A stretch of 64,000 bases of DNA from a virus. The stretch is taken from positions 1 to 64,000 of the IMG/VR virus record IMGVR_UViG_3300042731_007021, one strand, 5' to 3'. The position numbers and the translations under genes are program-made. Shown here piece after piece: positions 1 through 64,000 of this stretch. Numbering within the stretch: position 1 is the stretch's first letter; the number at the start of each line of letters is the position of its first letter. The notes beneath the pieces are model-generated. The model did no database searches, had not been told where the DNA came from, and worked only from the letters and a program-made list of their open reading frames with translations.

Positions 1-66
<66 letters not shown>

Positions 67-271
67 ACCATAGAAAAATCGCAGTCAATCCTCCACCTAC
101 CATTAGGATTCTTAGCCATCCACTAGTATATTTATAATAAAATTCAGTGTCGTTAACGAATGGCGTTGATGCTATAAAAAAGGCTTTTAATATTCTGTAT
201 AAAGTTTTCACCACTATCTCCAATTACTCATCGCCGGATGGAAATGCAACTGTCAACTCGGACGGCAGGCG

Positions 272-490
272 TTATATTTCGCGCAAAAATGTGCGCCACC
301 ATGCAAGTTGTTGTGATCCAGGACGCGAGTCCCATTCATTCCGTTTGTTCACAAACAACTGGTCTGGCGGAGCGTATGGTTTCATTGCGTTGGCGTGTCG
401 CCACGCTCGTCTGATGCGCAACAACAATTTAATAATAATATCAACGCAAAGCACCAGCAATGCGAGATATAGCAAATCGGTTAAGTTCAC
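272..490 (-). CDS. small membrane-anchored hypothetical protein (cassette-like gene)
   Basis: 72-aa ORF with N-terminal hydrophobic helix and GGGAG RBS; stop TAA lies within GTTATAT core site at 271-277. Confidence 0.7.
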   Translation of the reverse strand: MNLTDLLYLALLVLCVDIIIKLLLRIRRAWRHANAMKPYAPPDQLFVNKRNEWDSRPGSQQLAWWRTFLREI

Positions 491-510
491 TTCCGTCTCC
501 CTTTTGCATC

Positions 511-564
511 AAATAACAATTGCTTCAAGCGACGACTCAGCTCGTCTTACGCTGAGCGTTATGC
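511..564 (+). mobile_element. attC-like recombination site B
   Basis: AAATAAC AATT GCTTCAAG CGACGA-ctcagc-TCGT CTTACGC TGAGC GTTATGC; same layout as classic short attC sites (TAAC AATT..TTCAAG...CTTA..AGC GTTA) with an extrahelical C. Confidence 0.8.
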
Positions 565-795
565 CGGGCCAATTAATTTAGTGTGGCGCGGCGGTTGTTC
601 GGCAGAGTATAAAAAACCGTCCTCGCCAAGCATCAACCCACCAGCCCCTCGCTTTGTAAATTCGCCGTGCCATTTTCCTATTTCCGGGTCACACTCAGAG
701 CAAAGCAACGGCTCGTCGTTACATTTTTTCCACCAGTACCCACACAAGGCTGTATTCTCAACATCCCCGCATTTTTCACATTTGAAAAGTGGCAT
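559..795 (-). CDS. small Cys-rich (CxxC...CxxC) hypothetical protein, cassette gene; start MPLFKCEKC
   Basis: ATG lies within the R'' box of site C and the stop within the R' box of site B; the ORF-track extension to 855 is translated attC sequence. Confidence 0.7.
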   Translation of the reverse strand: MPLFKCEKCGDVENTALCGYWWKKCNDEPLLCSECDPEIGKWHGEFTKRGAGGLMLGEDGFLYSAEQPPRHTKLIGPA

Positions 796-876
796 AACAA
801 CATGCTCCAGTTGCGACGGCCTTGCCCAGGCCTGTCGGGTTAAAATGTGCGCCACGCCTGAGCATGGCCGTTATAT
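792..876 (+). mobile_element. attC-like recombination site C
   Basis: GCATAAC AAC ATGCTCCAG ... CTGAGCAT GGCC GTTATAT; ATGCTC(C)AG pairs with CTGAGCAT leaving one extra C. Confidence 0.8.
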
Positions 877-1071
877 TTCCTTAATGCTGTCCACAGTTAT
901 AGCCCAAGGCCACCCGCGTCTACTGCCTGTTTCACCGAGCACCTTTTTAACCTTCGTTATAGCACCAGCTTTCGTTTCTGCTTTTATAGTCAGTTTTTCA
1001 GCTTCATCCCATCGCGGAAAGTAATATCCGGTGGGGTCTTTCTCTGTTGCTCTGATCGCAAATTCAAACAC
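871..1071 (-). CDS. hypothetical protein, cassette gene
   Basis: 66-aa ORF with GGAGGTG RBS; exactly fills the space between sites C and D. Confidence 0.75.
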   Translation of the reverse strand: MFEFAIRATEKDPTGYYFPRWDEAEKLTIKAETKAGAITKVKKVLGETGSRRGWPWAITVDSIKEI

Positions 1072-1087
1072 TCACCACCTCCCAAAA

Positions 1088-1145
1088 ATATAACAATGAA
1101 ATGCAATAGGTTCGCTGCGCTCCCGACTGATTTTTTCCGTTATAT
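1088..1145 (+). mobile_element. attC-like recombination site D
   Basis: ATATAAC AATG AAATGCA ...TTCGCTGCGCTC... CTGATTT TTTCC GTTATAT. Confidence 0.7.
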
Positions 1146-1382
1146 TTCAAAATCAGATTTTCGAAACCCGGCTTCTCGGAAGCCTGTAAACACACTGATG
1201 CATTGCGGGCAAGTAATTTTTTGCCCAGGAGGTGCTTTGACAGTTCCAAACGTACCGACATGAATGTACGGGTCATTTGCATCCAAACCGCACAGTGTGT
1301 CGTAATCAGTTGGGAAACAATTTATTGCATGCCAAATGACGCCATCTGATTCTCTGACTCCTATAACTCTGCTCATCCCCAC
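1140..1382 (-). CDS. small putative Zn-binding hypothetical protein (H..TLCG..ITCPQC)
   Basis: 80-aa ORF; stop within R' of site D. Confidence 0.7.
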   Translation of the reverse strand: MGMSRVIGVRESDGVIWHAINCFPTDYDTLCGLDANDPYIHVGTFGTVKAPPGQKITCPQCISVFTGFREAGFRKSDFEI

Positions 1383-1576
1383 AACTCCTTAGCTTTTTTA
1401 AGCGCTTTAATAAAGTTGTCGATGTCTTCTATGGTGCATATTGGGCAGTCTTCTCCCTCTACACCGACAATACCGACAGCCTTACCACGACGGACAATTA
1501 AATCACCTGAATCATCAAATCTGATGCCCTCAACCTCTTCGTTTACTTCTTCTCTGATGTCTATGATCATTTTCAT
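1373..1576 (-). CDS. hypothetical protein
   Basis: 67-aa ORF with GGAG RBS, coupled to the next gene. Confidence 0.7.
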   Translation of the reverse strand: MKMIIDIREEVNEEVEGIRFDDSGDLIVRRGKAVGIVGVEGEDCPICTIEDIDNFIKALKKAKELWG

Positions 1577-1598
1577 AATGCTCCGTCAACCTTAATCG

Positions 1599-1802
1599 TT
1601 ATGTGCTTTCCGCTTGAACTTCGGCGCGGGTTTTCACCAACCGGATAACATTCCTGTCCTCATCAAATTCGACCCTATCACCAAAGGCGTATTGATCACT
1701 CAGAAGGTGATTGTTTATTTCGGCCTGGTTTTCTGGCAAGTCTGGATACCGGTAGGCCCAGAATGATTCTCCGGGTATTTTTAAACGTATATTTGGGTCC
1801 AC
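1599..1802 (-). CDS. hypothetical protein, cassette-like gene
   Basis: AGGAG RBS; flanked by GTTATGT (1598) and GCCTAAC (1819). Confidence 0.7.
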   Translation of the reverse strand: MDPNIRLKIPGESFWAYRYPDLPENQAEINNHLLSDQYAFGDRVEFDEDRNVIRLVKTRAEVQAEST

Positions 1803-1818
1803 AGTATTAATCTCCTGC

Positions 1819-1924
1819 GCCTAACACGGCACACATTGACGCATTTTTACCTGGTATGTCATTCTATATCTCGCTAGTTGGCACGTTCCGCTGCGCTCTA
1901 CGCCGCACAGTTTTGATGTTCAGC
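1819..1924 (+). mobile_element. degenerate attC-like site F
   Basis: GCCTAAC ... CCGCTGCGCTC ... GTTCAGC; arms pair poorly. Confidence 0.4.
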
Positions 1925-2162
1925 GTCCACGCTTCGCTTGATATGCGTAGCATCCGAACGGTTCTCCGAGTGCCTCACTCATAGCCTTGCAGGTCGAACA
2001 CGGGCGAGTTGATACCGTGTGCATGTCTACCGATAAGACCTTTATGGCCTCAATAAGGGACGCTGAACCAGCCATTGAAGAGGAATTGCTCTCGTTGGCG
2101 TTTCGTTTAAAAGTGCAAATCGGGTCACATTCTTCACCACATTCAGGGCTACATTTACTCAT
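1920..2162 (-). CDS. Cys-rich hypothetical protein
   Basis: 80-aa ORF with GAGG RBS. Confidence 0.6.
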   Translation of the reverse strand: MSKCSPECGEECDPICTFKRNANESNSSSMAGSASLIEAIKVLSVDMHTVSTRPCSTCKAMSEALGEPFGCYAYQAKRGR

Positions 2163-2195
2163 TCCGCAATCCTCTTAATAGTGAACGTTATAGGG

Positions 2196-2495
2196 CTAAT
2201 CGGCGTATCTGGTAATCGCCCTATGTAATTCTTCCAGCCCAATGTCGGGGTTGTCATCAAGTAGTCGTTTTCGCATTTTCAGCGCATTCCGGTTAATCAA
2301 TCCATGCTCATAAGCGTCAATCGGCATCGCAATTCCGCGCTCTGTTCGTCCACTGCATACTGCCTGATCATAAGCCTCGGTTTCTTCATGGTACTGTTTA
2401 GCCAGTTCATATAATCGGCGGTCTTTTTCGGTAGGAGTGAAGTCTCCATATAACAAGGCGCTAAACTCGGACTCGTCTCTCTTCGCTGCGCTCAT
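2196..2495 (-). CDS. hypothetical protein; likely start MSAAKRDE inside attC site H
   Basis: GGAGAGGAACA-ATG at 2495, in frame with the track ORF. Confidence 0.65.
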   Translation of the reverse strand: MSAAKRDESEFSALLYGDFTPTEKDRRLYELAKQYHEETEAYDQAVCSGRTERGIAMPIDAYEHGLINRNALKMRKRLLDDNPDIGLEELHRAITRYAD

Positions 2496-2526
2496 TGTTC
2501 CTCTCCGGTTATGCCAAGCGTTATAT
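2448..2526 (+). mobile_element. attC-like recombination site H
   Basis: ATATAAC AAGG CGCTAAAC TCGGA...CTTCGCTGCGCTC...TCCG GTTATGC CAAGC GTTATAT. Confidence 0.75.
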
Positions 2527-2533
2527 TTAAAAA

Positions 2534-2815
2534 TCACACCCCTGTTCCTAACACAGCGTCAAAGCCTTCGGTCACGGCAGCTTTTACAAGGTCGTGCCCC
2601 TGCCCGTATTTGAAATAATCAGCCACCTGCTTGGTTAATTCCGTATGCACGATTTCAGTCACTTTCCCTTGCCAGTCATAGGACTCTATCACCTTCTCAA
2701 TCTCGACCTTCAGGACCTCCCCCATCTCGCTATTATGTGCACCAAGATGCGTCAAAATGGTGGACTTCATTTGTTCAACTTCTAGCCGTATGAGCGGCAT
2801 CGCTTCATGATTCAT
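2534..2815 (-). CDS. hypothetical protein
   Basis: 93-aa ORF with AGGAG RBS. Confidence 0.7.
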   Translation of the reverse strand: MNHEAMPLIRLEVEQMKSTILTHLGAHNSEMGEVLKVEIEKVIESYDWQGKVTEIVHTELTKQVADYFKYGQGHDLVKAAVTEGFDAVLGTGV

Positions 2816-2846
2816 TGTATTAATCTCCTGCGCGTTAACTCAAGCG

Positions 2847-3167
2847 CTAGTCAGCCCTCGGTCTCAGTTCGACTTCTTCAAACATCGACGTTCTGGCGAG
2901 TAACATAGCAGCAAGGTTCGCGACGTCCACCCAGTCCTCCGACTCTACGTTTTTAATGAGCCGGGTTTTTAAATCTGAATTCTCACATTGCGGAGTATTC
3001 CACCCGTTATACCCGTTTTCACGCTTCTCTTTTAATCGTTCTCGCATCTTATGTTCCGCAAAATCTACAAGTAGGCTATCTGCAACCTTGGGGTGGACGC
3101 TCGTTACAAAAGCTACCAGCAAAATATCGTCTGCTTTCTTTTTTGCTAACTCCAGCCTTTCAATCAT
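2847..3167 (-). CDS. conserved-type phage helical protein (GYNGW...C...DWVDVANLAAML), possibly MazG-like fold
   Basis: motif recognition only. Confidence 0.5.
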   Translation of the reverse strand: MIERLELAKKKADDILLVAFVTSVHPKVADSLLVDFAEHKMRERLKEKRENGYNGWNTPQCENSDLKTRLIKNVESEDWVDVANLAAMLLARTSMFEEVELRPRAD

Positions 3168-3203
3168 GTTCCTATCTCCTATTAAAATGGCTAATATACC
3201 TAT

Positions 3204-3455
3204 TCAATTGGCACCTTTCGGCCTGCCTGGTTCCAGAACCTCACATCGAATCAGCTTTTCAGCGTCCAGGGTACTTGGGTCGAACGCCACCTTGACCGAA
3301 GAGGTGGCCTTGGCCCCTGCCCTTGCGGCATAACTGTTAATGCCTTGCATGGCTATCCCTACTTCACCAGCTGGCACCGGGTAGTAAACCACAGTGCCAG
3401 CCGGCATGCGCAAAAAGTCGCCGACTGGGGGGTAGAATTGTGAAAATTTTGGCAT
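3204..3455 (-). CDS. hypothetical protein
   Basis: 83-aa ORF with AGGA RBS. Confidence 0.6.
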   Translation of the reverse strand: MPKFSQFYPPVGDFLRMPAGTVVYYPVPAGEVGIAMQGINSYAARAGAKATSSVKVAFDPSTLDAEKLIRCEVLEPGRPKGAN

Positions 3456-3490
3456 TGGATTTCCTGGTTAATTTAGGTTAATTGAAAAAT

Positions 3491-3892
3491 TCACCGCACC
3501 AACTTCACCGTCACCCGGCGAGAACCAAAAGTCGTCTTGAATATCTTCTTCAGATCGATCGGGGATAGGTATTTGCGCAGATCGGTGATACTGAACTTGG
3601 CCAGTTTATAGGCCAGGCCTTTTTCAACATCCTCCAGCATTTGGGCGGCAGTCGTAGTATTTTTTACTACGTTGGATTCAGCCTTCTTTCCGATGTTGAT
3701 CTCACATCCAGGAGCGCTCAGATTCGCCGATTCAAGCCTACCCAGTCCGCCTTTCTCAACATGTTCGACAATCAATTTGACGGCGGCGTTATAATCGGCG
3801 GTGATATGTTCAAGCTCAGTTGAAACTTTGTCTTTGGCGCTTTTCAATTCTGCAATTTCGTTCATTGCTGCGGTGTAACTCTTTACGGACAT
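3491..3892 (-). CDS. hypothetical protein with N-terminal coiled coil
   Basis: 133-aa ORF with GGAG RBS, directly downstream of a sigma70 promoter. Confidence 0.75.
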   Translation of the reverse strand: MSVKSYTAAMNEIAELKSAKDKVSTELEHITADYNAAVKLIVEHVEKGGLGRLESANLSAPGCEINIGKKAESNVVKNTTTAAQMLEDVEKGLAYKLAKFSITDLRKYLSPIDLKKIFKTTFGSRRVTVKLVR

Positions 3893-3925
3893 CTTTTTGT
3901 CTCCGGTTTGTTTATCTGAAATTGC

Positions 3926-3959
3926 AGTATAAAGATTGATGTATTATTTGTCAACAAGT
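3926..3959 (-). promoter_or_regulatory. sigma70-type promoter ACTTG-TTGACA-N17-TATACT
   Basis: near-consensus -35/-10 upstream of 3892. Confidence 0.75.
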
Positions 3960-4501
3960 TTATTCTTTCTGCTTCTTTTCGATACATGGTAGATTTTCTT
4001 CATCACTGCATCAGACATCTTAACGATATACACTTGCCACACGTGCGCCATTATCGGCAGGGAGTCTGCAGTCAGGCTTTTATTGGATCGGCGTGGCAAT
4101 ATTTTGTCAGCCTCGGCCAGGATAGGAAACTTTGCTTCATCAGGCTCAACATCTGGGGAGGCTCTCAGGTATGACTTTAATTGACTGTCGGGTATTGGAG
4201 TCTGGGGGAAGTTCCCTATAGCATCCGAGGCCTCCAATGCCATGACTGGCAACACCCGCACTACGAAATCTGACTTATGACGTATGCCGCGGCGCTTCAG
4301 AGGCTCTTGTAACTTGCTGGGCCGGGATTTACTAAACACCAGAAAAGCCATCACATCGTCACGATGCAGATTATTGTAGTCGTCTACTAAGGCATTCCAG
4401 TCGATGTCGGTGTTGACGTATTCACCAAAATCCTTAACCTTCAAGGCCTCCAGAATGTCTGTATAAAGTGGATGCTGTTTGGTTATGAATTTGAGGTTCA
4501 T
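3944..4501 (-). CDS. hypothetical protein
   Basis: 185-aa ORF overlapping its neighbour by ATGA. Confidence 0.75.
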   Translation of the reverse strand: MNLKFITKQHPLYTDILEALKVKDFGEYVNTDIDWNALVDDYNNLHRDDVMAFLVFSKSRPSKLQEPLKRRGIRHKSDFVVRVLPVMALEASDAIGNFPQTPIPDSQLKSYLRASPDVEPDEAKFPILAEADKILPRRSNKSLTADSLPIMAHVWQVYIVKMSDAVMKKIYHVSKRSRKNKLVDK

Positions 4502-4761
4502 TTAGCCTCCGAGTTGGATTCATTTTTAACCGCCCTCTCGTATTCCGACAACAAGTGTTCAAGTAACGTTTCTCCGCATCTTGGGGAGAAGAAAATCCTA
4601 TGGTCTTGCGGCATTCCACTGACGGTGAGGTCTCTTAATTTTTCAGGGCGATAGCTTTTCATTTCACCAGACTCTGACATTACTTGAAGTGGAAAATTAA
4701 ATCTGCTGTCTACCTCAACATACTCTCCGGCCAATGGCCCGCCAACGCATAAAACTTTCAT
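4498..4761 (-). CDS. hypothetical phage protein (VGGPLAG motif)
   Basis: 87-aa ORF, translationally coupled. Confidence 0.7.
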   Translation of the reverse strand: MKVLCVGGPLAGEYVEVDSRFNFPLQVMSESGEMKSYRPEKLRDLTVSGMPQDHRIFFSPRCGETLLEHLLSEYERAVKNESNSEAK

Positions 4762-5849
4762 CTCAAACTCAACTCCTCTTCAATAAATTCTTCATAAATA
4801 GTCTTGAAGTCTTCGTCCGTCGTAGCATCCGTGACCCTTGGGGACAAGTACAATATCTGCTCAGGAGTGAACCCTTTATACAACAGTTGGTCGGCGCGTT
4901 CAATTGGCATGATGGCCAGATTGTCTATCTCACACTCAAGATGCCACTGCTGCAAGGTTTTCATGACCACTGAGTTTTCAAATATATCGAATACTGGGAG
5001 GATCCACTCCGATATAAGTGATCCCCACTGGCGCAAAGACACCGACCGCATTTCCAACGGGGTGTTGGGCGCAAAGGGCGTACAGTCTTCTTCTGAATCT
5101 TCAGGTATGCTTTCAGACGACTTCTCTATGAACACCTTTTCTGAAAACCTTTGCAACTCCGGGATGGCGGCATCATTATATCCGTGCTTCAATAAATCGT
5201 TGGAGGTTATTTTCACTTTTTCAGACATAAAGGTGCCAGTCTGCTCTATTCTTACTATGCCCTCATCCTTGGGCTCTTCTCCCAGGTTTTTTCCGTTGTA
5301 TTCGGTGACGTTGTGATACCCAAAGTGGATAAATCTCCCCCTGACCGGTAGGTAAAGCAATTGAATTGTATCGGCATTGAACTGGAAGCTAGTCAGCATA
5401 CTAAGGCTTATCCGTTCTGAAACAAAGTCGACGCTATATTTCCTATGACCTATGTTATCAGTAGGAAGTGATTCCGCTATGGCGTCCTGACCAATGTCCA
5501 GATAATTGTGGTCATCACTAAAGTCCCTGTAATTAGGATCAACTTTAGACAACTTTGGCACAATAACATAATCCATTTTGTCCAGGTTCTGGTATTTCAT
5601 AGACAAAAACGGTGCCCCTGGACGAGGGGAGACCAGCCCCCTTGGCTGTTTGATATTATCATACAGGTCGGATGTGAATCTGCCATATCCAGGTTCCATA
5701 CCTTTAAGTTGCTGTCTCTCTATCATCTCGTACAAATCATCACCTATAACAACTATAGAAAGGTCTACCCAGTTTGGGTCGCATCGATGCGGATACTGCG
5801 TTATTAAGTTACGCCATTGCTTGTATAGAAGTTCAGAGTGTAGTTTCAT
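4758..5849 (-). CDS. hypothetical protein
   Basis: 363-aa ORF. Confidence 0.8.
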   Translation of the reverse strand: MKLHSELLYKQWRNLITQYPHRCDPNWVDLSIVVIGDDLYEMIERQQLKGMEPGYGRFTSDLYDNIKQPRGLVSPRPGAPFLSMKYQNLDKMDYVIVPKLSKVDPNYRDFSDDHNYLDIGQDAIAESLPTDNIGHRKYSVDFVSERISLSMLTSFQFNADTIQLLYLPVRGRFIHFGYHNVTEYNGKNLGEEPKDEGIVRIEQTGTFMSEKVKITSNDLLKHGYNDAAIPELQRFSEKVFIEKSSESIPEDSEEDCTPFAPNTPLEMRSVSLRQWGSLISEWILPVFDIFENSVVMKTLQQWHLECEIDNLAIMPIERADQLLYKGFTPEQILYLSPRVTDATTDEDFKTIYEEFIEEELSLR

Positions 5850-6558
5850 TTCCAGCTTTTCCCATAAACGGCAAATGCTTCAACACGTCATCAAATTTCA
5901 AAATCTTTTCAGCAGTAGCCGGGAAAAATTTTTCATCAACTTCTACTTTTTCTGTAATTCTGAAATCCCCCACCTTAATCGACACGCTTAATTCATATTT
6001 GTAAGGGGACATAGCCCTTTCTGTTCTGGTGCAGTAACATATTAATTCTGCATCATGAAGCAGGAATTCATATGCCACCCTGTTCTTTTCCCGGAGGTCC
6101 AACATAGCAGACATTATAAGATCCCTGGCGGGGCCGTTAAATAGTGGGCTTGAATACTCCAATGGCAGGCCGTATAACTGCGGTGAATTCCTAAGATGCC
6201 ATCGACAAAATGCATAGGCCGTTATCGGTTTAACGAAAAACGGAAACTTGCATTCAGGCTTCTCCCCTACTTCATTCATAATATAGTCTTGGTACTGAAT
6301 TTCATACAGGTCAGGGGCATCGTCTTCAGGATCCCTTGGCATAGAGCTGCGAAGATAACTCAACATGGATTTAAATTCATTCTTATATCCAGCCCCTTCA
6401 TGGACACGAATGAACGAGCATAAAGAACTCACATCAATCAATTTAAACTTTATGTCCACGTATATGGGGTTCAGCCCGGATGCTTCAAAGAAAGCCTCTG
6501 AGTCGTTTATACGGCTTCTTCTATTCGGATGGTCCCGGAGGTAATCTAGGGGGTTCAA
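5833..6558 (-). CDS. hypothetical protein
   Basis: 241-aa ORF in a tightly packed operon. Confidence 0.75.
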   Translation of the reverse strand: MNPLDYLRDHPNRRSRINDSEAFFEASGLNPIYVDIKFKLIDVSSLCSFIRVHEGAGYKNEFKSMLSYLRSSMPRDPEDDAPDLYEIQYQDYIMNEVGEKPECKFPFFVKPITAYAFCRWHLRNSPQLYGLPLEYSSPLFNGPARDLIMSAMLDLREKNRVAYEFLLHDAELICYCTRTERAMSPYKYELSVSIKVGDFRITEKVEVDEKFFPATAEKILKFDDVLKHLPFMGKAGNETTL

Positions 6559-6848
6559 TTTATCTTACCGCTCTCTGTTCCATGCAAAGCAGCCTGGCTA
6601 TCTCTCAGCCGCTTGCCCTGGATAGCGCCCGCCAACATTTCGATAAGGCCTCCGGTCACCATAGCAACATACCGGTTGCCGTCTTTATCTTTAAATTGGA
6701 TATCGACAGTTGGGTTGCCTTCCGCAGTACCCTTCCCGACGATACCAAATTCAGTAATTTCGGCGGCATTCCAACTCTCCAACTCATTGTAGTTTGGGGC
6801 TTCTTCCGGGCTGTCAAAAATCTTTATGTTTACTGCATTGGTGGACAT
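6555..6848 (-). CDS. hypothetical protein
   Basis: 97-aa ORF with GAGGA RBS. Confidence 0.7.
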   Translation of the reverse strand: MSTNAVNIKIFDSPEEAPNYNELESWNAAEITEFGIVGKGTAEGNPTVDIQFKDKDGNRYVAMVTGGLIEMLAGAIQGKRLRDSQAALHGTESGKIN

Positions 6849-6857
6849 CGTTTTTCC

Positions 6858-7250
6858 TCAAATTAAAATTAACTGGCGTGGCACGTCTCTATAATCCTCA
6901 AACATGTCACAGTTTTCAAACGGATGGTCTGGCCACCACGTATTGGACTTTTTCAAATTTTCCTCTTCAGTAATAACTTGCAGGTTCCACGGAACATGTA
7001 ATCCGCACACTATGTCGCTGCATATCGGAACAATGTGGTCCTGGTGAACCTGCTCACCGGCGTCTTTTCTACGCTTCCACTCATTACGAATCTCTTTGAA
7101 CCCTGGGTGTTCGGCGCACCAGTCAGGCCAGGCCGCATACAGTTTCTTATAATAGCGGATTGATCTCCTATAATGACTGTTGAGTGAGGAATCATTCTCA
7201 TCTTGTTTAGCCAGCCAGATAGGGTTCTGTTTCGATATTGGAGTCGCCAC
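6858..7250 (-). CDS. HNH-endonuclease-like protein
   Basis: HQDHIVPI...[23 protein letters not shown] motif. Confidence 0.8.
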
Positions 7251-7256
7251 AAGTAT

Positions 7257-7544
7257 TCATTTTTTCTCGAATTGTTTTCTGACTTCCTCTGCCTTGCCTT
7301 GGTTATCATTGGAATAGAATTCAGGCCTGAACTTTCTATACGGGTGATTTTTAGGTTTTCGTTTACCGGCTAAAGAGCCTGAGGGGGTGGCAGCCGCCAC
7401 CCTGGGAGAAACCCCTCGAACAATTCTCTGTCTGACCAATTCCGTCGACACCGTGCCGTGTCCTATACTGGCCAGTTCAACGTATGTCATGGCGTTCAGT
7501 TGCTCGTCAGTGTACTTGGATAGGCGTTTCTCAGCTGGGGTCAT
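7257..7544 (-). CDS. small basic, probably DNA-binding protein
   Basis: 95-aa ORF; RQRIVRGVSPRVAAATP resembles phage HTH-like motifs. Confidence 0.55.
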   Translation of the reverse strand: MTPAEKRLSKYTDEQLNAMTYVELASIGHGTVSTELVRQRIVRGVSPRVAAATPSGSLAGKRKPKNHPYRKFRPEFYSNDNQGKAEEVRKQFEKK

Positions 7545-7637
7545 TTTTCTTTGGCCTTAAAATTAAAAGGATGGCAATCCATTATTCTGTTCCTAGTTCC
7601 AGGCAGGGGAAATAGCCCCCTGCCATCGTCAACATAC

Positions 7638-8033
7638 TTACAAGCTGTTTCTCAGTTTCTTAAGGTCTTCCAACGACTTGCCTTTCAGGTCTTCGTCCTG
7701 TTTGTCCTGAATGATTTCGTCAATGCGGTTTTTAAACGCTTTGGTTTCAGCCGCCTTTTCTGCGCGTTCCTTGAACTCAAGACGCTTGGCTATAATGTAT
7801 TTAACCAAGTCCAATTTGTCTTTCAGTTCCTGGTCACCGTCGCTGGACGGCTCAACGAAGTCCTCTTCTCCGGCTTCCTTCAAGTTGGCACTGATTGTTT
7901 TAGCCACCGAATTAATAGAATACGCCCCCTTGAGCGGCATAGTCCACAAATCTTCGACGGACAGTGAGCCCTTGGAAGAAACGAAGCGAAACTTCTTCTT
8001 CGATGCGATTTCAAATAAATTGCGTTCTGACAT
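7638..8033 (-). CDS. conserved phage protein (NLFEIASKKKFRF..KG.LSVEDLW), partner of the 681-aa protein
   Basis: recognisable phage family; GGAG RBS. Confidence 0.75.
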   Translation of the reverse strand: MSERNLFEIASKKKFRFVSSKGSLSVEDLWTMPLKGAYSINSVAKTISANLKEAGEEDFVEPSSDGDQELKDKLDLVKYIIAKRLEFKERAEKAAETKAFKNRIDEIIQDKQDEDLKGKSLEDLKKLRNSL

Positions 8034-8049
8034 GGATTTTCTCCGTTGG

Positions 8050-10095
8050 TTAAAAGTTAATTTTCAAAGTCCGGTTAAAGCTCCCGCTTACCCGGCAGGT
8101 TACCGAATTGCGTTGGGTAGACGAAAACCCAATACCGCTCAGCTGATCGTCTGACATTTCAACGCGCATCTTGTTGCCAAGAATTTCAAACACCTTTCGA
8201 TGTTCATTGAGTTCAGGCTTCAGAAACTCATTGTAAAACCCTCTCGGCGCTTCCGGATTCCGGCAATTTTTCAACATGAAGAAATAGTGCTGGTTTCCGG
8301 TCTGCTTACCGCCCCAGAAATTGGGAGACAGTAACATCAACGACACCGGCTGGAAACGCTCCGTCTCAATACCCCAGACACTACGGGATGTTGAAGTGGA
8401 CGGCAGCGATTTAACAACCTCCATAGTTCCGTCAGCCTTCACTTCTAGTCCAATAACGTCTATAAATTCACCGTTCCTCACTGCCTTATCATAAGCAAAC
8501 TTCATAAGGTTGCCGTTAAATTCAAATTCCACTTCAAATCCTACATCTTTTGATTCCCGTTTCTGGTAGTTGTGGACCCCGATAGAGTAAATCCCAGCCG
8601 GAGGGCGGTTCTTCCATACAATGTTCTCCACTGCACGGTTACTGTAGTTAGTGAGGGTGTTGGCATTCATGTCCACATCCAGCCGCCCTCCAGAGAATCT
8701 CCCTGACTTGGTTGAATAGTAAATTTTTTCCTCTTTAGAGCCGGATCTATATACCGAATGCAGGTCCAGGTCATCATAGTTGAACCATGACAAAGACGCC
8801 CGCATATAGCCGTGAACGTCACCGCCTGCGGCTTTCACCCGCTCCCTGATACTGTCGGTCACATCGCCGTTATAGGCCCAGGAGAAGCCGTTATCCCATT
8901 GGAATAAGGAAGGTGCACCTGTCTCCGCGGGGGCTACCAGACTCATCAGGTTGCGCTCATGGCGGTTTTCTACCATAACTTCCATGGCAGTAACCTTAGG
9001 CAGTACGTTGGAAATGAAGTCTTCAATGCCAATCTCTTCCACTTTGTCCAGCTTCTGTGGCCGCTTCCCGGCTTCTTGCATCAACTCGTCAAAGCCGTCC
9101 ACTGCGATCGGCACATCCCGATCCACAAACAGCATATCGGTGGCGTCCAGGTCGGTGTAAGTTGCAAACCGGCGCGAGAGGGCCGACATAAGGCCCAAGG
9201 AAGCAACTTCCTGCTTGGCGTTTTCTATCATGCGCGGAGTGACCAAAGCACTGGGCCGTTTATAGTTGGCCGGGGCAGTCACTTTATCATAGCGCTTGAC
9301 AGCTTTCTCAAGGTCCATGCCTTCCGACAAATCTACCAACAAGGTGCCGATTGAAGAGTTGCGGATGTGGGAAACCGAAGAGTCTTCAATGCAATACTTC
9401 CATGCAAAGTTTTCCTGCTTCTTTTCATTGCTGTGAGAAGCGTTCCACAACAAATAGTAAGCGCTTTGCAGGCCCTTGAATGCAGCCAATTGTCTCTTGT
9501 ATTGATCTCCCCGATAAAGAGAATTTTGGCCAATCAAATCCAGCACGATATCAATGGCGTCACTTTCAATTTCCTCCAAAGCCCGTTTGAACACATTTTT
9601 TGCATTGAACGCTTTGGATTGCAGTGTCCCGATACGAGTGGCAGTCTTCACGAATCGTTCCGGAATATCCAGATGAAAGTGGCTCCACCGGATGTCCGAG
9701 TTGTGACTGTCAAAGTTATGATCGACGCCGACAGCTTTGAACTCACTCAATAAAATATTAGCGATAGGGAGCGCCTTGACATAGGCCGACAGACTGTCAG
9801 CAACGGCTTGATACGCAGGGTTGTTGATTCGAATATCCCAGATTGATACCAGGTTATAATCCTCGTCCAATGAAACGATGCCACCCGCCTGACGCACGAA
9901 TGCTTTACAGCAACTACAGTCGTGTTCCGTTCTCTCCCGAAAGATTTGGTTGGAGCCCTCAGGAAAGGCTCCCAGATACTTTTCATACCAGACTGTATCC
10001 CGGTCGGTATCGACAATAAACAACTGGTTTTCGTCCGATGCCATCTTCGAAAATTGCTGTTGCACTGCGGTTTTAAAGACTTCAAAAGTCATCAT
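8050..10095 (-). CDS. large conserved phage protein with N-terminal EHDCSCCK motif and YfaP/DUF2135-like C-terminal domain
   Basis: LSWFNYDDLDLH...GGRLDVDMN...VENIVW...YSIGVHNY. Confidence 0.75.
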   Translation of the reverse strand: MMTFEVFKTAVQQQFSKMASDENQLFIVDTDRDTVWYEKYLGAFPEGSNQIFRERTEHDCSCCKAFVRQAGGIVSLDEDYNLVSIWDIRINNPAYQAVADSLSAYVKALPIANILLSEFKAVGVDHNFDSHNSDIRWSHFHLDIPERFVKTATRIGTLQSKAFNAKNVFKRALEEIESDAIDIVLDLIGQNSLYRGDQYKRQLAAFKGLQSAYYLLWNASHSNEKKQENFAWKYCIEDSSVSHIRNSSIGTLLVDLSEGMDLEKAVKRYDKVTAPANYKRPSALVTPRMIENAKQEVASLGLMSALSRRFATYTDLDATDMLFVDRDVPIAVDGFDELMQEAGKRPQKLDKVEEIGIEDFISNVLPKVTAMEVMVENRHERNLMSLVAPAETGAPSLFQWDNGFSWAYNGDVTDSIRERVKAAGGDVHGYMRASLSWFNYDDLDLHSVYRSGSKEEKIYYSTKSGRFSGGRLDVDMNANTLTNYSNRAVENIVWKNRPPAGIYSIGVHNYQKRESKDVGFEVEFEFNGNLMKFAYDKAVRNGEFIDVIGLEVKADGTMEVVKSLPSTSTSRSVWGIETERFQPVSLMLLSPNFWGGKQTGNQHYFFMLKNCRNPEAPRGFYNEFLKPELNEHRKVFEILGNKMRVEMSDDQLSGIGFSSTQRNSVTCRVSGSFNRTLKINF

Positions 10096-10108
10096 ATTCT
10101 CCGGTCTT

Positions 10109-10262
10109 TCCAGTCTCTTGGACTGAAGGTTAAAAATTAGGTTTGGTATCCAGCCTCCACGCTGGCCGTCGCTTCAACGGTCTGGATACCCGAAGCCAGT
10201 TAAACTTGGCGCTGTTGCTAATCGTCTACCGATTGGCCGCTTCTAACGGCTGGATGTTACAT
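10109..10262 (-). ncRNA. candidate structured RNA / leader with several hairpins
   Basis: GGTATCCAG/CTGGATACC, GCTAATCG/CGATTGGC, ATCCAGCC/GGCTGGAT and smaller stems in an intergenic gap. Confidence 0.45.
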
Positions 10263-10300
10263 GGCTACCTCTTTTTATTGTGTGGTTATGCGGCTAGCGG

Positions 10301-10528
10301 TTATCCATTCATAGGAACAATATAGCTGAGGTTTCGACCCACCTTCTGTCGGACCCCAGGTTGTGCCACTGCCTTCTTTTCACCATGGATGGTCTGAGTG
10401 ACTATGTGGCCCATTGGAGAATACAAGGTTTTTCCTCTCAACATCACCTTCTCCGCGAATGCCTCACGAAGCAGATTGGCCCTGTACTTCTTGAATGATT
10501 CGTTGTGTTTTCTTGCTCTTGCTGCCAT
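10301..10528 (-). CDS. small basic hypothetical protein
   Basis: 75-aa ORF with AGGGG RBS right after the tRNA. Confidence 0.65.
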   Translation of the reverse strand: MAARARKHNESFKKYRANLLREAFAEKVMLRGKTLYSPMGHIVTQTIHGEKKAVAQPGVRQKVGRNLSYIVPMNG

Positions 10529-10549
10529 GGTTATACCCCTTGTTAAAGT

Positions 10550-10624
10550 TGGTAGCGAGAAAGGGAATCGAACCCCCGTCTTCCGGGCTATGGACCCGGT
10601 GCTCTACCACTAAGCTATCTCGCA
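10550..10624 (-). tRNA. tRNA-Met(CAT), initiator (fMet) type, CCA encoded
   Basis: TGCGAGA TA GCTT AGTGGTA GAGC A CCGGG TCCATAG CCCGG AAGAC GGGGG TTCGATT CCCTT TCTCGCT A CCA; 1:72 mismatch and three G-C pairs at the base of the anticodon stem. Confidence 0.93.
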
Positions 10625-10630
10625 TTAAAA

Positions 10631-10936
10631 TCAATCGTTAAGTTCCGGATGAGAGTCCTTCCACTCTTTAACCCCTCTACTCCAACGTTCAAGATGTTCG
10701 CTGAAGGTCTTTAAGGCTTCACTATCCGCCAAGGTATCCCCTGTAAAGATGGCGGCATCTACGGTGTCGCAGGCTTCGTCAAGCCAATCTGGCAATGACA
10801 TACTTACTTTACTCCTTTCAAAATTAATATAAGCTAAAACCCGCAGTTCAGCCTCTGCATAATCAATTTCTGGGAAGCTACACCTTCCCTCTACGACCAC
10901 TGTGGATTTTATTTTGTTTTCAGCTTCGTTTGCCAC
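10631..10936 (-). CDS. hypothetical protein with a PolA motif-A-like peptide (IDYAEAELRVLA)
   Basis: 101-aa ORF with AAGGA RBS. Confidence 0.6.
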   Translation of the reverse strand: MANEAENKIKSTVVVEGRCSFPEIDYAEAELRVLAYINFERSKVSMSLPDWLDEACDTVDAAIFTGDTLADSEALKTFSEHLERWSRGVKEWKDSHPELND

Positions 10937-10964
10937 TATTATTTCCTTTCAAATCTTAAAATGG

Positions 10965-10999
10965 ATATTACTGCATCAACTACCTTAATGTCAATAAGT
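10965..10999 (-). promoter_or_regulatory. sigma70-type promoter ACTTA-TTGACA-N18-TAATAT
   Basis: shares the phage promoter signature; upstream of the tRNA operon. Confidence 0.65.
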
Positions 11000-11014
11000 T
11001 ATTTTTAGGGGCGC

Positions 11015-11452
11015 TCAATTTCCCTTGTCACCTTCAAGCAAGCGTTGCCGTATGTCCATTAGCAACTTTCCTAACATATTTTTACCTTTCCCGTCACACA
11101 CGCCCCAGAAAGTATCCCCCCAGGTATTGCCTTCGATGAGTTCAACATCCCCTGTTCTCTTTAATTTTCTGGCTAAATAACTACCACAAGCAAATTTCTG
11201 CTCTAATAATTCTTGCATTACTGAAACTTTAATCTCGTCCCAATCTTCCCGGATACCTATTTCCCTGGAAAGTCTCTTTGATTGCCCAGGGGTGCAGCAT
11301 TGGAACTGAAACCTCAAGTTAGTGGGGACTTTAGCAGCCTGATAAGCGTTTTCCAGTGTGGGAAACAATTGGTCATGATAAACTATTTTTACTTTATAAA
11401 AGTTTGACAAAAACCTATTTTCTCCGCTGAATCTATCGATAGCTTTGGGCAT
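11015..11452 (-). CDS. NADAR (YbiA/DUF1768) family protein; likely start MPKAIDRF
   Basis: FLSNFY, ENAYQAAK, LEQKF, LIEGNTWGDTFWGV...GKNMLGKLLMDIR. Confidence 0.92.
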   Translation of the reverse strand: MPKAIDRFSGENRFLSNFYKVKIVYHDQLFPTLENAYQAAKVPTNLRFQFQCCTPGQSKRLSREIGIREDWDEIKVSVMQELLEQKFACGSYLARKLKRTGDVELIEGNTWGDTFWGVCDGKGKNMLGKLLMDIRQRLLEGDKGN

Positions 11453-11485
11453 CCAAATTTCTCCTATACACATATAATATTCAAC

Positions 11486-11836
11486 TTAAAACGGACACTC
11501 GTCTTCACCCCGCCTTGATTCCACCACCCCAATCTCATGGTGGAACTCAAACTCTTCCACCCTATCAGGGTCTGCGTGAATGCACGTATGATCAGCGTCC
11601 TCTATGGCCCCTTTATTGTGCGGCCAATCATTGCCCCGGCAAAAACACCCACGTCTACTGGACCGCTCTTTTTCCTTTTTGTTAACGCTTTTCAACGTGT
11701 CCCGACCACAGCCTGGGCATAGTGGCCTCTTGGCATAGTGGTCTATCGGCTGATTAAGGGCCAGCCTGGCCCCACAATTTCTTCTATCTGTGCAGCGGTA
11801 GTTAAGGGACATAAGCGCTGTACCCAGGTAATGCAA
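11486..11836 (-). CDS. Cys/His-rich putative Zn-binding protein
   Basis: C..C, CPGC, CFC...WPH motifs; start uncertain. Confidence 0.65.
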   Translation of the reverse strand: MHYLGTALMSLNYRCTDRRNCGARLALNQPIDHYAKRPLCPGCGRDTLKSVNKKEKERSSRRGCFCRGNDWPHNKGAIEDADHTCIHADPDRVEEFEFHHEIGVVESRRGEDECPF

Positions 11837-11885
11837 TGCTATGGATGTGTTTTTGCATATGAGCCGACTGGCGCATTAATGCCTG

Positions 11886-12221
11886 TTATCTAGCATTAAA
11901 GTCCGGTTTTTCCGGCCACACAAAAGGCATAATCCAATAATAATCTTGATCCGGCTCACCATCCATCCAAAACTCTATCACAGTGCCTTCCTCGCTGAAT
12001 AAAATATCGCCATCAAAATGTAAAATTTCAACTTCACTGGCTTTGGGGCTAGATATGTAATACATGCCGCCTTTAGTTAGGCTGTAATTTTTTGTCAACC
12101 TTGCCCATCCGCCATGCTGCGATAACAAGTCACTGTTGCAGGAACTCACTACGCTATCCATTAACCGCTCTATCTCGCCTTCGGCTATAGTTTCGTGGTC
12201 TTCCATTTTTACTTTAATCAT
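11886..12221 (-). CDS. hypothetical protein; stop within a GTTATCT core site
   Basis: 111-aa ORF with GAGGA RBS. Confidence 0.7.
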   Translation of the reverse strand: MIKVKMEDHETIAEGEIERLMDSVVSSCNSDLLSQHGGWARLTKNYSLTKGGMYYISSPKASEVEILHFDGDILFSEEGTVIEFWMDGEPDQDYYWIMPFVWPEKPDFNAR

Positions 12222-12388
12222 TCGCTAGTCCTCAAAGTTCAATCGTTGTATTGCTTAGCTGCTGCTGCTGGCAATAACGAGCCATCCATCTGAGGTCTTG
12301 CGACTCAGACGCTAGTAGTGGCCAGGTTGGCGTTCAAACCAAAACCCGAGGAATTTAATGCTTTGTTCTGCACCCATCAGTGCCTCCG

Positions 12389-12688
12389 TTATGCCGCAAG
12401 CCCGCGAGCGCGAAGCTCGAACCATATCGAGTGCATCGCCTGTACGGCTTCTGCGGATAGCTTGATCCTGGTCTCATGTCCGCTGTTCACAAAAATAAAG
12501 GCAAACGAATCGTCATCGGCGGGGAAAACCGAAATGCTGCGGCCTCCAGATAGTTCGCATTTAATGCCTTTGATTGGCTCATCAGGCATAGCAAGCGCAT
12601 CAACAGAGGAAGCGCTGTCGCTTTGCAATCCACAAGTACATTCAGTTTGAGTACATTGGGTTAAATCTCTTTGTTCACATTCTTTCAT
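12389..12688 (-). CDS. hypothetical protein; N-terminus overlaps a degenerate attC-like site
   Basis: stop within GTTATGC (12388); GGCATAGC AAGC GCATCAACAG at about 12585 is read as ...VDALAMP. Confidence 0.6.
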   Translation of the reverse strand: MKECEQRDLTQCTQTECTCGLQSDSASSVDALAMPDEPIKGIKCELSGGRSISVFPADDDSFAFIFVNSGHETRIKLSAEAVQAMHSIWFELRARGLAA

Positions 12689-12726
12689 TCCGCGCTCCTG
12701 TTGGACAACCTTTTAATATGACTGTT

Positions 12727-12756
12727 AGTCGCACACAGCCGAAACCGTGTGCGACT
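12727..12756 (-). terminator. hairpin downstream of the Gp49-family gene
   Basis: AGTCGCACAC / GTGTGCGACT 10-bp inverted repeat; no clear U-tract. Confidence 0.45.
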
Positions 12757-12761
12757 GTTGG

Positions 12762-13064
12762 TTACGCTGCTTCGTGCAGTTTCTGCTTCAGAGCGTAGCC
12801 CTCCAAGGCCCAGATTTTTTCTCTGGCATTGTTCCTGGCAATCTTGCGCCCCAGCTCGGCGTTGAAGTTCTCAGGGCTTGCGCAGGCGCTTTCTCCAGTC
12901 ACAGTGAAACCGTTCGCCAAGGTCAGGCAGCACACGGTAAGCTGACTGCCGGGGAATACGTGATAGTCCTCGCCAGCAATCACCTCATCCAGTCGCTCAG
13001 GAGTAACACGCGGCGCAGTCAGTCCTTTGTCCTGAATCTCTTTTTCAATTTCTTGCTCACTCAT
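12762..13064 (-). CDS. Gp49 family protein (N4 gp49 / Sf6 gp66), cassette gene
   Basis: APRVT...LTVCCLTLANGFTVTGESACASPENFNAELGRKIA...KIWALEGY. Confidence 0.9.
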   Translation of the reverse strand: MSEQEIEKEIQDKGLTAPRVTPERLDEVIAGEDYHVFPGSQLTVCCLTLANGFTVTGESACASPENFNAELGRKIARNNAREKIWALEGYALKQKLHEAA

Positions 13065-13080
13065 TTTTCAAAGTCTCAGC

Positions 13081-13167
13081 GGCTAACAGTAAATTCCACG
13101 GGACGTGGGATAGTCCGCGCTTCGCATCTGGCCGCATTCAGCGCGCCCGTGAATAAAAGTGTTAGTT
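13081..13167 (+). mobile_element. attC-like recombination site J
   Basis: GGCTAAC AGTA AATTC(C)ACGGG ... CCCGTGAAT AAAAGT GTTAGTT; extrahelical C. Confidence 0.82.
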
Positions 13168-13410
13168 TTCTTCAATCCATGCGGCACAAGTTTCTTCACC
13201 TTGCGGTACTTCTGTATACCCTAAATCCGCATGGCAGTAAGTTCCTTCACGCTGTATCAATTCTCTGAACTTCTTGTCACTCACCCCAAGCACAATAATT
13301 GTACATCTCGGGTCAGTAATACCAAGACCAATTACAGCATGAGCAATCTGTGCGGCCACTTTGCCCTCAGTCATTTTTAAGTTTTTTCTGTAAATCGCTT
13401 TTATTCTCAT
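13162..13410 (-). CDS. peptidyl-tRNA hydrolase PTH2-type protein (short), cassette gene
   Basis: LKMTEGKVAAQIAHA, IIVL, DLGYTEVPQGEETC motifs. Confidence 0.85.
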   Translation of the reverse strand: MRIKAIYRKNLKMTEGKVAAQIAHAVIGLGITDPRCTIIVLGVSDKKFRELIQREGTYCHADLGYTEVPQGEETCAAWIEEN

Positions 13411-13424
13411 AAATCACCATCAAA

Positions 13425-13484
13425 AATTAACAACGCCATTAAATCCGACTAGCTATCGCTCTCAGTTTATGGCGAGCGTTATAG
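13425..13484 (+). mobile_element. attC-like recombination site K
   Basis: AATTAAC AAC GCCAT(T)AAA ... TTTATGGC GAGC GTTATAG. Confidence 0.8.
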
Positions 13485-13688
13485 CGTATTCTGCTCTTTC
13501 AACTTTTGCAGATCAGCCATCAATTCCTCATTGTTCGCAATGCACTCAGCAGTGAAGCGGTAACGTGTCCAGTGCATAGGTGCATCGTCATCAATAATCT
13601 GGCACAGCACCCAGGCGATGCGGTCTGTCGTGTTCGCGGTTTCTTTGTTAAAAGGTTCAAACATTTCGATATCCTCAAAGTGCGCCAT
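13479..13688 (-). CDS. hypothetical protein, cassette gene; start MAHFEDIE
   Basis: ATG within R'' of site L, stop within R' of site K. Confidence 0.7.
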   Translation of the reverse strand: MAHFEDIEMFEPFNKETANTTDRIAWVLCQIIDDDAPMHWTRYRFTAECIANNEELMADLQKLKEQNTL

Positions 13689-13747
13689 AATACGGCGCTG
13701 TGGAGGGGAGCGCAAAAGACGCGCTCCCCTAAGCTAAAACGTTAATG
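13685..13747 (+). mobile_element. attC-like recombination site L (R'' reads TAAT instead of TAAC)
   Basis: CCATAAT ACGG CGCT GTGG AGGGGAGCGC aaaagac GCGCTCCCCT AAGC TAAAAC GTTAATG. Confidence 0.65.
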
Positions 13748-14083
13748 CCACCAGAGAAAAATCTCGGTATCTGGTGGCAACGCCTTCATGTATTCCATAA
13801 CGGCCCTGTTTTTCGGGCTGAGTTTATACTTAGCCATTGCATCAGCAATAAGTTTTGCGCGTGTCGAAGTAAGCCGGTCGCCATAATTATCTTTGTCGGT
13901 ATCTTCCAGCCCTTCATCGTCGTACCAATGCAGCTTACGGCCCTGTCTAAATTCAACGACACCGCAGTTTCTTATTGAATCCTGCATGTCATAGTCACGG
14001 TCTGTCAGCAGTCTCTCGTAAGCGAGTGGCAGGTTATCGTCTTTTACGAACGCATTAACCACTAAAGTTAAACTTACTCCCAT
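13742..14083 (-). CDS. hypothetical phage protein (D.YGD.LT...NRAVMEYMKALP...LWWH), cassette gene
   Basis: 113-aa ORF with GGAGGTG RBS; stop within R' of site L. Confidence 0.75.
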   Translation of the reverse strand: MGVSLTLVVNAFVKDDNLPLAYERLLTDRDYDMQDSIRNCGVVEFRQGRKLHWYDDEGLEDTDKDNYGDRLTSTRAKLIADAMAKYKLSPKNRAVMEYMKALPPDTEIFLWWH

Positions 14084-14164
14084 GTGTCACCTCCAAAGGT
14101 CACTATCAATTAATTCAAGAGGACGGCAAAACCGCCCTATGCAAAACACAGGTTGTTATACAAC

Positions 14165-14533
14165 TTATCCAATTTCAGCGAGAATGTCGGAGAAGATGAC
14201 GGCCTCGCTTTTGCTGTCCACGTTAAGAGGCTGGATTCCAGTAGGTTCGAAAGAAAGCCCTTTTCCCTCTCCGATTACCCAAATCATCTTACCTTTCATC
14301 TCAGAGAAATCATTAACGTTCAATGCCAGCAGTAAGCGGCGGATAACCTCGCAACCATACGCAGTTCCTACCCGACTTTGCTTCTCTTCGTCCCATTGAT
14401 CTAATGCAATACCCCCAACACCCTGTGAACCCCCATCTTCATAATCAACATGAATCCAGAAATTAAGAATCCCACGCTCTTGGATCTCCAGGGCAGCTTT
14501 TGAAATTTTAGCTAGTTGTTTCGTCATATTCAT
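14165..14533 (-). CDS. conserved-type phage hypothetical protein
   Basis: 122-aa ORF; GTTATAC core site 4 nt beyond the stop. Confidence 0.75.
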   Translation of the reverse strand: MNMTKQLAKISKAALEIQERGILNFWIHVDYEDGGSQGVGGIALDQWDEEKQSRVGTAYGCEVIRRLLLALNVNDFSEMKGKMIWVIGEGKGLSFEPTGIQPLNVDSKSEAVIFSDILAEIG

Positions 14534-14590
14534 TCTCCAATAAGTTGCTGTTATGCGCTATCTGTCTCACTATAAAAATATTCATCAAAT

Positions 14591-14646
14591 TAAAAAAGCC
14601 AAACCGGAAGGGCGGAGCAGGGTTGATGAACATACACCCTTCCGGC
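14591..14646 (-). terminator. possible intrinsic terminator
   Basis: CCGGAAGGG/CCCTTCCGG inverted repeat with a long loop, followed by a T6 run on the minus strand. Confidence 0.4.
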
Positions 14647-14679
14647 CTGACAAGAGGCTTGTGTAAAGCCCCGACACAA

Positions 14680-14919
14680 TTAATCAATTCCCAGCGCTTC
14701 CCTGATGCGCTTCTTGGTGTCTTTTACCCCTTCCTGGTAGACATCGTTAAGTAAGTTTTCCATCGCAACCTGTTGAACAGTTTGCTGCTCAAATTTGGGA
14801 ATGTACTCTGATATATAAGCCCTTAACACGCCATTTATATAAACAGCTTTAGGTGAACTTACGTCGCCTGTTTCACTATGCCTTATTACGACCATGTTAG
14901 TCTCCGTCTTTAGTTTCAT
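14680..14919 (-). CDS. hypothetical protein
   Basis: 79-aa ORF, ATGA coupling. Confidence 0.65.
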   Translation of the reverse strand: MKLKTETNMVVIRHSETGDVSSPKAVYINGVLRAYISEYIPKFEQQTVQQVAMENLLNDVYQEGVKDTKKRIREALGID

Positions 14920-15254
14920 TCATCAAATAAAGGGTCAAAGTCAGCCTCGGCTTCCAGTCGCTCCTGTTTTTCTTCGTAAGCCTCAAGCGCCGTCATATCC
15001 CTCTTATTGTTTTTCACCTTAGCATATCTTTTATCCCGCTGTTTAATGTTGTGAGCTTTCATGCACAAAATACAATTGCCGTGGGATTTGTAGCGCAGCA
15101 CTTTGTCGTCGAAATTGTGACCGTTGGGGCAAGCTTTTCCTATATACATGTGGCCGGGAGTCGGCTTACCCTGGTGGATGACCTCAACACACAACTTGAA
15201 TGCAGTGCTGGACATCTGGATGGATCTATTTTGTCTGTTTTCCTGTTCGTTCAT
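14916..15254 (-). CDS. protein with an HNH-associated Zn-finger-like motif (GKACPNGH...RY...CILC)
   Basis: motif recognition. Confidence 0.6.
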   Translation of the reverse strand: MNEQENRQNRSIQMSSTAFKLCVEVIHQGKPTPGHMYIGKACPNGHNFDDKVLRYKSHGNCILCMKAHNIKQRDKRYAKVKNNKRDMTALEAYEEKQERLEAEADFDPLFDE

Positions 15255-15475
15255 GGCTGTGCTCTCTTCTCAGCTATGGATTTAACGGCTTTTTCAATAG
15301 CCAGTTTATGGTATCCACTAAAATCCTTCCAATCATTAAATACGCTGTCCAATACCTCGATCAAGGTGTCTTTATCTCCATTGATAAGAATCTCTTCAAT
15401 CAACTCCTGTGGCCCTCCGGGCTCTTCCATAAGCTGATCTAATGCGGCGGCTACGTCTAAATGTTTATGCGGCAT
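15251..15475 (-). CDS. hypothetical protein
   Basis: 74-aa ORF with GGAGAG RBS. Confidence 0.65.
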   Translation of the reverse strand: MPHKHLDVAAALDQLMEEPGGPQELIEEILINGDKDTLIEVLDSVFNDWKDFSGYHKLAIEKAVKSIAEKRAQP

Positions 15476-15499
15476 GGTTTTTAGTCTCTCCTATATAAA

Positions 15500-16237
15500 T
15501 CAACTGCAAGCTTTTTCAGCTATGGCCTGGAGGTCTATATTCCGGCCGCTGTTTTTCGTTGCCCGTGCCGCTGCCGCTGCTGCCCATGCCGCTGCCTCTG
15601 CTGCCCATGCAGTTGCCGCTGCTGCCCGTGCCGCTGCCTCTGCTGCCTCTGCCCGTGCCTCTGCCGCTGCTGCCCGTGCCGCTGCCTCTGCTGCCCATGC
15701 AGTTGCCGCTGCTGCCCATGCAGTTGCCGCTGCTGCCCGTGCCGCTGCCTCTGCTGCCTCTGCCCGTGCCTCTGCCGCTGCTGCCCGTGCCGCTGCCTCT
15801 GCTGCCCGTGCCGCTGCCTCTGCTGCCTCTGCTGCCGCCACCGATCGATCTTCCCCTGACATCCATTTTTCAGCCCAGTTAGTAAATCCCTTATCCTTGT
15901 TAACTTCCAAGGCGCAAAGGATGGCATATTTAATCCTTTGTTCCAGGGTAATATTCGGAATCGACAATTCCATTATCAAGGTCAATTCAGTCACTCCGCA
16001 CTTCATTCCCATATCGTCTTTAAATTCCCCTCCCCCCTCGCATTCAAAAAGCCTTGGGGTTTCGATATTGGTATGGACAGGGTTGTGGAGAACGGCAATC
16101 AAAGGAGAGCTATATGCGTGAAGCCATCCGCCGCTGCAAAGGTCATCACTTCCTGACGTGGTTTCTGTTTTTCCTATCTCCCATTGAAATCCATTGTAGG
16201 TTTGGAGGGATTTATTTGTAAGTTTATAGAGTTTCAT
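15500..16237 (-). CDS. phage protein with globular N-terminus (YKLT...LCSGGWLHAY) and Ala-rich tandem repeats
   Basis: AAARAAEAAA / AWAAEAAA repeats; widespread phage architecture. Confidence 0.8.
   Translation of the reverse strand: MKLYKLTNKSLQTYNGFQWEIGKTETTSGSDDLCSGGWLHAYSSPLIAVLHNPVHTNIETPRLFECEGGGEFKDDMGMKCGVTELTLIMELSIPNITLEQRIKYAILCALEVNKDKGFTNWAEKWMSGEDRSVAAAEAAEAAARAAEAAARAAAAEARAEAAEAAARAAAATAWAAAATAWAAEAAARAAAAEARAEAAEAAARAAAATAWAAEAAAWAAAAAARATKNSGRNIDLQAIAEKACS
15559..15840. repeat. coding minisatellite of shuffled GCA/GCG-rich units
   Basis: repeated gcccgtgccgctgcctctgct and gcccatgcagttgccgctgct blocks. Confidence 0.9.
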
Positions 16238-16313
16238 AATTTAGTTTCCGGTGAAAATGGGTTGTACGGCAGCCTGGGGTCATTTCCTTTATAAGTTCCT
16301 GATACCACAATAA

Positions 16314-16709
16314 TCACTCTGATATTAAATCGTTTGCGCCGGGGGGAGTTAAAGGGCCAGCCCATAATGCCTCTCTGCTGACCATATCAACACCAACGCC
16401 TGGCCAGTGTTCACCAAACCGCAGCCCACTACAACTGACAGTATTCATATGCTCTTCGACTCTGTAGACTTGCACCACTTGCCAAAGACAGCCGCGCCCA
16501 CCTACATAAAGCCAGTAAAACCCCTCTTCGGTCGGCGTCTTCGAGGTGGGCATAATAGGGCGAGTCGCTGGAAGTATTCGCTTCAACAACTCTTCAAGAA
16601 TAGCGCGGTGGTTATCGTTAATCGTCTGGCGAATAATGTCCATTACCGGCTCGGTCAACTGTTCTGCTAATTCTGAAATCTTGGGGTCAGTCATAAGGTT
16701 ATCGCTCAT
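16314..16709 (-). CDS. hypothetical protein
   Basis: 131-aa ORF; PTEEGFYW...WAGPL.PP motif common in small phage proteins. Confidence 0.7.
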   Translation of the reverse strand: MSDNLMTDPKISELAEQLTEPVMDIIRQTINDNHRAILEELLKRILPATRPIMPTSKTPTEEGFYWLYVGGRGCLWQVVQVYRVEEHMNTVSCSGLRFGEHWPGVGVDMVSREALWAGPLTPPGANDLISE

Positions 16710-16923
16710 TCACCGGAACAATGTCAAGGTGAGTGATAATATATCTTTGAAAGTCGGCGGCTATCACCTTATTGATAATTATCTTAGAGGCCTCATCGGC
16801 AGCATCACGGCAGTCTCTTGCTGTCACCACTGTTTCAAGAGAAATAGTGGCCACCGCGGTATTGTTTTCGGCAATGTTAGTTTCAATCTGTGCTGTCAAA
16901 TTGACACTGTAGTCTTGATTCAT
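16699..16923 (-). CDS. hypothetical protein; likely start MNQDYSV
   Basis: GGAAGGA RBS before ATG at 16923. Confidence 0.55.
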   Translation of the reverse strand: MNQDYSVNLTAQIETNIAENNTAVATISLETVVTARDCRDAADEASKIIINKVIAADFQRYIITHLDIVPVNER

Positions 16924-16973
16924 GGCTTTTTCCTTCCGGTTAATTCGGTAATCTAAATCCCAATCCGGGCTGT

Positions 16974-17498
16974 TTAATTTATCAATCCCCGGAACACGTA
17001 GGGGATACCGTTCTCCACCTTTTCGATTTCCTTTTTTAATTCCTCGATTCGTTTCCTGGCTACCACAATCTGCTCCTCTGTGGTGTTGACGACGTGCTGC
17101 CAATATCCTGGCATACTGCGTTCTTTGAATTCATATTGGAAGGTGCCGTCTGAATATTTGGAACCCCACCGGGTGGCTACGCTGCCCAATATTTGACTTG
17201 ACTCGAAATAGGCCCAGCCTGACCCGTCTGCTAATTCCATCTTGACTGAGAATTTAATCCACACGAGGGCGGCGGGCTGTTCAACGCCGATATAGTGAAA
17301 GTCAGCGATTTGGTTTGCCTCCTCTTTGAATGCCTTAACAGCATCTCTGAAAGCTTTGCAAAATGGTTGGGTAGCGAGCGTTATCTTCTCGCTGTTGAAT
17401 TGTTTGAAATATTTATCAAACAGGGGTTCGATGGATATCAGGCTGGAATAGAGCTTCTGTTCGCCTTTGAGCTTGGTTTGCGTGTCGTATTGTGTCAT
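16974..17498 (-). CDS. hypothetical protein
   Basis: 174-aa ORF with GGAG RBS and its own promoter. Confidence 0.75.
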   Translation of the reverse strand: MTQYDTQTKLKGEQKLYSSLISIEPLFDKYFKQFNSEKITLATQPFCKAFRDAVKAFKEEANQIADFHYIGVEQPAALVWIKFSVKMELADGSGWAYFESSQILGSVATRWGSKYSDGTFQYEFKERSMPGYWQHVVNTTEEQIVVARKRIEELKKEIEKVENGIPYVFRGLIN

Positions 17499-17545
17499 GG
17501 TTGTGTTCTCCGTCTTTAAAGCGTCTTCTCGCTTAACATGTGCGT

Positions 17546-17580
17546 ATGATACAGCAGGATGGGTGCTGTTGTCAATAAGT
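17546..17580 (-). promoter_or_regulatory. sigma70-type promoter ACTTA-TTGACA-N18-TATCAT
   Basis: phage promoter signature. Confidence 0.65.
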
Positions 17581-17796
17581 GCGATTCTATTTGTCTGGCT
17601 TTCTCCTATACAACCTGGTTTGCCATCTCCAGCACTTTTCGTTTAATGGTCCTCAACTCATGCGGGGATATAACGCCCCGCTTACAAGCTGACTCCATGC
17701 GATTCATTTGGGATGCCAGGGCGGGACCGTTGTTTAATTTTATGAGGCGGCGGAAATTTTCAAGGATTTGATTCATGTCTTATTCACTCCTCCTTT

Positions 17797-17985
17797 TTAC
17801 ATTGCACCTAGCATCCGCCAGCAGCGGTTTGTTGCTATGCAATTATTCTTGTCATCGGTTACGTCGACAAAGGCAGCCTTCCCATGTACATAAATATGGC
17901 ATTGATTGTTCTCTCCGCGATAAAACCGTATCGGTGCCCCCAAAACAGGGCGGGGGGTGTGCTTTTTCTGTCGCAACAGTTTCAT
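17797..17985 (-). CDS. hypothetical protein
   Basis: 62-aa ORF with AGGAG RBS. Confidence 0.6.
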   Translation of the reverse strand: MKLLRQKKHTPRPVLGAPIRFYRGENNQCHIYVHGKAAFVDVTDDKNNCIATNRCWRMLGAM

Positions 17986-18014
17986 ATTTTATTATCTCCT
18001 ATATAGATAGAGTG

Positions 18015-18254
18015 TCAGTCAAAATAAAAGCCAATTAACGGATAATGGGCCGCCAGGCTGGACAATTCATAGTGATTCGTCATCTCCAGAATGCAGTGAT
18101 TTCGTATATCGTCCATGTGGTCAGCCAAGACTTCAGACTCAATAAATATTTTGTCTGGGCTCCCCTCACTGCTGTAATGTGGCAATGTTTTTAAGAACTG
18201 TAATTCATCGTGGCTGACCATTAAAGCCGCTATTTTTAAAGTTTCCAATGACAT
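18015..18254 (-). CDS. hypothetical protein
   Basis: 79-aa ORF with GGAG RBS. Confidence 0.6.
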   Translation of the reverse strand: MSLETLKIAALMVSHDELQFLKTLPHYSSEGSPDKIFIESEVLADHMDDIRNHCILEMTNHYELSSLAAHYPLIGFYFD

Positions 18255-18303
18255 ACTTTATTTACTCCGTTACCTGCCAATAATTAAATTTTGGAAGTAG
18301 AAG

Positions 18304-18735
18304 TCATTCGGCGCTATTCGATTCCACAACTTCCAGGTCACTATATCCCAGGCTTGCCAACTCAGTCAGAAGGGCGCTGTATTCGTCCTCAGTGGCTACC
18401 TGCAGGCCTTCTATCAACTCTGGGCTGGAGCCACCGTGTTGGCCTATATGTTGATAACTTGATATCAACTGATCCGACCATGGAACCTCAGGGAATAATG
18501 CTATAACGTCGCCTTCCTCGAATTTCCTAAATACCACTTTCGTAGTGGGCACATCACACCATGATATGTTGTTGGTTCCCCCTTCACAATCTATGCACCA
18601 GCTGTCCTGGTCGTAAACGACCAATGTTTCAAACCTCTGTTTTTCTATATTCCATTCCGATATAGAATCGAAACTTATATTGGATGACCCGCAATGGTTG
18701 CATACCGGTTGACGTTTTTTGGGTGTGCTGTTCAT
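18304..18735 (-). CDS. Zn-ribbon fused to a conserved phage domain (VIALFPE...SSYQHIGQHG...ATEDEY..LL.EL..LGY)
   Basis: CNHC/CIDC plus a recognisable C-terminal motif. Confidence 0.75.
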   Translation of the reverse strand: MNSTPKKRQPVCNHCGSSNISFDSISEWNIEKQRFETLVVYDQDSWCIDCEGGTNNISWCDVPTTKVVFRKFEEGDVIALFPEVPWSDQLISSYQHIGQHGGSSPELIEGLQVATEDEYSALLTELASLGYSDLEVVESNSAE

Positions 18736-18748
18736 TGTTAGATTGCTC

Positions 18749-19006
18749 CTATAAAGGCCGCATTAGTGCGGCTTCCAGGGTTTTAAATTTTTGGTGATGG
18801 TAGTAATGCCCATCAATCAAATCAGCCGTTTGCCATTCCCCGTCCCAAAGCGCCTTAATCGGCCAAACGTTACGCTTTCCTTTTGTGAGGACAACGCCCA
18901 CCATTGGGCTATCTGCTACAGTAAACCCAAGCGATTCGGCAAACCCCATTTGCGATTCGGTTAAATAAAGTGACAAACCCATTTCATTTTCTCCTATACA
19001 GGTCAA
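18749..19006 (-). CDS. hypothetical protein
   Basis: 85-aa ORF; start uncertain. Confidence 0.6.
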   Translation of the reverse strand: MTCIGENEMGLSLYLTESQMGFAESLGFTVADSPMVGVVLTKGKRNVWPIKALWDGEWQTADLIDGHYYHHQKFKTLEAALMRPL

Positions 19007-21273
19007 TGAATATTTAAGCTTGAGAAGGTGGCCAGCACTGTGCTGACTCCTGTCCCTGACTCTTTAAATGTGCCAGGGGGCAACTCTTCCCAGTGGTCTG
19101 CGATAGGTTGTAACTGTTCTACCTGCTTTGGACCTCCCGCGCAGATAGCCACCACCGTGCCCCCTGGCTTGACGAATTTTAGCGCGTGTTTGATGTGTGC
19201 TATATCCTGCCACTTTTCGAAAGGAGGGTTCATGATAACGGCATCATATAGGCCAAAAACATTCAATTTCAGGAAATCGTCGAATATAAGATTATGGCCT
19301 TTCAATTCCAGAATCTCGCGCAATGTGTGATTAATCTCACAACAGTCCACATCGGCCCCTTTTTCCCTCAGCTTGTCAGCAATTGCCGCACTGGCCGCTG
19401 ATGGTTCCAAAACCTTAGGCCTGTCATCAGGGTCACTGAAATCCAGACCGGAATAGTCAATCATTTTATCCACAATATGCGCCGGCGTCGGAAAATACCC
19501 AGGGATGTTAGAGAATTGCAGGCTGTTAATTTTCATGCGCAAGGCGTCGGCCTGCTCATCCTGTTCCGTCCTTTTCTCCTTTAAAAGGTTCCATAGAGCC
19601 ACCGTGGTTTTATCGTCACTCCGTGGCTTGCCAGTGCCTACCCGGTAAGAATGATAACCGTTCGGGATGTTTTCGCATTCCTCAGCCATGCAACCGTAAA
19701 CGGCTTTTTTAGTCTTGATGTGCTGCAATTCAGGCGGGACGGTGCCTCGTTCGTGAAGGTCCGCAAGGGCATACAAGGCTTTTTGCGTCCTCTGCAGGCG
19801 GTAACCCTCCAGGCGGGCGTGTTCGGCCTGTGCTAACCGTTTCGGCGTGTTCGTGAGTCGATCCGCTAACTTATCATTAACCTGGTTAGTCAACCTATCC
19901 GCCATGGCGCGAAGATTCGCGGCGGTAGCGGCGGTAGCGGTGCTTTTGCTCTCTGTGGCTGGCTTTTGGCTGTCAGGGGTGCGGACAGTAGTGCCCTTTC
20001 CCGGTCCGCTTCCGTCCGGGTCATCATCAGGCGAAACGGCCGTGTAACGTTCTGGCAGGCTGTCGGTCTTACCGTACCAGCACCCGTTGTATCGTGACCA
20101 GCGGAAGCCGTGAGCCTTCAATTCGTCGCGGGTGGCTTCGTCCGGCTTTGCATTGAATACAATCTCAGTGAACCCCGGCTTCGTGCCCGGCCGGGTGGTG
20201 AATTCCTGGGGGCCAGCTGTAGGGGCGTTGTCGGCGTTGGATTTCCGGCTGGACTTCACAATGCTTGAAGGAATGGCCCATGCTCCTACTGGTACGCTCT
20301 CAGGCTTGGCGGGAGCGTCTTTGTAACTTAGAGCCAGCTTTTTTATGGTCCAGCCGCTTGAGTTGGAGTGATTGCCGGGCTCTGTCAGGTAATAGCCGCT
20401 GCCCATGCTGTACTTTTCCCGGTGTTCCGTTTCTCTTTCACTGATGCGCCATCCGAAGCCAATGGATTTATCTTCAAAAGTGATTGAATGTAAGGGGTGG
20501 GCGTCCGCATAGGCTTGCGCTTCGGCTTCGCTGTTGAATAACGTGGCGGGCTTTACTTCATCATGCCAGTGTGATTGCTCTCCCTTGTAATGATAGGAAC
20601 CGTTACTATAGAACTCCTCCTCAATGGCCGGATAAGCCTCAAACCAGCGGAGGGCCATACCGCGGACGGCTTGCGGGAGTTCGGTCCCGTCTTCCATTTG
20701 AGCATTAGCGGCGGCTTTGCGCATCTCGCTAAAAATGTCGCGGGTGTGAGTTGACCAGGCTAGAATGATGAACTCTTCCCCGTGGCTGGCGAAGTAGTCT
20801 GTCATAATGTCGGAATCATTCACGCGGCGTTCAGCCACAATCACGGCCTTTGCATTGGCCGGCATGCGTTGGCGGACTTGTTCAGTGAACTTGTCGCGGC
20901 GTTTCTGCGCCTGTTCGCGTTCGATCTCCTGTTGACGTATGCGGGCCTCCTGGCGCTGTTGTGCCTGGGTTAACTTTTCGGCGGCTTTGGCTTCGCTGAT
21001 CGGCTGCACTTGATAGCGTTCGGCCTGTTGTGCGTAATCCTTTGCGCTGTATTCGTCCAGTTCGGAGGTCTCTCCGTCTTCCCATGCAATTAGAATCTCG
21101 CTGTTTACAGGCTTCAGGCCGTGTGATCCGAATATTGACATATTGCCGCCGGTGTCGCTGATCCGGCAAATATAGCCGGTTCGGCTGTTGGCTGCGTCGT
21201 AGTGAGCTACAGGCTGTCCAATGTAATAGGGCGCTGCCTGGGTGATGTCGGAGTTTTGTGCCGGGTTGTTCAT
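19003..21273 (-). CDS. multidomain (polyvalent-type) protein with C-terminal N6-adenine methyltransferase-like domain
   Basis: YFPTP, VLEPSA, IMNPPF, F..SGT.V motifs; DUF3560-like LKAHGFRWS...WY; N-terminal DSDIMTDYF...HREKYSMG.GYYL module. Confidence 0.85.
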   Translation of the reverse strand: MNNPAQNSDITQAAPYYIGQPVAHYDAANSRTGYICRISDTGGNMSIFGSHGLKPVNSEILIAWEDGETSELDEYSAKDYAQQAERYQVQPISEAKAAEKLTQAQQRQEARIRQQEIEREQAQKRRDKFTEQVRQRMPANAKAVIVAERRVNDSDIMTDYFASHGEEFIILAWSTHTRDIFSEMRKAAANAQMEDGTELPQAVRGMALRWFEAYPAIEEEFYSNGSYHYKGEQSHWHDEVKPATLFNSEAEAQAYADAHPLHSITFEDKSIGFGWRISERETEHREKYSMGSGYYLTEPGNHSNSSGWTIKKLALSYKDAPAKPESVPVGAWAIPSSIVKSSRKSNADNAPTAGPQEFTTRPGTKPGFTEIVFNAKPDEATRDELKAHGFRWSRYNGCWYGKTDSLPERYTAVSPDDDPDGSGPGKGTTVRTPDSQKPATESKSTATAATAANLRAMADRLTNQVNDKLADRLTNTPKRLAQAEHARLEGYRLQRTQKALYALADLHERGTVPPELQHIKTKKAVYGCMAEECENIPNGYHSYRVGTGKPRSDDKTTVALWNLLKEKRTEQDEQADALRMKINSLQFSNIPGYFPTPAHIVDKMIDYSGLDFSDPDDRPKVLEPSAASAAIADKLREKGADVDCCEINHTLREILELKGHNLIFDDFLKLNVFGLYDAVIMNPPFEKWQDIAHIKHALKFVKPGGTVVAICAGGPKQVEQLQPIADHWEELPPGTFKESGTGVSTVLATFSSLNIH

Positions 21274-21384
21274 TGTTGGATTGCTCCTATTGTGTCGTTA
21301 ATCTTTAAAGCGTCTTTCGCTTTGTCTGTGTTGCTTATATTACATTAACTATAATGATGTAGTCAATATTTATTTTCTTGTTTT

Positions 21385-21433
21385 TATGCTTTGCTTGCCG
21401 GGCAAAGCATAAGGATGCTGTTTTGTTTGTCAA
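21385..21433 (-). promoter_or_regulatory. promoter TTGACA-N16-TATGCT overlapped by a 27-bp palindrome (copy 1)
   Basis: TATGCTTTGC ttgccgg GCAAAGCATA at 21385-21411. Confidence 0.65.
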
Positions 21434-21526
21434 GTGCAATTTTTACAACTTTTGTAAAATCCTTGACCGGCGCGCCTGGGAAAGTTGCTGAAAACAGGTT
21501 GTTTAAATCTTGTTAAATCTTCGTTT

Positions 21527-21576
21527 TATGCTTTGCTTGCCGGGCAAAGCATATAGGTATAAATTTGATTTGTCAA
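21527..21576 (-). promoter_or_regulatory. promoter TTGACA-N17-TATGCT overlapped by the same palindrome (copy 2)
   Basis: identical 27-bp element at 21527-21553. Confidence 0.7.
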
Positions 21577-21599
21577 ACTTTATTTTTCTGGAGGTTTCC

Positions 21600-22380
21600 C
21601 CAGGAATGGCGCTGAATCGCTCCTATATAGATAGAAAAATTGGGTTTATGCAGGGTTTTTAGTTTGAATGTCTGATTAAGTGGCTTGGTTGGTTTGATGT
21701 TGAATGTGGGGGGATATGTAGCACGAAGCACGAAAATAAAAAAGTTGTGATTTCAGGTTTGCTGTGGATAAAATTTGGAGGTTCTAAAGCTGCCAGTTTT
21801 ATGTGGGGCTGTTTTGGTGTGGGTGAGCCTGGATGATCGACTTTTGATAAGCTGAATTTATATGATAATAAGTAGTGAGAAGAAATAGAGAACTGGTTAT
21901 TTTTTATACAATCTGTTTAAAATCAATGATTTAGTTATAGTGGGGTAGTACTCCGTTTTCAAACCGTGTTTACTACCCACCCAAAGTATTGGCAAAAAAC
22001 GAGAATCTATTTTTTGCCGAAAATTTTTGTTTTCGTTTTTTTCCATTTACTTTTTGATAATCTTGATCCCGCAAACGTTTTCGTTTTAGGGCGCTATTAC
22101 TACTCTATTCTTTTTTTATGTTTATTATTTTTATATAAATAATTAAATATTTAATGTTTATATATAAAAGTAAAAGGATTGTAAAAAATGGATAGAAACC
22201 TAAGTTTTTAGATTGGTAATTTATTGTAATGATTGTTGTTGTTGGCCGTGGCTGAAAATTTTGGGTTTTTCATGGATGCTTTGATGTTGTAGGTTTTTGG
22301 TAAATGCGAATGATTCTTGGTTGTATTCGAATTCTCATTTATGCTTTTCTTTGGGTTTATAGGTTTTGGATGGTATCCCA
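21600..22380. other. AT-rich non-coding region with a DnaA box, an IHF-like site and inverted repeats
   Basis: TGTGGATAA 21763-21771; AATCAATGATTTA 21921-21933; inverted repeats at 21943-21978, 21991-22018 and 22142-22155. Confidence 0.6.
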
Positions 22381-22384
22381 GGCG

Positions 22385-22420
22385 AAAAGAAACGCGATAG
22401 ATTCAAATCTATCGCGTTTC
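22385..22420 (-). terminator. strong hairpin terminator of the early operon
   Basis: GAAACGCGATAGATT-ca-AATCTATCGCGTTTC followed by TTTT on the minus strand. Confidence 0.65.
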
Positions 22421-22445
22421 AAGGCTTCAGGCTTAGTGAATAGGA

Positions 22446-22616
22446 TCAATGGTTGATCAATTCTAAGCGACTGTGACGCGTTCTAATCGATTTTTGATGG
22501 TAGGCTTTACCATTGTCGGCGATTAGATAAAGTTTGTTGTGGCGTAATTCAAAGCCGATTATTTGCCCAACTAATTGGCGCGCCCGGTTATATAGTTTCC
22601 GATTGATTGTGTTCAT
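22446..22616 (-). CDS. 56-aa hypothetical protein (not in ORF track)
   Basis: MNTINRKLYNRARQLVGQ...; AGGA upstream; read manually. Confidence 0.55.
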   Translation of the reverse strand: MNTINRKLYNRARQLVGQIIGFELRHNKLYLIADNGKAYHQKSIRTRHSRLELINH

Positions 22617-22620
22617 GGTT

Positions 22621-22816
22621 TTAATCCTGGGTTTCCTCGATCGTTAAATAAAAAGGATTCAGGTTATACTTGTCTATTAATATTCCTTTAGCGGATTCAA
22701 CTGAATCCGCTTCAATGGTGAATCCTTCATTTTTTGCGCCGAAAGTGCGGACATAATTACCGGACCATGTGATTGGTCGAAAAGATGCCATATTATGTTT
22801 AACGTTAAATTTCATG
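22621..22816 (-). CDS. hypothetical early protein; start MKFNVKH
   Basis: GGAG RBS before 22816. Confidence 0.65.
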
Positions 22817-22832
22817 ATTCTATTTCTCCAAG

Positions 22833-23045
22833 TTATGCCGCTTTTTTCTGAAATCCCCGATATTCGAATTCTAACGCCTTGATTTTTTCGAATTGGCATC
22901 TAGGCAAATTATTTTTTAGCTGAAGTTCATATCGCGCATATTCAAACCGGTCTTTTCTTTTTAGCGCGTTGAGATGTAATGCAGCCATTCTATTCAGTGA
23001 ATTTTCAGCGCGGGCAAATATTTGAGTTTGGTTGATTAGTGTCAT
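22833..23045 (-). CDS. hypothetical early protein
   Basis: ACGAGGAA leader. Confidence 0.7.
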   Translation of the reverse strand: MTLINQTQIFARAENSLNRMAALHLNALKRKDRFEYARYELQLKNNLPRCQFEKIKALEFEYRGFQKKAA

Positions 23046-23086
23046 GATAAGGTTCCTCGTTTGTGTCGTTTAGATATTTGCGTTCT

Positions 23087-23179
23087 CTATAGCGTTAATC
23101 CGGCATAAAACAAGCCGGCAAAAAACGCCAAGAAAAGAAACGCAAGCAATAAATCGTAAAAGAATGAAATGATTTTCAT
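23087..23179 (-). CDS. 30-aa single-TM peptide (not in ORF track)
   Basis: MKIISFFYDLLLAFLFLAFFAGLFYAGLTL; ATGA overlap with the upstream stop. Confidence 0.6.
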   Translation of the reverse strand: MKIISFFYDLLLAFLFLAFFAGLFYAGLTL

Positions 23180-23790
23180 ATCATAGATCCGTCCGAGTAA
23201 AACTCGTGCTCATTGATCAAAATTGACTCCTTTATAGCTTCATCGCTGTTTTGATACTCTATATCTTGCTCCCAATCAATCCTGAAGGATTCAATAGAAT
23301 CATTGATAATATCTTCGATATCTTGGCTGTCAGGCTTTTCGACAAAGTCCAGAATTGGATTTAACAACGAATAGTCGGCGCAAAATCCGGTAAGAGAATT
23401 ATATTCGAATTGGATGTTTGAATGCCTGAATTTGTAATTATAACGGCCGTTTATGTAGTCACCTTGTGTGCTGTAGTACTTGCCTTTTCTGAACAAAGGC
23501 AGCCAGTTATTAATAATCCAAGTTCTCAGGCGTAACCCTGTCAATTCAGTGTTTTCGATCTCTTCGAAATAATCAGGAATATCTATATTAATGTAACTAT
23601 TCCCCCAAAGGCATATATAATAATCCTTCACTCTGACCCCTATAAGATCACAGAATTTGTTAAGGCTGTCCCGGTATTCATCGCCTCCGGTATATTCGAA
23701 ACCTTGGGCTCTCCAGTTTTCAATGGCTTTTTGTTGAGCTTCTTCGCTTAACTCTTCAAATGAATAAATGGTTATTGTTTCTGTTCTCAT
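23176..23790 (-). CDS. acidic conserved phage early protein (YSFEELSEEAQQKAI...EFYSDG)
   Basis: recognisable phage family; strong leader motif. Confidence 0.8.
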   Translation of the reverse strand: MRTETITIYSFEELSEEAQQKAIENWRAQGFEYTGGDEYRDSLNKFCDLIGVRVKDYYICLWGNSYINIDIPDYFEEIENTELTGLRLRTWIINNWLPLFRKGKYYSTQGDYINGRYNYKFRHSNIQFEYNSLTGFCADYSLLNPILDFVEKPDSQDIEDIINDSIESFRIDWEQDIEYQNSDEAIKESILINEHEFYSDGSMI

Positions 23791-23823
23791 GATATTTTTC
23801 CTCGTGTCGTTAATTCCTGAAAA

Positions 23824-24162
23824 TTAATTAAATAGTCTGTCGCCGTAGTCGTAATCCGGATTACCTACACAAACGGTTCCCAGGCATCCGGGCGCGTCGT
23901 CGAATTCATCGCGCTGAATCATCCAGCATTCCCTGGTGAATGGTGTTGGGGATACCCGTTCGTTACGTGTCATGCTCCAATTAGAGGCGTAAGTGGTGAC
24001 CTCGGATTTTTTGATAGCTCGGCAATCCCATGTGTTACCTGACCAATGGTTATACCCATCGTTTTCCTCGACAAATTGGTCCCGCGAACTCTTGCTGCTA
24101 AACACGTACACGTCCCAGGTGTTGGAAAACCCTTGTTTATTTAATGCTGCATAATATTTCAT
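23824..24162 (-). CDS. hypothetical early protein
   Basis: CACGAGGAA leader. Confidence 0.75.
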   Translation of the reverse strand: MKYYAALNKQGFSNTWDVYVFSSKSSRDQFVEENDGYNHWSGNTWDCRAIKKSEVTTYASNWSMTRNERVSPTPFTRECWMIQRDEFDDAPGCLGTVCVGNPDYDYGDRLFN

Positions 24163-24195
24163 GATGTTAATTCCTCGTGCGTTAAATTTATTTAA

Positions 24196-24260
24196 TAGCC
24201 TATCTCTTCAGCGCTAGTCGGCCAATGCTAGCGGACCCGGCTTAAAATGCCGGGTTTCGA
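24196..24260 (-). ncRNA. hammerhead ribozyme, type II, with loop I / 3'-tail pseudoknot
   Basis: UC GAAA CCCGGC auuuuaa GCCGGG UC^CGCUAG cauuggccga CUAGCG CUGAAGA GA ua GGCUA: complete catalytic core, GUC triplet, two perfect 6-bp stems. Confidence 0.9.
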
Positions 24261-24267
24261 ATTTATG

Positions 24268-24501
24268 TCAAACATCCATTTTCCCAGCATTAGCCGCAAC
24301 CAATGCTGAACAATTGACCCGCTCGATTTTGTCCGCAAGATCGCCGAAGCCGTCCCGGCGCGCGGAATTCGCCTGCATGCTGCAATAGCGAGCAAATACA
24401 GCTGAATCGTGGTTAAAATTTCCCCCAGGGTTTGCGGGATCTAGCGAGCAAATGTAGTTTGTTTCGCCTTGCCAAAAAGTGCGAGATTGTGAGATTCTCA
24501 T
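24268..24501 (-). CDS. hypothetical early protein
   Basis: ACACGAGGAAATT leader. Confidence 0.7.
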   Translation of the reverse strand: MRISQSRTFWQGETNYICSLDPANPGGNFNHDSAVFARYCSMQANSARRDGFGDLADKIERVNCSALVAANAGKMDV

Positions 24502-24529
24502 TTTTTAATTTCCTCGTGTGTTGTTGGGA

Positions 24530-24901
24530 TCAGTATCCGCGGGCTGTACGGCGGTTATAATCTTCTACAGCCAGCTCAAGACCCTCTCCGAAATAGTGGC
24601 CATTGCTGCAGTGCCCATCAGCATCTAAAGCCCAGGTAACAAAATCAACCTCAGTTCGCGCCAGCACTATGACCCCATTAGTGCTTATAACTAGGGCCGT
24701 GTTAGGCAGCGTGTCCCCAGGTTTTAAGTCTGGGTTAGGTGTTTTGTCGGTCCAGCTGTATGATGTGCCGTAAGCCGATACAGTCTCTTTCAAGGTCCGG
24801 CCGGTCATGTTGCTATAGTCTGCTATTGCCTTGTCAATGTCTGTGTAGCCTTGATTTTTAGCACGAGAGAGAGCGCGTTCGATGTGAGAAGAGTATTTCA
24901 T
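24530..24901 (-). CDS. hypothetical early protein; start MKYSSH
   Basis: ACACAGAGGAAATTAAA-ATG; C-terminal FVTW...GHYF...A..DY..R motif. Confidence 0.75.
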   Translation of the reverse strand: MKYSSHIERALSRAKNQGYTDIDKAIADYSNMTGRTLKETVSAYGTSYSWTDKTPNPDLKPGDTLPNTALVISTNGVIVLARTEVDFVTWALDADGHCSNGHYFGEGLELAVEDYNRRTARGY

Positions 24902-24902
24902 T

Positions 24903-25097
24903 TTAATTTCCTCTGTGTGCAATACGCTCAATAGAACGCTCACATTGTTCTATTAGCTGCTGTTTATTACGCCTAGACATTTGCCGGACCTTAAACGAAT
25001 CCTTCCTTGCCGGGTGTGGCAGGTTTAAAAAGTCTTGCACAATTACCTGCGCTAATTCGGTTTTTGTCCAATTGTTTAAATCACCTAAATTTCTCAT
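24903..25097 (-). CDS. hypothetical early protein
   Basis: 64-aa ORF. Confidence 0.6.
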   Translation of the reverse strand: MRNLGDLNNWTKTELAQVIVQDFLNLPHPARKDSFKVRQMSRRNKQQLIEQCERSIERIAHRGN

Positions 25098-25108
25098 TTC
25101 ATTGACCC

Positions 25109-25312
25109 TTACTGTAAGTTCTCTTCCAATTCTTCCAGTTCGACGGAACCGGATAATGCGGCCAAAGCTTGATCTATTCCATGGGCGTATTCGTCACCAG
25201 TGGCATAATAACGATCAAATGCACATTCGTATATTTTCTCCAGTGCCTGCTTATCGTCATCTGTGAGGGTGTTTAGATGGTTAATGATTTTGTCTACTAT
25301 AGTGGTGGTCAT
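25109..25312 (-). CDS. small acidic early protein, first gene of the operon
   Basis: ACACGAGGAAATTAAA-ATG; promoter-like TTGACT-N16-TATAGT at 25362-25389. Confidence 0.7.
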   Translation of the reverse strand: MTTTIVDKIINHLNTLTDDDKQALEKIYECAFDRYYATGDEYAHGIDQALAALSGSVELEELEENLQ

Positions 25313-25447
25313 TTTAATTTCCTCGTGTTGTTGGTTAAAATTTCATCTTTCTGTACCCCTAACTATAGACGCTATTTTATAGCAGTCAAGTTGATGTAAT
25401 GAATAAAGTGTGACCTAGGTCAAGTTTTTGATTATTGGTACTTGGGG

Positions 25448-25513
25448 GAGGGAAAGGACAGCCGACCTGGGAGAGGGAAAGGACAGCCGACCTGGGAGAG
25501 GGAAAGGACAGCC
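25448..25513. repeat. 25-bp tandem direct repeat, about 2.6 copies
   Basis: GAGGGAAAGGACAGCCGACCTGGGA units starting at 25448, 25473 and 25498. Confidence 0.9.
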
Positions 25514-25746
25514 AGCTGCACAGTTAAGGGGCCAATGTGACGATAATGGGGACGGAGTAGCCAATTAACGGGTCATAGTGTCGTTACTCTGTCACTTTAT
25601 TTGATAATGGTACCAGAGTGATGAATTAAAGGGCCAGAGTGGTGCGAGTCTGGAACCTTTTTGACCCCGGCACCTTATTTTTAATGGTCGGGGCGGAGGA
25701 GCAGAGCCTATAGGCCCACCTCTGAAAATTCCACAAAACCAAAAAC

Positions 25747-25781
25747 ACTTATTGACACTCCCACAACAACTCCCTTATACT
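25747..25781 (+). promoter_or_regulatory. sigma70-type promoter ACTTA-TTGACA-N18-TATACT
   Basis: phage promoter signature. Confidence 0.7.
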
Positions 25782-25834
25782 CTCACAAACCAAACAAACC
25801 ATAGACCTAAGCCGAAACAGAGGTCAAATCCACC

Positions 25835-26017
25835 ATGCCAGACATTGAAATAGCAGTAAAAGTCATAGCCAGAACAAAGAAAGCCTTATTAATATACGAC
25901 GGTAATATAGAGTGTTGGATTCCCGAATCCCAAATCAGCGACTATTCAGGGGATGAAGCCTCTCCTGACACTATATTCGTTCCTGAATGGCTGGCTGAAG
26001 AGAAAGGGCTGATATAA
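25835..26017 (+). CDS. small conserved phage protein (T.KA.L...WIP.SQI...PEWLA.EKGL)
   Basis: recognisable motif; GAGG RBS. Confidence 0.8.
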   Translation: MPDIEIAVKVIARTKKALLIYDGNIECWIPESQISDYSGDEASPDTIFVPEWLAEEKGLI

Positions 26018-26062
26018 CCAGGCCAACGAAGTTAAACTAACCCCCACAGAGACCAAACCCAC

Positions 26063-26278
26063 ATGCCAGACAAAGCAATAGCCTCCCCCGACCCCGAGTT
26101 CTACGACCAGATCATCTACGCCCTGAGACGGCAACTCACCCGCCTGGATGAATTGGCCGATCAACTTCACGACGCCCGTGACTACGCAGCCGAATTCCCT
26201 TACGAAGACGCCAGGCGGATGGAGGAGGCTATCGGAATTGTGGAGTTGGTCAAGGGAACGGTTGTTGGCGGCAAATAA
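26063..26278 (+). CDS. hypothetical protein
   Basis: 71-aa ORF. Confidence 0.6.
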   Translation: MPDKAIASPDPEFYDQIIYALRRQLTRLDELADQLHDARDYAAEFPYEDARRMEEAIGIVELVKGTVVGGK

Positions 26279-26279
26279 G

Positions 26280-26759
26280 ATGTCATTAACTCTTACTCCC
26301 ATCACACTCAAACAGGCGAAAGAGTTTATACAGAAACTCCATCGGCACAATAAACCACCAACCGGTTGGAAGTTTGGAGTCGGGGTAACTGAGGACGGCG
26401 TACTCGTCGGAGTGGCCACAGCCGGCCGCCCGATTGCCCGCCATTCAGATGACGGGGTAACTTTGGAGATCAACAGAACCTGCACGGACGGCACCCAAAA
26501 TGCTAACAGCATGTTGTATGGAGCAATCTGGAGAGCGGCTAAAGCTTTAGGTTACCGGCGCTGTATAACCTATACCCAAGCTGATGAAACCGGGGCCAGT
26601 TTAAGGGCTGCGGGGTGGGTAAAAGTAAAGAGATTAGCCCCCAGGAAGTCATGGGCGGAGTCCAGTGGGAAATTAAAAGACAAGAGAGACCCAGTTGGCA
26701 ATGGAGGGGTGGAGAGAATTTTGTGGGAAATTAAAATTCAACAATCCACAAAAATTTAA
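26280..26759 (+). CDS. XF1762-family (Mom-like, GNAT-fold) protein; start MSLTLTP
   Basis: HRHNKP, VGVA..GRP.AR, LEINRTCTDG..NA.SMLYGA..RAAKALGY...TYT...E.GASLRAAGW. Confidence 0.85.
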   Translation: MSLTLTPITLKQAKEFIQKLHRHNKPPTGWKFGVGVTEDGVLVGVATAGRPIARHSDDGVTLEINRTCTDGTQNANSMLYGAIWRAAKALGYRRCITYTQADETGASLRAAGWVKVKRLAPRKSWAESSGKLKDKRDPVGNGGVERILWEIKIQQSTKI

Positions 26760-26792
26760 CTTATTGACAACACCACCAAATATCCTTATACT
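26759..26792 (+). promoter_or_regulatory. sigma70-type promoter ACTTA-TTGACA-N17-TATACT
   Basis: near-consensus. Confidence 0.8.
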
Positions 26793-26819
26793 TCCCAAAC
26801 TCAATTAAACGAGAAACTT

Positions 26820-27038
26820 ATGAACAATTTGGCAAAAACTTTAAAACAGACCAACCGCACCGTGCGCGACCAATCATCACTTGACAGTTTAAATGGGTAC
26901 GCACAGGCGACTTTTGACAACCTCGCCACTGAGGTCAGTCCGGAGTTTGACCTGCGCGTCGAGAAGATCAGGCGGTTTATCGACTTCCAGGTACAGGAGT
27001 TGAAAAAGCAACTTCAAGTAAAGTTGAGTGAGTTGTAA
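26820..27038 (+). CDS. hypothetical protein
   Basis: 72-aa ORF after a promoter. Confidence 0.65.
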   Translation: MNNLAKTLKQTNRTVRDQSSLDSLNGYAQATFDNLATEVSPEFDLRVEKIRRFIDFQVQELKKQLQVKLSEL

Positions 27039-27078
27039 TGCCTGACCTTGAATTACCAAATAACCCGGAGATTATCCT

Positions 27079-27423
27079 ATGATCGAATATTTACTCACCC
27101 ACCCCGTCCAGTTCTTTTTCATCTTATTGGCGCAGTACTGCCTGATAGCGCCATTCCAGCAGCAATTAAAAAGGTCTTCAATCGGTAAGCCGATATTTAT
27201 CTGGTTTATCTGGCAGGATTGGTTGATCAACGTGACATGGTTTACCGTGTGGTGCCTTGACCCCCCGCAGCGTTGGAACGAAGTCGTTACGAAGCGTATG
27301 CGGACATATAAGACAGAGTATGTTTTGCCGTCATGGCGCACAAAACGTATAGAGCAGTGGCGCTATTTTATAGCGGTCAATTTATGCAGGGTGCTGAGCG
27401 TATTCGATAAAGGACATTGTTGA
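27079..27423 (+). CDS. putative membrane protein (D.LIN...P...EVVT.R...C..L..FD.GHC)
   Basis: hydrophobic segments; recognisable phage motif. Confidence 0.7.
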   Translation: MIEYLLTHPVQFFFILLAQYCLIAPFQQQLKRSSIGKPIFIWFIWQDWLINVTWFTVWCLDPPQRWNEVVTKRMRTYKTEYVLPSWRTKRIEQWRYFIAVNLCRVLSVFDKGHC

Positions 27424-27453
27424 AGCAGTTTTAAATTATAGAGGAAAATTTAA

Positions 27454-28026
27454 ATGAGATTGACAAACGCTATTCGTGATGAGGTTTTAAGTAACGTCAT
27501 CAAAGAAAAGATTGACCCAAAGGTCGAAGCAATAAAAGACAGGGTAACACAAATCGCTATCAGGACGGTTAACAGCCAATACCCTGAATCAGTTAAAGAA
27601 TGGATCGCCAAAGCCCCTGAGGGAGGGCTGTCGACGCGATCTGCTATAACCTTGATAACTGCCGATGAAATTAAATTTAAGCATCAACTGCTGCTGGGTG
27701 ACTACCCAATCCAGCGTTTTACTAATACATATAGAATTTCAGTTCCGTCTCACAAAGTCCTGGCGCAAGATCAATATACAACACAACTGCAGGCGTCTAA
27801 AAGAGATTCAGCTAAGTTGAACAAAATGCTAAAGGATCTGGACGCGTTACAAAAAACCAGTGACGCTATAAAAACCACCGTATGTGCGGCATTGAGAGCG
27901 GTAACTACAGTGAAACAACTTAGCGACAACTATCCTGACCTGGTAAGGTATATGCCAAAGCCTGAGCCGGCAGCAAAACCCATCACTATCACTAACGACA
28001 GGGTAGCCGAAATACTTAAGTTATAA
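27454..28026 (+). CDS. Nmad5 (nucleotide-modification-associated domain 5) family protein
   Basis: MRLTNAIRDEV N-terminus; TTVKQL...YPDL..YMP C-terminus. Confidence 0.75.
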   Translation: MRLTNAIRDEVLSNVIKEKIDPKVEAIKDRVTQIAIRTVNSQYPESVKEWIAKAPEGGLSTRSAITLITADEIKFKHQLLLGDYPIQRFTNTYRISVPSHKVLAQDQYTTQLQASKRDSAKLNKMLKDLDALQKTSDAIKTTVCAALRAVTTVKQLSDNYPDLVRYMPKPEPAAKPITITNDRVAEILKL

Positions 28027-28073
28027 TAATTTTAGTAATCAATTTAATGTGCCATACAGGCATCGGAGATATC

Positions 28074-28535
28074 ATGATTAAATTAGGAAGTTTTGTAAAA
28101 GACCGGGTGACCGGATTGACTGGGGTAGCTGAAAACCGGGCTACATTTCTGTACGGGTGCGACCGGTATTTTGTGCAGCCACAAATTGATGCTGACGGCA
28201 AAGTTCCTGAAGGAAGGATGGTGGATGCCCCGCAACTCGAAGTTCTTGACAAGGCACCTGCGATGGAGCCGATGCCGGAACCTGTGCAAACAATACCGCT
28301 GGGAAAGATGGTTAACGATCCTGTGCGCGGGCAGAAAGGCACAGCCACTGGTAGGGCGGTTTACTTGAACGGTTGTTCACGAATTTATGTAGAGCCGAAG
28401 CAAGGCATGTTAAAGATCGACGAAACCAAGGCATGGTGGACGGATGAACCACAATTGGAGCTTATTGACAAAGTGGTATCGAAGCCTGGAAATGAAAAAA
28501 CAGGCGGGCCAGCAAGGAGTTGTTCTAAGTATTGA
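28074..28535 (+). CDS. protein made of two tandem copies of a small beta domain; start MIKLGSF
   Basis: LG..V.D.V.G..G.A..RA..L.GC.R..V.P occurs twice. Confidence 0.75.
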   Translation: MIKLGSFVKDRVTGLTGVAENRATFLYGCDRYFVQPQIDADGKVPEGRMVDAPQLEVLDKAPAMEPMPEPVQTIPLGKMVNDPVRGQKGTATGRAVYLNGCSRIYVEPKQGMLKIDETKAWWTDEPQLELIDKVVSKPGNEKTGGPARSCSKY

Positions 28536-28544
28536 GTATAACGG

Positions 28545-28699
28545 TTAACGTCATACAACCAATTCCGAGTCATAGTTTCTAGCCGTTTCTATGACTATGT
28601 GAGCCGCCCACCAGATGCGGTGAATCCGGTTGAATCGGAATGGGGTTAGCGCCCTTGCCTTCATCAGAGCAACCGGCGTCATACCGCCTCAGACGTTAA
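28545..28699 (+). ncRNA. candidate multi-stem ncRNA (strand uncertain)
   Basis: closing stem TTAACGTC/GACGTTAA with nested ATTCCGA/TCGGAAT, GTCATAG/CTATGAC, CCGC/GCGG, GCGCC/GGCGT and TTGC/GCAA. Confidence 0.55.
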
Positions 28700-28732
28700 A
28701 AGGGGCTTTAAGTTTAACTTTGCAGGAGAGTC

Positions 28733-29056
28733 ATGAAGTATTCAAACCTTATTGAGGCCTCTAAAAATATCAGGCAGGCTATTATTTATCTTAGCGCAGC
28801 TGCAGACAACAGCAACGATCAGGACGTCAATAAGCTGATAGACCAACTGGAGAGAGACGACGACCACATTGCCGATTTGCTGGCACGGAAGCCACCGGTT
28901 ATCGACATGTGGCCGAATGTGCCGTCTGAGAGGGTTGAGGATTCAATCGAAGAAGAGGCGGCTGACCTCAGGCTTGGCATCGTCATCATCATTGCAGCTT
29001 TTTTAATTTTTGCAGGCCTGGTGACTGGGCTCATAAAACTTGTCTTTTTAGGATAA
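28733..29056 (+). CDS. protein with a C-terminal TM helix
   Basis: AGGAG RBS; hydrophobic tail. Confidence 0.7.
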   Translation: MKYSNLIEASKNIRQAIIYLSAAADNSNDQDVNKLIDQLERDDDHIADLLARKPPVIDMWPNVPSERVEDSIEEEAADLRLGIVIIIAAFLIFAGLVTGLIKLVFLG

Positions 29057-29059
29057 ACA

Positions 29060-29302
29060 ATGACTGATAAGAAAACACCTGATACAACCACCTCCCCTGG
29101 CCTGACATCGATAGTCAATAGACTAAACGTAGAAGACAAGGACTTAGTTGCTTCCACTGAAACCATGAAGCGACAACTCCCTATCATGAATGAAGCGTAT
29201 ATAACGATAGCGAAAATGAAGAAAAACTATTACGACGCTTTGATAGCAGAGGGGTTTAGCAGGGAAGAGGCATTGGAATTGTGTAAGCAAATGGAGTTAT
29301 GA
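29060..29302 (+). CDS. hypothetical protein (YYDALIAEGFS.EEAL.L motif)
   Basis: common small phage protein motif. Confidence 0.7.
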   Translation: MTDKKTPDTTTSPGLTSIVNRLNVEDKDLVASTETMKRQLPIMNEAYITIAKMKKNYYDALIAEGFSREEALELCKQMEL

Positions 29303-29374
29303 AATAACCGGTAAGCCGAATCATTATGTTTGCAAAAACTGTTACGAATCTTTCCCTTTGGACGATACTGAAAA

Positions 29375-30439
29375 ATGAACCCAAAACAAATCTACGAAAA
29401 CTTACTTAAAAACCAGCAAATCATGAAACCTGTCAACCCAGATGATAAAAAGTTATTTGGCTCTGACACGGATATCAACCAGCTTGCCCCGTTTAAATAC
29501 CCGGCAGCTTACGAATTTTTCAAAAATGGGGTCAGTAACAACTGGACCCCTGAGGAAGTTCCAATGGGTCCTGATCTATACGATTACAGACACAAGCTGA
29601 ACGACGCCGAAAAGCATGTATACGAAAATGTGCTGTCCTATCTCACTACTTCGGATATTATGGTTGGGCGCAACATCGCTACGGCCCTTTTTGATAAATT
29701 ACCGGTACCTGAGATTCAGCTTTACCTTGGCAGACAGGTTTTCGAAGAAGGGCTACACAGCCACTCTTATCAATTTTGCATTGAAGGCTTAGGGCTGGAT
29801 CAGGGGGAAATATATAATCGCTATCGGACGGTTCCGGAGATTTATCAAAAGCTGATACTGGCCCAACAATATACAGACTCGTTGACAGCTGATGATTTCG
29901 ACATGCAGGATCCAGAATATCAGAGGAGGTTCGTCAAGGCTTTGGTATTCTACGGTATCGGATTCGAAGGTGTCTGGTTTTATAACGGGTTCACCCCAGT
30001 GTTTTCCCTACAACGGCGCGGGCTTATGAAGGCGACCGGGGAGCAGTTTCAATACATCCTGCGGGATGAAGCAAACCACGCCACTTTTTATCAGTGGCTG
30101 ATTCAGATGATCCGGAAGGAGTACCCGCATATCTGGATTCCAGGATTCGATGAGGAGTTGCGCGTCGTCCTTCGTCAAGTCGTAGAGGCTGAAAAGCTGT
30201 ATATAGGATACATACTGAAGAGTCCGATATTGGCGTATTCCCCTCGGCAGCATATCGACCAGGCAAAGTTTATGGTTAACTTACGGGCTCAGCGGATTGG
30301 GCTCGGCATCGTATACCCTGAAATTACCAGACCGGCGACACCGTGGCTTGATGAGCAAGCGTTTATCAAAAAGGAGAAGAACTTTTTTGAATCAAGGGTG
30401 AATGAATACCAGAACGCTGGAAGGTTAAATTGGGATTGA
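29375..30439 (+). CDS. nrdB: ribonucleotide reductase class Ia beta subunit
   Basis: W.PEEV, D ligand (LTTSD), EEGLHSHSY with radical Tyr, EGVWFYNGF, RDEANH, NFFE.RV.EY. Confidence 0.95.
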   Translation: MNPKQIYENLLKNQQIMKPVNPDDKKLFGSDTDINQLAPFKYPAAYEFFKNGVSNNWTPEEVPMGPDLYDYRHKLNDAEKHVYENVLSYLTTSDIMVGRNIATALFDKLPVPEIQLYLGRQVFEEGLHSHSYQFCIEGLGLDQGEIYNRYRTVPEIYQKLILAQQYTDSLTADDFDMQDPEYQRRFVKALVFYGIGFEGVWFYNGFTPVFSLQRRGLMKATGEQFQYILRDEANHATFYQWLIQMIRKEYPHIWIPGFDEELRVVLRQVVEAEKLYIGYILKSPILAYSPRQHIDQAKFMVNLRAQRIGLGIVYPEITRPATPWLDEQAFIKKEKNFFESRVNEYQNAGRLNWD

Positions 30440-30463
30440 CAATATCTAACTGAGGATACAACT

Positions 30464-30808
30464 TTGCGGACAATCATAGCCGGGAGTATGGACTGCACCA
30501 ATTACGATGATTTGCTAAGGGCGATCGAAGTTATTGGATGGAAACCTTCAGTAGTTTTAAGCGGGGCAGCCAGGGGGGTGGACAGGATGGGAGAACGGTG
30601 GGCAAGAGAAAATGGCCCCCCTGTAGATAAATACCCGGCAGATTGGAACAAGTATGGCAGATCGGCTGGGTACAAACGTAATAATGAGATGGCAAAAAAT
30701 GCTGACGCTTTACTGGCGCTTTGGGACTTTAAAAGCAAGGGCACCAGGCACATGATTAACCTGGCTAAAAAAGCTGGGCTGACCATATACGTATATAAAG
30801 TAAGTTAG
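30464..30808 (+). CDS. DUF2493 / YspA-like SLOG family protein
   Basis: IIAGS, SGAARGVD..GE.WA, ADW..YGRSAG..RN.EMA, WD.KSKGT.HMI. Confidence 0.9.
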   Translation: MRTIIAGSMDCTNYDDLLRAIEVIGWKPSVVLSGAARGVDRMGERWARENGPPVDKYPADWNKYGRSAGYKRNNEMAKNADALLALWDFKSKGTRHMINLAKKAGLTIYVYKVS

Positions 30809-30817
30809 CAATATATA

Positions 30818-30851
30818 ACTTATTGACATTGCTTTAAGTTTTTAGTATATT
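30818..30851 (+). promoter_or_regulatory. sigma70-type promoter ACTTA-TTGACA-N17-TATATT
   Basis: phage promoter signature. Confidence 0.75.
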
Positions 30852-30920
30852 TCGCCATTACTGGCTGCTGGCCAGAATTTAAAAAACAACCTACTTTACC
30901 AACCTGCCTATGGAGGCACT

Positions 30921-31226
30921 ATGACAACTGCAAACGATATACAACTCTGCGCCAGACAAAAGAAAGAGTTGTCCGACAAACTTTACCAGAAAATGGCGGC
31001 GGCCATTGATGGTATCAGCATCTCAACCTTGCGTAACGCTATGACGACGGAAGCCGTAAAGGCAGTTAAGAAAGTCGGCCCCCAACTGTCTGTCAGTATC
31101 GACACCGAAGGCTTGAACACCGCACTGGCAAAAGTGCTTGCAAAGGCGTCCCCGGCAGCAGTTAAAGTCGGCCCCAAAGCCAAAACGGTTGCAAAAAAGA
31201 AAACCGCAGCCAAGAAGGCTGCTTAG
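30921..31226 (+). CDS. basic Lys/Ala-rich protein with a histone-like tail
   Basis: GGAGG RBS; AKKKTAAKKAA C-terminus. Confidence 0.75.
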   Translation: MTTANDIQLCARQKKELSDKLYQKMAAAIDGISISTLRNAMTTEAVKAVKKVGPQLSVSIDTEGLNTALAKVLAKASPAAVKVGPKAKTVAKKKTAAKKAA

Positions 31227-31294
31227 CCGAAGAGGTAAGTTACCTATGAGAGCGTGGGTAACTCCTCGCTCTCATTCAATATCAGGGGAATTAG

Positions 31295-31897
31295 GTGGAA
31301 GACAAAAACTATTATGAAACCCTCGGGGTAAATAAAGACGCTTCTCAATCAGACATTAAAAAAGCGTGGAGGAAAAAAGCATCAGCGGCTCACCCTGACA
31401 AAGGTGCAGATGGCTCTGAGTTCAAAGCTTTGGCTATTGCCTATAAAATTTTGTCCGACCCAGATAAGCGGGAACGCTACGATAAAGGCAAGGCCACTGA
31501 TCGACCGACCGAGATTCAAGAGTTGATGCAACTGTTTTCCGTCGTGCTGCATAAAAACGTTGATAACATAGAAACCGTCGACCTTGTAGACACTGTTAGG
31601 CAACAAATAAAGTCGGCTATCTCAGAACACACAAAAAATATGGCCAAACAAGAGCGGGAAGTGGCTAAATTGAGAAAGGCTGTTGGCCGCACCAAATCGA
31701 AAGATAATTTGCTGGAATCAGTCATTGAAGCAGAGATACGCTGGGGAGAACAAACTATCTCTGCAATTAAAGAAAAACTGGACGGTGCAAATAAAATGTT
31801 GGTAATTATGGAAGATTGGAGTTATAGAGTGGATGAGATAAACCAACTTTTTTCTTTTAGCCAAATCGGATCCACGTCTACGTCAACCTTTTATTGA
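31295..31897 (+). CDS. DnaJ-domain (J-domain) protein
   Basis: NYYETLGV..DAS..DIKKAWR.....HPDK...AY.ILSDP.KR.RYD. Confidence 0.9.
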   Translation: MEDKNYYETLGVNKDASQSDIKKAWRKKASAAHPDKGADGSEFKALAIAYKILSDPDKRERYDKGKATDRPTEIQELMQLFSVVLHKNVDNIETVDLVDTVRQQIKSAISEHTKNMAKQEREVAKLRKAVGRTKSKDNLLESVIEAEIRWGEQTISAIKEKLDGANKMLVIMEDWSYRVDEINQLFSFSQIGSTSTSTFY

Positions 31898-31924
31898 TCC
31901 CCTGGGTAAGTCATCTTACCCGTT

Positions 31925-31955
31925 TGCCGGAAAGTGACCCTTTCCGGCACTTTTT
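31925..31955 (+). terminator. intrinsic terminator
   Basis: TGCCGGAAAG tgacc CTTTCCGGCA c TTTTT. Confidence 0.8.
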
Positions 31956-31982
31956 GACACAACTGCTACCACCCCTTATACT
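31954..31982 (+). promoter_or_regulatory. sigma70-type promoter TTGACA-N17-TATACT for the packaging operon
   Basis: -35 box overlaps the terminator T-tract. Confidence 0.7.
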
Positions 31983-32012
31983 TCCCTTTTTGATTAATCA
32001 TACAGCAAACTT

Positions 32013-32429
32013 ATGTCCAGACAGTTCGAGGACGATTTAAACGACGTGCCAGACGATCCTTATAGCGGCCCTCCAGAAGAAGATTATTCTGACGAACTGG
32101 CTTACGATCCGGAAGGCATGGACATAGATATCCGCAAAGAAATTATGGCCACTATGTCGGTCTTAAGGAATCAGCGTAAACACTTATTCAATGCCCAGGG
32201 CCTGCCGAAGAAAGGGGTAGATTTCCGCGATATAAAAAGTTATATGGCGTCTACAACCCAGGTGTTGACCATGTTGCAAAAATTTGAAGAGGCGTTGAAG
32301 ACCGATGCGGATTTGAGGAAAATAGAAACCGCCATTTCTATGGCCCTGGAAGATTCCCCATGTCCCGAGTTTGCAGAACATCTGAAGAGGTATTTGAGCG
32401 ATGAGCCGGCCGAAGCTTTACAAGATTAG
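32013..32429 (+). CDS. putative terminase small subunit
   Basis: helical 138-aa ORF; position upstream of the large subunit. Confidence 0.5.
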   Translation: MSRQFEDDLNDVPDDPYSGPPEEDYSDELAYDPEGMDIDIRKEIMATMSVLRNQRKHLFNAQGLPKKGVDFRDIKSYMASTTQVLTMLQKFEEALKTDADLRKIETAISMALEDSPCPEFAEHLKRYLSDEPAEALQD

Positions 32430-32655
32430 CGGTAAGGAGTACTCACTGTCAGATTTGGCGGTCATCAATGGTGTCAGTCGACAGGCGATGTCAGCCCGCG
32501 TGTTAAAGATAACTAAAACGGTAAAGGACAATCTTGCTAAAGAAGGGCTATCAGAAGACAGCGAAGAGGGAAAGCTGCGTTTGCTCAGAGCGATTAAAGG
32601 CATGCTTCTCAGCAAGTCTATGCAGGGGAAGCGCACTGACCTTACCTATCGATGA
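32401..32655 (+). CDS. HTH DNA-binding protein
   Basis: SLSDLA...GVSRQAMSARV; QGKRTDL. Confidence 0.6.
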   Translation: MSRPKLYKISGKEYSLSDLAVINGVSRQAMSARVLKITKTVKDNLAKEGLSEDSEEGKLRLLRAIKGMLLSKSMQGKRTDLTYR

Positions 32656-34385
32656 AAGGGTCCAGGTTACAGGGGTTTCTTGATCGGGTGACCACCATGG
32701 CTGACCGAGCGTCAGCCATGCGGCAGTTATCAGGGTGGATGACTCGTAACTTGAAACTTAATGGCCGCCCATACTCCTTCAAGAACCATGAGATGCAGAA
32801 GGCTATTGCATCTGACCTGCACCCCCGCAAATACGTTAAAAAATGTTCGCAGGTGGGGATAACAGAACTGGCGTTCAGGATAACAGCATCTATAGCGGCA
32901 GTGGCCAGGGCCAGAATAATTTATATATTTCCTTCGGCTAAATTTTCCCTGAAGATGTCCAATGATCGGTTTTGGCCGATCATTAATGAGTCGCCAATTT
33001 TGTACGGGATGCAGCATTCAGACTCAAAATCAGCTGAGATGCGTAAGTTGGGGAACTCAACCGTGTATTTCAGTGGGGCGTCTGGTACCACCCAGGCTAT
33101 CTCTATACCGGCTACCCACTTAATTACTGACGAAAAAGATTTCTGTGATCCCACGATATTGGGGCAATATAATTCTCGTCTCAGGCATCAGGAAGAGGAT
33201 CCTGTTACCGGGCACAAAGGAAGTAGGTTGGACTTCTCCACCCCCACTTTGCCGAATTATGGCATTTCCAGGGACTATGAAGAATCTGACCAGAAGCGGT
33301 ATACCGTCAAATGTTCAAAGTGTAATACCACCCAGGCCCCTGATTACTACAATGACTTCATTGTTCCTGGGTATGACCATGAGATTGCCTTATTTGGAGT
33401 CGAACACCTTTCAAATCCAAAATACCGGATAGCGGATGCCTATGTAAAATGCCGCAAATGCGGGCATGACCTTTGGCAGGATTTACTAAACCCTGCCCAG
33501 CGTGAGTGGGTAGCCAGATACCCAGATAGGCTCATGATGTCTGGGTACGCCATTTCTCCTATCGACGTGCCTCGGTATAACTCAGTATCGTCTATATTCA
33601 GGCAATTGGCGGAATACACGGTACAAGATCACCGCAATTTCGTCCTCGGGTTGGAGTACGAGGACAAGAATAACTCATTTTTAATGTCGATATTCGACAA
33701 TTATTCAGATGCAAAGTGGGTAGAATTGGCGGAGGCTAAAACGCTTACCTTGTCAGGAATCCGGATAGGAGTGGACATTGGTAAGACCTCGCATCTGGTG
33801 GTTTTTAAGCGGGTTAGCTCAAAAACCATCCACTTAATCCATGCCGCCAGACTTCATAAAGACGAAGGATTCATTTACACTCAAATTCAAGAATATATAG
33901 ACGCATTCAATCCGGAAATAACAGTTATCGACGCTCAGCCTGATTTTTCCACGGCACAAGCAATTGTAAATGACAACTCCATTGGAAAGGCGTTTGGGTG
34001 CGAATACCATCGCGGGGTTAAAGGGGCCTATACTTACCTCGACCCTAATCCTGACACTGGAGTGGTAAAGGCTGATCGATCGGGGACCCTGTCTGAATTG
34101 ATGAAACTGCATAACTCCGGGGGCATCCACTATCCTGTTGGCATCCACGAGGTAAACGAAGAAGTCAGGCCTCATTTAAAGGCCATAAAGAAAGTCATGA
34201 AGCCTACAGAATTCGGCGACGCCGTGTCATTTCCTAAGACCGGGGAACCTGATCACTACGGGCATGCCATGAACTATGCTTATATGGCAGACGTAATGGC
34301 ATCTGATGACGGGCTGTTTCCGACTTTGATCCGGATGTCTCCTTCCGTGTCAGTAGTAAGGATAGGGCAAAACGTAAACAGTTGA
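32652..34385 (+). CDS. terminase large subunit (GpA-like)
   Basis: KCSQVGITE Walker A variant, ITDEKD Walker B, FSTPT, CxxC pairs, GVDIG nuclease motif, DHYGHA. Confidence 0.9.
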   Translation: MKGSRLQGFLDRVTTMADRASAMRQLSGWMTRNLKLNGRPYSFKNHEMQKAIASDLHPRKYVKKCSQVGITELAFRITASIAAVARARIIYIFPSAKFSLKMSNDRFWPIINESPILYGMQHSDSKSAEMRKLGNSTVYFSGASGTTQAISIPATHLITDEKDFCDPTILGQYNSRLRHQEEDPVTGHKGSRLDFSTPTLPNYGISRDYEESDQKRYTVKCSKCNTTQAPDYYNDFIVPGYDHEIALFGVEHLSNPKYRIADAYVKCRKCGHDLWQDLLNPAQREWVARYPDRLMMSGYAISPIDVPRYNSVSSIFRQLAEYTVQDHRNFVLGLEYEDKNNSFLMSIFDNYSDAKWVELAEAKTLTLSGIRIGVDIGKTSHLVVFKRVSSKTIHLIHAARLHKDEGFIYTQIQEYIDAFNPEITVIDAQPDFSTAQAIVNDNSIGKAFGCEYHRGVKGAYTYLDPNPDTGVVKADRSGTLSELMKLHNSGGIHYPVGIHEVNEEVRPHLKAIKKVMKPTEFGDAVSFPKTGEPDHYGHAMNYAYMADVMASDDGLFPTLIRMSPSVSVVRIGQNVNS

Positions 34386-34447
34386 CTTAACACAGCAGTT
34401 GAACAACAATCTTATAAATTTTCAGGAATTTATCCGACACCGACTCC

Positions 34448-35887
34448 GTGGCTTCCTCACCAGAACAATCCAAAACCATATCTCTGCCGCGTAACGTCAC
34501 GTCAGTGGTGAAGTCAAGAACCGCTGAGTCCAAAGTTGAGCGTGGGCAAACTATCCTCAATGAAGACCGGACTTGGCGTGTAAGAGACCCGAGGACTTTG
34601 CGGACCCAGGGCAGGGTTATTGAGGCCTTACGGATCCTTGCCAAAGAAAACGGCAATCTCTCAACCGCTCTCTTTGATATGGTTCAGATCGCCAATTCCG
34701 GATGGAAAGTGGCCGCGTTTAAACCTGGCACTACCGAATTTTCAGAAGAGGGTACCATACTGGCTAACAACATCATGGCAAGTATGGACACTTTATATGA
34801 CTACACCAAAGGGTTTGGAAAGAAGCGCCCAATAGCTCAGATTGTGGAAACATTGCTCAGGGAGACAGCCATTACCGGAGGCGCTTCTATGGAATTGGCA
34901 CTTGATGTTGGCCGGTATCCTGACCGGTTCCAGGTGGTAGACTATTCCACGCTGGATTGGGTATCGGACGGTAAAGGCGGAAAATATCCACAACAAGTTG
35001 GCTTTGGTGACCCCATCCCTCTTAATATTCCAACCTTCTATGCTGAATCCCTGCACCAGGAAGCGAATACGGCATATGCAACCTCTCTGTTCCGGGCATC
35101 TTTGGAAGGAGTATTTTCTTCCATGGACTTTATAGCGGACATGAAGCGGGTGCTATTCAAGGCCGGGCACTCCCGCCTAGTGGTCACCTTGGATGCAGAA
35201 TCTATCGCGGCTTCAGCCCCTGAGGACATCCGAAAGGACGATAAAAAGCTGAAGGAATATTTGACTTCTGTAAAGACGGAAGTTGAAGACGCACTAAAAG
35301 ACATCTCCCCTGAGGACGCTGTCGTTTCATTTGATTCAGTGAAGTTTGACACTCATGATATTGGTGGAACCAAGTCAGATTACACCCCATTGCTTACCTC
35401 TTACTCCAATATCGAGGCTACCGGGCTCAAAACACCGCCCTCTATTCTTGGCATGCGAGCAGAAGGTTCCCAGAGTCTGTCCAATTCTGAAACCTTAATA
35501 TTTTTGAAGACGGCGGCATCCTTGCAAGGGCCTGTGGCCGCAGTTATGAGCCGAGCCTTGACTACTGCATGTCGGCTGTATGGCAGCGATGTTTACGTTA
35601 AATTAAAGTTCAAAGAAATAGACTTGCGGCCCCCTGCTGAATTGGAAGCATTTTATACGATGAGGGAACAGCGGATCATGCAGCGTCTGAGTTATGGTAT
35701 TATTACCGATGCTGAGATGCGCTATGAACTGGATATACCTTATCGCCCCGGTGCGCCAAAACTTTCAGGCACCCGGTTTTATGATCAGCCTGTTAAACAG
35801 GACACCTCAACGACAACCGGTGGGCAGGAAAATACGCTTCAGCCTGATTCAAGTACTCCGCGTAAGGGCGGCGGCAAGAGTCAATGA
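34448..35887 (+). CDS. portal protein
   Basis: 479 aa, between terminase and protease. Confidence 0.8.
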   Translation: MASSPEQSKTISLPRNVTSVVKSRTAESKVERGQTILNEDRTWRVRDPRTLRTQGRVIEALRILAKENGNLSTALFDMVQIANSGWKVAAFKPGTTEFSEEGTILANNIMASMDTLYDYTKGFGKKRPIAQIVETLLRETAITGGASMELALDVGRYPDRFQVVDYSTLDWVSDGKGGKYPQQVGFGDPIPLNIPTFYAESLHQEANTAYATSLFRASLEGVFSSMDFIADMKRVLFKAGHSRLVVTLDAESIAASAPEDIRKDDKKLKEYLTSVKTEVEDALKDISPEDAVVSFDSVKFDTHDIGGTKSDYTPLLTSYSNIEATGLKTPPSILGMRAEGSQSLSNSETLIFLKTAASLQGPVAAVMSRALTTACRLYGSDVYVKLKFKEIDLRPPAELEAFYTMREQRIMQRLSYGIITDAEMRYELDIPYRPGAPKLSGTRFYDQPVKQDTSTTTGGQENTLQPDSSTPRKGGGKSQ

Positions 35888-35923
35888 GTTTGCACCGGTT
35901 TAATTTTATGGTAATTTCCGCGC

Positions 35924-37396
35924 ATGCATAAATTCCTATCTCAAAAAGACATCTCATTATGGTTAGGAAGCGAGGCCAGTTATAACCATGTAGCAGACTG
36001 TTATGCCAAAGCCATGGCTATGATAACTGCTGGGACTGGCAATGGAATGGATGAAGATGAAGACGGCCCTGAATCCCCTATTCTGACTATCTCTGACGGA
36101 ATTGGGATTATTGATATCCACGGCTCGCTGATCGCCAAATCATCCTGGTGGTCCAGGATATTCGAAATCACTTCGTATGACGACATCCGCAATGCAATAG
36201 TGGAGGCTGTCGAAAGCCCAGACGTGAGGAGAATCATGCTTGACGTTGATTCATCCGGGGGCGAAGCGAAAGGAACCGGCGAACTAGCCGATTTCATTCG
36301 GGAAGCTTCCAAATATAAAAAGATTACCACTTATGTTTCTGGTACAGCCTTCTCTGCTGCATACTGGATCCCTTCTGCCTCAAATAAAATAGTGGGGCAT
36401 AAAATGGCGGAGGCTGGCTCTATCGGGGTCATCGCCGTTTTGGCCGAATATACCGAGATGTACAAGGAGGCTGGCATCAAGGTACATGTATTTCGTGGCG
36501 GAAAATACAAGGCTTTGGGCAACCCTTATGAGAAATTGTCAAAGGACGGGGAACGCATTATTCAGGAAAAAATAGACACCATGGAAGAGTTTTTTCTTGA
36601 CGCCGTTGCCGATTTTCGAAGGCTTGACCGAGACACTGCGAAAGAGTCAGTGGGGGAAGGCCGAACATTTTTTGCACAAGAGGCTGTTGACAACGGTTTG
36701 ATGGACGGCATAATCTCGTATGACAAGCTTTATACGGCTATGGTTAAATCGATCTCAGCAGACTCTGACACCAATAGAACTCTATTAGAGGAACTTGACA
36801 TGAAGAAAAAAGTGTTGACTGAACAAGCTATCGCGGCGAAGGCTGCAGGAGCCTCAAAAGAGGAAATTGAGGCTTTGATGGCTGAAGAAGAAGTCGACGA
36901 AGGTGGAGAAGCTTCGGATGAATCTGGAACTGAACCAGAATCTCAAGCCGAAGAGCCAGCGTCTGAAGAAGAAGTCGACGAAGGCGAAGAGTCTGAAGGC
37001 GGAGAGTCTGAAGGCGGAGAGTCTGATACTTCAGCCACAGATGCAGGCCTCATTTCTTACCTAAAGGACGAAAACAAGGAACTTCGCGCCCAGGTTGACG
37101 AGTTGAAAGGCGCGGCGGCCGCTGGAGCAGACGCCCAGGCCAACGAATCAGAACTGAAAAAAGTGGTCAGTGAATACATTGGCCAGATGTGTATTGCTTT
37201 GGGGATCTCTCCGATGAATATGTCCAGCATGTCTTCCAATATGTTGTTGACCCAATATGCAGACATCCGGAGGCAGTACACTTCAGAATTTACTGTTGGG
37301 AGTTCGGCCAACGTCCAGGACAAGGACGATACCGATTCCAAGGGTGAGGGCGTTTCGCATATTCAACGGGCAGCCGCGAAAGCGAACGAAATTTAA
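35924..37396 (+). CDS. prohead protease (S49 family) fused to an acidic scaffold
   Basis: DVDSSGGE, AFSAAYWI, GSIGV, GKYKA.GNP; Glu-rich C-terminal half. Confidence 0.9.
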   Translation: MHKFLSQKDISLWLGSEASYNHVADCYAKAMAMITAGTGNGMDEDEDGPESPILTISDGIGIIDIHGSLIAKSSWWSRIFEITSYDDIRNAIVEAVESPDVRRIMLDVDSSGGEAKGTGELADFIREASKYKKITTYVSGTAFSAAYWIPSASNKIVGHKMAEAGSIGVIAVLAEYTEMYKEAGIKVHVFRGGKYKALGNPYEKLSKDGERIIQEKIDTMEEFFLDAVADFRRLDRDTAKESVGEGRTFFAQEAVDNGLMDGIISYDKLYTAMVKSISADSDTNRTLLEELDMKKKVLTEQAIAAKAAGASKEEIEALMAEEEVDEGGEASDESGTEPESQAEEPASEEEVDEGEESEGGESEGGESDTSATDAGLISYLKDENKELRAQVDELKGAAAAGADAQANESELKKVVSEYIGQMCIALGISPMNMSSMSSNMLLTQYADIRRQYTSEFTVGSSANVQDKDDTDSKGEGVSHIQRAAAKANEI

Positions 37397-37418
37397 CTTT
37401 TAATCAAGAGGTAAAATC

Positions 37419-37889
37419 ATGGGTAGCACTACTCTGACGCGCTCACTGCTTGTAGATACTTCCTTAATGGGAATTATCACCGACGCATTGGGTGATAACA
37501 CCGACGAATATTCTTCCGATTATGACATCGGTAAAGGCGTCGTTCTTGCGGCAGGCTCATACGATGCAGCAGCCAAAGACGATGAGATCGAAGGAATCAT
37601 CACTTCTATCGAACCAGGCACTCGCAACTCCGGCTACAGTTGGGGAGGCGTACAGACCAAAGGCAGGGCACTGGCCGTTCTCGGGGCTTCCCAGGACACT
37701 ACTGCTGCAGTTGGCGACCTAGTTGTGAACGATACCCCTATTGCGGTGGGCACTGCCGGCATTATCAGGGTTTACGGTGAGGGCTCTACCGGTTTTCCGT
37801 CCGGGCCTTTTAAATTTAACTGGCGGATCATTCGTATCGTCTCCGGCACTGGTGTTGCTGGCGATACTGTACTGATCGAGCGCGTATAA
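37419..37889 (+). CDS. head decoration protein
   Basis: position before the capsid gene; ends G..GDTVLIERV. Confidence 0.7.
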   Translation: MGSTTLTRSLLVDTSLMGIITDALGDNTDEYSSDYDIGKGVVLAAGSYDAAAKDDEIEGIITSIEPGTRNSGYSWGGVQTKGRALAVLGASQDTTAAVGDLVVNDTPIAVGTAGIIRVYGEGSTGFPSGPFKFNWRIIRIVSGTGVAGDTVLIERV

Positions 37890-37903
37890 CTGGAGGTTCA
37901 GAC

Positions 37904-39106
37904 ATGGCGCAATTAACTGCAAAATTCAAGTTCACCGATCTGGACGGAAAGCTCCAAGAAGGGGAAATCAGCGAAGAAACCTACAAGGAGGCTTCTGACG
38001 TTAGTCTGAGCGTTTCCCAACTGTTGGCCCGCAAATACCCTACTGACGCGACCAAATACGGCAGCATCCTGTCCCAGGCATTGTCATCCAAAGGCCTCGT
38101 TTTGAAGCCGAATGCTGAACTGGGGCTGTACCCCACCAGAATGAGCGAAGTCTTTAATGGGGTTAAAACCTTCGCTGGGGCTATTACTTCGCCGGACGGG
38201 GATGGCAACACTACTCCTGCGGGTCGACTGTTTTTTCCCGAGGTTATTCTGCAAACCATCGCATCTGCCCTCCGGGAAAATAAAGGCGACTTTTTTGCCG
38301 GATACGAAAGCCTGTTGAGTGGCACTGATGCGGTCAACGCTCCGGAATTCAAACGTGCAATCATTGATGAGACAGCACCTGAGGATTCGGAATCGATGTC
38401 AACGGCACAGTTGGCTGAGCCTCCGGCAATGGTCAGCATCACCGCGGCGAATCGGACTACCCCGATTCCTAGCAAAGCCATTGGACTGGTTATTTCTGAT
38501 CAGGCCATCCAGACTGCTGCGTTTGATCTGGTCAATCTGGTTATGAGCCGCCAGGCTTACGGCGAGCGTGTTCGCATGGTGAACAATAACCTGTCTGACG
38601 TTCTGAACGGGAATTCGGACCTTGGCATGTCAGCTTTGAGTGTGGCGTATGTAGACACCCTGGACGCTGCTATCGTTACAGACGGGGCCATTACCCAGAA
38701 AGCGTGGGTGCATTACTTGCGTGACAATTATGAAAAGATGACGATTACCAATATCATCTGCACGATTGACACGGCACTGGCCATCGAAAACCGTACCAAC
38801 AAGCCGATCTACTCTGGCGACGATCCTCGCAGCCCGCGTATCGACACTTTGTTCAGTATCGATAATTTGGGGCTGACTCCTCCTCGCGTCTTTCTGGTCG
38901 ACTCAAGCGTGGTTCCTGACGATCGTATCGTTGGCCTGGATAATAACTGGGCACTGCGGCGCGTGGTTAATGTCTCAGCTTCCTACGAAGCAATCGAGTC
39001 ATTCTTAATGCGTCGTGCCAAGGCTTTTCGGGTGGATCACGGGGAATCCCTGTACCGTCTGTATGACGATGCGTTCTCGTTGATCGACTTGGCAACTACT
39101 CCGTAA
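37904..39106 (+). CDS. major capsid protein
   Basis: 400 aa with GGAGG RBS, followed by a terminator; synteny. Confidence 0.85.
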   Translation: MAQLTAKFKFTDLDGKLQEGEISEETYKEASDVSLSVSQLLARKYPTDATKYGSILSQALSSKGLVLKPNAELGLYPTRMSEVFNGVKTFAGAITSPDGDGNTTPAGRLFFPEVILQTIASALRENKGDFFAGYESLLSGTDAVNAPEFKRAIIDETAPEDSESMSTAQLAEPPAMVSITAANRTTPIPSKAIGLVISDQAIQTAAFDLVNLVMSRQAYGERVRMVNNNLSDVLNGNSDLGMSALSVAYVDTLDAAIVTDGAITQKAWVHYLRDNYEKMTITNIICTIDTALAIENRTNKPIYSGDDPRSPRIDTLFSIDNLGLTPPRVFLVDSSVVPDDRIVGLDNNWALRRVVNVSASYEAIESFLMRRAKAFRVDHGESLYRLYDDAFSLIDLATTP

Positions 39107-39130
39107 GAGCACAGGTTTGGGAAGCCGTTG

Positions 39131-39160
39131 AAAAAGCCGGGGATTCGTCCCCGGCTTTTT
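39131..39160 (+). terminator. intrinsic (bidirectional) terminator
   Basis: AAAAAGCCGGGGA ttcg TCCCCGGCTTTTT. Confidence 0.9.
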
Positions 39161-39229
39161 CATTTGTCAATTTGTTGGTTATTGAGTACTATTTGTTGAC
39201 CTTAACAACTCATTTAACTGGAGAACAGT

Positions 39230-39583
39230 ATGGCCCTTTCAAAAGCAAGCAAGCAGAAGGCAGAAACCGCCGTCGACCTTGACGACATCGCTGAAGAAGT
39301 CGAAGTGAATGAACCAGAAGCTCAAGAGGCTACTGAAGAAGTCAAAGTCGCGCCAGTCGAAGAGCCGAAGAAAGAGGCTGCTGAGACGGTGGAGACTGTC
39401 GCTAAAGAGCCAGAAGGCACTCCTCACTTGGTACTGCTGAAAGGCACCAGCCAGATTAATGATCCAGGCACCGGGGTTACTTTGATTAAAGGGCAGTGGG
39501 TAACCGTCCCTTATCTGTCTAAATGGGTTAAACGCCAGGGTGACGTTTATAACTATTTGGACTACAAGCCGATTAAAGATTGA
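39230..39583 (+). CDS. hypothetical head-associated protein
   Basis: acidic N-terminus; synteny. Confidence 0.65.
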   Translation: MALSKASKQKAETAVDLDDIAEEVEVNEPEAQEATEEVKVAPVEEPKKEAAETVETVAKEPEGTPHLVLLKGTSQINDPGTGVTLIKGQWVTVPYLSKWVKRQGDVYNYLDYKPIKD

Positions 39584-40062
39584 TGACTGTCGACTTTCTA
39601 GGCCTTACAGATACCGATGAAGTCAGGGCCTCTCTGGGCGTTGACGATACAGATATTCCGGATACGCTGATCACCAACCGGCGTCCGGAAGAAGATCTGG
39701 ACATCGACCTGTTAACCTGGCTCCCTACCTATGCGACTATAATATCGGAAGGCAATGGCGCTTCACCGACAGATGCGCAGACGTTGAAGTATAAATTACT
39801 TAAACTGTATGCCAAATACTTCATCTCTGCCCTGATCGCCTCAACCGCCATTACTGCTATTCTGCAAAAAGAGTCGGATGGGTCCAACGAGGGGGCCAGG
39901 TTTAACGATGCAAAAGCCTTGCGTGAGTTGAAGACAAGTGCCGAAGGATATGCCGCAAACGCCAAATCAAAGCTTGAACAACTGGTGAGTCCAGCGGAAT
40001 CCACCACCTATTCTCAGTTTGGCACTGTCTCCCCATCCTATGACCCGGTAACAAATGAATAA
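39580..40062 (+). CDS. putative head-tail adaptor
   Basis: synteny; ends YDPVT. Confidence 0.6.
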   Translation: MMTVDFLGLTDTDEVRASLGVDDTDIPDTLITNRRPEEDLDIDLLTWLPTYATIISEGNGASPTDAQTLKYKLLKLYAKYFISALIASTAITAILQKESDGSNEGARFNDAKALRELKTSAEGYAANAKSKLEQLVSPAESTTYSQFGTVSPSYDPVTNE

Positions 40063-40952
40063 TGGACCTTCGCCGGGTAGCTGCAAAATTTGAGCATACT
40101 GAGTTTGAGGGGTACGACGAAGATACTCAAACTTGGGATACAGAAGCGCTCACCGGTAAAGTTTTCCCAGTAGATAGGTTTCTATCCAACTTCCATAGGC
40201 CGACTCGCCGCCGCATGCTGGGCTTGGCTCCTGGGACTGTCTTGCCTGACTCCAGCACTATAAAAGTGCCTGAGACTGGAGAGATATTTATGATAGGGGA
40301 GGTCAGGCAGGATGCCAGAAATGGGGCTGCCTATGACTCTGTGGGTATCCTCCATCGCGCTGAAACCACTTGTACTGTCAATCGAAAAGCGCCGGCAGGC
40401 CCCACTGATAACCCAGGCCACCTGGTAAACTCAGAAATTGGCCATCATTACGTTGACATTGAATTACGTGCTCTCCAGGAACAAGAGGAGGCAGAAGAGG
40501 AATTTGAAGGGCATTATTTTATCGTACTGCCTCCGCATGCCGACATAGAAGAATGGGACCAGATCACTATAAGTTCTGATAATTACTTTATAAAGTCTTC
40601 TTATATAGATAGCGGTTTCAAATTCGCTCGTGCGGATAAACGGGAAGACCCAAGAGTAGACTTCACATACCATCGCCGGGAAGATACGTCTGCATACAAC
40701 GCTTCTACGGGAGTAGTTACTGACGGCCTGGTAGGTTATGATGTCACCGGGTTCTCCATGCGGGAGGGGATTTTGAAGACTGACTTCTCCCTACCTAAAC
40801 AGGCTGATATTACAATTATAGTAAGACAGGACCATATTGGATTTGCTCCGGTTTCAGAGGATGAGTTTACTTGGAAGTCGGTGAAATACCGGGTAAGCAG
40901 GGTAGAGTTGGATTTTCTGCAACAGCAGTATAAAATTCATGGCACCTTATGA
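40062..40952 (+). CDS. putative head closure protein
   Basis: synteny; beta-rich. Confidence 0.55.
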   Translation: MDLRRVAAKFEHTEFEGYDEDTQTWDTEALTGKVFPVDRFLSNFHRPTRRRMLGLAPGTVLPDSSTIKVPETGEIFMIGEVRQDARNGAAYDSVGILHRAETTCTVNRKAPAGPTDNPGHLVNSEIGHHYVDIELRALQEQEEAEEEFEGHYFIVLPPHADIEEWDQITISSDNYFIKSSYIDSGFKFARADKREDPRVDFTYHRREDTSAYNASTGVVTDGLVGYDVTGFSMREGILKTDFSLPKQADITIIVRQDHIGFAPVSEDEFTWKSVKYRVSRVELDFLQQQYKIHGTL

Positions 40953-41410
40953 GCAAGAATTCAAATTACGCCAAGAAGTTAACCAACATGTTGGGAAAGC
41001 TTCCATCAGAGGCCGTTAAAGCAACAGGCCGGGGCGTGTATCTGTCTGTCCTGCAGAACACCAGGCAGGACTCAGGGCAGGCGGCGTATAACTGGAAAAC
41101 CAGCCTCAATACTACACAGCAGCGTCGGTATAGTCACATTTATGGCCAAGGGCCGGTAGGGTATAAAGGCGAAAAGCGCAGTTCAAGAGGGATGACAGAT
41201 ATCGTCATCGACGATCGGTATAAAACGTTTGATGATAAACTGCACTTCAATAAAAATGTCAGATTCGTCTTAATTTACAATCCTTTGGAAGACCCCGACC
41301 ATGCAAGCAATGCTGAGTTGGAGTTGGCCATTGGGCTATCTACCGGGCAGGATTGGATGGACTCTTTAGCGGAGAGGGCGGCAAATGCCAACTTACGACT
41401 CAGCCGCTAG
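40949..41410 (+). CDS. neck / tail completion protein
   Basis: T.QDSG.A..NW motif resembling HK97 gp10-like proteins. Confidence 0.6.
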   Translation: MSKNSNYAKKLTNMLGKLPSEAVKATGRGVYLSVLQNTRQDSGQAAYNWKTSLNTTQQRRYSHIYGQGPVGYKGEKRSSRGMTDIVIDDRYKTFDDKLHFNKNVRFVLIYNPLEDPDHASNAELELAIGLSTGQDWMDSLAERAANANLRLSR

Positions 41411-41804
41411 GATCATAGAGGATTTCTTGGATTCAAATTGGACGTTCTCTAAAGTCGCGTTTGAGAACGTGGCCGCTATAGATTATTCAGATGCTGACCG
41501 AAAAGCTTTGTCGCAGGGGGAAGATCCGTTTATTGCTGTTAAAATAATCTACGGCCCTTCCGCCGCCGCCGAAACCGGGCAGAATGCAATTAAGCGTACC
41601 TGGGGCAATCTAGCCGTCGATTTCTACACCAAAGAGAACAAAGGAACCAGCATTAATCAGACCAACATTGACAACCTATCGAATCTGTTTGAATATAAGA
41701 CGATCAGTGATATCGTGTTCAGGGACATAACAGTTATGAGATCGGTGCCCATGGAAGGCTGGTTTATCACTCCAATTTTAGTAAGGTTTTATTTTAACCG
41801 ATAG
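41385..41804 (+). CDS. tail terminator-like protein
   Basis: VAFEN, G.L.VDFYT....G; precedes the tail tube gene. Confidence 0.65.
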   Translation: MPTYDSAARIIEDFLDSNWTFSKVAFENVAAIDYSDADRKALSQGEDPFIAVKIIYGPSAAAETGQNAIKRTWGNLAVDFYTKENKGTSINQTNIDNLSNLFEYKTISDIVFRDITVMRSVPMEGWFITPILVRFYFNR

Positions 41805-41816
41805 AGGAATGAACTA

Positions 41817-43004
41817 ATGGCCTTCGCAGATACCGCCAATTACTCACTTGCTTATGCACCTGAAACTACTTTTGATACCCCTCCGACCACCGGATATCGC
41901 CTTCTGAGAAATACTGGCGAAGGGTTAAATGTAAACATCGAATCCGCCCAATCCGACGAAATCGACTCCGACGCCCAGTATACCGGTACCGTACAAGTGT
42001 CCGGCAGCTCTGCCGGGCCGGTCAATTTCCAACTCTCTTATGCTGAATATGACGACTTCCTGGAGGCCGTGCTACGGTCGGCCGATTGGGATGCTGGGTA
42101 CAGCGATTCCGCTACTGACGTAGCCTCTCGGGTATTCACCGGACTGACAGACACAACAGGCTTGCTGCCGGGAATGATTGTTAAGGTCACTGGACTGACC
42201 GCATCCGCTGAAGACGGCGTTTTTACCATTGAAACCGTTAACTCCGGCACATCCTTTACCGTGGTAGAATCATTGACTGATGAAGCGAGTGGCACCATTA
42301 CCGTCACAAACTCAGGCTACATCATGAACGGCACTACTCAACGGTCGTTTAGTTTCGAGAAAAATTTCATCGTAGATGGGAGTGACAACTTCTTTCTGAT
42401 GTCAGGTATGAGGGCGGCCTCCATGTCCATGGCTATGTCCACCGGATCCATTGTCAGTGGCTCATTTAATTTTCAAGGAGCCACAGGACAAGCGTCAGCC
42501 TCTTCCCAAGAAGCCAGCTCATACTCGGCGGCCAACACCAACGAGTTGATGAACGCAGTATCTAACATCAATGGAATGTCCATGTACGCCGTTGATGTGA
42601 GTGGAAACTATACGGCCATTTCAGCCACCTTCCAGGAATTGTCTTTGTCTATAGACAACTCTATGCGTGATCAATCTGGTATCGGCAACTTGTTCCCGGC
42701 TGGTATCGGTGCTGGGCGTATAAAGGTAGAAGCAAACGCCACTTTATACTTTGCTGACCGTGACCTATTTGACCAATTTATTGTCAACGGCTCAGTGCAG
42801 ATTCGCTTCCAAATAACCGACGCCGAAGACAACTACGGAAACCGGTATGGATTCGTATTCCCTGAGATGAAGATAGCAAGCCATGAAGTTGTGGCATCCG
42901 GACCTGATTCTGATGTAATGGCATCGGTTCAATTTACGGCGCAAAAGGATGTTCGTTCTGGTACCAGTAAATCTATTATCGTGTCAAAGATAGACGCGGT
43001 ATAA
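41817..43004 (+). CDS. major tail tube protein with an inserted beta domain
   Basis: ETTF..P, LRNTGE.L, SDEI, RSFSFEK, LSIDN, ATLYF.D motifs. Confidence 0.85.
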   Translation: MAFADTANYSLAYAPETTFDTPPTTGYRLLRNTGEGLNVNIESAQSDEIDSDAQYTGTVQVSGSSAGPVNFQLSYAEYDDFLEAVLRSADWDAGYSDSATDVASRVFTGLTDTTGLLPGMIVKVTGLTASAEDGVFTIETVNSGTSFTVVESLTDEASGTITVTNSGYIMNGTTQRSFSFEKNFIVDGSDNFFLMSGMRAASMSMAMSTGSIVSGSFNFQGATGQASASSQEASSYSAANTNELMNAVSNINGMSMYAVDVSGNYTAISATFQELSLSIDNSMRDQSGIGNLFPAGIGAGRIKVEANATLYFADRDLFDQFIVNGSVQIRFQITDAEDNYGNRYGFVFPEMKIASHEVVASGPDSDVMASVQFTAQKDVRSGTSKSIIVSKIDAV

Positions 43005-43032
43005 TAAACTTTCTCGTGGGTTGAAGTAGGCT

Positions 43033-43072
43033 AACCCCGGATAACTTCTTGCAGTTATCCGGGGTTTCTTTT
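43033..43072 (+). terminator. intrinsic terminator
   Basis: AACCCCGGATAACT tcttgc AGTTATCCGGGGTT TCTTTT. Confidence 0.85.
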
Positions 43073-43111
43073 ATATTTTACTTCTTTACACAATCATTTG
43101 GAGAAACCACA

Positions 43112-43528
43112 ATGGCATTTGACGTTTCCAAAGGCAAGCGAGATCGCTCAAAAGAAGTTGAGGGCGCATGGTTGCACCTAGACAAAGAAACAAAATTCCT
43201 GGTGGCCAGAGCAAACAACCCTGAATATAAGGCGTTCATTGCCAAGAATTACCGGGAAAATGAGTCATTAATTAATAGCCCGGTGCATACAGATGAGGCC
43301 GACAAAGTGGCTGATTCTGCTATGTTAGAGGCTACTGCCACTTTCATCCTAAAGGGGTGGGAAGGAGTTACCGACGCGGGCAAGGCAGTAAAATACACCC
43401 CCGCCTTGGCGATAAAAATGCTGGAAGAGCATGATGATATTCGCCAGCTTATAGAGGATTTCTCAAAGAACCGCTCCAACTACATCGACAAGCAGGATAA
43501 GAAGGACGCTGAAAAGTTGGGGGAATAG
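43112..43528 (+). CDS. tail assembly chaperone (gpG-like); start MAFDVSK
   Basis: E.EG.W...FLVARANNPEY...ILKGWEGV...YTP; GGAG RBS. Confidence 0.8.
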   Translation: MAFDVSKGKRDRSKEVEGAWLHLDKETKFLVARANNPEYKAFIAKNYRENESLINSPVHTDEADKVADSAMLEATATFILKGWEGVTDAGKAVKYTPALAIKMLEEHDDIRQLIEDFSKNRSNYIDKQDKKDAEKLGE

Positions 43529-43908
43529 TAAGCTGGAACATTCAGTGGGGTGGAGAGAAGGAATTCAAAACCCTGCTGACGCACTATAAAAATACGGGCC
43601 AACTTCCTCCAGCCCTACAATACCGGCCACTTCCTACCCCTTCGCTGGAAATATATCTGGACGCTTTCTATGCGCTGTCAGCAGGAAGGCAGAATACCGA
43701 CCACGTTATAAACCCGATCACGTTTTCCGACACAATGGCTTATTGCGATTGTGTAGGTGAGTTCAATAGATATGAACGATTACGATACTGGAAGCTTATC
43801 AATGCCTGTGACATGAAGTTTATTGAAGCGATGATTGACAAACGTAGCATAGAGGCAGCCAGAGCAGCAGCTAAAGCAAAGGCCAAGCAGAAGCTAAAAC
43901 CTAGATAA
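43519..43908 (+). CDS. tail assembly chaperone extension (gpT-like) reached by -1 frameshift
   Basis: GGGGGAA just before TAG; the -1 frame is open to TAA at 43908: GIVSWNIQWG...PPALQYRP...YLDAFYALSAGRQ...PITFSD. Confidence 0.8.
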   Translation, partial: GGIVSWNIQWGGEKEFKTLLTHYKNTGQLPPALQYRPLPTPSLEIYLDAFYALSAGRQNTDHVINPITFSDTMAYCDCVGEFNRYERLRYWKLINACDMKFIEAMIDKRSIEAARAAAKAKAKQKLKPR

Positions 43909-43963
43909 TCCAGTAACAATCATTTACACTCAATCTTATTTGACTTAGAGGTCAGACCCCGCC

Positions 43964-46900
43964 GTGTCCTTCGAAATAGGCCTTTCAACTGCCCAGGCCA
44001 GGGCTGAAGTAGACTCTCTTAATGCCAAGATTATAGGATTGGGCCGCACGGCAGATGGGGCGTCTGCAAAATTGAGGGGGTCTATTGGTTCTATGGGGGG
44101 GGCCAATGAGCTTCGAAACATTCAAGCTGCCATAACTGGCTTGAATGCTAATCTGACCAACATGAATTCCCAGTGGACGGACACGTACACCGCTGCGAGC
44201 AAAAATACCAAAAATCTAAGTGCGGCCGTACAAAATAAGACCAGAGTAATAAATACCGGCAGAAAAGCCAATGATGCTTATGGCGACTCGCTTCTTACTG
44301 TTTCCCAGAAAGCAGCTGTACTTCGTTCAAGTATGTTGGCGATGGGTACCCACGTCGGCATCTTTACTGCCAGAACCCTGTTAGCGGCTACGGCTGCCTA
44401 CGGCTTTACAAAAGCTGTCAAAGGGGTAATTACCGTAGGGGCGTCATATACTCAGTCTTTGGCTGAAACCTCGGCCATCATAGGGGTCAATCGATCAGAA
44501 TTAGAAGGCCTGTCAAACAGCATGCTGGAATTGGCAGAAATTACCAAATTCACAACTACTGAGGTCTCCCAGGCCGCTACAGTGTTGTCTAAAACTGGCT
44601 TGAAGACTGAAGCCGTTGCCGCAGCCCTACCTCCAGTATTGAATCTCGCGGCTATTGGAAGCATGGATATGGCTCAAGCCGCAGACATAGCCGCCAATTC
44701 AATGTTCGGGTTCAGGCTGCAAGCCACTGACCTTGAACAAGTTGTAGATGAGCTGGCATTTGTTGCCACCAACAGTAACACCTCAGTTAGGCAGTTGGGT
44801 ATGGCTATGTCGTATGCTGCCCCGGTTGCTGCTGCCGCTAATGCCGAATTCGCGGATGTCGTCGCTATGATGGGGGTTATGGCTGACTCAGGTATCAAAG
44901 CCAGCAGGGCTGGAACAACGCTTCGTCGGGCCTATGTGAATCTTCTCGACCCTACTCCTAAAGTGGCAGAGGTTTTAAAAGACCTCGGCGTTCAAGTTCG
45001 GGACTCTGCCGGCGAGATGCGCGGCATGGTAGACATCATGGCTGACTTTGCAAAAGCCGGAGGTAGTGCCCAGGACTTGACCAGGATATTCGGAGTCCGG
45101 GCGGCCCCAGGTATGATAGCAATATGGAAAGACGTAGCAGCCGGCATTGCGGGGGCGGATTCTAAATTGAAAGATTTGATAGACCGCATGGGAACTGAAG
45201 GCGTGGGGGCTTCAGAGCGGATGCGTAATGCCATGGAGAAAAACTTGATCGACGTTTGGAAAAAGTTTGAATCCGCTGTTTCCGTTCAGGCTACCCGTGC
45301 ATTCTTTATGATAGAGGAAGGCCTTATTTCAGATATTGAGGCTATGACAGAGTTTGTCAGAACTGCCGGAGACGTTGAAATCGCTGTGGCGCAATTAAAG
45401 GCAGAGGCTGAAAGTTATTCCAGTATTGCTGATTCTATATCATCGGCAGTCGTATCAATGGAAGCCGCCGCAAATTCAGGGGAACATTTGTCAGAGTTAT
45501 TGACGATGATAGGAACCGGGCTGGGATCCTTAGGGGCATATCTGCGCGATCTTGGCATTAACATGGAATACATAATGAAAGCCGCAGGCGCTAGAACAGC
45601 AGCCAACATAGACATCATGAAATTGGAGTTTAAGTCAGCGGTTATATCTATGAAGATTTGGTGGGAGGAGTTTACTGCTTTCCTGGCTGTAAATATGGCC
45701 ACTGCGTTGGATACTATTAATAACGCTTATCGTAGTCTTATATTGAGCCTGGCTGATATGACTAGGTCAGCCGCTGGCATGTCCAGGGATATTGGTGCTG
45801 ATAGTCTAGGCGATCAGTTGGATTTTATTTCCAACAGGCTTACCAGGATTGCTGGAGAGGTATCTAATCAAGCCGGGTCAGTAGAGCAGGCATCCGCCAG
45901 AAAGATAAAAGCCATGGAATTGGAGCGGGCTGAACTACGCTCTCAAATGGCAGATCATAAGCTTGCTTCTGAAGAGTTAGTAAACCAGTACGAAAAAGAA
46001 GCTGTGGCTAAACTCAACGCCAGGGACGCCGCAGTTAAAGCCGCTAAGGATGAGATACTGTGGAACCGGGAAGCAGAGAGAATATTTGCTGAGATGGATA
46101 GGTTCAACGCACCTGAAGCTTCTGATGCCACTACTAAATCTCGTGGAGTAATGCCTGAGGGATATGGAAAGGACTTTGTAAAATCTTCAAAAGACAGCTT
46201 GAAGCAGTTGGTAAAAGAGCAGAAAAATTCCATCAAGGCTTCAGTAGATCAAATTAAACACCTGGAAAAACTTGGGCATATTGACCCATTTTCTGCCCTG
46301 GAAGCCGGGATAGAAAAAGTCCGGCAGGCCCTCCAATTAACAGATACTGAATTTAAGAAGCAGTATTCCAGTTTAAAAGATGCGTCTGATCTAATGGAGC
46401 AGGCTGGATATCACACCAGGGCTAAGGAAATAAAAGATGCGGCGATTGATTTAGCTCAGTCATACGGACTGCAAACAGAGGAATTCAGGAAATCCATCAG
46501 GGAACAGGAGCAAGCGCTTGACGAATTAGCTCTAAAATACAAACAAGTGTATTCCGGATTTGGCAAGCATGTTGAAAAAGTCCCATCTATTACCGGGTTT
46601 AAAGAAGGAGAATCGTTTGCCTCCAATCTGAGAAGTGAACAGCGAAGCCCAAGCGAGGCTTTTGAAAAAGAGCAAACTGAAAAGTTAAGGTTATTGGATG
46701 AAGCCTTTCAGGCTCAATTCAACATGCAACTGGACGCCCAAGACAGGATGTACATGTCAGCGGCAGAGTACGAAGCCAGACGCACTCAATTAAAGGAAGA
46801 CGCAGAACGCGAACGGCTGTCTCGGTCTGCAGACTTCTATAGACAAGAAGTAATGATGGAGGAAAATCTCCACATCGCTAAAGCCAGAGCCTTGGCCTCC

Positions 46901-47416
46901 GGGGTTGCGGCGTATACCGCTGAAGGGGCAAAATCCAGCAGAAAGCTGTTTGAGTTAAATAAGGCTGCCAGAATGGCTCAGATCATAATTGACACCCCGG
47001 CAGCAATATCTGGGGCATACACCCATGGGGCGGCCCTTGGCGGCCCCATATTGGGGGGAACATTTGCTCTGCTGGCAGCCGCCAATCAGGCTCAACTACT
47101 ACAGCAAGCAAGATCAGCCACATTCGACGGAGGGGGAACCACTGCGTCTACTCCGGTTACGGCCGCCGTCCCCCAGGCGGCTTTGGATATCCCTCCGCAA
47201 TCTGACGCCCTATTTAATCAAACTAATACCGGGGGGCAACAAAATACGGTGGACAGTTCCAATACGGCTAACAGGGAGGTTAATTTCAACATTAGTGTGT
47301 CAGCGATCGATGCTGAAGGGGCCTACAATTTCATAGATAGGTACAAGAGTAAATTCGTCACCCAAGTGCAACAGGAATACGATGACAGGGGTCGAAGGGG
47401 AGGTCCATTGAGATGA
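43964..47416 (+). CDS. tail tape measure protein (TP901-type core)
   Basis: TKFTTTEV, LP.VLNLAA, L...GIKASRAGT.LR, IFG.RA; 1150 aa helical. Confidence 0.92.
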   Translation: MSFEIGLSTAQARAEVDSLNAKIIGLGRTADGASAKLRGSIGSMGGANELRNIQAAITGLNANLTNMNSQWTDTYTAASKNTKNLSAAVQNKTRVINTGRKANDAYGDSLLTVSQKAAVLRSSMLAMGTHVGIFTARTLLAATAAYGFTKAVKGVITVGASYTQSLAETSAIIGVNRSELEGLSNSMLELAEITKFTTTEVSQAATVLSKTGLKTEAVAAALPPVLNLAAIGSMDMAQAADIAANSMFGFRLQATDLEQVVDELAFVATNSNTSVRQLGMAMSYAAPVAAAANAEFADVVAMMGVMADSGIKASRAGTTLRRAYVNLLDPTPKVAEVLKDLGVQVRDSAGEMRGMVDIMADFAKAGGSAQDLTRIFGVRAAPGMIAIWKDVAAGIAGADSKLKDLIDRMGTEGVGASERMRNAMEKNLIDVWKKFESAVSVQATRAFFMIEEGLISDIEAMTEFVRTAGDVEIAVAQLKAEAESYSSIADSISSAVVSMEAAANSGEHLSELLTMIGTGLGSLGAYLRDLGINMEYIMKAAGARTAANIDIMKLEFKSAVISMKIWWEEFTAFLAVNMATALDTINNAYRSLILSLADMTRSAAGMSRDIGADSLGDQLDFISNRLTRIAGEVSNQAGSVEQASARKIKAMELERAELRSQMADHKLASEELVNQYEKEAVAKLNARDAAVKAAKDEILWNREAERIFAEMDRFNAPEASDATTKSRGVMPEGYGKDFVKSSKDSLKQLVKEQKNSIKASVDQIKHLEKLGHIDPFSALEAGIEKVRQALQLTDTEFKKQYSSLKDASDLMEQAGYHTRAKEIKDAAIDLAQSYGLQTEEFRKSIREQEQALDELALKYKQVYSGFGKHVEKVPSITGFKEGESFASNLRSEQRSPSEAFEKEQTEKLRLLDEAFQAQFNMQLDAQDRMYMSAAEYEARRTQLKEDAERERLSRSADFYRQEVMMEENLHIAKARALASGVAAYTAEGAKSSRKLFELNKAARMAQIIIDTPAAISGAYTHGAALGGPILGGTFALLAAANQAQLLQQARSATFDGGGTTASTPVTAAVPQAALDIPPQSDALFNQTNTGGQQNTVDSSNTANREVNFNISVSAIDAEGAYNFIDRYKSKFVTQVQQEYDDRGRRGGPLR

Positions 47417-48015
47417 GCGGTTCGTTCCCAACTTCGCCTCTGCCGTCATCCGTCACCATGCGCTCGACAAACACCAATGTAAACAGAAGTTACTCTCAGT
47501 CTGGGAAGCGTAATGTCAGGATAATTTCAGCGCAAAAATGGGCCTTGCAGGCCACGTTTCCTGACACACTGTCAAAAGACCAACTGATGCCGATATTCTC
47601 TTTTCTGGCATACCAGCAAGGTGGCTTTGACACGTTTACTATCACGTCTCCTGATTTATCAACTCCAAGAGGAACTCCGACCGGCACACCGGTAGTCAAC
47701 GGAGCTGATCAAGAGGGAAGGACTATAAACACGTCAGGGTGGACGGCCAATACAGAAATATTCAAAGACGGTGACATACTAAAGTTTGCCGGCCATACTA
47801 AAGTCTATATGATCTATGGAGATGTCAATTCTGACGGATCCGGAGATGCTACCCTGGTCCTCACTAACCCGTTGTTGGAATCACCAGCCGATTCTGAATC
47901 TATCACTGTCAATGATGTTCCATTCACTGTTGAGTTGGTATCGGATATTTCAGAATATTTGGTAAGAGGCCCTCTCCTGTATAACGTTTCAATAGACTTA
48001 TTAGAAGCCTACTGA
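47413..48015 (+). CDS. distal tail protein (Dit-like)
   Basis: S.SGKR..R...QKW, GD.LKF.GH.KVYM; synteny. Confidence 0.7.
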   Translation: MSGSFPTSPLPSSVTMRSTNTNVNRSYSQSGKRNVRIISAQKWALQATFPDTLSKDQLMPIFSFLAYQQGGFDTFTITSPDLSTPRGTPTGTPVVNGADQEGRTINTSGWTANTEIFKDGDILKFAGHTKVYMIYGDVNSDGSGDATLVLTNPLLESPADSESITVNDVPFTVELVSDISEYLVRGPLLYNVSIDLLEAY

Positions 48016-48818
48016 TGCGCCAGCTAAATTCTAATGTCTTGGCGGAAATCGCCAAATCAAAAACTTACCCAATCGTACTGGTTGACGTTAATCTTGATTC
48101 TGGAACCCAGCGGTATACCAACGCGCATGCTAACGTTTCGTGGAATTCAAATACTTATGTTTCAGATAGAAGACTCAGGGACTTTGGCGATATAGGAGAA
48201 GATCTGGAATTGAAGGTTGGCTCAGTGGCTTTCAGATTTAATGCTGAAGACCAAACTTTGCTGGCAACTATACTGTCAGAAAACCCAGTCAATCGGATTA
48301 TAGAATTGCGCAGAGGGTTATTAAATACCAGCACTTATCAATTAATCCTTGACCCTATACTGATCTATGCAGGAAGAATAAAGTCATTTGAAATGGAGGA
48401 GGTCCCAGGGGGACAGTCAGTTATATCTTATGATACTGGGTCCATATTGGCCGACTTTGATAGAACCGGAGGGCGCAGGACAAATCAACAGGATCAGGAA
48501 CTTTACCTGGCTATAAAAAACTCAGGATATGGGACCGCTACATCGGCTAATGCCGGAGGAACCATATTGTCTGACTCTTCGGCTAATTTTATGGTTGAAG
48601 GAGTTGGAATAGGGGGAACCATCACCAATGTAACTGATGGTTCTTCAGGCACAGTTACACTTATATCGTCCAATAACCAAATAGTCCATACTGCACTTTC
48701 AGGAGGGTCCGACAATCAATGGGAGGTTGGCGATGTGTGGCAGGCCTCGGCCCCGGTTGATAAAGGATTTGAATTCGCGCACATGAACTTCTTTGATGTC
48801 AAGTGGGGGAGGGGGTAG
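48015..48818 (+). CDS. baseplate hub-like tail protein with an internal insertion
   Basis: GRRTN...Q and DKGFEF...VKWG motifs. Confidence 0.7.
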   Translation: MRQLNSNVLAEIAKSKTYPIVLVDVNLDSGTQRYTNAHANVSWNSNTYVSDRRLRDFGDIGEDLELKVGSVAFRFNAEDQTLLATILSENPVNRIIELRRGLLNTSTYQLILDPILIYAGRIKSFEMEEVPGGQSVISYDTGSILADFDRTGGRRTNQQDQELYLAIKNSGYGTATSANAGGTILSDSSANFMVEGVGIGGTITNVTDGSSGTVTLISSNNQIVHTALSGGSDNQWEVGDVWQASAPVDKGFEFAHMNFFDVKWGRG

Positions 48819-48821
48819 CGA

Positions 48822-51800
48822 ATGGGAAATATAATAACAGATTTTGTTGATGACGTATCTGATGCCTGGAACGACTTTACTGAGGATCTTAGAAACTTCG
48901 TACAGGAAGGCATTGCAGGGCTATTCGGGTATGAAGAGCCTGAAACGCCTGACGGCACCTTAGTTACAAAGCAAGGCACTGTTCAGCCATTGCCGGTCAT
49001 TTATGGGAAAAGGGCTGTAGGAGGTACGATAATCTATGAAGAAGCCACAGGAACTCAAGATCAAAATTTTTGGGCAGTCTACGCTATCTGCGATGCTGAT
49101 TACCCGATAGAAGGAATATCTGAAATATATTTTGATGATGTGTTAGTGGTGTCAGAAGGAGTAACAGTGCCTGGGACCAAGTATGAAGGGCACTTCCTAT
49201 GCGAAATAACTAACGGGACACACTCAGGACAACCATTTACAGTTTTGGAGGCGTCCAGTGACGGAAAATGGACAAGTGATCATAAGTTGTTAAATACTGC
49301 AGCAGTGGCAATTCGTTTCACGTGGAACGAAAATGTTTATTCAGGGCTACCAAAAGTTCTATTCACTGTAAAAGGGATGAAGACCATTCTAGTAAATTCA
49401 TTGCCTACAGTAGGCAGAGCCTATAATGATGACCCGGCAAACATTGTATTTGATTATCTTACTAACCCCATTTATGGAAAGGGGCTAAGCATAGTAGACG
49501 GGGAAGATCTCAACATATCTACATTTCAAGACACTTTAGACTATGGGGACGATCTGATTACCTCCTATTCCGGGGGTCCGTCACATAAACGATTCTCCTG
49601 CAATATGGCGGTTTCAACCGACAACAGCATCATGAGCAATATACCTAGAATATTGCAAACATGCAGGGCTTCCCTCCCTTACTCAGATGGAAAGTTCAGC
49701 TTGATGGTTGAACGGCATTACACGGTAGCTGAATACCAGACTATTGACCCAACCCTAACGGATTACTTCGACTTTAATATTGACAACATTATAGGTGGTT
49801 GGAAGTTCAAACAAGGAGACGTGTCGTCCAGGTATAATAGGGTCAAAGCCATATTTGCCGATGAAGACATAGGGTATAAAAGCAATTTCGTTGCCGTAGA
49901 ATCTTCAGCATTCAGGATAGAGGATGGCAGGCTTCTTGAGAAAACTATAAACCTGGCGGGAACTACTAACAGGTACAGGGCTCTTGACACGGCATCCGTA
50001 GTATTGCGCAGATCCAGGCAGCAGATAACGGCGGCCTTTGTAGCTACTCAAGAAGCCTTGCAAGTGAGAGCGGGCACTATAGTTACCATTACCCACCCTA
50101 CCCCAGGGTGGACGGCCAAGCAATTCAGGGTAGCCAGTATGTCGTTACTGGCCAGTGGCAATGTATCTGTATCAGTGGTGGAACACGAATCTACTGTATA
50201 TGATTTATCTCTGCCGAATGAATATGCCACTCCGGCAGACACCAACCTGCCTGACCCAACTGTAGTGCCTGACCTCACAGGGTTGACGCTGGTTTCCAAC
50301 GAAACAGTTCTTATTATTGGCAATGACGGAACCTTGGTTCCAAGAATAAAAGTCTCGTGGACAGCCTTAACAAACCCATACATTCTCGGATACGAAGTAG
50401 AGTATAAAAAATCTGCTGATAGCATCTATTTACCCGCCGGGACGGTCACCTCTGCAACTGGGACAGAGTTGTATATTGATAACGTAACGGAGTCGGTTGA
50501 TTATAATGTCAGGGCAAGAGGGTACAATTCTGCGGGGTTTTCAGGAGCGTGGGTTTATGAGTTGAGCCATACAGTTGTTGGCAAAACTTCTAACCCTTCG
50601 GACGCCTCCTCGATCTCATTTCAAACCATTGCTGGGGGCATGCGGCGGATCTCGGCAGAGGCCACTCGCCCGGCGGACTTCAAAGGATTCTTGATCCGCG
50701 CCAGGGCTGGTTCCAGCTATACAACTTGGGGCGAACTCTCTGTTGCCAACGGCGGGTATGCACTGCACGACGAAAACGACCCGGTAACCACCCTGCCATT
50801 CGAGACCGCGCTCATCAATGAAGGGTCGGTGACCATCGGCATCAAGTTGGTAGACACCTCCGGCAACGAGTCAGTCAACGCAACTCTGGCAACCTTCAGC
50901 GCCACTGCAAGTCCTGGCGATTGGGAGACGATAACGGGTGCCGGAAAGCCAGATGATTTCGCCAACTCAATAACCGACCCTAATTTCCTGCGCATAGTAC
51001 AGGGGAATCCATCATTGTGGGAAGACGCGACCGCCGCCAACAATGCGACCTATGGCTACATCGGGGAAAACAACTCGGCCGGCTGTCGCATAGACGCGGA
51101 CGGGACGATAAACGACGTGATTTATGAGGGGTATTATCCGGCTAACCAAGGAGACGTTATTTATGTGTCGGCGCGGGTGTATGTGTCGGCGGATTTCAAC
51201 GGCAGCTACGGTATCGCCTCAGGTACATTCGACAACTCATTGACAGAACTGCCATCATGGCCGGGCTATACTACAACTGCAGGAACCACTGGGGTATGGA
51301 AAACTATTACAGGGTCGTTTCCGGTTTCGCATGCATCTGCTGAATATACCCGTCCCCGGTTAACGGTTAGGCCAGACGCTACTACAGGTTATGTGAAATT
51401 CAGCAGCGTTTATTTGTCGCGCTCGGAACTCGGCGCAGACGTCACCGACTACGATGCAGCTGCAGCAGATGCCCAGGCCCGTGCCGATGCCGCGCTGGTA
51501 CTGGCTCAGTCTTTCACCGAAAGCTGGAGTGATGAAGGCGCGACAGTCGGCGCGGATTGGGATTTCAATGTCGCTAACCGGCCCGCCGATGCCGATATTT
51601 TGAACAGCGAACTGTTCCAGACTACCGATATCACCGTGACTGTCGGCACCGGCGGCGATTATGCAACCATAAATGCGGCCATTACAGGATTGACGCAGCT
51701 CATTGCGACCAGCCAGGAAGATGGCTTAACCGCTACCATTAACCTGCTGGCCGGGTTTCAAATAGATGAACAGATTACGGTCAATGGACTCAACCTGAGC

Positions 51801-52583
51801 TGGATCATTATTACCGGAGTCGATGCTTCGACCGATTTGCTCATGTCAGCAATGACTACGGACAACGATCCCACCTCGACTTATCCCTGGGCGTTCAGTG
51901 CGCTTAACGGAGGCCGGCTACCTGTCATCGCACAGAATTTGAATATTATTTACTCTGCCGGCGTGTCTGCAGGACTGATCTCTGTAGATGGTGCCGGGTC
52001 TCTCGGTTATTTCGTCGATGGTTTCGAAACTCCGAATACCACTATTATGACCTATGGGTTAAGGGCAAATCATGGGGGCGTGATCATTGCCGAAAACTGC
52101 GATCTTGGGGCTCATCGGTTAAATGCCTATTATGGCGGAAAAATATATGCTGACGGCAGCACAGCCAGGGGGTTGACAGCAAGCCAGGATGGACTGATAT
52201 CCCTGCAAAATGGTGTTTTAAACACTGGGAATTATACAGGGAACGCCTTTTCAGCGGCCTCTTATGGGTCAAAGCTATTACTCGACCAGGTAACAATCAA
52301 CATTGGCCGGACCTCATACAGTGCAACTTCCGGTCTAATATTGATCATCAACAGCAGCATTCTCGATATGGACAACGCAACGGTGACGGGTGATGAGTAC
52401 CTGGGATATGGTATTGCCGCGAAGAACAGCAGTCAGGCATCTGTGAATAGTCTCGATTTAGGCGGTATCGGCGTCGAAGCATTCTCCGTCGAAAAGGGTT
52501 CCATGATGAATGCCAACGGCACCACCGGAACCCTCAATCAGAGCCCTAACGTCATCACGTCTGACGGCCTGATCTTCCGCTAA
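48822..52583 (+). CDS. tail tip / central fibre protein (hub + FN3 + carbohydrate-binding-like + beta-helix C-terminus)
   Basis: LPVIYG.R.VGG, D.PA....DYLTN.IYGKGL, YNRVKA.F, YNVRARGYN; TVG.GGDYATI.AA then glycine-rich repeats. Confidence 0.85.
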   Translation: MGNIITDFVDDVSDAWNDFTEDLRNFVQEGIAGLFGYEEPETPDGTLVTKQGTVQPLPVIYGKRAVGGTIIYEEATGTQDQNFWAVYAICDADYPIEGISEIYFDDVLVVSEGVTVPGTKYEGHFLCEITNGTHSGQPFTVLEASSDGKWTSDHKLLNTAAVAIRFTWNENVYSGLPKVLFTVKGMKTILVNSLPTVGRAYNDDPANIVFDYLTNPIYGKGLSIVDGEDLNISTFQDTLDYGDDLITSYSGGPSHKRFSCNMAVSTDNSIMSNIPRILQTCRASLPYSDGKFSLMVERHYTVAEYQTIDPTLTDYFDFNIDNIIGGWKFKQGDVSSRYNRVKAIFADEDIGYKSNFVAVESSAFRIEDGRLLEKTINLAGTTNRYRALDTASVVLRRSRQQITAAFVATQEALQVRAGTIVTITHPTPGWTAKQFRVASMSLLASGNVSVSVVEHESTVYDLSLPNEYATPADTNLPDPTVVPDLTGLTLVSNETVLIIGNDGTLVPRIKVSWTALTNPYILGYEVEYKKSADSIYLPAGTVTSATGTELYIDNVTESVDYNVRARGYNSAGFSGAWVYELSHTVVGKTSNPSDASSISFQTIAGGMRRISAEATRPADFKGFLIRARAGSSYTTWGELSVANGGYALHDENDPVTTLPFETALINEGSVTIGIKLVDTSGNESVNATLATFSATASPGDWETITGAGKPDDFANSITDPNFLRIVQGNPSLWEDATAANNATYGYIGENNSAGCRIDADGTINDVIYEGYYPANQGDVIYVSARVYVSADFNGSYGIASGTFDNSLTELPSWPGYTTTAGTTGVWKTITGSFPVSHASAEYTRPRLTVRPDATTGYVKFSSVYLSRSELGADVTDYDAAAADAQARADAALVLAQSFTESWSDEGATVGADWDFNVANRPADADILNSELFQTTDITVTVGTGGDYATINAAITGLTQLIATSQEDGLTATINLLAGFQIDEQITVNGLNLSWIIITGVDASTDLLMSAMTTDNDPTSTYPWAFSALNGGRLPVIAQNLNIIYSAGVSAGLISVDGAGSLGYFVDGFETPNTTIMTYGLRANHGGVIIAENCDLGAHRLNAYYGGKIYADGSTARGLTASQDGLISLQNGVLNTGNYTGNAFSAASYGSKLLLDQVTINIGRTSYSATSGLILIINSSILDMDNATVTGDEYLGYGIAAKNSSQASVNSLDLGGIGVEAFSVEKGSMMNANGTTGTLNQSPNVITSDGLIFR

Positions 52584-52813
52584 AGAAACCGGCACACGCC
52601 GCCCGTATCCGGGTTATCCGGGTCAACGGCATCCACTCGCTTGAGCGGATCCGCATACTGATCGCGCGGACTTTTATAATCGTTCGGCTGCTCGATCGGC
52701 ACCGGGTCCGACCACTGTCGGCCTAGGTTGTTTAGTTCCTGTTGCCAAACCGGCGGAGGACCGCTTTGGCAAGCTGTGATTAATAGTAAAGTGATGAATG
52801 ATAACTTTTTCAT
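52580..52813 (-). CDS. small lipoprotein, candidate superinfection-exclusion protein; start MKKLSF
   Basis: MKK + hydrophobic stretch + ITAC lipobox; GGAG RBS; antisense to late genes with its own promoter. Confidence 0.7.
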   Translation of the reverse strand: MKKLSFITLLLITACQSGPPPVWQQELNNLGRQWSDPVPIEQPNDYKSPRDQYADPLKRVDAVDPDNPDTGGVCRFL

Positions 52814-52852
52814 GACATGCTCCATTGATAGTTAAGCTCGCCTATATTTGAT

Positions 52853-52886
52853 ATCATAAGCTTTCTGCGTGTTTATGTCAATAAGT
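52853..52886 (-). promoter_or_regulatory. sigma70-type promoter ACTTA-TTGACA-N17-TATGAT
   Basis: phage promoter signature upstream of the lipoprotein gene. Confidence 0.75.
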
Positions 52887-52969
52887 TGGAGGCAACATCC
52901 ATCGGGTCGTTGATAAGAGATCGCAGTTGCGCTACACTTCGGGCAATCAAACCGTCGGAAAAATTCCCC

Positions 52970-53518
52970 ATGTCCATGGTATGTATCTCCGCAGGGCACA
53001 ACCCGGACAAGAAGGGTGCCAGCTTTAACGGGTTTTATGAGCACGACGAAGCCTGGGAGTGGGCCATGGAATTGGTCACCCTGGTCAGCGAAAAGTACAC
53101 GGTTGACCTAGTGCCAACCGGGGCGTTAAAAGCCAAGGTAGATTTTATAAATACGGCCAAACCAGACTTGGCTATGGAGATCCACTTCAACTCTGCCGTC
53201 AATTCAGAGGGTGAACACACAGGATCAGGGTCAGAGACGCTTTATTACCCAGGCAGCAACCGCGGCATGCGGGCAGCAAAGATAGTGCAAAGTCATTTGT
53301 CACCCATATTCAGCCCTGATCGCGGTGTAAAAGAAGGGTATTACCAATTAAACCCGTCCAAACCGCCCGACTACTTTCTCCGTAAAACCAACTGTCTGTC
53401 TCTTATCGTAGAACCTGAGTTCATCCACAAAAAAGTATTGATACAGGAACACCGAGAAGCTGGCTGCAAGGCCTTAAACGCAGCTATTTCAGAAATCCTG
53501 GAGCTTATTTCACGATGA
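52970..53518 (+). CDS. endolysin, N-acetylmuramoyl-L-alanine amidase (Amidase_3)
   Basis: ISAGH, E, EIHFNS, GSETLY, FLRKT...LIVEPEFI. Confidence 0.9.
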   Translation: MSMVCISAGHNPDKKGASFNGFYEHDEAWEWAMELVTLVSEKYTVDLVPTGALKAKVDFINTAKPDLAMEIHFNSAVNSEGEHTGSGSETLYYPGSNRGMRAAKIVQSHLSPIFSPDRGVKEGYYQLNPSKPPDYFLRKTNCLSLIVEPEFIHKKVLIQEHREAGCKALNAAISEILELISR

Positions 53519-53928
53519 TTAAGGCTATCATTGCAATCGTTATTCTGGCAGTATTTTCTGGCGTTTCGGCTTTTGCTGTAAAACTGTATACCGAAAGAGA
53601 CCAGTTTCAGAAAGATTTAGCTGTAGCCGAAAGCGCAAATGCAACTCTGAATTCAGAAATGGACAGGTTGAACAGTCTGGTGGCTGAGAAGGAAGCGCAG
53701 ATTATCCGCCGCGACAAGTTTATCAAATCCCAAAAAGCTCAGACGCAGGAGAATGAACGTGAACTTGAACAGGCTCAGAAAGAGCTTACCGACAAAGAGC
53801 TTGAATGCCTTAATTCCAGCGTTCCTGCTCCTATCATTGACTTCATGCGTATCAAGCCATTGTCCAACAGTAGTGGAGCCAAAGATCATCAAGTTGTGTC
53901 CAAGCCCTCTTCTGTACTCGGAGGTTGA
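53515..53928 (+). CDS. i-spanin (Rz-like)
   Basis: N-terminal TM helix, coiled coil, C...VP motif. Confidence 0.75.
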   Translation: MIKAIIAIVILAVFSGVSAFAVKLYTERDQFQKDLAVAESANATLNSEMDRLNSLVAEKEAQIIRRDKFIKSQKAQTQENERELEQAQKELTDKELECLNSSVPAPIIDFMRIKPLSNSSGAKDHQVVSKPSSVLGG

Positions 53929-54052
53929 GATTACAGGATTTTTCGGGGGTTCGTGGGGGGATTTGGCGAAATATGCTAAAGGACTTCAGTCAGATGCCCA
54001 ATTAATGGCGTTCGATCGTAGGGAGATAGCGGGGTTCTGCGAAGGTGAATAG
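53753..54052 (+). CDS. o-spanin (Rz1-like lipoprotein), overlapping; true start possibly TTG at 53801
   Basis: LLLSLTSC lipobox, P.PLL, WGDL motifs; overlapping frame. Confidence 0.75.
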   Translation: MNVNLNRLRKSLPTKSLNALIPAFLLLSLTSCVSSHCPTVVEPKIIKLCPSPLLYSEVEITGFFGGSWGDLAKYAKGLQSDAQLMAFDRREIAGFCEGE

Positions 54053-54533
54053 TCAGGAAATTCATAGAGAGGACCACGATTTATTGGCCAGTATGGATAC
54101 CCGCCTGGTCTTGGTTGAAAAGGAGTTGGAACGCATGGCCGGCATGAGAAAGTTGTTGTGGTCTACCCTGGTTTTGGTACTCATTCAAGGGGCTGTAGCA
54201 GTTTATGGATTCGGCCGAGCCATACAAAAGTTAGAATCCATTGATCCGTCAGTAATAAAAACTGACATTTCAACTATATATGACAAACAACTATCTGCTA
54301 TCCGGGATGAGCAGAGCCGACTCACTTCTTCAAGCGACAGGCTATGGGAGGCCTATAACGGGTTGAGGGACGTGATGGCTGTAAAAGACAGAGACACTTG
54401 CACCCGAGAAGAAGCGCGACAGATTCGTTCTGAAATTAACTCCACTGTAGAACAACTGCAAAACAGAGTTTTACGTCTTGAAGACGGAGCCCTTAACAAT
54501 GGCAATAGAAAGTACAGCAACGGTCACTACTAA
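54045..54533 (+). CDS. single-TM coiled-coil protein in the lysis cassette
   Basis: LLWSTLVLVLIQGAVAVYGF. Confidence 0.65.
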   Translation: MNSQEIHREDHDLLASMDTRLVLVEKELERMAGMRKLLWSTLVLVLIQGAVAVYGFGRAIQKLESIDPSVIKTDISTIYDKQLSAIRDEQSRLTSSSDRLWEAYNGLRDVMAVKDRDTCTREEARQIRSEINSTVEQLQNRVLRLEDGALNNGNRKYSNGHY

Positions 54534-54972
54534 CGTCAATGTTGATGCAAACGTAGACCTTACTTCTCAGATAATGGGGATCCTAGGTGACGTAGTGCAG
54601 TCCACCGGCATCTGGCTCCCCATGGCGCTTCTGGTATCCATTGTGCTGGTTCAGGGGATCAAAATGCTGCTGAAGTCCTTGATACCACTGGAATGGAAGC
54701 AGTATAGAAAATTTGCTACCTTTATAATTGCCTATGTCTTAGGGTTTATAGTTGGCGTTTATTTTATTCCAGGTGACGATTCTACCAAATACGCAGCTTT
54801 TGTGGGGGCTGTAAACCCCTCTGTATATTTTATTCTGGTTCAATATGCTGTAGCACGTAATAGGATCGTTCTGCTTTCCTGGCTGAAGATGCGTCCTTTA
54901 AAACGAAGCATTGAAGGCGAATTGTCTTTGGAGGATACTCAAACCTTTATTGTAAAACAGCCGAAAAAGTAA
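54499..54972 (+). CDS. putative holin (about 3 TM helices); start MAIEST
   Basis: three hydrophobic segments; GGAG RBS. Confidence 0.55.
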   Translation: MAIESTATVTTNVNVDANVDLTSQIMGILGDVVQSTGIWLPMALLVSIVLVQGIKMLLKSLIPLEWKQYRKFATFIIAYVLGFIVGVYFIPGDDSTKYAAFVGAVNPSVYFILVQYAVARNRIVLLSWLKMRPLKRSIEGELSLEDTQTFIVKQPKK

Positions 54973-55109
54973 TACTGTTACTTTGCTGTGTGTTGAAACT
55001 GTATTAAATTGTTCATCTATTACTGGAAGATATAAAATGAAATTTACTATTTTCGCTGCAGCGTTGTTGCAGCAGGTCTGCATCAACGAAAAAGAGAGGT
55101 ATTTTTGCT

Positions 55110-55598
55110 ATGAATAAGTCCGCCGAGGATTTTAACGGCACCCATATCCACGAAGTGTGGGATTCCAGGCTATCAAAAGCTGCTCCGACTATATATAACC
55201 CGGAGGGCGGGACGTGGTTTTGTCGCATCCATGCACATGATGGCAGCGGGGTGCTGGCCGAATACGATACCGGTATCAAGGTCGTGCCTGGCGACGACGA
55301 TGACCGATCGGCATTTAAAGAAATTTACGCTTGGTTGCACTCAGTGCGGGACGAATTCTCGCGGGACGACATTGATGAGCAAAAAGAGATATTATCTCTG
55401 CGACGAGCCTGTGATGAAGAGTTACACTCCCTCAACAAGCAACTAGCTGATGAGTGGAATGCAAACGGGGGCAAAAAAACCTCCAAATATTACGAACTCA
55501 AAGGTCGCTATAATGAGCAACTGATGAAAAACAAGGAACTGATCCAGCAAGCGAAAGCGTTAGCGGCTGAAAAATTTGAACAGCGGATGGAGGGTTAG
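55110..55598 (+). CDS. hypothetical protein
   Basis: 162-aa ORF with GAGG RBS. Confidence 0.7.
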   Translation: MNKSAEDFNGTHIHEVWDSRLSKAAPTIYNPEGGTWFCRIHAHDGSGVLAEYDTGIKVVPGDDDDRSAFKEIYAWLHSVRDEFSRDDIDEQKEILSLRRACDEELHSLNKQLADEWNANGGKKTSKYYELKGRYNEQLMKNKELIQQAKALAAEKFEQRMEG

Positions 55599-55601
55599 GA
55601 T

Positions 55602-56000
55602 ATGAGTATTTTTAGGTCAGACGCGTATCGTACGGCCCGCGGGAATGTCCACAATACCCAACGCGGCACCAGCGCCCTACTTAGGGTACGCACTGGTGCA
55701 GCTAATGGCGTAGGCGGGGCGGGAACGCTGCTTGGAGAATTAACTGGCAACGCCGCTGGATGGGGGTCCACGGTGGCCGGCGTTAATACGGCGAACGCCA
55801 TCACAGCCGACTCCAGCGCAGACGCTACCGGGACTGCAGGCCATATAGAGATATTGACATCCGCAGCATTGTGGCTGGAATCTCGTGACTTGAATACCGG
55901 TGACGGGGCAACCATCGATAATGCGTCAATTGTTGCGGGCCAGCCAATTCAATTATCTGGGGATTTCACCATCACCGAGCCGCATGACGACGGCGTATAA
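55602..56000 (+). CDS. small virion structural protein (fibre-module type)
   Basis: A.ATGTAGH...IDN.SIVAGQ.I....FTITEP. Confidence 0.65.
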   Translation: MSIFRSDAYRTARGNVHNTQRGTSALLRVRTGAANGVGGAGTLLGELTGNAAGWGSTVAGVNTANAITADSSADATGTAGHIEILTSAALWLESRDLNTGDGATIDNASIVAGQPIQLSGDFTITEPHDDGV

Positions 56001-56023
56001 ACTGATTTAAGTGAGGAAATAAC

Positions 56024-56413
56024 ATGAAAAAATTATTTTATGCAGCGGCATTTATTGCTGGATTGGCGCTGCTCCAAGGGTGTAGTGATACTGTTGCACA
56101 ATCACCGACTCCGCATCATTTCACCGTAGTTCCTGCGGATGAAATGGCGCTGGAGTTTACAATCTATTGTGGGCAGGCATCGGGGGCCTATACCCAGAAT
56201 GTAAACATCCCATCTGACAGCACCAACCGGGCTAACCCGGTATCCATCGATGTGATAGATGTACATTTACCAGACGGCGGTAATTATTGTGCAGCAACAG
56301 CGCGTAACTTTAGGGGAGAGTCTGGCTACACACCAGAGATATTTGTAACAATACAGGATGGGGATCTTTTGACCGGCCCACCATCAACACCCTCACAACT
56401 AACAGTCGATTAG
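56024..56413 (+). CDS. lipoprotein with an FN3-like domain
   Basis: LLQGC lipobox; IYCG..SG.Y...YCAATA.N..GESGY..E. Confidence 0.7.
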   Translation: MKKLFYAAAFIAGLALLQGCSDTVAQSPTPHHFTVVPADEMALEFTIYCGQASGAYTQNVNIPSDSTNRANPVSIDVIDVHLPDGGNYCAATARNFRGESGYTPEIFVTIQDGDLLTGPPSTPSQLTVD

Positions 56414-56422
56414 GAGTAAACC

Positions 56423-56941
56423 ATGGCGATAAAAGAAAACTGGCTGAACGAAAACCTGTGCAGCTTTGATGAAAAGGTACGGGTTGAGTTAGGTCCACAA
56501 ATCATTGAAATGGAATGCAATGATGACAACCTGAGCGACGCGGTAACCGAGTCTTATTACCAGACAGGCGGTAGGGATGCGTATGGACGTGTCATTCGCA
56601 AATCGGTGGTAGAACAGGAATTGGACAAACATCTGTCTGATAAATCGCTTAACCCGGCGCAAGTAGCGGTGGCGCGCAAACTTAAACAGGATCTTGCGAA
56701 AGATACTTTCGGTGCGGTCGAGAATGGCGAGATGATGGCGGTTGTTGACCGGCAAGCCAAATTAGCGCCAATGCTGTGGAAGATCTATCAAAACCAGGAC
56801 ACAGGACGTGTGTACGAAAAAGATCAGCGCGACGGTATCAATAAAGTGGGCGAGCCTATTATGCGGTTTGTCAAGGTCGACGAGCGCGAAGACAGGGATG
56901 AGGCTCTGGCTATTGCCAAAAACCTTGCAGAGGGGATGTAA
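56423..56941 (+). CDS. hypothetical protein
   Basis: 172-aa ORF with AGGAG RBS. Confidence 0.7.
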   Translation: MAIKENWLNENLCSFDEKVRVELGPQIIEMECNDDNLSDAVTESYYQTGGRDAYGRVIRKSVVEQELDKHLSDKSLNPAQVAVARKLKQDLAKDTFGAVENGEMMAVVDRQAKLAPMLWKIYQNQDTGRVYEKDQRDGINKVGEPIMRFVKVDEREDRDEALAIAKNLAEGM

Positions 56942-56943
56942 TC

Positions 56944-57324
56944 ATGCCGTATATCAATACCAATATTTTTGACAATGGGTTGACCACGATTGCTAGCGCA
57001 ACCGGGCAACGGGTTGATATCAACTACACGCAGGAACCTACAACATATACTGAGGCTACCAGCACGTATAGTTGCGGAAACGAAACGGCGTTGACTTTGA
57101 CTGCCATCACAAATCATCCGACCAGCGGACGAGAAGTGAAAACTCCTGCAATTACCGATGGGGATACAACAGCTAATCAGACGGCGGGCTGGTGGTCTCT
57201 GACCAATGCATCGGATACGCTCCATGCCGCAGGCGCGTTATCAGCAGCTCAGGCTGTGACATCAGGGAACAAGTTTACACTGGGCGCAATCTCCGTAGCA
57301 ATTCGTGGCGCTACTGCGGCGTAA
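56944..57324 (+). CDS. small virion structural protein
   Basis: FDNGL, EPTTY.EA, SGR.V..PAITDG, L.A.Q.VTSGN.FTL. Confidence 0.7.
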   Translation: MPYINTNIFDNGLTTIASATGQRVDINYTQEPTTYTEATSTYSCGNETALTLTAITNHPTSGREVKTPAITDGDTTANQTAGWWSLTNASDTLHAAGALSAAQAVTSGNKFTLGAISVAIRGATAA

Positions 57325-57330
57325 GCACTC

Positions 57331-57367
57331 ACCGGCCCGGAGCCTGACTGGAGCCGGGCCGGTTTTT
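57331..57367 (+). terminator. intrinsic terminator
   Basis: ACCGGCCCGG...CCGGGCCGGT TTTT. Confidence 0.75.
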
Positions 57368-57390
57368 ACAAAATAAACGCGGGGTGTTAA

Positions 57391-58770
57391 ATGACGTTAA
57401 ACGCCGCAAATCACACGATGATGCTGGAGGGTAGCGGTGATGTTACACACATCGGTAATCCTGATTTCATTCTGCATGTAAAAAATTCACACCGGATTAT
57501 CACCGCCAGTAATGAGTCGTGGCAACCGCTTGGAGTGCACTCCAGCTCCATTGCCGCCCAAATCACAGTGGCTACCGCCAAATCATATCTGGACGATCTG
57601 GTTGCTAACGGGATTAATGCTATATCCTGTATGGTGCCTCAGAGTCTTTTTACGGATAATACTCCGACATGGAACAATGAGGACGGCAATCCGCCATTTG
57701 ACTCAGTAGTACCGTCAACCTCGTCGCTGGATTTTACCGATCCGAATTCTGCCTATTGGGCCAATGTGGACGAGATCATCAACTACGCGGCCACGAAGGG
57801 TATTATGTGTGGTTTAGCCTGCTGTTTCCTCGGTAATAGTTTCGGGTCAGAGGGGTGGGCAACGCACATATCAGATAATGGCACAACACGAATGCAAGCT
57901 TACGGCGAGTGGTTGGGTAATCGTTATAAGGATTACCCAAATATATTTTGGATAATCGGCGGAGATGAGCATCCTGATTACGGCCCTGATCTGACCTCTC
58001 ATATGGACTCTGTCGCGAATGGAATAAAAACCTACGATAAGCGGCATTTAATGACCGCACACGGCAAGGATAACAATTCATCCTTAGATGACTATCCCGG
58101 TAAATCATGGCTCGACATTAACCTGAATTATTCTCTCCCATGGTCAAGTATATGCGCTCAAATAAGGGGCGATTATCAGGAAACATCACCTTTGCCTGTT
58201 GTTCAGGGTGAGACGACATTCGGCAATCAGGATGGGCAAACTGATCTAGGCGTAATGAGATCGGTCTATCAAGGTATATTACACGGTGGTTTTGGTCATT
58301 TTGCAGGTATGGCTCCGCTTTGGGGATTCGGCTGTTCTGCTATGGATGTGGTTAAAAATGATGGTACCTATACATGGCAGCAGACCGTTAATCCAGGGCA
58401 TTACGGATTTCAATACTTACAATATGCGAGACGATTGCAGGTAGCACGTGATTTACCCGAGCTAACACCTGACTACGCTGGAACTTTCGTAACAGCGGGA
58501 AAAGGAACGGAAGGTTCGTCTTATTCCCCGGTCGTCGCGGATTCGACTCAATTAGTGGCGTTTTGCAATCAAGGCGCGGATTTAACGGTCGACCTGTCTC
58601 AATTTGACGGGAGTTTAACAGCTCGCTGGTTTGACCCAACGGATGGCAGTGTGACTACTGACGGAGGCAGCCCATACACAAACTCAGGGTCAAACCAATT
58701 CACAACACCAGATAGTGGGGACTGGGTATTGTTGCTGGATCTCGTATCTTTAGGGTTGGGTGATCCGTGA
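57391..58770 (+). CDS. DUF4038 (apiosidase/GH140-like TIM barrel) plus collagen-binding-like C-terminal domain
   Basis: PN.AYW..VD, LG.RYKD.PNI.WIIGGD, HLMTAH, WLD.N..YS, PVV.GE, VDLS.F....ARWFDP.DG...DWVLLL. Confidence 0.8.
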   Translation: MTLNAANHTMMLEGSGDVTHIGNPDFILHVKNSHRIITASNESWQPLGVHSSSIAAQITVATAKSYLDDLVANGINAISCMVPQSLFTDNTPTWNNEDGNPPFDSVVPSTSSLDFTDPNSAYWANVDEIINYAATKGIMCGLACCFLGNSFGSEGWATHISDNGTTRMQAYGEWLGNRYKDYPNIFWIIGGDEHPDYGPDLTSHMDSVANGIKTYDKRHLMTAHGKDNNSSLDDYPGKSWLDINLNYSLPWSSICAQIRGDYQETSPLPVVQGETTFGNQDGQTDLGVMRSVYQGILHGGFGHFAGMAPLWGFGCSAMDVVKNDGTYTWQQTVNPGHYGFQYLQYARRLQVARDLPELTPDYAGTFVTAGKGTEGSSYSPVVADSTQLVAFCNQGADLTVDLSQFDGSLTARWFDPTDGSVTTDGGSPYTNSGSNQFTTPDSGDWVLLLDLVSLGLGDP

Positions 58771-61277
58771 CAGTCGTTGTCGGCAATAATGGCTCAGCTT
58801 TCGATACCGGGGCTGTCGCCAGTCTGGAAACCGCGTCGTTTTCGGTATCAGGTACAAATCGTCTATTAGTTGCGTTTGCCGGTAACGGCAGCGGCACGAC
58901 CAATGTCAACTCGTTGAATTGGGGCGGCTCAGGCGGCGACGCGATCAATGATTACGCTGGCAATCTAGTATCAATGGATTTGCGCGCTCAGATCGCGCCA
59001 ACAGTACAAACATCCACAGCCTATGCATCATGGGCATCCGCGCAGCCAGAACCAGGGTTACTTGCGGTCAATCTGACTGGCGTTGATCAAACGACCTCAG
59101 TACGCGATCAAAGCGGCAGCGATATCGCGTCAAACAGCGGAACCGGAACCACTGCATCCTTAACAATTAACACATCCACGGCAGGCGATGGCGATCTCGT
59201 TGTCGCTGTCTGTGCTGGCGTCTGGTCGAATTCAGGCGCACACACATTAACATTTGAAGACGCCAACGAGATAGATCAGGTCCAAACTGGCGAGGTCTAT
59301 TATTCAATGGCCTACAAACAGGCCACGGGCAGCACAACCACGCTACAGTGGACATTATCAGGCAGCCAGTTATCCGGTTGGTATGTTGTCGGATTTGCCG
59401 TCATACCTGCGGCGGCGGGGTATGATTTAACACCTGTCAGCGCAGAGTCAGCTAGTGAGGTTAGTTCACCGACCCTTGGCGTGATCTATGGTCTAGCAGC
59501 AACCAGCGTAGAATCAGCCAGTGAAGTCAGCTCTCCTACCCTTGGTGTGCAGGGGACGTATGATTTAACAGCAACCAGTGTTGAATCGGTTTCTGAAGTC
59601 ACCAGCCCAGATATTGGGCTGGTATATCAATTAACAGCCACTAGCGTTGAATCTGCATCAGAAGTTTCTAGCCCTACCGTCAGTGTGCAGGGGACATATG
59701 ATTTAACATCTGTCAACGTTGAATCTGCAAGCGAAGTAAGTTCTCCGGAATTACACCCATTCACCGGATATAACCTGACATTCTTCACGGTTGATTATGC
59801 TGATTTCGACCCGGAATCTCCGTTTTTTGGCGATGCCACCTATCAGAACATAGTGTCTGGAGACGCCTGTCACTACGAGCATACAACACCGGAGGATGGT
59901 CTTTCAGTAAGTATGTCCGGTACGGGTAAGTTCACGTGGTCTGGAACCCAAACACAGCAGAATACTATAGATTTTGAGATATTCGACGCCAGCGATTTCA
60001 CCTACGGCACAGCCGGGACGATTTATCTTGCGGTATCATGGGGGGAGCAAGGTGTCGAGTCTGCTGCTGAGGTATCAAGCCCGGCTCTTGGTATCATATA
60101 TCAACTGGATGCGGTCAGTGTAGAATCGGATTCAGAGGTATCAAGCCCCACTGTTGGACTCATATATAACCTCACAGCGACCAGCGTCGAGTCTACCACT
60201 GAGGTATCAAGTCCCACTATTGGGCTCATATATGACCTCACAGCAACCAGTGTAGAATCGGATTCAGAGGTATCAAGCCAGGCTCTTGGACTCATATACA
60301 ATCTGACGGCTGTCAGTGCTGAAGCTGTAAGCGAAGTGTCATCCCCTGTTTTAGGGATAATTGGAATCTATGACCTGAATCCAGTCAGTGTCGAGTCTGA
60401 TTCAAAGGTTTCCAGCCCTACGCTAACGCAAAACCATCAATTAACCGCGATCAGTGTCGAGTCTGCGTCAGAGGTTTCCAGCCCGGCACTTGGAAATATT
60501 TATAGCATCACAGCAACCTGTGTTGAGGATGGTGAAGCGCAAAGCGCAAATATTCAGACGCTGGTGCAGATAACTGCAGACCAGTATGAAACTGACGATA
60601 CTCAGAATAGCAGTGTCCAGGTGGTTGCCAGCGTCTCTGCAAGCCAAACGGAAGCGGATGAAACTCAAAATGCCAACCTTAATGCAACCAATGCCATCAA
60701 CCTGGCATTTACCCAGGTTGAGGAAGAGGAAACAACCAACCTCAACCTCAGCTCTACTGTATCTCTCAGCATGCCGCAAATTGAAAATGGTGAGGCGCAA
60801 AACTCTGATTTCAGCGTATCGGCGTCGCTCGGTGCGGCTCAGACCGAAGAAGTTGATACCCAGTCAGTTAATTTACAGGTCCAAACGTCAATGACGTTCA
60901 GCCAGATGGAGGGGGATGATTCCCAGTCAGTAGGTTTTGACGTATTGGTTGGCCTGTCGATGACACAAACAGAGGTTGTGGAAGCTCAGACATTGAGCCT
61001 CAACGCCACTGACACTCGCAGCCTGTCGTTTGGCATCATAGAGGGCGGAGAAACCCAGGTATTCAATCTCAGTGTTCCGGTTAACGTATCGATGGCTCAG
61101 ACTGAAGCTTTTGAAGACCAGACAGCAAACTTAGCTACCACCCTATCGTTGGCTTTCAATTTGACAGAAAGTGCGGATGTACAATCTGCTCACTTTCTAG
61201 CAGGCGTCTACGATCTAAACTCCATAACACAGACTGTCCGCATCCCAAGGACTAAGACCTTAAGGATCCCTTCTTGA
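58767..61277 (+). CDS. repeat-rich fibre-like virion protein
   Basis: many about-22-aa YDLTATSVESASEVSSPTLG repeats, then Q.E..E.Q..NL repeats. Confidence 0.75.
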   Translation: MTVVVGNNGSAFDTGAVASLETASFSVSGTNRLLVAFAGNGSGTTNVNSLNWGGSGGDAINDYAGNLVSMDLRAQIAPTVQTSTAYASWASAQPEPGLLAVNLTGVDQTTSVRDQSGSDIASNSGTGTTASLTINTSTAGDGDLVVAVCAGVWSNSGAHTLTFEDANEIDQVQTGEVYYSMAYKQATGSTTTLQWTLSGSQLSGWYVVGFAVIPAAAGYDLTPVSAESASEVSSPTLGVIYGLAATSVESASEVSSPTLGVQGTYDLTATSVESVSEVTSPDIGLVYQLTATSVESASEVSSPTVSVQGTYDLTSVNVESASEVSSPELHPFTGYNLTFFTVDYADFDPESPFFGDATYQNIVSGDACHYEHTTPEDGLSVSMSGTGKFTWSGTQTQQNTIDFEIFDASDFTYGTAGTIYLAVSWGEQGVESAAEVSSPALGIIYQLDAVSVESDSEVSSPTVGLIYNLTATSVESTTEVSSPTIGLIYDLTATSVESDSEVSSQALGLIYNLTAVSAEAVSEVSSPVLGIIGIYDLNPVSVESDSKVSSPTLTQNHQLTAISVESASEVSSPALGNIYSITATCVEDGEAQSANIQTLVQITADQYETDDTQNSSVQVVASVSASQTEADETQNANLNATNAINLAFTQVEEEETTNLNLSSTVSLSMPQIENGEAQNSDFSVSASLGAAQTEEVDTQSVNLQVQTSMTFSQMEGDDSQSVGFDVLVGLSMTQTEVVEAQTLSLNATDTRSLSFGIIEGGETQVFNLSVPVNVSMAQTEAFEDQTANLATTLSLAFNLTESADVQSAHFLAGVYDLNSITQTVRIPRTKTLRIPS

Positions 61278-61343
61278 CCAGTTGAATAAAGCCATCCCTT
61301 GGCTTATCATGCCTGTAAACTTAAAATCTGAAGGTATTGTAGT

Positions 61344-61637
61344 GTGAGCAGAACCGTCACATGGAAAAAAAATCTTAAGTTGGATCCTAAAGATGTCAGT
61401 GACGACTACTTATTGGCGATTGATTGGTCTGACAAACTTGGTACTGACACAATAGTAAGCGCCGACGTCTCTTCAGATTCTGGAATTACTACTACGGTGT
61501 ATAGCAGTACTGACACCACCTCTATTATATTGATAAGCGGGGGTGAGGATGGCAAATCTTACACAGTTACTGCTAAAGTATACACTGCAGTGCAGCATTT
61601 TGAGCGATCGGTAATTGTACCGGTCGAGGAACTGTAA
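61344..61637 (+). CDS. fibre-tail adaptor-like protein
   Basis: DP....DY..DWSD.L..DTI.S...ISGG..G.SY.VT..V.T....ERS....V. Confidence 0.7.
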   Translation: MSRTVTWKKNLKLDPKDVSDDYLLAIDWSDKLGTDTIVSADVSSDSGITTTVYSSTDTTSIILISGGEDGKSYTVTAKVYTAVQHFERSVIVPVEEL

Positions 61638-61656
61638 ACAAACCTTCGAGGTAAGC

Positions 61657-61851
61657 ATGTTAGACGATATCATTGAAGCTGTAGAGAGTTTTGAAAAACT
61701 GAACCAGTCAGAACTCAGCCAACGTAATGTCTCCGGACTGTTCAAGATCAAGGCTGAGTTGGAGTTATTGAAGTCAGCATTTCCTGAAAAGAAGAAATCG
61801 GCCAAGAAGACTCTGAAAGTGGGGGTTGAAGAAGGTGAAGGCGGGGATTAA
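61657..61851 (+). CDS. hypothetical protein; start MLDDII
   Basis: GAGGT RBS. Confidence 0.55.
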   Translation: MLDDIIEAVESFEKLNQSELSQRNVSGLFKIKAELELLKSAFPEKKKSAKKTLKVGVEEGEGGD

Positions 61852-62102
61852 AAGTGCTCTTCACTTGAATCTCCTTCCAACTGCTCCGTATACCGCAGAA
61901 GAGCCTGCTCATTAAGACGACGCTGTATCTCTTCAACACTGTCCCTGAGAAAATCTATATTGCAAGTGTGGTCCTGCAATTCTCCGTCGTCATAATAAGT
62001 CTGACAAGAGGCTGAGTGGCATAAAAACAGGATTCTCCTTAATTCCAACTCTGTTTCAGGGATGTCAGGAAACTTTCCCCCCATCAGCTTAAACATAGTC
62101 AC
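61848..62102 (-). CDS. hypothetical protein (YYDDGELQD...IDFLRDS motif)
   Basis: coupled to the SbcC-like gene. Confidence 0.7.
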   Translation of the reverse strand: MTMFKLMGGKFPDIPETELELRRILFLCHSASCQTYYDDGELQDHTCNIDFLRDSVEEIQRRLNEQALLRYTEQLEGDSSEEHF

Positions 62103-64000
62103 ATCTCAATAACATTTGCAGCCACGCCCCTGTCCGATTCCCGGTGTGTGACCATCAACACTTGGCCATGCCCCAGAAGAGCCCCAGACAGCCGCATAGC
62201 ATTTTCTTCCCGCATTGACTCGGTAGGCTCGTCTAACACAACAAGCGGCATTGACGCCCTCAGGGACGACGACAGGGCCAACCTTACCGCAACCCCTATG
62301 AATCCTTTCTGAGCCCCTGAGGCAGCCGCTACTGGTGCGTAGGTGCCATCTTCGCAGAACATGAAGCCCCGCTTTTCGTCTTTAGATAAGGCAGTTATCT
62401 TGCCACTGGTGGCTTGATTCAAAAAATCTGAAGCAGTCGATAATATGTTAACCCACACAGATGATAAAAATTTGACTCTGGATTCCTTCAAATATTTGAC
62501 AAATGACTTCAAGGTTTTTACTTCTTTCAATGAGGCCTCAAACTTCTTCTCATCTTCAAGAACCGTCTTCCAGTTTTGAACACTGGCTTCTGCCTTGGCC
62601 AGGTCGGTGGACAATTTAACCAACTTCGGGTTCAATGAGTCTATTGCCTGGTCGGCCAATTCCAGGTCGGTCAACACAGTATTGAGGTCAGATTCAGAGA
62701 CAGATATTTTTCTCAAAGCCTCGACAATTTCAGACATTTTTGTTGAATTGCTGTCGACCCTTATCTTCAACTTGTCCATTTCCTGCTTCACAATATTGAT
62801 ATTGGACACCAATCCTCTCCTTTCTGCCAATTGGGTCCTCAAGGTTTCCAGGTCCACCTCTTCCCTTTCAATGGAACTTGGGTCGGATAGGGTTGTGGAG
62901 GCCAATTCGTCGGCAAGTTCTGCGGCTTCTTCACTCCATTGTTTAGCTTTCACCGCCCAGTTTTTGTATCCAGAGGTGCGGGCTGATATGGCCGCATCAG
63001 ATTCCGCCTTGAGCCTTAAAACCTCAGCTTCAAGCACACTGTATTGGGCTTGAATTTCTTCCATATCTGATTCCAGCGAACTCAGACTAGCGCGATGCTT
63101 TTCCAACGTATCCTGGGATGCTATATCCTGACCACAACATTTACAGATTCCTGACTCAATGGCTTTCTTCAGGTCGGCAGCTTGAGATTCAAGGCCGCTA
63201 TACAAGTGTTCCAGTTTTTCAAGTTCTTGATTTTTTGAATCGAAAGCATGGACGGCTTTCTCTTCAGCGTCTATAAGCTTTTTGTCAGATTTGATATGTG
63301 GTTTAGCATCTTCTGCATTGATAAGTAGCGTCTGCATCCTCTCATTTTTTTCTCCGGCTACTTGTATTTCTTGCTTGGCTTTTTCCAACGCATCCTTACG
63401 CTCGCGGTAATCGGATTCAGAGATTTCCCTGATTTCAGTTAACTGGCTCTCCAGTCGTATAAGGTTGACTTTATTGTCGTCATAACTCACTGAAGCAGCA
63501 TCCAGTCGCTCCTGAATAACTGCCTTCTCTGAGCGCAATTCCTCAGCTTCCGTCAACTGTTTACGGATAGCGGCTTCACGCACTTTGCTGGCTGCCTTCG
63601 ACGTTTGATGATGGGCCAAAGTCGTCTCGCACTCTTCTTTGTCCAATTTCAGCGTAGCGCTATCCTTTTCAGCCTGCTTCAATAATTTACTGACAGTCTT
63701 CACACCTCCTTGCGATTCAAACAACTCGACCTCCCGTTCCAGGCCGATTATGTCTTGAGAGGCCAACTTGATCACCGAATCAATAAATTCCACCCCGGAA
63801 AACTTTTCAACATCCCGCTGAAGCTGGGTAGCCCCGATAGTCAAAAGCCCAGCGGTTTCCCCCTGCTCAGACCAATTCAACATCTTGAAGCCATTCAGGT
63901 CTACGTTGGCCAATTCTTTGACAATGTAGTCATTCGACGGTGTGTTGCCGGATGCAACCAGTTCTCCGCCTTTTTTGACTGAGCAATTATTGATCGTTCT
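62099..64000 (-). CDS. SbcC/Rad50-like SMC ATPase (recombination nuclease subunit), 5' end outside the window
   Basis: long coiled coil, CKCCG zinc hook, ASGAQK signature, VVLDEPT Walker B, VTHR; frame open to the window edge. Confidence 0.9.
   Translation of the reverse strand, partial: RTINNCSVKKGGELVASGNTPSNDYIVKELANVDLNGFKMLNWSEQGETAGLLTIGATQLQRDVEKFSGVEFIDSVIKLASQDIIGLEREVELFESQGGVKTVSKLLKQAEKDSATLKLDKEECETTLAHHQTSKAASKVREAAIRKQLTEAEELRSEKAVIQERLDAASVSYDDNKVNLIRLESQLTEIREISESDYRERKDALEKAKQEIQVAGEKNERMQTLLINAEDAKPHIKSDKKLIDAEEKAVHAFDSKNQELEKLEHLYSGLESQAADLKKAIESGICKCCGQDIASQDTLEKHRASLSSLESDMEEIQAQYSVLEAEVLRLKAESDAAISARTSGYKNWAVKAKQWSEEAAELADELASTTLSDPSSIEREEVDLETLRTQLAERRGLVSNINIVKQEMDKLKIRVDSNSTKMSEIVEALRKISVSESDLNTVLTDLELADQAIDSLNPKLVKLSTDLAKAEASVQNWKTVLEDEKKFEASLKEVKTLKSFVKYLKESRVKFLSSVWVNILSTASDFLNQATSGKITALSKDEKRGFMFCEDGTYAPVAAASGAQKGFIGVAVRLALSSSLRASMPLVVLDEPTESMREENAMRLSGALLGHGQVLMVTHRESDRGVAANVIEM

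Follow-up and report, generated by a model that had tools for sequence, protein, structure and literature searches.

How did sites resembling the attC sites of integrons come to lie between the small genes of a tailed phage, and how are the genes that accompany them to be read when they run in the opposite direction? The window, by which we mean the whole stretch analysed, positions 1 to 64,000 of IMGVR_UViG_3300042731_007021, comes from an uncultured tailed phage of a wetland, and terminase, head, tape-measure and tail-fibre genes are all present in it. The attC sites form two arrays in this one phage contig, located in its leftward early/accessory gene block, and contigs of both the source run and an independent DNA run bridge the arrays to their flanks. 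The reading that we favour, and hold to be probable, is that these are two clusters of attC sites lacking an integrase (CALINs), whose cassettes were inserted singly by an integron integrase acting in trans and which are now partly decayed.

Our search for the sites relied on covariance models that contain no window sequence and were trained on class 1 attC from nine plasmid loci (L004-L012). Model R1 comprises 18 attC sites and model R2, built after realignment, 23; as surrogates for the IntegronFinder model with 18 to 23 class 1 sites each, they give rough E-values. Across the whole window, searched on both strands with filters off, R2 returned five matches at E <= 0.23, all on the plus strand and with the ends that the earlier note had assigned to them, and R1 recovered the same five sites, which span 14.5 to 34.3 bits over the two models (Table 1). 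The maximum in about 116 kb of control DNA, likewise with filters off, was 11.4 bits, reached in a set of 13,092 bases, with top scores of 10.3 bits in 58,681 bases of other phage contigs and 10.5 bits in a further 44,044 bases. The two Vibrio phage genomes that are nearest by terminase gave no match at E <= 1 in a filtered search. In a plasmid control of 158,854 bases, read at E <= 1, three of the matches that fall off the plus strand of the cassette arrays are weak and hit true sites on the minus strand. Two more remain: one has E 0.45, and the other, with E 0.078, is situated some 2 kb away from a qnrVC gene and is possibly a genuine attC. As a gauge of sensitivity, a search of two phages whose CALINs are already in the literature yielded one match in total, at 26.2 bits in TJE1. 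True plasmid attC sites score 20 to 71 bits on the top strand, with the three minus-strand matches listed at 14 to 16 bits; for the window sites the range is 14.5 to 33.5 bits on plus (R2), and scores on minus do not exceed 10.3 bits (7.7 to 10.3 bits for site J), an asymmetry that, judged by these scores, matches that of real attC.

Table 1. Sites and cargo genes of the two arrays, with scores under models R1 and R2 where available
Feature	Position	Strand	Details
Collapsed site 0, left end of array 1	251..277	+	R''-like box, 13 bases, R' GTTATAT
Cargo ORF, 0 to A	272..490	-	stop in site 0 R'; no family match
attC site A	511..564	+	R1 17.4 bits, E 0.032; R2 18.2 bits, E 0.024
Cargo ORF, A to B	559..795	-	phrog_11861
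attC site B	792..876	+	R2 14.5 bits, E 0.23 whole window; E 0.012 local
Cargo ORF, B to C	871..1071	-	stop in B's R'; no family match
attC site C	1088..1145	+	R2 22.1 bits, E 0.0023
Remnant D	1584..1604	+	by eye: R''-like GTCAAC, 7 bases, R' GTTATGT
Remnant F	1819..1924	+	R'' GCCTAAC, loop word CGCTGCGCTC, mutated R' GTTCAGC
Remnant G	2181..2193	+	GTGAAC abutting R' GTTATAG
Cargo ORF, cassette ending at H	2196..2495	-	99 aa; phrog_27964
attC site H (top score)	2448..2526	+	R1 34.3 bits, E 6.9e-7; R2 33.5 bits, E 2.3e-6
Half-site I	2835..2853	+	L', spacer, mutated R' (GCTAG)
Cargo ORF before J, N4 Gp49 / Sf6 gene 66 family	12762..13064	-	PF13876, E 1.2e-32; phrog_322
attC site J	13081..13167	+	R1 24.1 bits, E 4.4e-4; R2 23.1 bits, E 0.0013
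Cargo ORF, J to K	13162..13410	-	phrog_31188; stop in J's R'
attC site K	13425..13484	+	R1 8.4 bits, E 9.8 whole window; local (3.2-kb) E 0.59
Cargo ORF, K to L	13479..13715	-	no family match
attC-like site L	13685..13747	+	R2 8.7 bits, E 7.5 whole window; local (3.2-kb) E 0.38

The earlier note had counted seven well-formed sites: the model upholds five, and K and L are borderline, at noise level when the whole window is searched. The roughly ten eroded sites that it added are without model support, two being reported at 4.5 bits and E 4.8 each in local searches, namely site 0 (with R2) and remnant G, matched as 2062-2193; remnants D and F gave no covariance-model match. The remnants in Table 1 were recognised by eye and by shared words.

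The anatomy and wording of the sites agree with the model scores. Spacers of 5 and 6 bases and the extra base are canonical, and exact words are shared with attC sites of resistance cassettes: 14 bases of site H and 12 bases of site C with dfrA27 (in C, with its loop), 13 bases of site 0 (252-264) with oxa2 of plasmid R46, 12 bases of half-site I (TTAACTCAAGCG) with aadA1, and 10 bases each of remnant F (at 1889) with the dfrA27 and estX loops and of site K with arr-3. Ten-base words in common with real attC number 23 on the plus strand of the 6.4 kb of arrays and 67 in the other 57.5 kb; the motif ATAACAA alone is not enriched (8 found, 10.8 expected). Because the model scores, the canonical layout (R'', 5 nt, L'' with its extra base, then L', 6 nt, R') and the exact words of 12 to 14 bases in common with dfrA27, oxa2 and aadA1 attC concur, the assignment of the window sites to the attC type is supported. 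At the variable positions, R'' matches the R' of the preceding site in 22 of 28 cases and its own R' in 17 of 28, a weak trend (one site is opposite and two are ties) of the kind that insertion of circular cassettes would leave. Site B is an example: GCATAAC, its R'', complements A's R' (GTTATGC) base for base, and 4 of 4 variable positions match the preceding R' and 2 of 4 its own.

Folding is more uneven. Window-site z-scores run from 0.9 to -4.6, against -2.8 to -10.1 in 19 references (18 plasmid attC and the TJE1 site). H and C (0.9 and 0.1) fold no better than shuffles, so that C is conserved in sequence and weak in folding, and A, B and L favour non-canonical folds; the probability of the core R pairs is 0.07 on the bottom strand of A, and the R2 alignment of B flags zero non-standard pairs. 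Site J has canonical anatomy and a canonical bottom-strand fold, with a core-pair probability of 0.91 and zero non-standard pairs flagged. Site K is weak by model and canonical by hand and fold: its minimum-energy structure is the canonical bottom-strand hairpin (z-score -3.7, core-pair probability 0.86). Site L, canonical by hand apart from a degenerate R'' (AAT for AAC), has a strong inner hairpin, z-scores of -4.3 and -5.6, and unpaired R boxes.

As the earlier note observed, the sites all point one way and separate consecutive small genes; these ORFs are on the minus strand, and some of their ends extend into the sites. Every cargo gene is on the minus strand and thus antisense to the attC polarity, the attC top strand being plus. 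In the direction of transcription, a cassette unit opens with an attC and continues with a single small ORF, which closes on the G/TTA crossover. The attC houses the ribosome-binding site and, in some units, the start codon as well, and the TAA stop complements the TTA of the G/TTA crossover in the R' that comes next. Of 16 array ORFs, 10 have a stop codon that complements the TTA of a GTTA core in this way. Bacterial cassettes have the mirror-image order, ORF first and attC after. ORF 559..795 starts at an ATG inside B's R'' and stops at a TAA complementary to the TTA in A's R', site H holds the ribosome-binding site, ATG and first 15 codons of the opposite-strand ORF, and the stop of ORF 12762..13064 sits in GTTACGC. 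The same junctions mark the remnants: D's R' holds, as GTTA, the stop of ORF 1599-1802, the cassette that closes with H has G at its left edge, and the mutated R' boxes of F and I give the TGA stop of ORF 1920-2162 and the TAG stop of ORF 2847-3167. The reversed orientation is an unusual feature that the earlier note does not mention. It also sits awkwardly with the explanation that we prefer, in that ordinary bacterial cassettes, once captured, would yield sense genes.

Among 20 ORFs scanned from the arrays and their immediate surroundings, 7 match PHROG families. For the suggestion that the cargo serves counter-defence, family and fold searches gave no support, returning no known function for any array gene. 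The product of ORF 2196..2495 has 36 metagenomic homologues (51 to 93% identity, mostly 99 aa) and an AlphaFold model with a mean pLDDT of 87 and low confidence in residues 1-20, for which a fold search found no match; ORF 13162..13410 has a weak PTH2 match over residues 6-28. For the region of ORF 559..795, tblastn matches the long ORF in 11 Vibrio phage records, in each case from residue 20 or 21 onwards. In three other phages, nothing that flanks the homologues of the cargo scores as attC above noise.

What could have assembled the arrays? The absence of an integrase from the window, already claimed in the earlier note, holds: the best tblastn match to IntI1 has E 1.5, and Pfam finds no tyrosine-recombinase family among the 39 window ORFs scanned. 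The proposal of a gene pool assembled by the phage through IntI capture fared less well: the independent DNA run carries the same arrays and no joints; neither joints nor cassette-sized indels appear in that second run, where the comparison was between contigs, which drop rare variants. Because the arrays are identical in the second sample, mobility, like any present-day activity, is something we infer. We envisage that an integron integrase acting in trans, supplied by the host or by the approximately 17 kb of phage genome outside the window, would have inserted the cassettes one at a time, through attC x attC recombination or through insertion of attC cassettes at genomic GTT, and that the arrays would since have partly decayed.

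Three other accounts have to be weighed against this one. PeSL elements of T4-type phages are promoter-terminator modules between early genes, and the window sites might likewise be regulatory hairpins, modules of that sort or chance inverted repeats, with no role in recombination. They do separate small early genes, in some cases overlapping a ribosome-binding site, several fold weakly, and contigs from RNA libraries cross sites H and L. That reading nevertheless fits the data poorly, and we regard it as very improbable: the model scores far exceed the controls, the sites have 12- to 14-base words in common with real attC, the 5- and 6-base spacers and extra base are canonical, and promoter-like sites (24 against 22.9 expected) and terminator-like sites (21 against 16.5) are at background, the single overlap with a model-supported site being a 5-pair terminator-like hairpin inside J. 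It is also conceivable that one or more pieces of a bacterial integron array were captured once, by illegitimate or homologous recombination, and have decayed inertly without ever recombining cassette by cassette in the phage. The missing integrase, the identity of the arrays in two samples and the collapsed or poorly folding sites would suit such an event, and routes of this kind are discussed for phage CALINs by Qi et al. (PMC9892861). However, there are two arrays 9 kb apart with phage genes between them, phage protein families occur in the aforementioned fraction of ORFs in and beside the arrays, and the ORFs all run along the phage operon, antisense to attC and with translation signals inside the sites, so we consider a single capture unlikely.

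We are about as doubtful of a phage-specific system, in which reversed attC-plus-ORF units are made and moved by a non-IntI recombinase or by an IntI variant that recognises the mirrored layout, encoded by phage or host. Its appeal is that every window site has the reversed layout, and that a viral genome of 36.7 kb (G002, rated 100% complete), which has no integron-integrase match, carries a cargo homologue (46% identity) between two 97.6%-identical 86-base elements that are antisense to the gene, canonical by hand and contain a ribosome-binding site and ATG. Those elements, however, score 11 bits, which is noise level; the scanned window ORFs include zero recombinase candidates; and the window sites resemble canonical attC both in sequence and in asymmetry and should therefore be substrates that ordinary IntI recognises. 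Insertion in trans by an integron integrase is the account that we retain.

Set beside class 1 cassettes of plasmids R46, Rms149, pVAS114 and others, the window sites share the attC plan (R'' ending in AAC, 5 nt, L'' with the extra base, variable loop, L', 5-6 nt, R' beginning with GTT), words in common with the dfrA27, oxa2, aadA1 and arr-3 sites, and the supply of a stop codon by the TAAC box. They differ in that the window has no visible intI, attI or Pc, its ORFs are on the bottom strand, its cargo is of phage families rather than resistance genes, and the reference attC fold far better than several of its sites. The earlier note knew of no description of such arrays as a phage gene-shuffling system; this novelty claim fails because Qi et al. 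published attC clusters in phages in 2023, reporting 17 CALINs in phages and recombination by IntI1 of 5 of 6 phage attC sites tested (PMC9892861). Those clusters likewise occur in tailed phages, with no nearby integrase and single small ORFs between sites; in the window, 5 to 7 sites and a number of remnants are spread over two arrays. What is unusual here is the phage-family cargo and its antisense orientation: in the TJE1 CALIN the gene runs in the sense of the attC and terminates within R'', the typical layout according to Qi et al. (PMC9892861), whereas in the window all genes run against the attC, which precedes its ORF. We found no description in the literature of this backwards layout in a phage. 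Insertion of cassettes by IntI at genomic sites outside any integron (SALINs, attG; Loot et al., 10.1101/2022.09.11.507474) was shown in E. coli chromosomes rather than phages, and reversed cargo is not among the predictions given there. It is nonetheless a demonstrated IntI route into integron-free DNA (10.1101/2022.09.11.507474), and one that could seed arrays such as these in a phage genome.

On the evidence of their sequence, we accept sites A, B, C and H of the first array and site J of the second as genuinely attC-type, because their covariance-model scores exceed those of controls, their layout is canonical and the arrays share exact words with real attC sites. The scores come from two models that served as a surrogate for IntegronFinder's attC model. 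The first, R1, was built from 18 aligned attC sites (seven R-box pairs and eight L-box pairs) located behind named cassette genes in nine plasmid regions with class 1 integrons; it recovered 23 sites in the source plasmids at E ≤ 0.02, and these 23 formed the basis of R2, with window sequence absent from both. In a search of the window with filters off, each model yielded the same five matches, on the plus strand only, whose ends are exactly those that the earlier note had proposed by inspection, at 14.4-34.3 bits versus a control maximum of 11.4 bits (filters off; 58.7 kb of other phage contigs plus 44 kb and 13 kb of further DNA). The models are conservative, since they matched one site (26.2 bits) in Tetrasphaera phage TJE1, our positive control, and none in a filtered search of Polaribacter phage P12002L, though both carry published CALINs, that is, attC clusters without an integrase. 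Because the P12002L cluster was missed, blanks from filtered searches are weak, among them the lack of any model match in two Vibrio phage genomes, the nearest known by terminase (37% identity). A 128-base match on the minus strand of an Aeromonas plasmid (L008, 12886-13013, 17.4 bits), about 2 kb from qnrVC6 and beyond the limits of the class 1 array, probably represents a real attC site of another type.

Coordinates of attC-type sites and phage genes in the window, and of the paired elements in a comparison locus
Feature	Positions	Strand	Description
Site H	2448-2526	+	R1 34.3, R2 33.5 bits; 1/15 pairs non-standard
Site J	13081-13167	+	R1 24.1, R2 23.1 bits; 0/15 pairs non-standard
Site C	1088-1145	+	R1 23.4, R2 22.1 bits; 2/15 pairs non-standard
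Site A	511-564	+	R1 17.4, R2 18.2 bits; 2 of 13 displayed pairs non-standard
Site B	792-876	+	R1 14.4, R2 14.5 bits; 0/15 pairs non-standard
Site K	13425-13484	+	8.4 bits, noise in 64-kb search; E 0.59 in 3.2-kb local search; 3 non-standard pairs
Site L	13685-13747	+	8.7 bits, noise in 64-kb search; E 0.38 in 3.2-kb local search; 2 non-standard pairs
Large terminase	32652-34385		tailed-phage gene
Major head protein	37904-39106		tailed-phage gene
Tape measure	43964-47416		tailed-phage gene
J-like tail fibre	48822-52583		tailed-phage gene
G002 elements	12961-13042 and 13479-13564 (L023 4725-4810 and 5246-5331)	antisense to gene	86 bases, 97.6% identical

The anatomy required of an attC site was a pair of inverted cores, R'' (RYYYAAC) and R' (GTTRRRY), with spacers of 5 nt and 5-6 nt and with paired L'' and L' arms, of which the '' arm carries an extra base, and the alignments display an R'' ending in AAC, 5 nt, L'' with one extra base, a variable loop, L', six bases and an R' starting with GTT. 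Exact words shared between the plus strand of the arrays and real attC sites comprise 14 and 12 bases of the dfrA27 attC loop, 13 bases that open the oxa2 site, 12 bases in the 3' half of the aadA1 site and 10 bases of the arr-3 site. The heptamer CGTTATA occurs 20 times in the window versus 5.6 expected, a count reached by none of 100 shuffles, with ten plus-strand copies within 270-13483; ATAACAA by itself is not enriched (8 found versus 10.8 expected), and blastn of site A against plasmids returned chance-level matches only (E 7). Sites K and L, which the earlier note had counted among the well-formed sites, fell to noise in the whole-window search and are graded here as probable attC-type; the non-standard pairs of both lie in the R box in the model alignment, and in site L AAT replaces AAC. 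The roughly ten eroded sites of that note are visible by eye as remnants that the model could not score. Among other candidates, 22565-22649 (10.1 bits) was inspected and judged not attC-like, 6097-6142, 8612-8665 and other weak model matches were set aside on score alone, and a rule-based attC scanner was dropped for want of discrimination, its matches being scattered over both strands (6 on plus versus 7 on minus). A perfect 10-bp hairpin at 12708-12757 stands just before an R'-like GTTACGC at 12761, with no plus-strand AAC box and no attC model match.

The orientation of the genes relative to these sites is unusual. On their minus strand the window sites score at most 10.3 bits; among three minus-strand matches listed for real plasmid sites, scores were 14-16 bits versus 46-67 on the top strands, and by this parallel the plus strand is the attC top strand. 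All array ORFs lie on the minus strand, opposite the attC top strand, and none has the canonical cassette layout of an ORF on the top strand with attC at its 3' end. In 10 of the 16, TAA as stop codon complements the TTA of a GTTA core, which in effect places the ends of these ORFs at the G|TT crossover, and start signals lie within or just past the site upstream of each gene. Site H encloses the ribosome-binding site, ATG and first 15 codons of the ORF that we call cargo H (99 aa, 2196..2495, minus strand); its homologues (n=36, mostly 99 aa) are consistent with a start at 2495, and residues 1-20 have low confidence in the predicted fold. In site B the ATG falls inside R'', the point at which Vibrio phage homologues start. 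With stops at GTTA cores and start signals in the upstream sites, the cassette read along the mRNA is attC and then ORF, the mirror of the bacterial ORF-then-attC unit, with cassette lengths of 263-400 bases. A 17-base segment repeated at 1804-1820 and 2817-2833 supplies, on the minus strand, a ribosome-binding site (GGAG) and spacer just after an R''-type box, precedes the starts of ORFs 1599-1802 and 2534-2815, and may be a common cassette leader.

Folding of the bottom strand gave a mixed picture of the present state of the sites. Among 19 attC sites used as reference (18 from plasmids, one from TJE1), 12 have R cores paired with a probability above 0.7, and in comparison with these J (0.91) and K (0.86) fold as canonical hairpins, while C (0.93) is almost without an inner stem. 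Sites H (0.29), A (0.07), B (0.00) and L (0.00) favour other folds. H and C fold no better than shuffles, and their top model scores reflect conserved sequence, not a good substrate. When the seven sites were folded by minimum energy on both strands, most results were unremarkable, and 3 of the 14 folds were equalled by no shuffle. The poor folds of several sites, together with the collapsed remnants, suggest that the arrays are in partial decay, and any present-day recombination activity is putative.

The claim that the window holds no integrase was upheld, as a tblastn search of the 64-kb window with IntI1 reached E 1.5 at best (the genome extends some 17 kb beyond the window) and no tyrosine-recombinase family was found in the 39 window ORFs scanned with Pfam. 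A complete integron, with intI, attI and Pc beside the array, is absent from the window, where no intI was found, and the element furthest to the left (251-277) is an attC-like remnant, collapsed and not recognisable as an attI. The available text on IntegronFinder defines a CALIN as at least two attC sites at E < 1 within 4 kb with no integrase nearby (PMC4889954). By this definition the first array is a CALIN, since 2 kb of it contain four sites that reach E ≤ 0.23, and the second is one by virtue of a single strong site together with L and K, whose local E values are 0.38 and 0.59, within 0.7 kb; neither has an integrase nearby in the window, left of position 65 being the contig end. In contigs of four runs we saw no joints, cassette-sized gaps or cassette polymorphism, uncovered parts and low-depth RNA-library contigs being uninformative; RNA-library contigs run across sites H and L, and such libraries can contain DNA. 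Because neither polymorphism nor a close relative was found, it is by inference that we propose that the cassettes were probably inserted by an integrase supplied in trans, drawing on reports, in the text available for each, that attC sites of phages serve as IntI1 substrates (PMC9892861) and that IntI inserts cassettes at genomic sites distant from integrons (preprint 10.1101/2022.09.11.507474). At the variable R'' positions, 22 of 28 match the R' of the preceding site versus 17 of 28 their own R' (the match is perfect at site B, opposite at one site and tied at two), a weak form of the footprint expected from circular-cassette insertion. The sites might alternatively be purely regulatory, and site J does contain one small terminator-like hairpin; we argue against that reading because promoter-like and terminator-like sites occur at background level and, barring this hairpin, do not coincide with model-supported sites.

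Joining of a bacterial integron to phage DNA during assembly is a further explanation that has to be weighed. The gene content is that of a tailed-phage contig, including a tail tube protein, an S49 prohead protease, a ribonucleotide reductase small chain and an Nmad5 protein, and from 272 to about 26.5 kb every plausible gene is on the minus strand. The stretch is present in the source run and in an independent DNA run (0.96 of sampled words), with 1-75 skipped as a repeat in this contig comparison; one source-run contig spans 76-15600 in one piece, and the independent pieces include 76-1729, 1748-3524 and 13118-14978. As contigs of both DNA runs bridge the arrays and the flanking phage genes, a chimeric assembly is unlikely. 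The window starts with a run of 64 A, and in both DNA runs the contigs start some 37 letters ahead of position 76; the homopolymer seems real in two samples and probably marks an assembly break or genome end. At 10306-10410, adjoining a tRNA gene, one RNA-library contig differs at 10 listed places in about 100 bases and another run matches exactly, a difference that reflects either a variable spot or a second strain. Within the early gene block, at 10550-10624 on the minus strand, ARAGORN and Rfam (60.6 bits) both identify a tRNA-Met gene with anticodon CAT. A non-coding region at 21300-22400, increasingly AT-rich rightward (GC 0.37 in the 22-24 kb bin), is a possible replication origin or promoter region and carries two copies (about 21384-21411 and 21526-21553) of a palindromic element some 28 bases long.

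Among known phages none is close to this one, and the searches yielded no relative that could serve for comparing breakpoints. The closest terminase has 37% identity and belongs to Vibrio phages roughly 84 kb long, no phage matched 271-8000 by megablast, a 681-aa protein has relatives at 38-49% identity only (viral and metagenome contigs), and neither a search of viral contigs with the terminase and major head protein nor one of genome contigs with the cargo-H alignment returned a relative. PHROG families were assigned to 7 of 20 ORFs scanned in or beside the arrays, one being the N4 Gp49 family, and two cargo genes have homologues in Vibrio and Burkholderia phages, where no attC flanks rise above noise; on these sequence comparisons the cargo does not resemble cassettes borrowed from bacteria. 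The predicted fold of cargo H (pLDDT 87) had no match in the PDB (best E 2.4). Between the arrays, at 11015-11473 on the minus strand and with no model-supported attC flank, lies a NADAR-domain protein (PF08719, E 1.8e-21). Because ADP-ribosylation of DNA bases is reversed by NADAR enzymes, this may be a counter-defence gene. In viral contigs a cargo H homologue (46% identity) was found at one locus only, on a 36.7-kb contig rated 100% complete (G002) with no integron-integrase match. Two elements flank this homologue, and the ORF after each of them opens with an identical leader peptide; by hand the elements show canonical attC anatomy, a ribosome-binding site and ATG inside, and a canonical R-L fold; at 11 bits by the attC model they stand at control level, and since this score equals noise we treat them as a lead and do not count them as evidence for attC.

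Modular gene capture in bacteria relies, as far as is known, mainly on integron cassettes, bacterial chromosomal integrons hold banks of defence genes, and how cassettes arise is, to our knowledge, still unsolved. Against this background we put forward, as a speculative reading that we consider unlikely at present, that phages run a mirror-image integron, in which cassettes of attC followed by a phage gene are shuffled by host integrases among co-infecting phages. The sense strand would be the recombinogenic bottom strand, exposed by transcription of the early operon, the attC site would double as a 5' leader with ribosome-binding site and start codon, and host integrases induced in infection would shuffle the cassettes. 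If this is true, phages would possess a bank of early genes and counter-defence genes, the counterpart of the defence-gene banks in bacterial chromosomal integrons, and cassettes made from phage genes would bear on cassette origin. Should reversal prove the rule in phages, it would suggest that phages turn host integrases to the exchange of early genes, and it would offer a tractable system for how an attC site becomes joined to a gene.

Overall, the earlier observation of two attC arrays is largely confirmed and its interpretation supported in part, and the suggestion that such arrays were undescribed in phages has to be withdrawn, as integrase-less attC clusters in tailed phages are already published. 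A full-text literature search, whose reach did not extend to the full list of published CALINs, found no description of reversed cargo in phage arrays. Integrase-less phage attC clusters are thus the known kind, and what this window adds is the reversed layout, the phage-family cargo and the translation signals contained in the sites. The 2023 report, in its available text, counts 17 CALINs among 10,705 phage genomes and describes phage attC clusters as rare, small and of bacterial-type layout (PMC9892861). TJE1 has that bacterial layout, with orf3 (1072-1467) in the same sense as the model match at 1462-1519, whereas the arrays of the window are reversed.

What the first reader, a model, noticed from the sequence alone, without database searches (positions are those of the whole stretch)
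271..2852. Cassette array 1: all cargo genes are antisense to the canonical attC orientation
Seen: the + strand reads like the canonical attC top strand, with the extra base in the left arm (e.g. TAAC AATT GCTTCAAG...CTTA). Every gene is on the - strand, with its stop codon supplied by the R' box (TAA of TAAC) and sometimes its start by R''. In classical integrons most genes are on the top strand and stop in R''. Inference: either a distinct reverse-oriented cassette class, or phage-made cassettes whose recombinogenic bottom strand is the mRNA-like strand. Gene boundaries coinciding with the boxes bear on the open question of how cassettes originate.
Basis: partly seen in the sequence, partly recalled or inferred. 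Interest (0 to 1): 0.75.

Follow-up and report, generated by a model that had tools for sequence, protein, structure and literature searches.

The report
Mirror-image integron cassettes in a phage
A phage from a wetland sample carries rows of small genes separated by genuine integron recombination hairpins (attC), but the genes lie on the opposite strand from the textbook layout, and I found no description of this in the papers I searched.

Summary
A covariance model built only from bacterial attC top strands (Vibrio anguillarum chromosomal integron plus class 1/2 cassettes) finds seven attC sites in the window: 511-564, 792-876, 1088-1145, 2448-2526, 13081-13167, 13425-13484 and 13685-13747. 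All seven are on the + strand, and none matches on the - strand at E<=10. The same model puts control attCs on the cassette-gene strand.

The genes are on the - strand. This rests on PHROG/Pfam hits and on codon usage in 14 of 15 ORFs; g1 is doubtful. The stop codon TAA lies inside the R' box for 5 of 10 genes in array 1 and 5 of 5 in array 2. A start codon lies in R'' only once.

Cassette ends are complementary, as in true integron cassettes. No integron integrase is in the 64 kb.

The mirrored layout recurs in published phage PH101 and in two IMG/VR phage contig types. Phage TJE1 is canonical.

attC clusters in phages are known (Qi et al. 2023). I found no description of the mirrored gene orientation.

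This scan has noted the same layout on other DNA.

Verdict: new variant of a known kind.

The parts
271..277 (+). lone R'-type box GTTATAT; its TTA is the TAA stop of g1 on the - strand. No hairpin was detected to its left.
272..490 (-). g1, 72-aa ORF with a hydrophobic N-terminus. Coding status is doubtful: no family hit and codon score no better than other frames.
511..564 (+). attC B, top strand on +. Layout: R'' AAATAAC, spacer AATTG, L'' CTT[C]AAG, R' GTTATGC.
   Evidence: R2 20.0 bits, R1 16.4 bits; arm alignment; ssDNA fold z -1.2
559..795 (-). g2, 78-aa Cys-rich protein. Stop TAA lies in the R' of B; start ATG lies in the R'' of C.
   Evidence: phrog_11861 1.2e-9; 55 homologues
792..876 (+). 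attC C, top strand on +
   Evidence: R2 22.1 bits; ssDNA fold z -3.9, 0 of 200 shuffles as stable
871..1071 (-). g3, 66 aa; stop TAA lies in the R' of C
   Evidence: codon score +0.135
1088..1145 (+). attC D. It has a perfect 9-bp R box pair but a weak inner stem.
   Evidence: R2 15.3 bits, E 0.23; pair I16; fold no better than shuffles
1140..1802 (-). g4 (1140-1382; stop in the R' of D), g5 (1373-1576) and g6 (1599-1802; stop in lone box GTTATGT 1598-1604). Three genes with no attC between them.
   Evidence: phrog_15583 for g4; g6 is 73% identical in DNA to a gene of Alteromonas phage ZP6
1819..1825 (+). GCCTAAC box next to the 17-nt leader 1804-1820; no matching R' box was found
1920..2498 (-). 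g7 (1920-2162, stop TGA) and g8 (2196-2496, stop TAG). The lone box GTTATAG at 2187-2193 lies between them.
   Evidence: phrog_27964 for g8
2448..2526 (+). attC H. It contains the ribosome-binding site, the start codon (2496-2494) and the first 16 codons of g8. It forms a weak hairpin.
   Evidence: R1 26.5 bits, R2 25.4 bits; fold no better than shuffles
2534..3167 (-). g9 (2534-2815) and g10 (2847-3167). The TAG stop of g10 lies in the degenerate box GCTAGTC 2846-2852 of the relic 2834-2852.
   Evidence: phrog_8298 for g10
3926..3954 (-). sigma-70-type promoter match TTGACA-17-TATACT (11 of 12), upstream of the gene row that runs into array 1
   Evidence: depth of RNA-library contigs is highest over 2088-4075
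13081..13167 (+). attC J of array 2, top strand on +
   Evidence: R2 20.6 bits; fold z -1.35
13425..13484 (+). attC K of array 2, top strand on +
   Evidence: R2 28.9 bits, E 5e-5; fold z -3.1, with bulges on the arm opposite AAC in the - strand fold
13685..13747 (+). attC L of array 2; its R'' is degenerate (CCATAAT)
   Evidence: R2 14.8 bits; fold z -3.9
12389..14083 (-). Array 2 genes h2-h6 (12389-12688, 12762-13064, 13162-13410, 13479-13715, 13742-14083). All five end with TAA inside a GTTA box.
   Evidence: Pfam Phage_gp49_66 1.2e-32 for h3 and a partial PTH2 match 5e-7 for h4; PHROG hits

Best explanation
The region is a cluster of integron-type attC sites with no integrase nearby (a CALIN) inside a phage genome. 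It breaks a row of small, promoterless early genes into cassettes. The attC sites have the normal anatomy and their top strand is the + strand. The genes are on the - strand, so each gene lies on the recombinogenic bottom strand and its hairpin sits in front of it instead of behind it.

Shown: site identity, site polarity, gene strand, complementary cassette ends, absence of intI in the 64 kb, and recurrence of the layout in other phages.

Inferred:
- Cassettes are moved by an integron integrase supplied by the host.
- The row is transcribed from the phage promoter at 3954-3926.
- The mirrored layout puts the bottom strand on the non-template strand. If the GC-skew minimum near 20 kb marks the replication origin, it also puts it on the lagging-strand template, the configuration that raises excision in Vibrio cholerae.
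- TAA-in-R' arises because a TAA followed by C reads G|TTA on the other strand, which is the crossover sequence.
For: Polarity:
- Models R1 and R2 were built only from bacterial top strands.
- Control: 7 of 7 matches with E<0.01 in class 1/2 loci lie on the cassette-gene strand.
- Window: 7 of 7 sites are on +. With R2, 9 of 10 matches at E<=10 are on +; the single - match is a 23-nt palindrome at 24931-24953.
- The arm carrying the extra bases is the arm with AAC. Passages of Nivina et al. 2016 (PMC5027507) imply this is the top-strand arrangement in wild-type sites.
- With + as top strand, the crossover at 2520|2521 leaves g8 whole. With - as top strand, the crossover would fall at 2453|2454, inside g8.

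Cassette nature:
- R'' of each site matches the R' at the far end of its cassette in 8, 9, 8 and 7 of 10 positions. Within the same sites the match is 6, 9, 5 and 5.
- The V. anguillarum control gives 8-10 of 10.

Gene strand.

No integrase: tblastn with IntIA, IntI1 and IntI2 gives a best E of 0.25. Pfam finds no recombinase in 10 large ORFs.

Recurrence:
- PH101 and L015/L030/L031 are antisense; TJE1 is sense.
- No IntI is found in any of the 4 phage records, including complete PH101 and a 50.5-kb record with terminal repeats.
- PH101 attCs were recombined by IntI1 (Qi et al. 2023, PMC9892861, section 3.4 read).

Expression: contigs from 3 RNA libraries in 2 studies cover the array and bridge attC H.
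Against: - I could not run IntegronFinder's or HattCI's own models. R1 and R2 rest on 14 and 24 sites from few sources, and their E-values are rough.
- Sites D and H fold no better than shuffles. B and J fold only modestly better. Several boxes are lone or degenerate, so part of the array is eroded.
- There is no sign of ongoing shuffling. A second DNA run holds the stretch with 0 differences and no joints. These are contigs, which hide rare variants.
- Purine skew and strand stability do not orient the sites reliably; the Vibrio controls fail these measures too.
- On the gene strand the layout (stop in RYYYAAC, hairpin, GTTRRRY, next start) looks canonical.
- About 17 kb of the 81-kb contig was not visible to me and could hold an integrase.
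- RNA contigs carry no strand information and may include DNA.
- The replication direction is inferred from GC skew alone.
Confidence: 0.72

Rival explanations
1. Relic arrays. The sites are real attCs of past captures but are no longer recombined. On this reading the mirrored orientation has no function; it is simply what selection for expression left behind.
For: Sites D and H fold no better than shuffles. Array 1 has lone boxes at 271, 1598 and 2187 and a relic at 2834-2852. Two DNA runs are identical with no joints. No integrase is in the window.
Against: Cassette-end complementarity is still 7-9 of 10. Sites C, K and L form strong hairpins. The g2 gene appears in three different arrays with the same end boxes. 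Consistent antisense polarity across unrelated phages is hard to obtain by decay alone.
Confidence: 0.15
2. The - strand is the functional top strand. On this reading the cassettes are ordinary, and the model is misled by sequence drift.
For: Read on the gene strand, each ORF ends in an RYYYAAC box and the next begins after GTTRRRY, as in textbook cassettes. The skew and stability measures are ambiguous.
Against: All 7 sites match on + and none on - at E<=10. The spacer lengths of 5 and 6 nt, the bulged arm, and the TAACAA...GCGTTA flanks all match canonical top strands. The same model puts TJE1 and the bacterial controls on the gene strand. A - strand crossover would cut g8.
Confidence: 0.06
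3. These are not integron sites at all. On this reading the palindromes are phage-own intergenic elements, such as terminators, RNA-processing hairpins or promoter-hairpin shuffling units, that resemble attC by convergence.
For: They lie between co-transcribed genes. Some contain ribosome-binding sites and start codons (site H). No integrase is present. A 17-nt leader is repeated at 1804-1820 and 2817-2833.
Against: A model trained only on bacterial attCs finds them at exact boundaries, with E down to 5e-5. Extra bases and unpaired spacers fall at the canonical positions. Complementarity is between the two ends of each cassette rather than within a site. The terminator-like and promoter-like counts in 60-4000 are at chance level: 3 against 3.9 and 6 against 5.7. 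Similar PH101 sites are recombined by IntI1.
Confidence: 0.05

Closest known systems
CALINs (clusters of attC sites lacking an integron integrase) in phage genomes: Qi, Rajabal, Ghaly, Tetu and Gillings 2023, Front Microbiol, PMC9892861 (outline, section 3.4 and passages read; figures and supplements not available)
   Same: attC sites between small ORFs in phages with no intI. My model recovers the published TJE1 and PH101 clusters. The PH101 sites share the loop motif and the antisense layout with the window.
   Different: The window has at least 7 sites in two arrays. The published examples have 2-4 sites per phage. The paper's main text contains no occurrence of 'antisense', 'opposite' or 'reverse' and calls the PH101 layout typical.
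Classical integron cassette arrays (class 1/2 mobile integrons; Vibrio chromosomal integrons)
   Same: R''/L''/L'/R' anatomy, extra bases on the AAC arm of the top strand, co-oriented sites, complementary cassette ends, mostly one promoterless ORF per cassette, and a stop codon often inside a TAAC box.
   Different: In the controls, genes are on the top strand: 15 of 18 annotated CDS in the V. anguillarum array and all annotated resistance cassettes in L002-L005. Here, 0 of about 15 are on the top strand. There is no intI, and no attI was looked for. The cargo is phage-type.
Reverse-oriented cassettes inside chromosomal integrons (for example toxin-antitoxin cassettes with their own promoters; recalled, apart from a figure-legend mention of TA orientation in PMC13108822)
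   Same: An ORF antisense to its attC.
   Different: Those are a minority of cassettes within sense arrays (3 of 18 CDS in L001, one of them a transposase) and are thought to carry their own promoters. Here the whole array is antisense and is read from an outside promoter.
Promoter-plus-stem-loop shuffling units of T4-type phages (recalled from memory, not checked in any call)
   Same: Repeated intergenic hairpins between small early genes in a variable region of a phage genome.
   Different: Those units work by homologous recombination between repeats. They have no RYYYAAC/GTTRRRY boxes and no complementarity between cassette ends.

Membership tests
integron attC site | Inverse core boxes R'' (RYYYAAC) and R' (GTTRRRY) at the two ends | tested here: met
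   All 7 sites have GTTA at R'. Six of 7 have TAAC at R''; site L has TAAT.
integron attC site | L''/L' stem separated from the R boxes by an unpaired spacer, with extrahelical bases on the AAC arm of the top strand | tested here: met
   Sites B, C, D, J, K and L have spacers of 5 and 6 nt (4 and 5 in K) and 1-3 extra bases in the left arm. 16 of 17 canonical controls show extra bases on that arm. Site H aligns poorly.
integron attC site | Match to a covariance model of attC | tested here: met
   With R2, 5 sites have E<0.02 and 2 have E 0.23-0.33. R2 is my own model built from 24 canonical sites. IntegronFinder's model was not available.
integron attC site | Stable single-strand hairpin | tested here: inconclusive
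   z is -3.1 to -3.9 for sites C, K and L, about -1.3 for B and J, and no better than shuffles for D and H.
integron attC site | Recombined by an integron integrase, bottom strand preferred | not testable with these tools
   Shown experimentally only for PH101, TJE1 and P12002L sites (PMC9892861).
integron gene cassette | R'' complementary to the R' at the other end of the same cassette (footprint of a circular intermediate) | tested here: met
   8, 9, 8 and 7 of 10 across cassettes against 6, 9, 5 and 5 within sites. Controls give 8-10 of 10. Only four junctions could be compared.
integron gene cassette | ORF on the attC top strand with the attC downstream of it (canonical orientation) | tested here: not met
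   attCs are on + and genes are on -.
CALIN (as clustered by IntegronFinder: attC sites under 4 kb apart on one strand, no intI nearby; clustering rule read in PMC4889954) | At least 2 co-oriented attC sites within 4 kb and no integron integrase | tested here: met
   4 sites lie within 2.0 kb and 3 within 0.7 kb, all on +. No IntI is found by tblastn. About 17 kb of the contig was not seen.
complete integron | intI gene with an adjacent attI and Pc promoter | tested here: not met
   No intI is in the window. attI was not searched for.

The most novel reading that the evidence does not exclude
Phages keep their own pool of mirror-image integron cassettes, in which the ORF is written on the recombinogenic bottom strand and the attC precedes the gene. 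These cassettes would be exchanged between phages by host integron integrases.

The mirrored build would have two consequences:
- It exposes the bottom strand as the non-template strand and, probably, as the lagging-strand template, which would make phage arrays hot for recombination during infection.
- It makes phage cassettes silent if a bacterial integron captures them, and bacterial cassettes silent in phage arrays. That would be an expression barrier between the two pools.
Probability: 0.3. Interest if true: 0.85.

Novelty: new variant of a known kind. Interest (0 to 1): 0.66.

Why it matters
Integron theory holds that bottom-strand selectivity exists so that cassettes land in the right orientation behind the Pc promoter (PMC5027507 and PMC13108822, passages read). 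Arrays in which every gene faces the other way, and which recur in unrelated phages, do not fit that rationale. They point to a second, phage-side use of the same recombination sites.

The idea gives concrete tests. One is whether the sense strand of these sites is the one an integrase recombines. Another is whether cassette content differs between related phages exactly at G|TT. It also bears on how phages trade small accessory genes, possibly counter-defence genes, and on how cassettes arise, because half or more of the ORFs end exactly at the crossover point.

Tried and rejected
Searches that led nowhere:
- DNA searches found no close relative: phages in near mode and a 36-nt exact word in viral contigs. 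Site B gave only chance-level hits against plasmids.
- The anchor protein 4758-5849 has no relative in viral contigs.
- No whole genome is held for the window.
- Metagenome loci with g2 homologues: 0 of 35 carry an attC match, using default filters.
- Bacterial genomes: 6 loci with g2 homologues. Only a Geobacter bin shows one attC-like match, antisense, 19 bits, E 0.02. I therefore found no g2 homologue in a canonical bacterial cassette.

Tests that were uninformative:
- P12002L gave only weak matches, best on + at 30005-30059 with 13.9 bits. This is inconclusive.
- The MAFFT alignment of long and short attCs (A1) misplaced the 3' arms and was not used for a model.
- My first hairpin scan was too strict and missed the array.
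- GC/AT skew and the stability difference between strands are not usable as orientation markers, because the Vibrio controls fail them.
- Asking which neighbouring attC travels with g2 gave no answer.
- Read laying showed no joints and no differences in the second DNA run. These are contigs, which cannot show rare variants, so this is no evidence on mobility.
- The weak R2 matches at 2062-2193 and 12120-12251 overlap coding sequence. I treat them as lone R' boxes, not as sites.

Not done or not seen:
- The last 31.9 kb of PH101 and the record MW202573 were not scanned with the model.
- Supplements and figures of Qi et al. 2023 were not available. They hold the full list of 17 CALINs, the cloned strands and the attC arrows, and they may already show the antisense layout.
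- Papers: PMC9892861 (outline, section 3.4, passages), PMC4889954, PMC13108822 and PMC5027507 (passages only).
- The statement that the mirrored layout is not in print rests on searches and on the word search.

Full report
WHAT THE WINDOW IS

The window is phage-like. Small genes run on the - strand from about 0.2 to 25 kb, and structural genes run on the + strand from 26 to 62 kb. The large terminase is only 37% identical to those of Vibrio phages. One tRNA is present. No whole genome is held for the window. The window's own g2 protein is on record on a contig of 81,161 bases. Public runs that hold the stretch are wetland metagenomes and metatranscriptomes.

THE SITES

Between the small - strand genes of 270-2850 lie imperfect palindromes that begin xxxTAAC and end GTTAxxx: 511-564, 792-876, 1088-1145 and 2448-2526. 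There are also lone GTTAT boxes at 271, 1598 and 2187, a GCCTAAC box at 1819-1825, and a relic at 2834-2852 that reads like the 3' end of an attC. The extended box CGTTATRYNY occurs 9 times against 2.8 expected. A second group lies at 13081-13167, 13425-13484 and 13685-13747.

GROUND TRUTH FOR POLARITY

I fetched arrays whose orientation is fixed by annotation.
- The Vibrio anguillarum chromosomal integron carried by phage Va_90-11-286_p16 has intIA on the - strand and 15 of 18 array CDS on the + strand.
- Class 1 and class 2 integrons on four plasmids have all annotated cassette genes divergent from intI.

I read out their attCs. I then aligned the two arms of each site, anchored at the R boxes. 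In 16 of 17 canonical top strands the extra bases lie in the arm that carries AAC; one site showed none. The aadA1 and aac(6')-Ib type has a 5-nt left spacer, a 6-nt right spacer and an extra base after a 3-bp stem. Window sites B, C, D, J, K and L show exactly this pattern when read on the + strand.

Nivina et al. 2016 describe mutants with inverted extrahelical bases. In these mutants the bases lie on the arm opposite AAC in the top strand. This implies that in wild-type sites they lie on the AAC arm of the top strand and on the opposite arm of the bottom strand (PMC5027507, passages).

THE COVARIANCE MODEL TEST

R1 was built from 14 V. anguillarum top strands, with the R and L pairs given by me.
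- Control: in the four plasmid loci, all 7 matches with E<0.01 lie on the cassette-gene strand, at the coordinates I had read by eye. The attCs of blaOXA-1 and of one cassette of unknown function were missed.
- Window: 7 of the 9 matches at E<=10 are the seven sites, all on +.

R2 was rebuilt from 24 canonical matches and included no window sequence. It gives 28.9, 25.4, 22.1, 20.6, 20.0, 15.3 and 14.8 bits for the same seven sites on +. It adds two weak + matches and a single - match, a 23-nt palindrome elsewhere. No - strand match appears at any site at E<=10. For comparison, in TJE1 the reverse strand of two true sites scores 11-12 bits against 30-31.

THE GENES ARE ON THE - STRAND

- g2, g4, g8 and g10 hit PHROG families.
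- h3 is a Phage_gp49_66 protein. h4 has a partial PTH2 match. h7 hits PHROGs.
- g6 matches an annotated gene of Alteromonas phage ZP6 on the same strand.
- The long + strand ORFs 147-581 and 581-1024 hit nothing.
- With codon frequencies learned from 14 long ORFs of the window, 14 of 15 - strand ORFs score best in their own frame. 11 are positive. g1 is not supported, and g2, g4 and g7 have atypical usage. No + strand ORF exceeds +0.002 bits per codon.

GENE BOUNDARIES

- TAA lies inside the GTTA of an R'-type box for g1, g2, g3, g4 and g6, which is 5 of 10 genes in array 1.
- The same holds for all five genes h2-h6 of array 2.
- A start codon inside R'' occurs once, in g2.
- Site H contains the ribosome-binding site, the start codon and 16 codons of g8. 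With + as top strand, the crossover at G|TT (2520|2521) leaves g8 whole. With - as top strand, the crossover would cut g8.

ARE THEY CASSETTES?

In true cassettes, R'' matches the R' at the other end of the same cassette, because the two were joined in the circular form. Over 10 positions the window gives 8, 9, 8 and 7 matches across cassettes, against 6, 9, 5 and 5 within the same sites. The V. anguillarum control gives 8-10 across, PH101 gives 9-10, and L015 gives 9-10. This signature cannot orient the sites, but it argues for integrase-type recombination.

As single-stranded DNA, sites C, K and L are far more stable than shuffles. B and J are modestly more stable. D and H are not. Part of the array is therefore eroded.

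INTEGRASE AND EXPRESSION

No integron integrase or other tyrosine recombinase is detectable in the window.

A strong sigma-70-type promoter match lies at 3954-3926 on the - strand. Promoter-like and terminator-like counts inside the array are at chance level.

Contigs from three RNA libraries in two studies cover the array. Depth is highest over 2088-4075, and two contigs bridge site H. These contigs carry no strand information and may include DNA.

A second DNA run holds the stretch without any difference or joint.

RECURRENCE IN OTHER PHAGES

With R2, results for other records were as follows.
- The published CALIN of Tetrasphaera phage TJE1 is canonical: 3 attCs on the gene strand.
- The published CALIN of Pseudoalteromonas phage PH101 has 4 attCs at 36-41 bits on the + strand, while the annotated genes gp132-136 are on the - strand. 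One unannotated 82-aa + ORF also exists there.
- Of 80 IMG/VR loci holding g2 homologues, 3 carry attC matches (two distinct contig types), and every match is antisense to the g2 homologue.
- L015 is a regular array of 8 sites. A single ORF fills each interval, and each ORF ends in a TAAC box. The gene strand shows a 6-nt left spacer and a bulged G in the right arm, which is the canonical bottom strand.
- The g2 gene is bounded by GTTATGCC and GCATAAC in the window, in L015 and in L030.
- None of the four phage records encodes IntI.

THE LITERATURE

Qi et al. 2023 reported 17 CALINs in phages and showed that IntI1 recombines the PH101, TJE1 and P12002L sites, with predicted bottom strands doing better than top strands. 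attC clusters in phages are therefore known.

The paper's main text never uses 'antisense', 'opposite' or 'reverse', and it calls the PH101 layout typical. I could not see its figures or supplements. Five searches found no description of a mirrored layout.

Earlier notes of this scan describe the same layout in many other phage genomes and in a further array of this genome. I treat these as leads only.

MECHANISM

Shown: canonical attCs, + polarity, - strand genes, the cassette-end footprint, no intI in the window, and recurrence.

Inferred: a host integrase acts in trans. The bottom strand is the non-template strand of the early transcripts. The cumulative GC skew is lowest near 20 kb. If this marks the replication origin, the bottom strand is also the lagging-strand template. 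That configuration raises excision in V. cholerae (PMC13108822, passages).

TAA-in-R' follows if cassettes insert at G|TTA, which is the complement of a TAA stop followed by C.

VERDICT

This is a new member of phage CALINs with a mirrored gene orientation, which I rate as a new variant of a known kind.

Noticed in passing
window 1-64: A run of 64 A's opens the window. A contig from an independent DNA run also stops near there. This could be a genome end or an assembly artefact. It also prevents a test of whether array 1 continues into the array reported at the far end of the 81-kb contig.
   Followed up: partly
window 1804-1820 and 2817-2833: An identical 17-nt stretch, GTATTAATCTCCTGCGC, occurs twice. 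On the - strand it forms the ribosome-binding site and spacer before the starts of g6 and g9. Each copy abuts a TAAC-type box. It looks like a shared cassette leader.
   Followed up: no
window 1108-1125, 2478-2495, about 1885-1900; L009 sites: A loop motif TTCGCTGCGCTC / TCGCTACGCTC recurs in several window attC loops and in the PH101 attCs. This may mark a shared attC type or host group.
   Followed up: no
window 1599-1802 (-) and L006 2468-2686: g6 is 73% identical in DNA to a gene of Alteromonas phage ZP6. There it overlaps the start of a helicase gene and has no attC nearby. The same gene therefore exists both inside and outside cassettes.
   Followed up: partly
L030 about 4229-4245: After the g2 homologue, the boxes GCATAAC and GTTAGGC are separated by only 3 bases. 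This looks like an attC that has lost its hairpin, similar to the lone boxes in the window.
   Followed up: no
window 12222-12388: This 167-nt gap between genes starts with CAATAAC and ends with GTTATGC (12272-12394), but its arms pair poorly and it has no model match. It may be an eroded long attC.
   Followed up: partly
window 12762-13064 and 13162-13410 (-): The cassette cargo includes a Phage_gp49_66 family protein (E 1.2e-32) and an 82-aa protein whose first 28 residues match peptidyl-tRNA hydrolase PTH2.
   Followed up: partly
window 10553-10624 (-): A tRNA gene (Rfam, 60.6 bits) lies between the two arrays.
   Followed up: no
L127 4342-4428 (Geobacter bin) and loci L132, L133: A g2 homologue in a bacterial bin has a single attC-like match just downstream, again antisense (19 bits, E 0.02). 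The same bin encodes two integron integrases elsewhere.
   Followed up: no
L009 27466-27714 (+): PH101 has an unannotated 82-aa ORF on the attC strand between two attCs, overlapping annotated gp135. One PH101 cassette may therefore be in sense orientation.
   Followed up: no

Follow-up and report, generated by a model that had tools for sequence, protein, structure and literature searches.

Two rows of single-gene, integron-type cassettes in a lytic-looking phage contig carry the probable footprint of circular-cassette insertion

Clusters of attC sites without an integrase (CALINs) have been reported in phages by Qi, Rajabal, Ghaly, Tetu and Gillings (2023, PMC9892861), and two sites of the TJE1 CALIN were assayed with IntI1 in that study. 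By the definition of Cury et al. (2016, PMC4889954), a CALIN has two or more attC sites on the same strand, lying within 4 kb, and no intI close by. The DNA analysed here, a stretch of 64,000 nucleotides that we call the window, comes from wetland metagenomes and looks like a contig of a lytic phage. As in the phage CALINs described by Qi et al. (2023, PMC9892861), attC-bounded single-gene cassettes were found in a virulent-type phage with no integrase among the window ORFs scanned. We built a covariance model, R2, on sites taken from IMG/VR phage contigs; its matches in TJE1 fall on the strand opposite the genes, which have the classical orientation, whereas in the window genes and matches share a strand. 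The window resembles classical arrays in its GTT/AAC cores, its R- and L-box anatomy and its G|TT scar (PMC4889954; Nivina et al. 2016, PMC5027507). Unlike classical arrays, it is without intI, attI and Pc, its genes lie on the attC bottom strand, and it carries phage-type genes, namely Phage_gp49_66 and members of four PHROG families. The classical arrays analysed for comparison were the Vibrio phage MK672802 integron, a class 1 array in MH445380 and a Methylotenera MAG integron. A further likeness is to promoter-early stem-loop (PeSL) gene shuffling in T4-type phages, in which small accessory genes bounded by repeated stem-loops undergo modular exchange; PeSLs are direct repeats that act through homologous recombination, and no gene-specific inverted repeat split at G|TT is expected of them.

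Very probably, the single-gene units described here are integron cassettes that were inserted as circles; they form two rows in the phage early region, one at about 272-2520 and the other at about 12389-13741. Each cassette would formerly have been a small circle with one folded attC. An integron-type tyrosine recombinase would cut the R' box of attC at G|TT and the circle would be joined into an attC that the phage already carried, leaving the G with the site body at one cassette end and TTxxxx at the other. Because of a cut at this position, all sites would be hybrids, and an R'' box would pair with the GTT box across the gene, not with the adjacent box. The features of the two rows are as follows, with box pairs given by the coordinates of the two boxes and the fraction of matching positions.

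149-279, plus strand: site m, leftmost and weakly attC-like; R' GTTATAT at 271, putative R'' in GTTAAC at about 152; folding no better than shuffles (z +1.6), no R2 match.
272-558, minus strand: cassette with ORF 272-490; box pair 271/509, 3/6; the TTA that directly follows the crossover G271|T272 supplies the stop codon on the complementary strand.
509-566, plus strand: attC site l; R'' AAATAAC at 511, R' GTTATGC at 558; its bottom strand is the minus strand, where R2 matches (17.3 bits, E 0.03 in 16 kb).
559-870, minus strand: cassette with ORF 559-798 (phrog_11861, E 1.2e-9); box pair 558/792, 8/8; start codon within R'', stop at the crossover.
790-878, plus strand: attC site k; R'' GCATAAC at 792, R' GTTATAT at 870; L boxes CATGCTC/GAGCATG; fold better than 200/200 shuffles (z -3.5), no R2 match.
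871-1139, minus strand: cassette with ORF 871-1071; box pair 870/1088, 9/9.
1086-1147, plus strand: attC site j; R'' ATATAAC at 1088, R' GTTATAT at 1139; weak end-to-end closure in the fold (z -0.4), no R2 match.
1140-1598, minus strand: two-ORF unit, ORFs 1140-1382 (phrog_15583) and 1373-1576; the terminal remnant is GTTATGT at 1598 only, with no recognisable attC body; no matching partner box (uncurated score 2).
1599-1918, minus strand: cassette with ORF 1599-1802 and site h (1817-1926); box pair 1598/1817, 4/6; folding of h no better than shuffles (z +1.15).
1919-2187, minus strand: cassette with ORF 1920-2162 and collapsed site g (2178-2195), in which AAC abuts GTT; 3/6, with an unusual GTTCA in common.
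2188-2520, minus strand: cassette with ORF 2196-2456 (phrog_27964, E 1.7e-12) and attC site f (2446-2528); box pair 2187/2446, 8/9; R2 match on the minus strand (33.9 bits, E 2.5e-6).
12270-12396, plus strand: site e, the left edge of the second row; R'' GGCAATAAC, R' GTTATGCC at 12388; end-to-end closure in the fold.
12389-12724, minus strand: cassette with ORF 12389-12589 and site d (12584-12732); box pair 12388/12585, 7/8; R'' core decayed to AGC.
12725-13161, minus strand: cassette with ORF 12762-13064 (Pfam Phage_gp49_66, E 1.2e-32) and attC site c (13079-13169); box pair 12724/13079, 8/9; R2 match on the minus strand (29 bits, E 4.1e-5).
13162-13478, minus strand: cassette with ORF 13162-13410 (short PTH2-like Pfam match, E 5.1e-7 over 23 residues) and attC site b (13423-13486); box pair 13161/13425, 8/9; end-to-end fold (z -2.1).
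13479-13741, minus strand: cassette with ORF 13479-13688 (or to 13715) and site a (13681-13749); box pair 13478/13681, 8/11; R'' core decayed to AAT, strong GC hairpin inside, fold z -5.4.

The preliminary description had listed seven of these box pairs; their plus-strand coordinates and letters were exact, its strand labels for R'' and R' fitted the polarity derived here, and its match counts were reproduced, namely 7/7 at 558/792 and at 870/1088 over the seven bases quoted, 6/7 at 13161/13425, and the values given above for the other four. Complementarity extended 8-9 bases from GTT and ended there. Transitions accounted for six of the seven mismatches across the quoted pairs, including, as had been stated, all three at 13478/13681; the lone transversion was at 2187/2446. 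Three pairs were added (1918/2180, 1598/1817 and 271/509) and these were the weakest, with 3-4 of six positions matching. No matching boxes were found for the unit 1140-1598 or for ORF 2534-2815. The outer boxes of the second row, R'' of site e and the R' at the far edge, matched at 8/9 positions, as expected if the row grew inside a single ancestral attC.

A curated test was carried out on the boxes of 13 sites, using the 10 gene-flanking pairs and 134 non-neighbour pairs as background. Gene-flanking pairs matched at 3.10/4, 3.90/5 and 4.60/6 variable positions, compared with 1.78, 2.03 and 2.28 (K = 4, 5 and 6) for non-neighbour pairs and 2.00, 2.33 and 2.42 for within-site pairs. The sum observed was reached by 9/200,000 permutations for K = 4 and by 0/200,000 for both K = 5 and K = 6; permuted pairings almost never equalled the true neighbours. 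For the same box, the cross-gene match exceeded the within-site match in eight of nine comparisons, with one tie (K = 6). Sites d and a have degenerate cores (GCT and ATT), and there the earlier list of pairs guided the choice of boxes. An uncurated search was unaffected by this: for each of 15 units, with array edges included, it took the best GTT/AAC pair from the two neighbouring intergenic regions. The p values were 0.0013 for K = 6 with exact cores, 0.017 when one core mismatch was allowed and 0.0021 for K = 5. These results confirmed that cross-gene box matching is real and excluded chance.

The same test was applied to arrays in which sites were set by the model and not by eye. In the Vibrio phage MK672802 integron, which has intIA, cross-gene pairs matched at 5.31/6 positions versus 3.07 within sites (13 pairs; 0/100,000 permutations). 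Arrays beside IntI in Methylotenera and Methylobacter MAGs gave 5.18 versus 3.38 (11 pairs; 0/50,000 permutations), IMG/VR arrays 4.06 versus 3.14 (16 pairs, p = 0.0004) and the L100 array 4.50 versus 3.57 (6 pairs, p = 0.006). The test was positive in all attC arrays tried. The window thus has both the cross-gene complementarity and the very scar seen in true integrons, and the earlier proposal of a footprint of circular-cassette integration at G/TT is supported. Since bona fide integrons give the same result, the pattern is the textbook scar of chimeric attC sites and introduces no new principle; its mechanism has long been known, with 'chimeric attC/attC sites' described by Cury et al. (2016, PMC4889954), and the footprint alone is therefore no novelty. 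Its unusual aspect is the location in a phage together with the reversed genes.

Eleven sites of 54-150 bases were curated, each combining R and L boxes and AAC...GTT cores with a variable centre; both cores were kept in nine of them, with one mutated core each in d and a, and two further sites were collapsed or remnant. R2, run on 16 kb with E values up to 10 accepted, matched three of the roughly 11 curated sites (f, c and l), and a narrower model, R1, matched site f alone, weakly. R2 also recognised 21 canonical attC sites (14 of the Vibrio integron, five of class 1 and two of TJE1) and, at 40-60 bits, sites next to IntI genes, 13 of them beside genes with TIGR02249 scores of 472-496 bits. 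By this sequence measure, f, c and l qualify as attC sites. Sites f and l, both called by the model, lie 1.9 kb apart on the minus strand, the arrangement of a CALIN; the second row has one model-called site and four curated ones. No PF00589 match was found in the 87 window ORFs scanned, and thus no adjacent intI of the kind that marks a complete integron.

R2 matches lay opposite the annotated cassette genes in 21/21 canonical sites, and in another array, L173, 7/7 matches lay opposite the eight inter-site ORFs of at least 77 aa, all of which are on the other strand. In the window all three matches were on the coding (minus) strand, where the ORFs are backed by Pfam and PHROG matches. AAC|G was present in 17/21 and T|GTT in 20/21 canonical bottom strands, and in 8/11 and 9/11, respectively, of the window minus strands. 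Since the attC top strand is the plus strand and the genes are all on the minus strand, the cargo is antisense to the textbook layout, in which the cassette gene lies on the attC top strand and is expressed from Pc. Such cargo would be read by phage transcription in the opposite direction. No paper on this layout was found in the literature searched, and Supplementary Table S1 of Qi et al., with 14 more CALINs, may hold cases. As to which attC body goes with which gene, comparisons of loci point both ways: L013 and L017 differ by a break at xxxx|AAC, which fits the antisense layout, and L005 and L013 diverge directly after GTTA, which fits the classical one.

Because no tyrosine recombinase was found among the 87 window ORFs scanned, the enzyme was probably a host IntI acting in trans. 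The same scar could have been left by another enzyme, either a phage protein of a family new to us or an Xer-like one, using attC-like hairpins, in which case the likeness to integrons would reflect functional convergence or distant kinship. The lack of IntI in the window, together with the finding that PF00589 exceeded its cut-off in 0/8 array-bearing IMG/VR contigs, two of them rated 100% complete, would suit that explanation, as would the reversed gene polarity, which sets these apart from ordinary bacterial cassettes. However, the model built from phage sites scores well beside true IntI genes and also recognises attC sites of class 1 and Vibrio integrons, both the GTT/AAC core and the G|TT scar are of integron type, and IntI1 recombines phage-borne attC sites (Qi et al., PMC9892861). 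We therefore regard another enzyme as improbable.

Folding was assessed with and without a constraint, the earlier suggestion having been to restore each site's own R' remainder and refold. When the R core was forced to pair, restoration lowered the summed energy from -92.4 to -110.8 kcal/mol on the minus strand and from -86.0 to -107.4 kcal/mol on the plus strand, and 0/20,000 permuted pairings were as good (downstream-body model); without the constraint the signal was weak and ranks were mixed. In free folding, at most 9/200 shuffles folded as well at three of the 11 sites, and z was positive at three sites. An alternative is that the inverted repeats are kept for a present function, such as pairing of mRNA ends (processing or stability) or terminator or attenuator hairpins. 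Co-transcription of the genes on the strand carrying the stable bottom-strand fold, the strong GC hairpin in site a, and a local hairpin of the gp49-like family that overlaps the variable part of the box by the stop codon, in the window and five other loci, are in keeping with this view. Against it, the pattern is identical in true integrons, as a recognised by-product of their recombination; the boxes are 230-340 bases apart and merely 8-9 bases long; and the mutated cores and collapsed sites indicate neglect rather than selection. There is no T-run, and only one of 21 terminator-like matches in 65-16000 fell in a site, the total being within that of shuffles (15.9, sd 4.0), in line with the earlier judgement that these are not simple terminators. 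A present function is accordingly very unlikely. Chance or composition is the weakest explanation, with next to no probability: GTTAT and ATAAC are frequent here, partly because TAA stops and ATG starts fall inside the boxes, GTTA(T/G) is common to most boxes and CGTTAT is enriched in the first 4 kb (10/22 occurrences), yet the permutation tests preserved box composition and the signal is located beyond GTTA.

To return to insertion as circles, the events appear to be old, given the mutated cores, the collapse or loss of two sites and the predominance of transitions among the mismatches. Two metagenome runs contain the stretch with no variant or joint seen, and hence no sign of present-day mobility, although contigs hide rare variants. 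The gp49-like cassette gene recurred in eight of 80 related viral loci and three of 71 bacterial-bin loci; in five loci (L005, L008, L017, L026 and L100) it had its own complementary pair, with box letters that differed by locus. A tentative possibility, and one we do not favour outright, is that the lytic phages of Pseudomonadota in wetlands and fresh water have in common a private pool of mirror-image integron-type cassettes, gathered in rows inside lone ancestral attC sites by host IntI in trans. In such a cassette the gene would lie on the attC bottom strand and take its stop codon from the TTA at the crossover.

As a diagnostic, the footprint indicates that about eleven small phage genes arrived singly, each in a circular cassette. 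Combined with the strand finding, it suggests that phages carry a class of cassettes whose genes are antisense relative to the usual integron arrangement; surveys of integrons that take the classical orientation for granted would annotate these wrongly. Were rows of this kind loaded by host integrases, phages would collect accessory genes, possibly counter-defence genes, by way of integrons. If the private pool exists, its cassettes would be silent in a bacterial integron yet read by phage transcription, and phages would run a parallel gene-exchange network on bacterial integron machinery.

The DNA analysed here is that of a phage. The following features were located in it:

32652-34385, large terminase, gpA type
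43964-47416, tape-measure protein
10553-10624, minus strand, one tRNA

A further 57 ORFs included those for a tail tube, a prohead protease, the small chain of ribonucleotide reductase and an amidase, among other families; leftwards from ~29 kb the genes are small and lie on the minus strand. An Rfam search of the window returned nothing beyond the tRNA, and megablast of positions 1-20000 against phages gave no matches. The 604-aa end protein and the terminase had no relatives in IMG/VR, and the search for their relatives recovered two short, distant loci in JGI metagenomes, which were set aside. Bases 65-10000 were present in two wetland-metagenome runs from two studies (shares of 1.00 and 0.96). 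When the contigs of both runs were aligned to 65-16000, there were no joints and no differences outside a repeat at ~15.6-15.8 kb; because they are identical in this way, these contigs are silent either way on present mobility. Both begin at base 65, so that the left array lies where the assembly ends, perhaps at a terminus of the genome. Window positions 1-64 consist solely of A, and the contigs carry approximately 25 other letters before base 65.

Several other features of this region were recorded. ORF 15500-16237, on the minus strand, contains in its frame a periodic GC-rich repeat (15540-15840), at which the contigs of both runs break and one contig has a 2-base deletion. Among sigma-70-like promoter matches in this region, the best two, both intergenic and oriented along the genes, were at 3926-3954 (11/12) and 10965-10994 (10/12) of the minus strand; the total match count was not above that of shuffled sequence. 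A minus-strand element at 14534-14679, in which a GC-rich hairpin precedes a T-run, resembles an intrinsic terminator, although it was absent from the list of the consensus scan, and a lone GCATAAC box follows it, just upstream of ORF 14165-14533.

The preliminary description had listed seven R''/R' box pairs across genes and had read them as the footprint of circular-cassette integration at G/TT. The genes form two cassette rows (~272-2520 and 12389-13741, the latter being array 2). All seven pairs were located at the positions listed, with the same match counts. Read along the genes, on the minus strand, the intergenic sites start with xxxxAAC, often containing a TAA stop codon, and end with GTTxxxx. 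Thirteen sites were curated, which defined ten gene-flanking pairs, three of them additional to that list. At the variable positions beyond the invariant core, flanking pairs matched at 4.60 of 6, compared to 2.28 for 134 non-neighbour pairs; within-site matches, which had been described as poorer, reached 2.42 of 6. Permuted partners did not score as well as true neighbours, as none of 200,000 permutations reached the observed sum (K=5 or K=6). Since the curated box choice was partly guided by the earlier list, an uncurated search also was carried out. For 15 units, including the array edges, it took the best GTT/AAC pair from the intergenic regions on either side (p = 0.0013, 0.017 and 0.0021 for three settings). 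Cross-gene pairing extended for 8-9 bases and then ended. The strict RYYYAAC/GTTRRRY pattern found no sites in the window, because the boxes are of the GTTAT type, and self-comparison of the arrays revealed only a single 17-base repeat. Two unrelated ORFs, 1599-1802 and 2534-2815, are preceded by the same 17-base leader (1804-1820 and 2817-2833), which carries a GGAG ribosome site and in both cases comes directly after a GTTA box.

Circularisation and refolding in silico, the check originally proposed, favoured the true pairings when the AAC/GTT core was forced to pair, which is what recombination requires; free (unconstrained MFE) refolding, in contrast, was noisy because local hairpins dominate. 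In the core-forced folds the reconstituted sites summed to -110.8 kcal/mol on the minus strand and -107.4 kcal/mol on the plus strand, compared to -92.4 and -86.0 kcal/mol for the integrated sites. No permuted pairing in 20,000 equalled the true pairings, and an alternative assignment of site bodies, also core-forced, gave p values of 0.001 or less.

One cassette gene, ORF 12762-13064, encodes a Phage_gp49_66 protein (E 1.2e-32) with more than 597 relatives in IMG/VR; ORFs 2196-2456 and 559-798 had no relatives there. In several of the best 80 IMG/VR loci the gp49-like gene lies between clean sites and has its own complementary box pair. Its closest relatives in bacterial bins (76-80% identity) were from Gammaproteobacteria, Nitrosomonadales, Gallionella, Competibacter and Ferrigenium. 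Two loci with gp49-like genes on contigs from bacterial bins were as follows:

L100, 29-2916 of a 31-kb contig assigned to a Methylobacter MAG: very clean array of seven sites, one of whose cassettes is the gp49-like gene
L173, Methylotenera MAG contig, 2188-7176: complete classical integron, IntI of 472 bits and seven attC sites on the IntI strand

Every site of L100 is on the strand of the gene, with perfect 7-mers in four of six neighbour pairs. On the L173 contig a 262-aa ORF and the gp49-like gene, both in the opposite orientation, lie 1.8 kb past the last attC site; this gp49-like gene was therefore dropped as a cassette. In the window, a hairpin of 8-9 bp lies between the gp49-like stop codon and the AAC box (12733-12760). 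The variable part of this box forms the 3' arm of the hairpin, so the box has two alternative ways to pair, within the hairpin or with its counterpart on the far side of the gene. The hairpin was seen in six loci (L005, L008, L012, L013, L017 and L026), its structure conserved and its letters different.

Folding alone was not convincing as evidence of attC identity: only 3 of 11 sites had folds that nine or fewer of 200 shuffles could equal, and z-scores were positive at 3 of the 11. Better evidence came from the relatives. A covariance model, R1, was built from four clean sites flanking gp49-like relatives, and a second, R2, from the 24 matches of R1; the R2 seed included one site each from Vibrio and the window, both of which R1 had found with neither in its own seed. 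With filters off, even the Vibrio match of R1 was lost; R1 was therefore considered too narrow and was replaced by R2. In the window R2 matched sites f (2446-2528, 33.9 bits), c (13079-13169, 29.0 bits) and l (509-566, 17.3 bits), and no further sites. Across 80 IMG/VR loci it found 26 sites in nine loci, 25 of them on the strand of the gene. It also found 14 sites in the complete integron of Vibrio phage MK672802, five in a class 1 array and, in Methylotenera and Methylobacter MAGs, 13 beside IntI genes of 472-496 bits, and none in Polaribacter phage P12002L. Two sites were matched in the CALIN (a cluster of attC sites lacking an integron integrase) of Tetrasphaera phage TJE1. Qi et al. 2023 (PMC9892861) report 17 CALINs from 10,705 phage genomes; five attC sites of phages were shown to be active with IntI1, and two attC sites of the TJE1 CALIN were assayed with this enzyme.

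The footprint test was then applied to model-defined sites as controls. Cross-gene matches exceeded within-site matches in MK672802 (5.31 vs 3.07; 13 pairs, 0/100,000 permutations), in arrays beside IntI (5.18 vs 3.38; 11 pairs, 0/50,000), in the IMG/VR arrays (4.06 vs 3.14; 16 pairs, p = 0.0004) and in the IntI-less array L100 (4.50 vs 3.57; 6 pairs, p = 0.006). Since bona fide integrons give the same result, and 'chimeric attC/attC sites' are described in a passage of Cury et al. (PMC4889954), the inference of circular-cassette integration was right and already established; the footprint is ordinary for integrons and is not itself new.

No PF00589 match was found among the 87 window ORFs scanned, nor one above cut-off in eight array-bearing IMG/VR contigs, two of them rated complete; one of the eight had a fragment that scored below threshold, 17 kb away from the array. 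Methylotenera and Methylobacter bins have a true IntI, and the phage-derived model gives their attC sites 40-60 bits. On these grounds the likeliest agent would be a host IntI acting in trans.

The arrays show decay: two cores are mutated, one site has collapsed to AAC/GTT, one site is lost, and 6 of 7 mismatches in the pairs first described are transitions. At window 2178-2195 and at ~1826-1850 of the IMG/VR contig L012 the attC body is gone and an AAC box abuts, or nearly abuts, a GTT box; in L012 this collapsed site adjoins the gp49-like gene. The outermost boxes of array 2, 12270-12278 (GGCAATAAC) and 13741-13749 (GTTAATGCC), are complementary at 8 of 9 positions, as if its four cassettes had grown inside one ancestral attC; this is only a hint, because ~6% of random box pairs match as well.

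The unusual feature of these arrays is their polarity. According to Nivina et al. (PMC5027507), the extra-helical bases lie on the arm facing the bottom-strand AAC, and the bottom strand has more G:T pairs and a loop rich in purines. R2, which derives from the coding strand of the phage cassettes, matched the strand opposite the annotated cassette genes at 21 of 21 canonical sites. In the Methylotenera integron, seven sites were on the intI strand and all eight inter-site ORFs of at least 77 aa on the other. In the window, however, all three R2 matches were on the minus strand, that of the ORFs with Pfam or PHROG support. The bases next to the core agreed: G follows AAC in 17/21 canonical bottom strands and 8/11 window minus strands, and T precedes GTT in 20/21 and 9/11, respectively. 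The plus strand is thus the attC top strand, as it had been labelled, and the cassette genes are antisense to it. In 8 of 11 cassettes the TTA that directly follows the crossover supplies the stop codon, read as its complement. With regard to which attC body travels with the gene, homology between L013 and L017 breaks between xxxx and AAC, as the antisense layout predicts, and divergence between L005 and L013 begins directly after GTTA, which fits the classical layout. Comparing interior identity between the sites on the two sides of gp49 favoured neither assignment. Longest-ORF strand calls in GC-rich IMG/VR arrays were divided 8 vs 6. A literature search, covering main texts and passages of the SCI defence preprint, found no publication that describes rows of antisense cassettes in phages. 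These results identify the object as a phage CALIN of an antisense variant.
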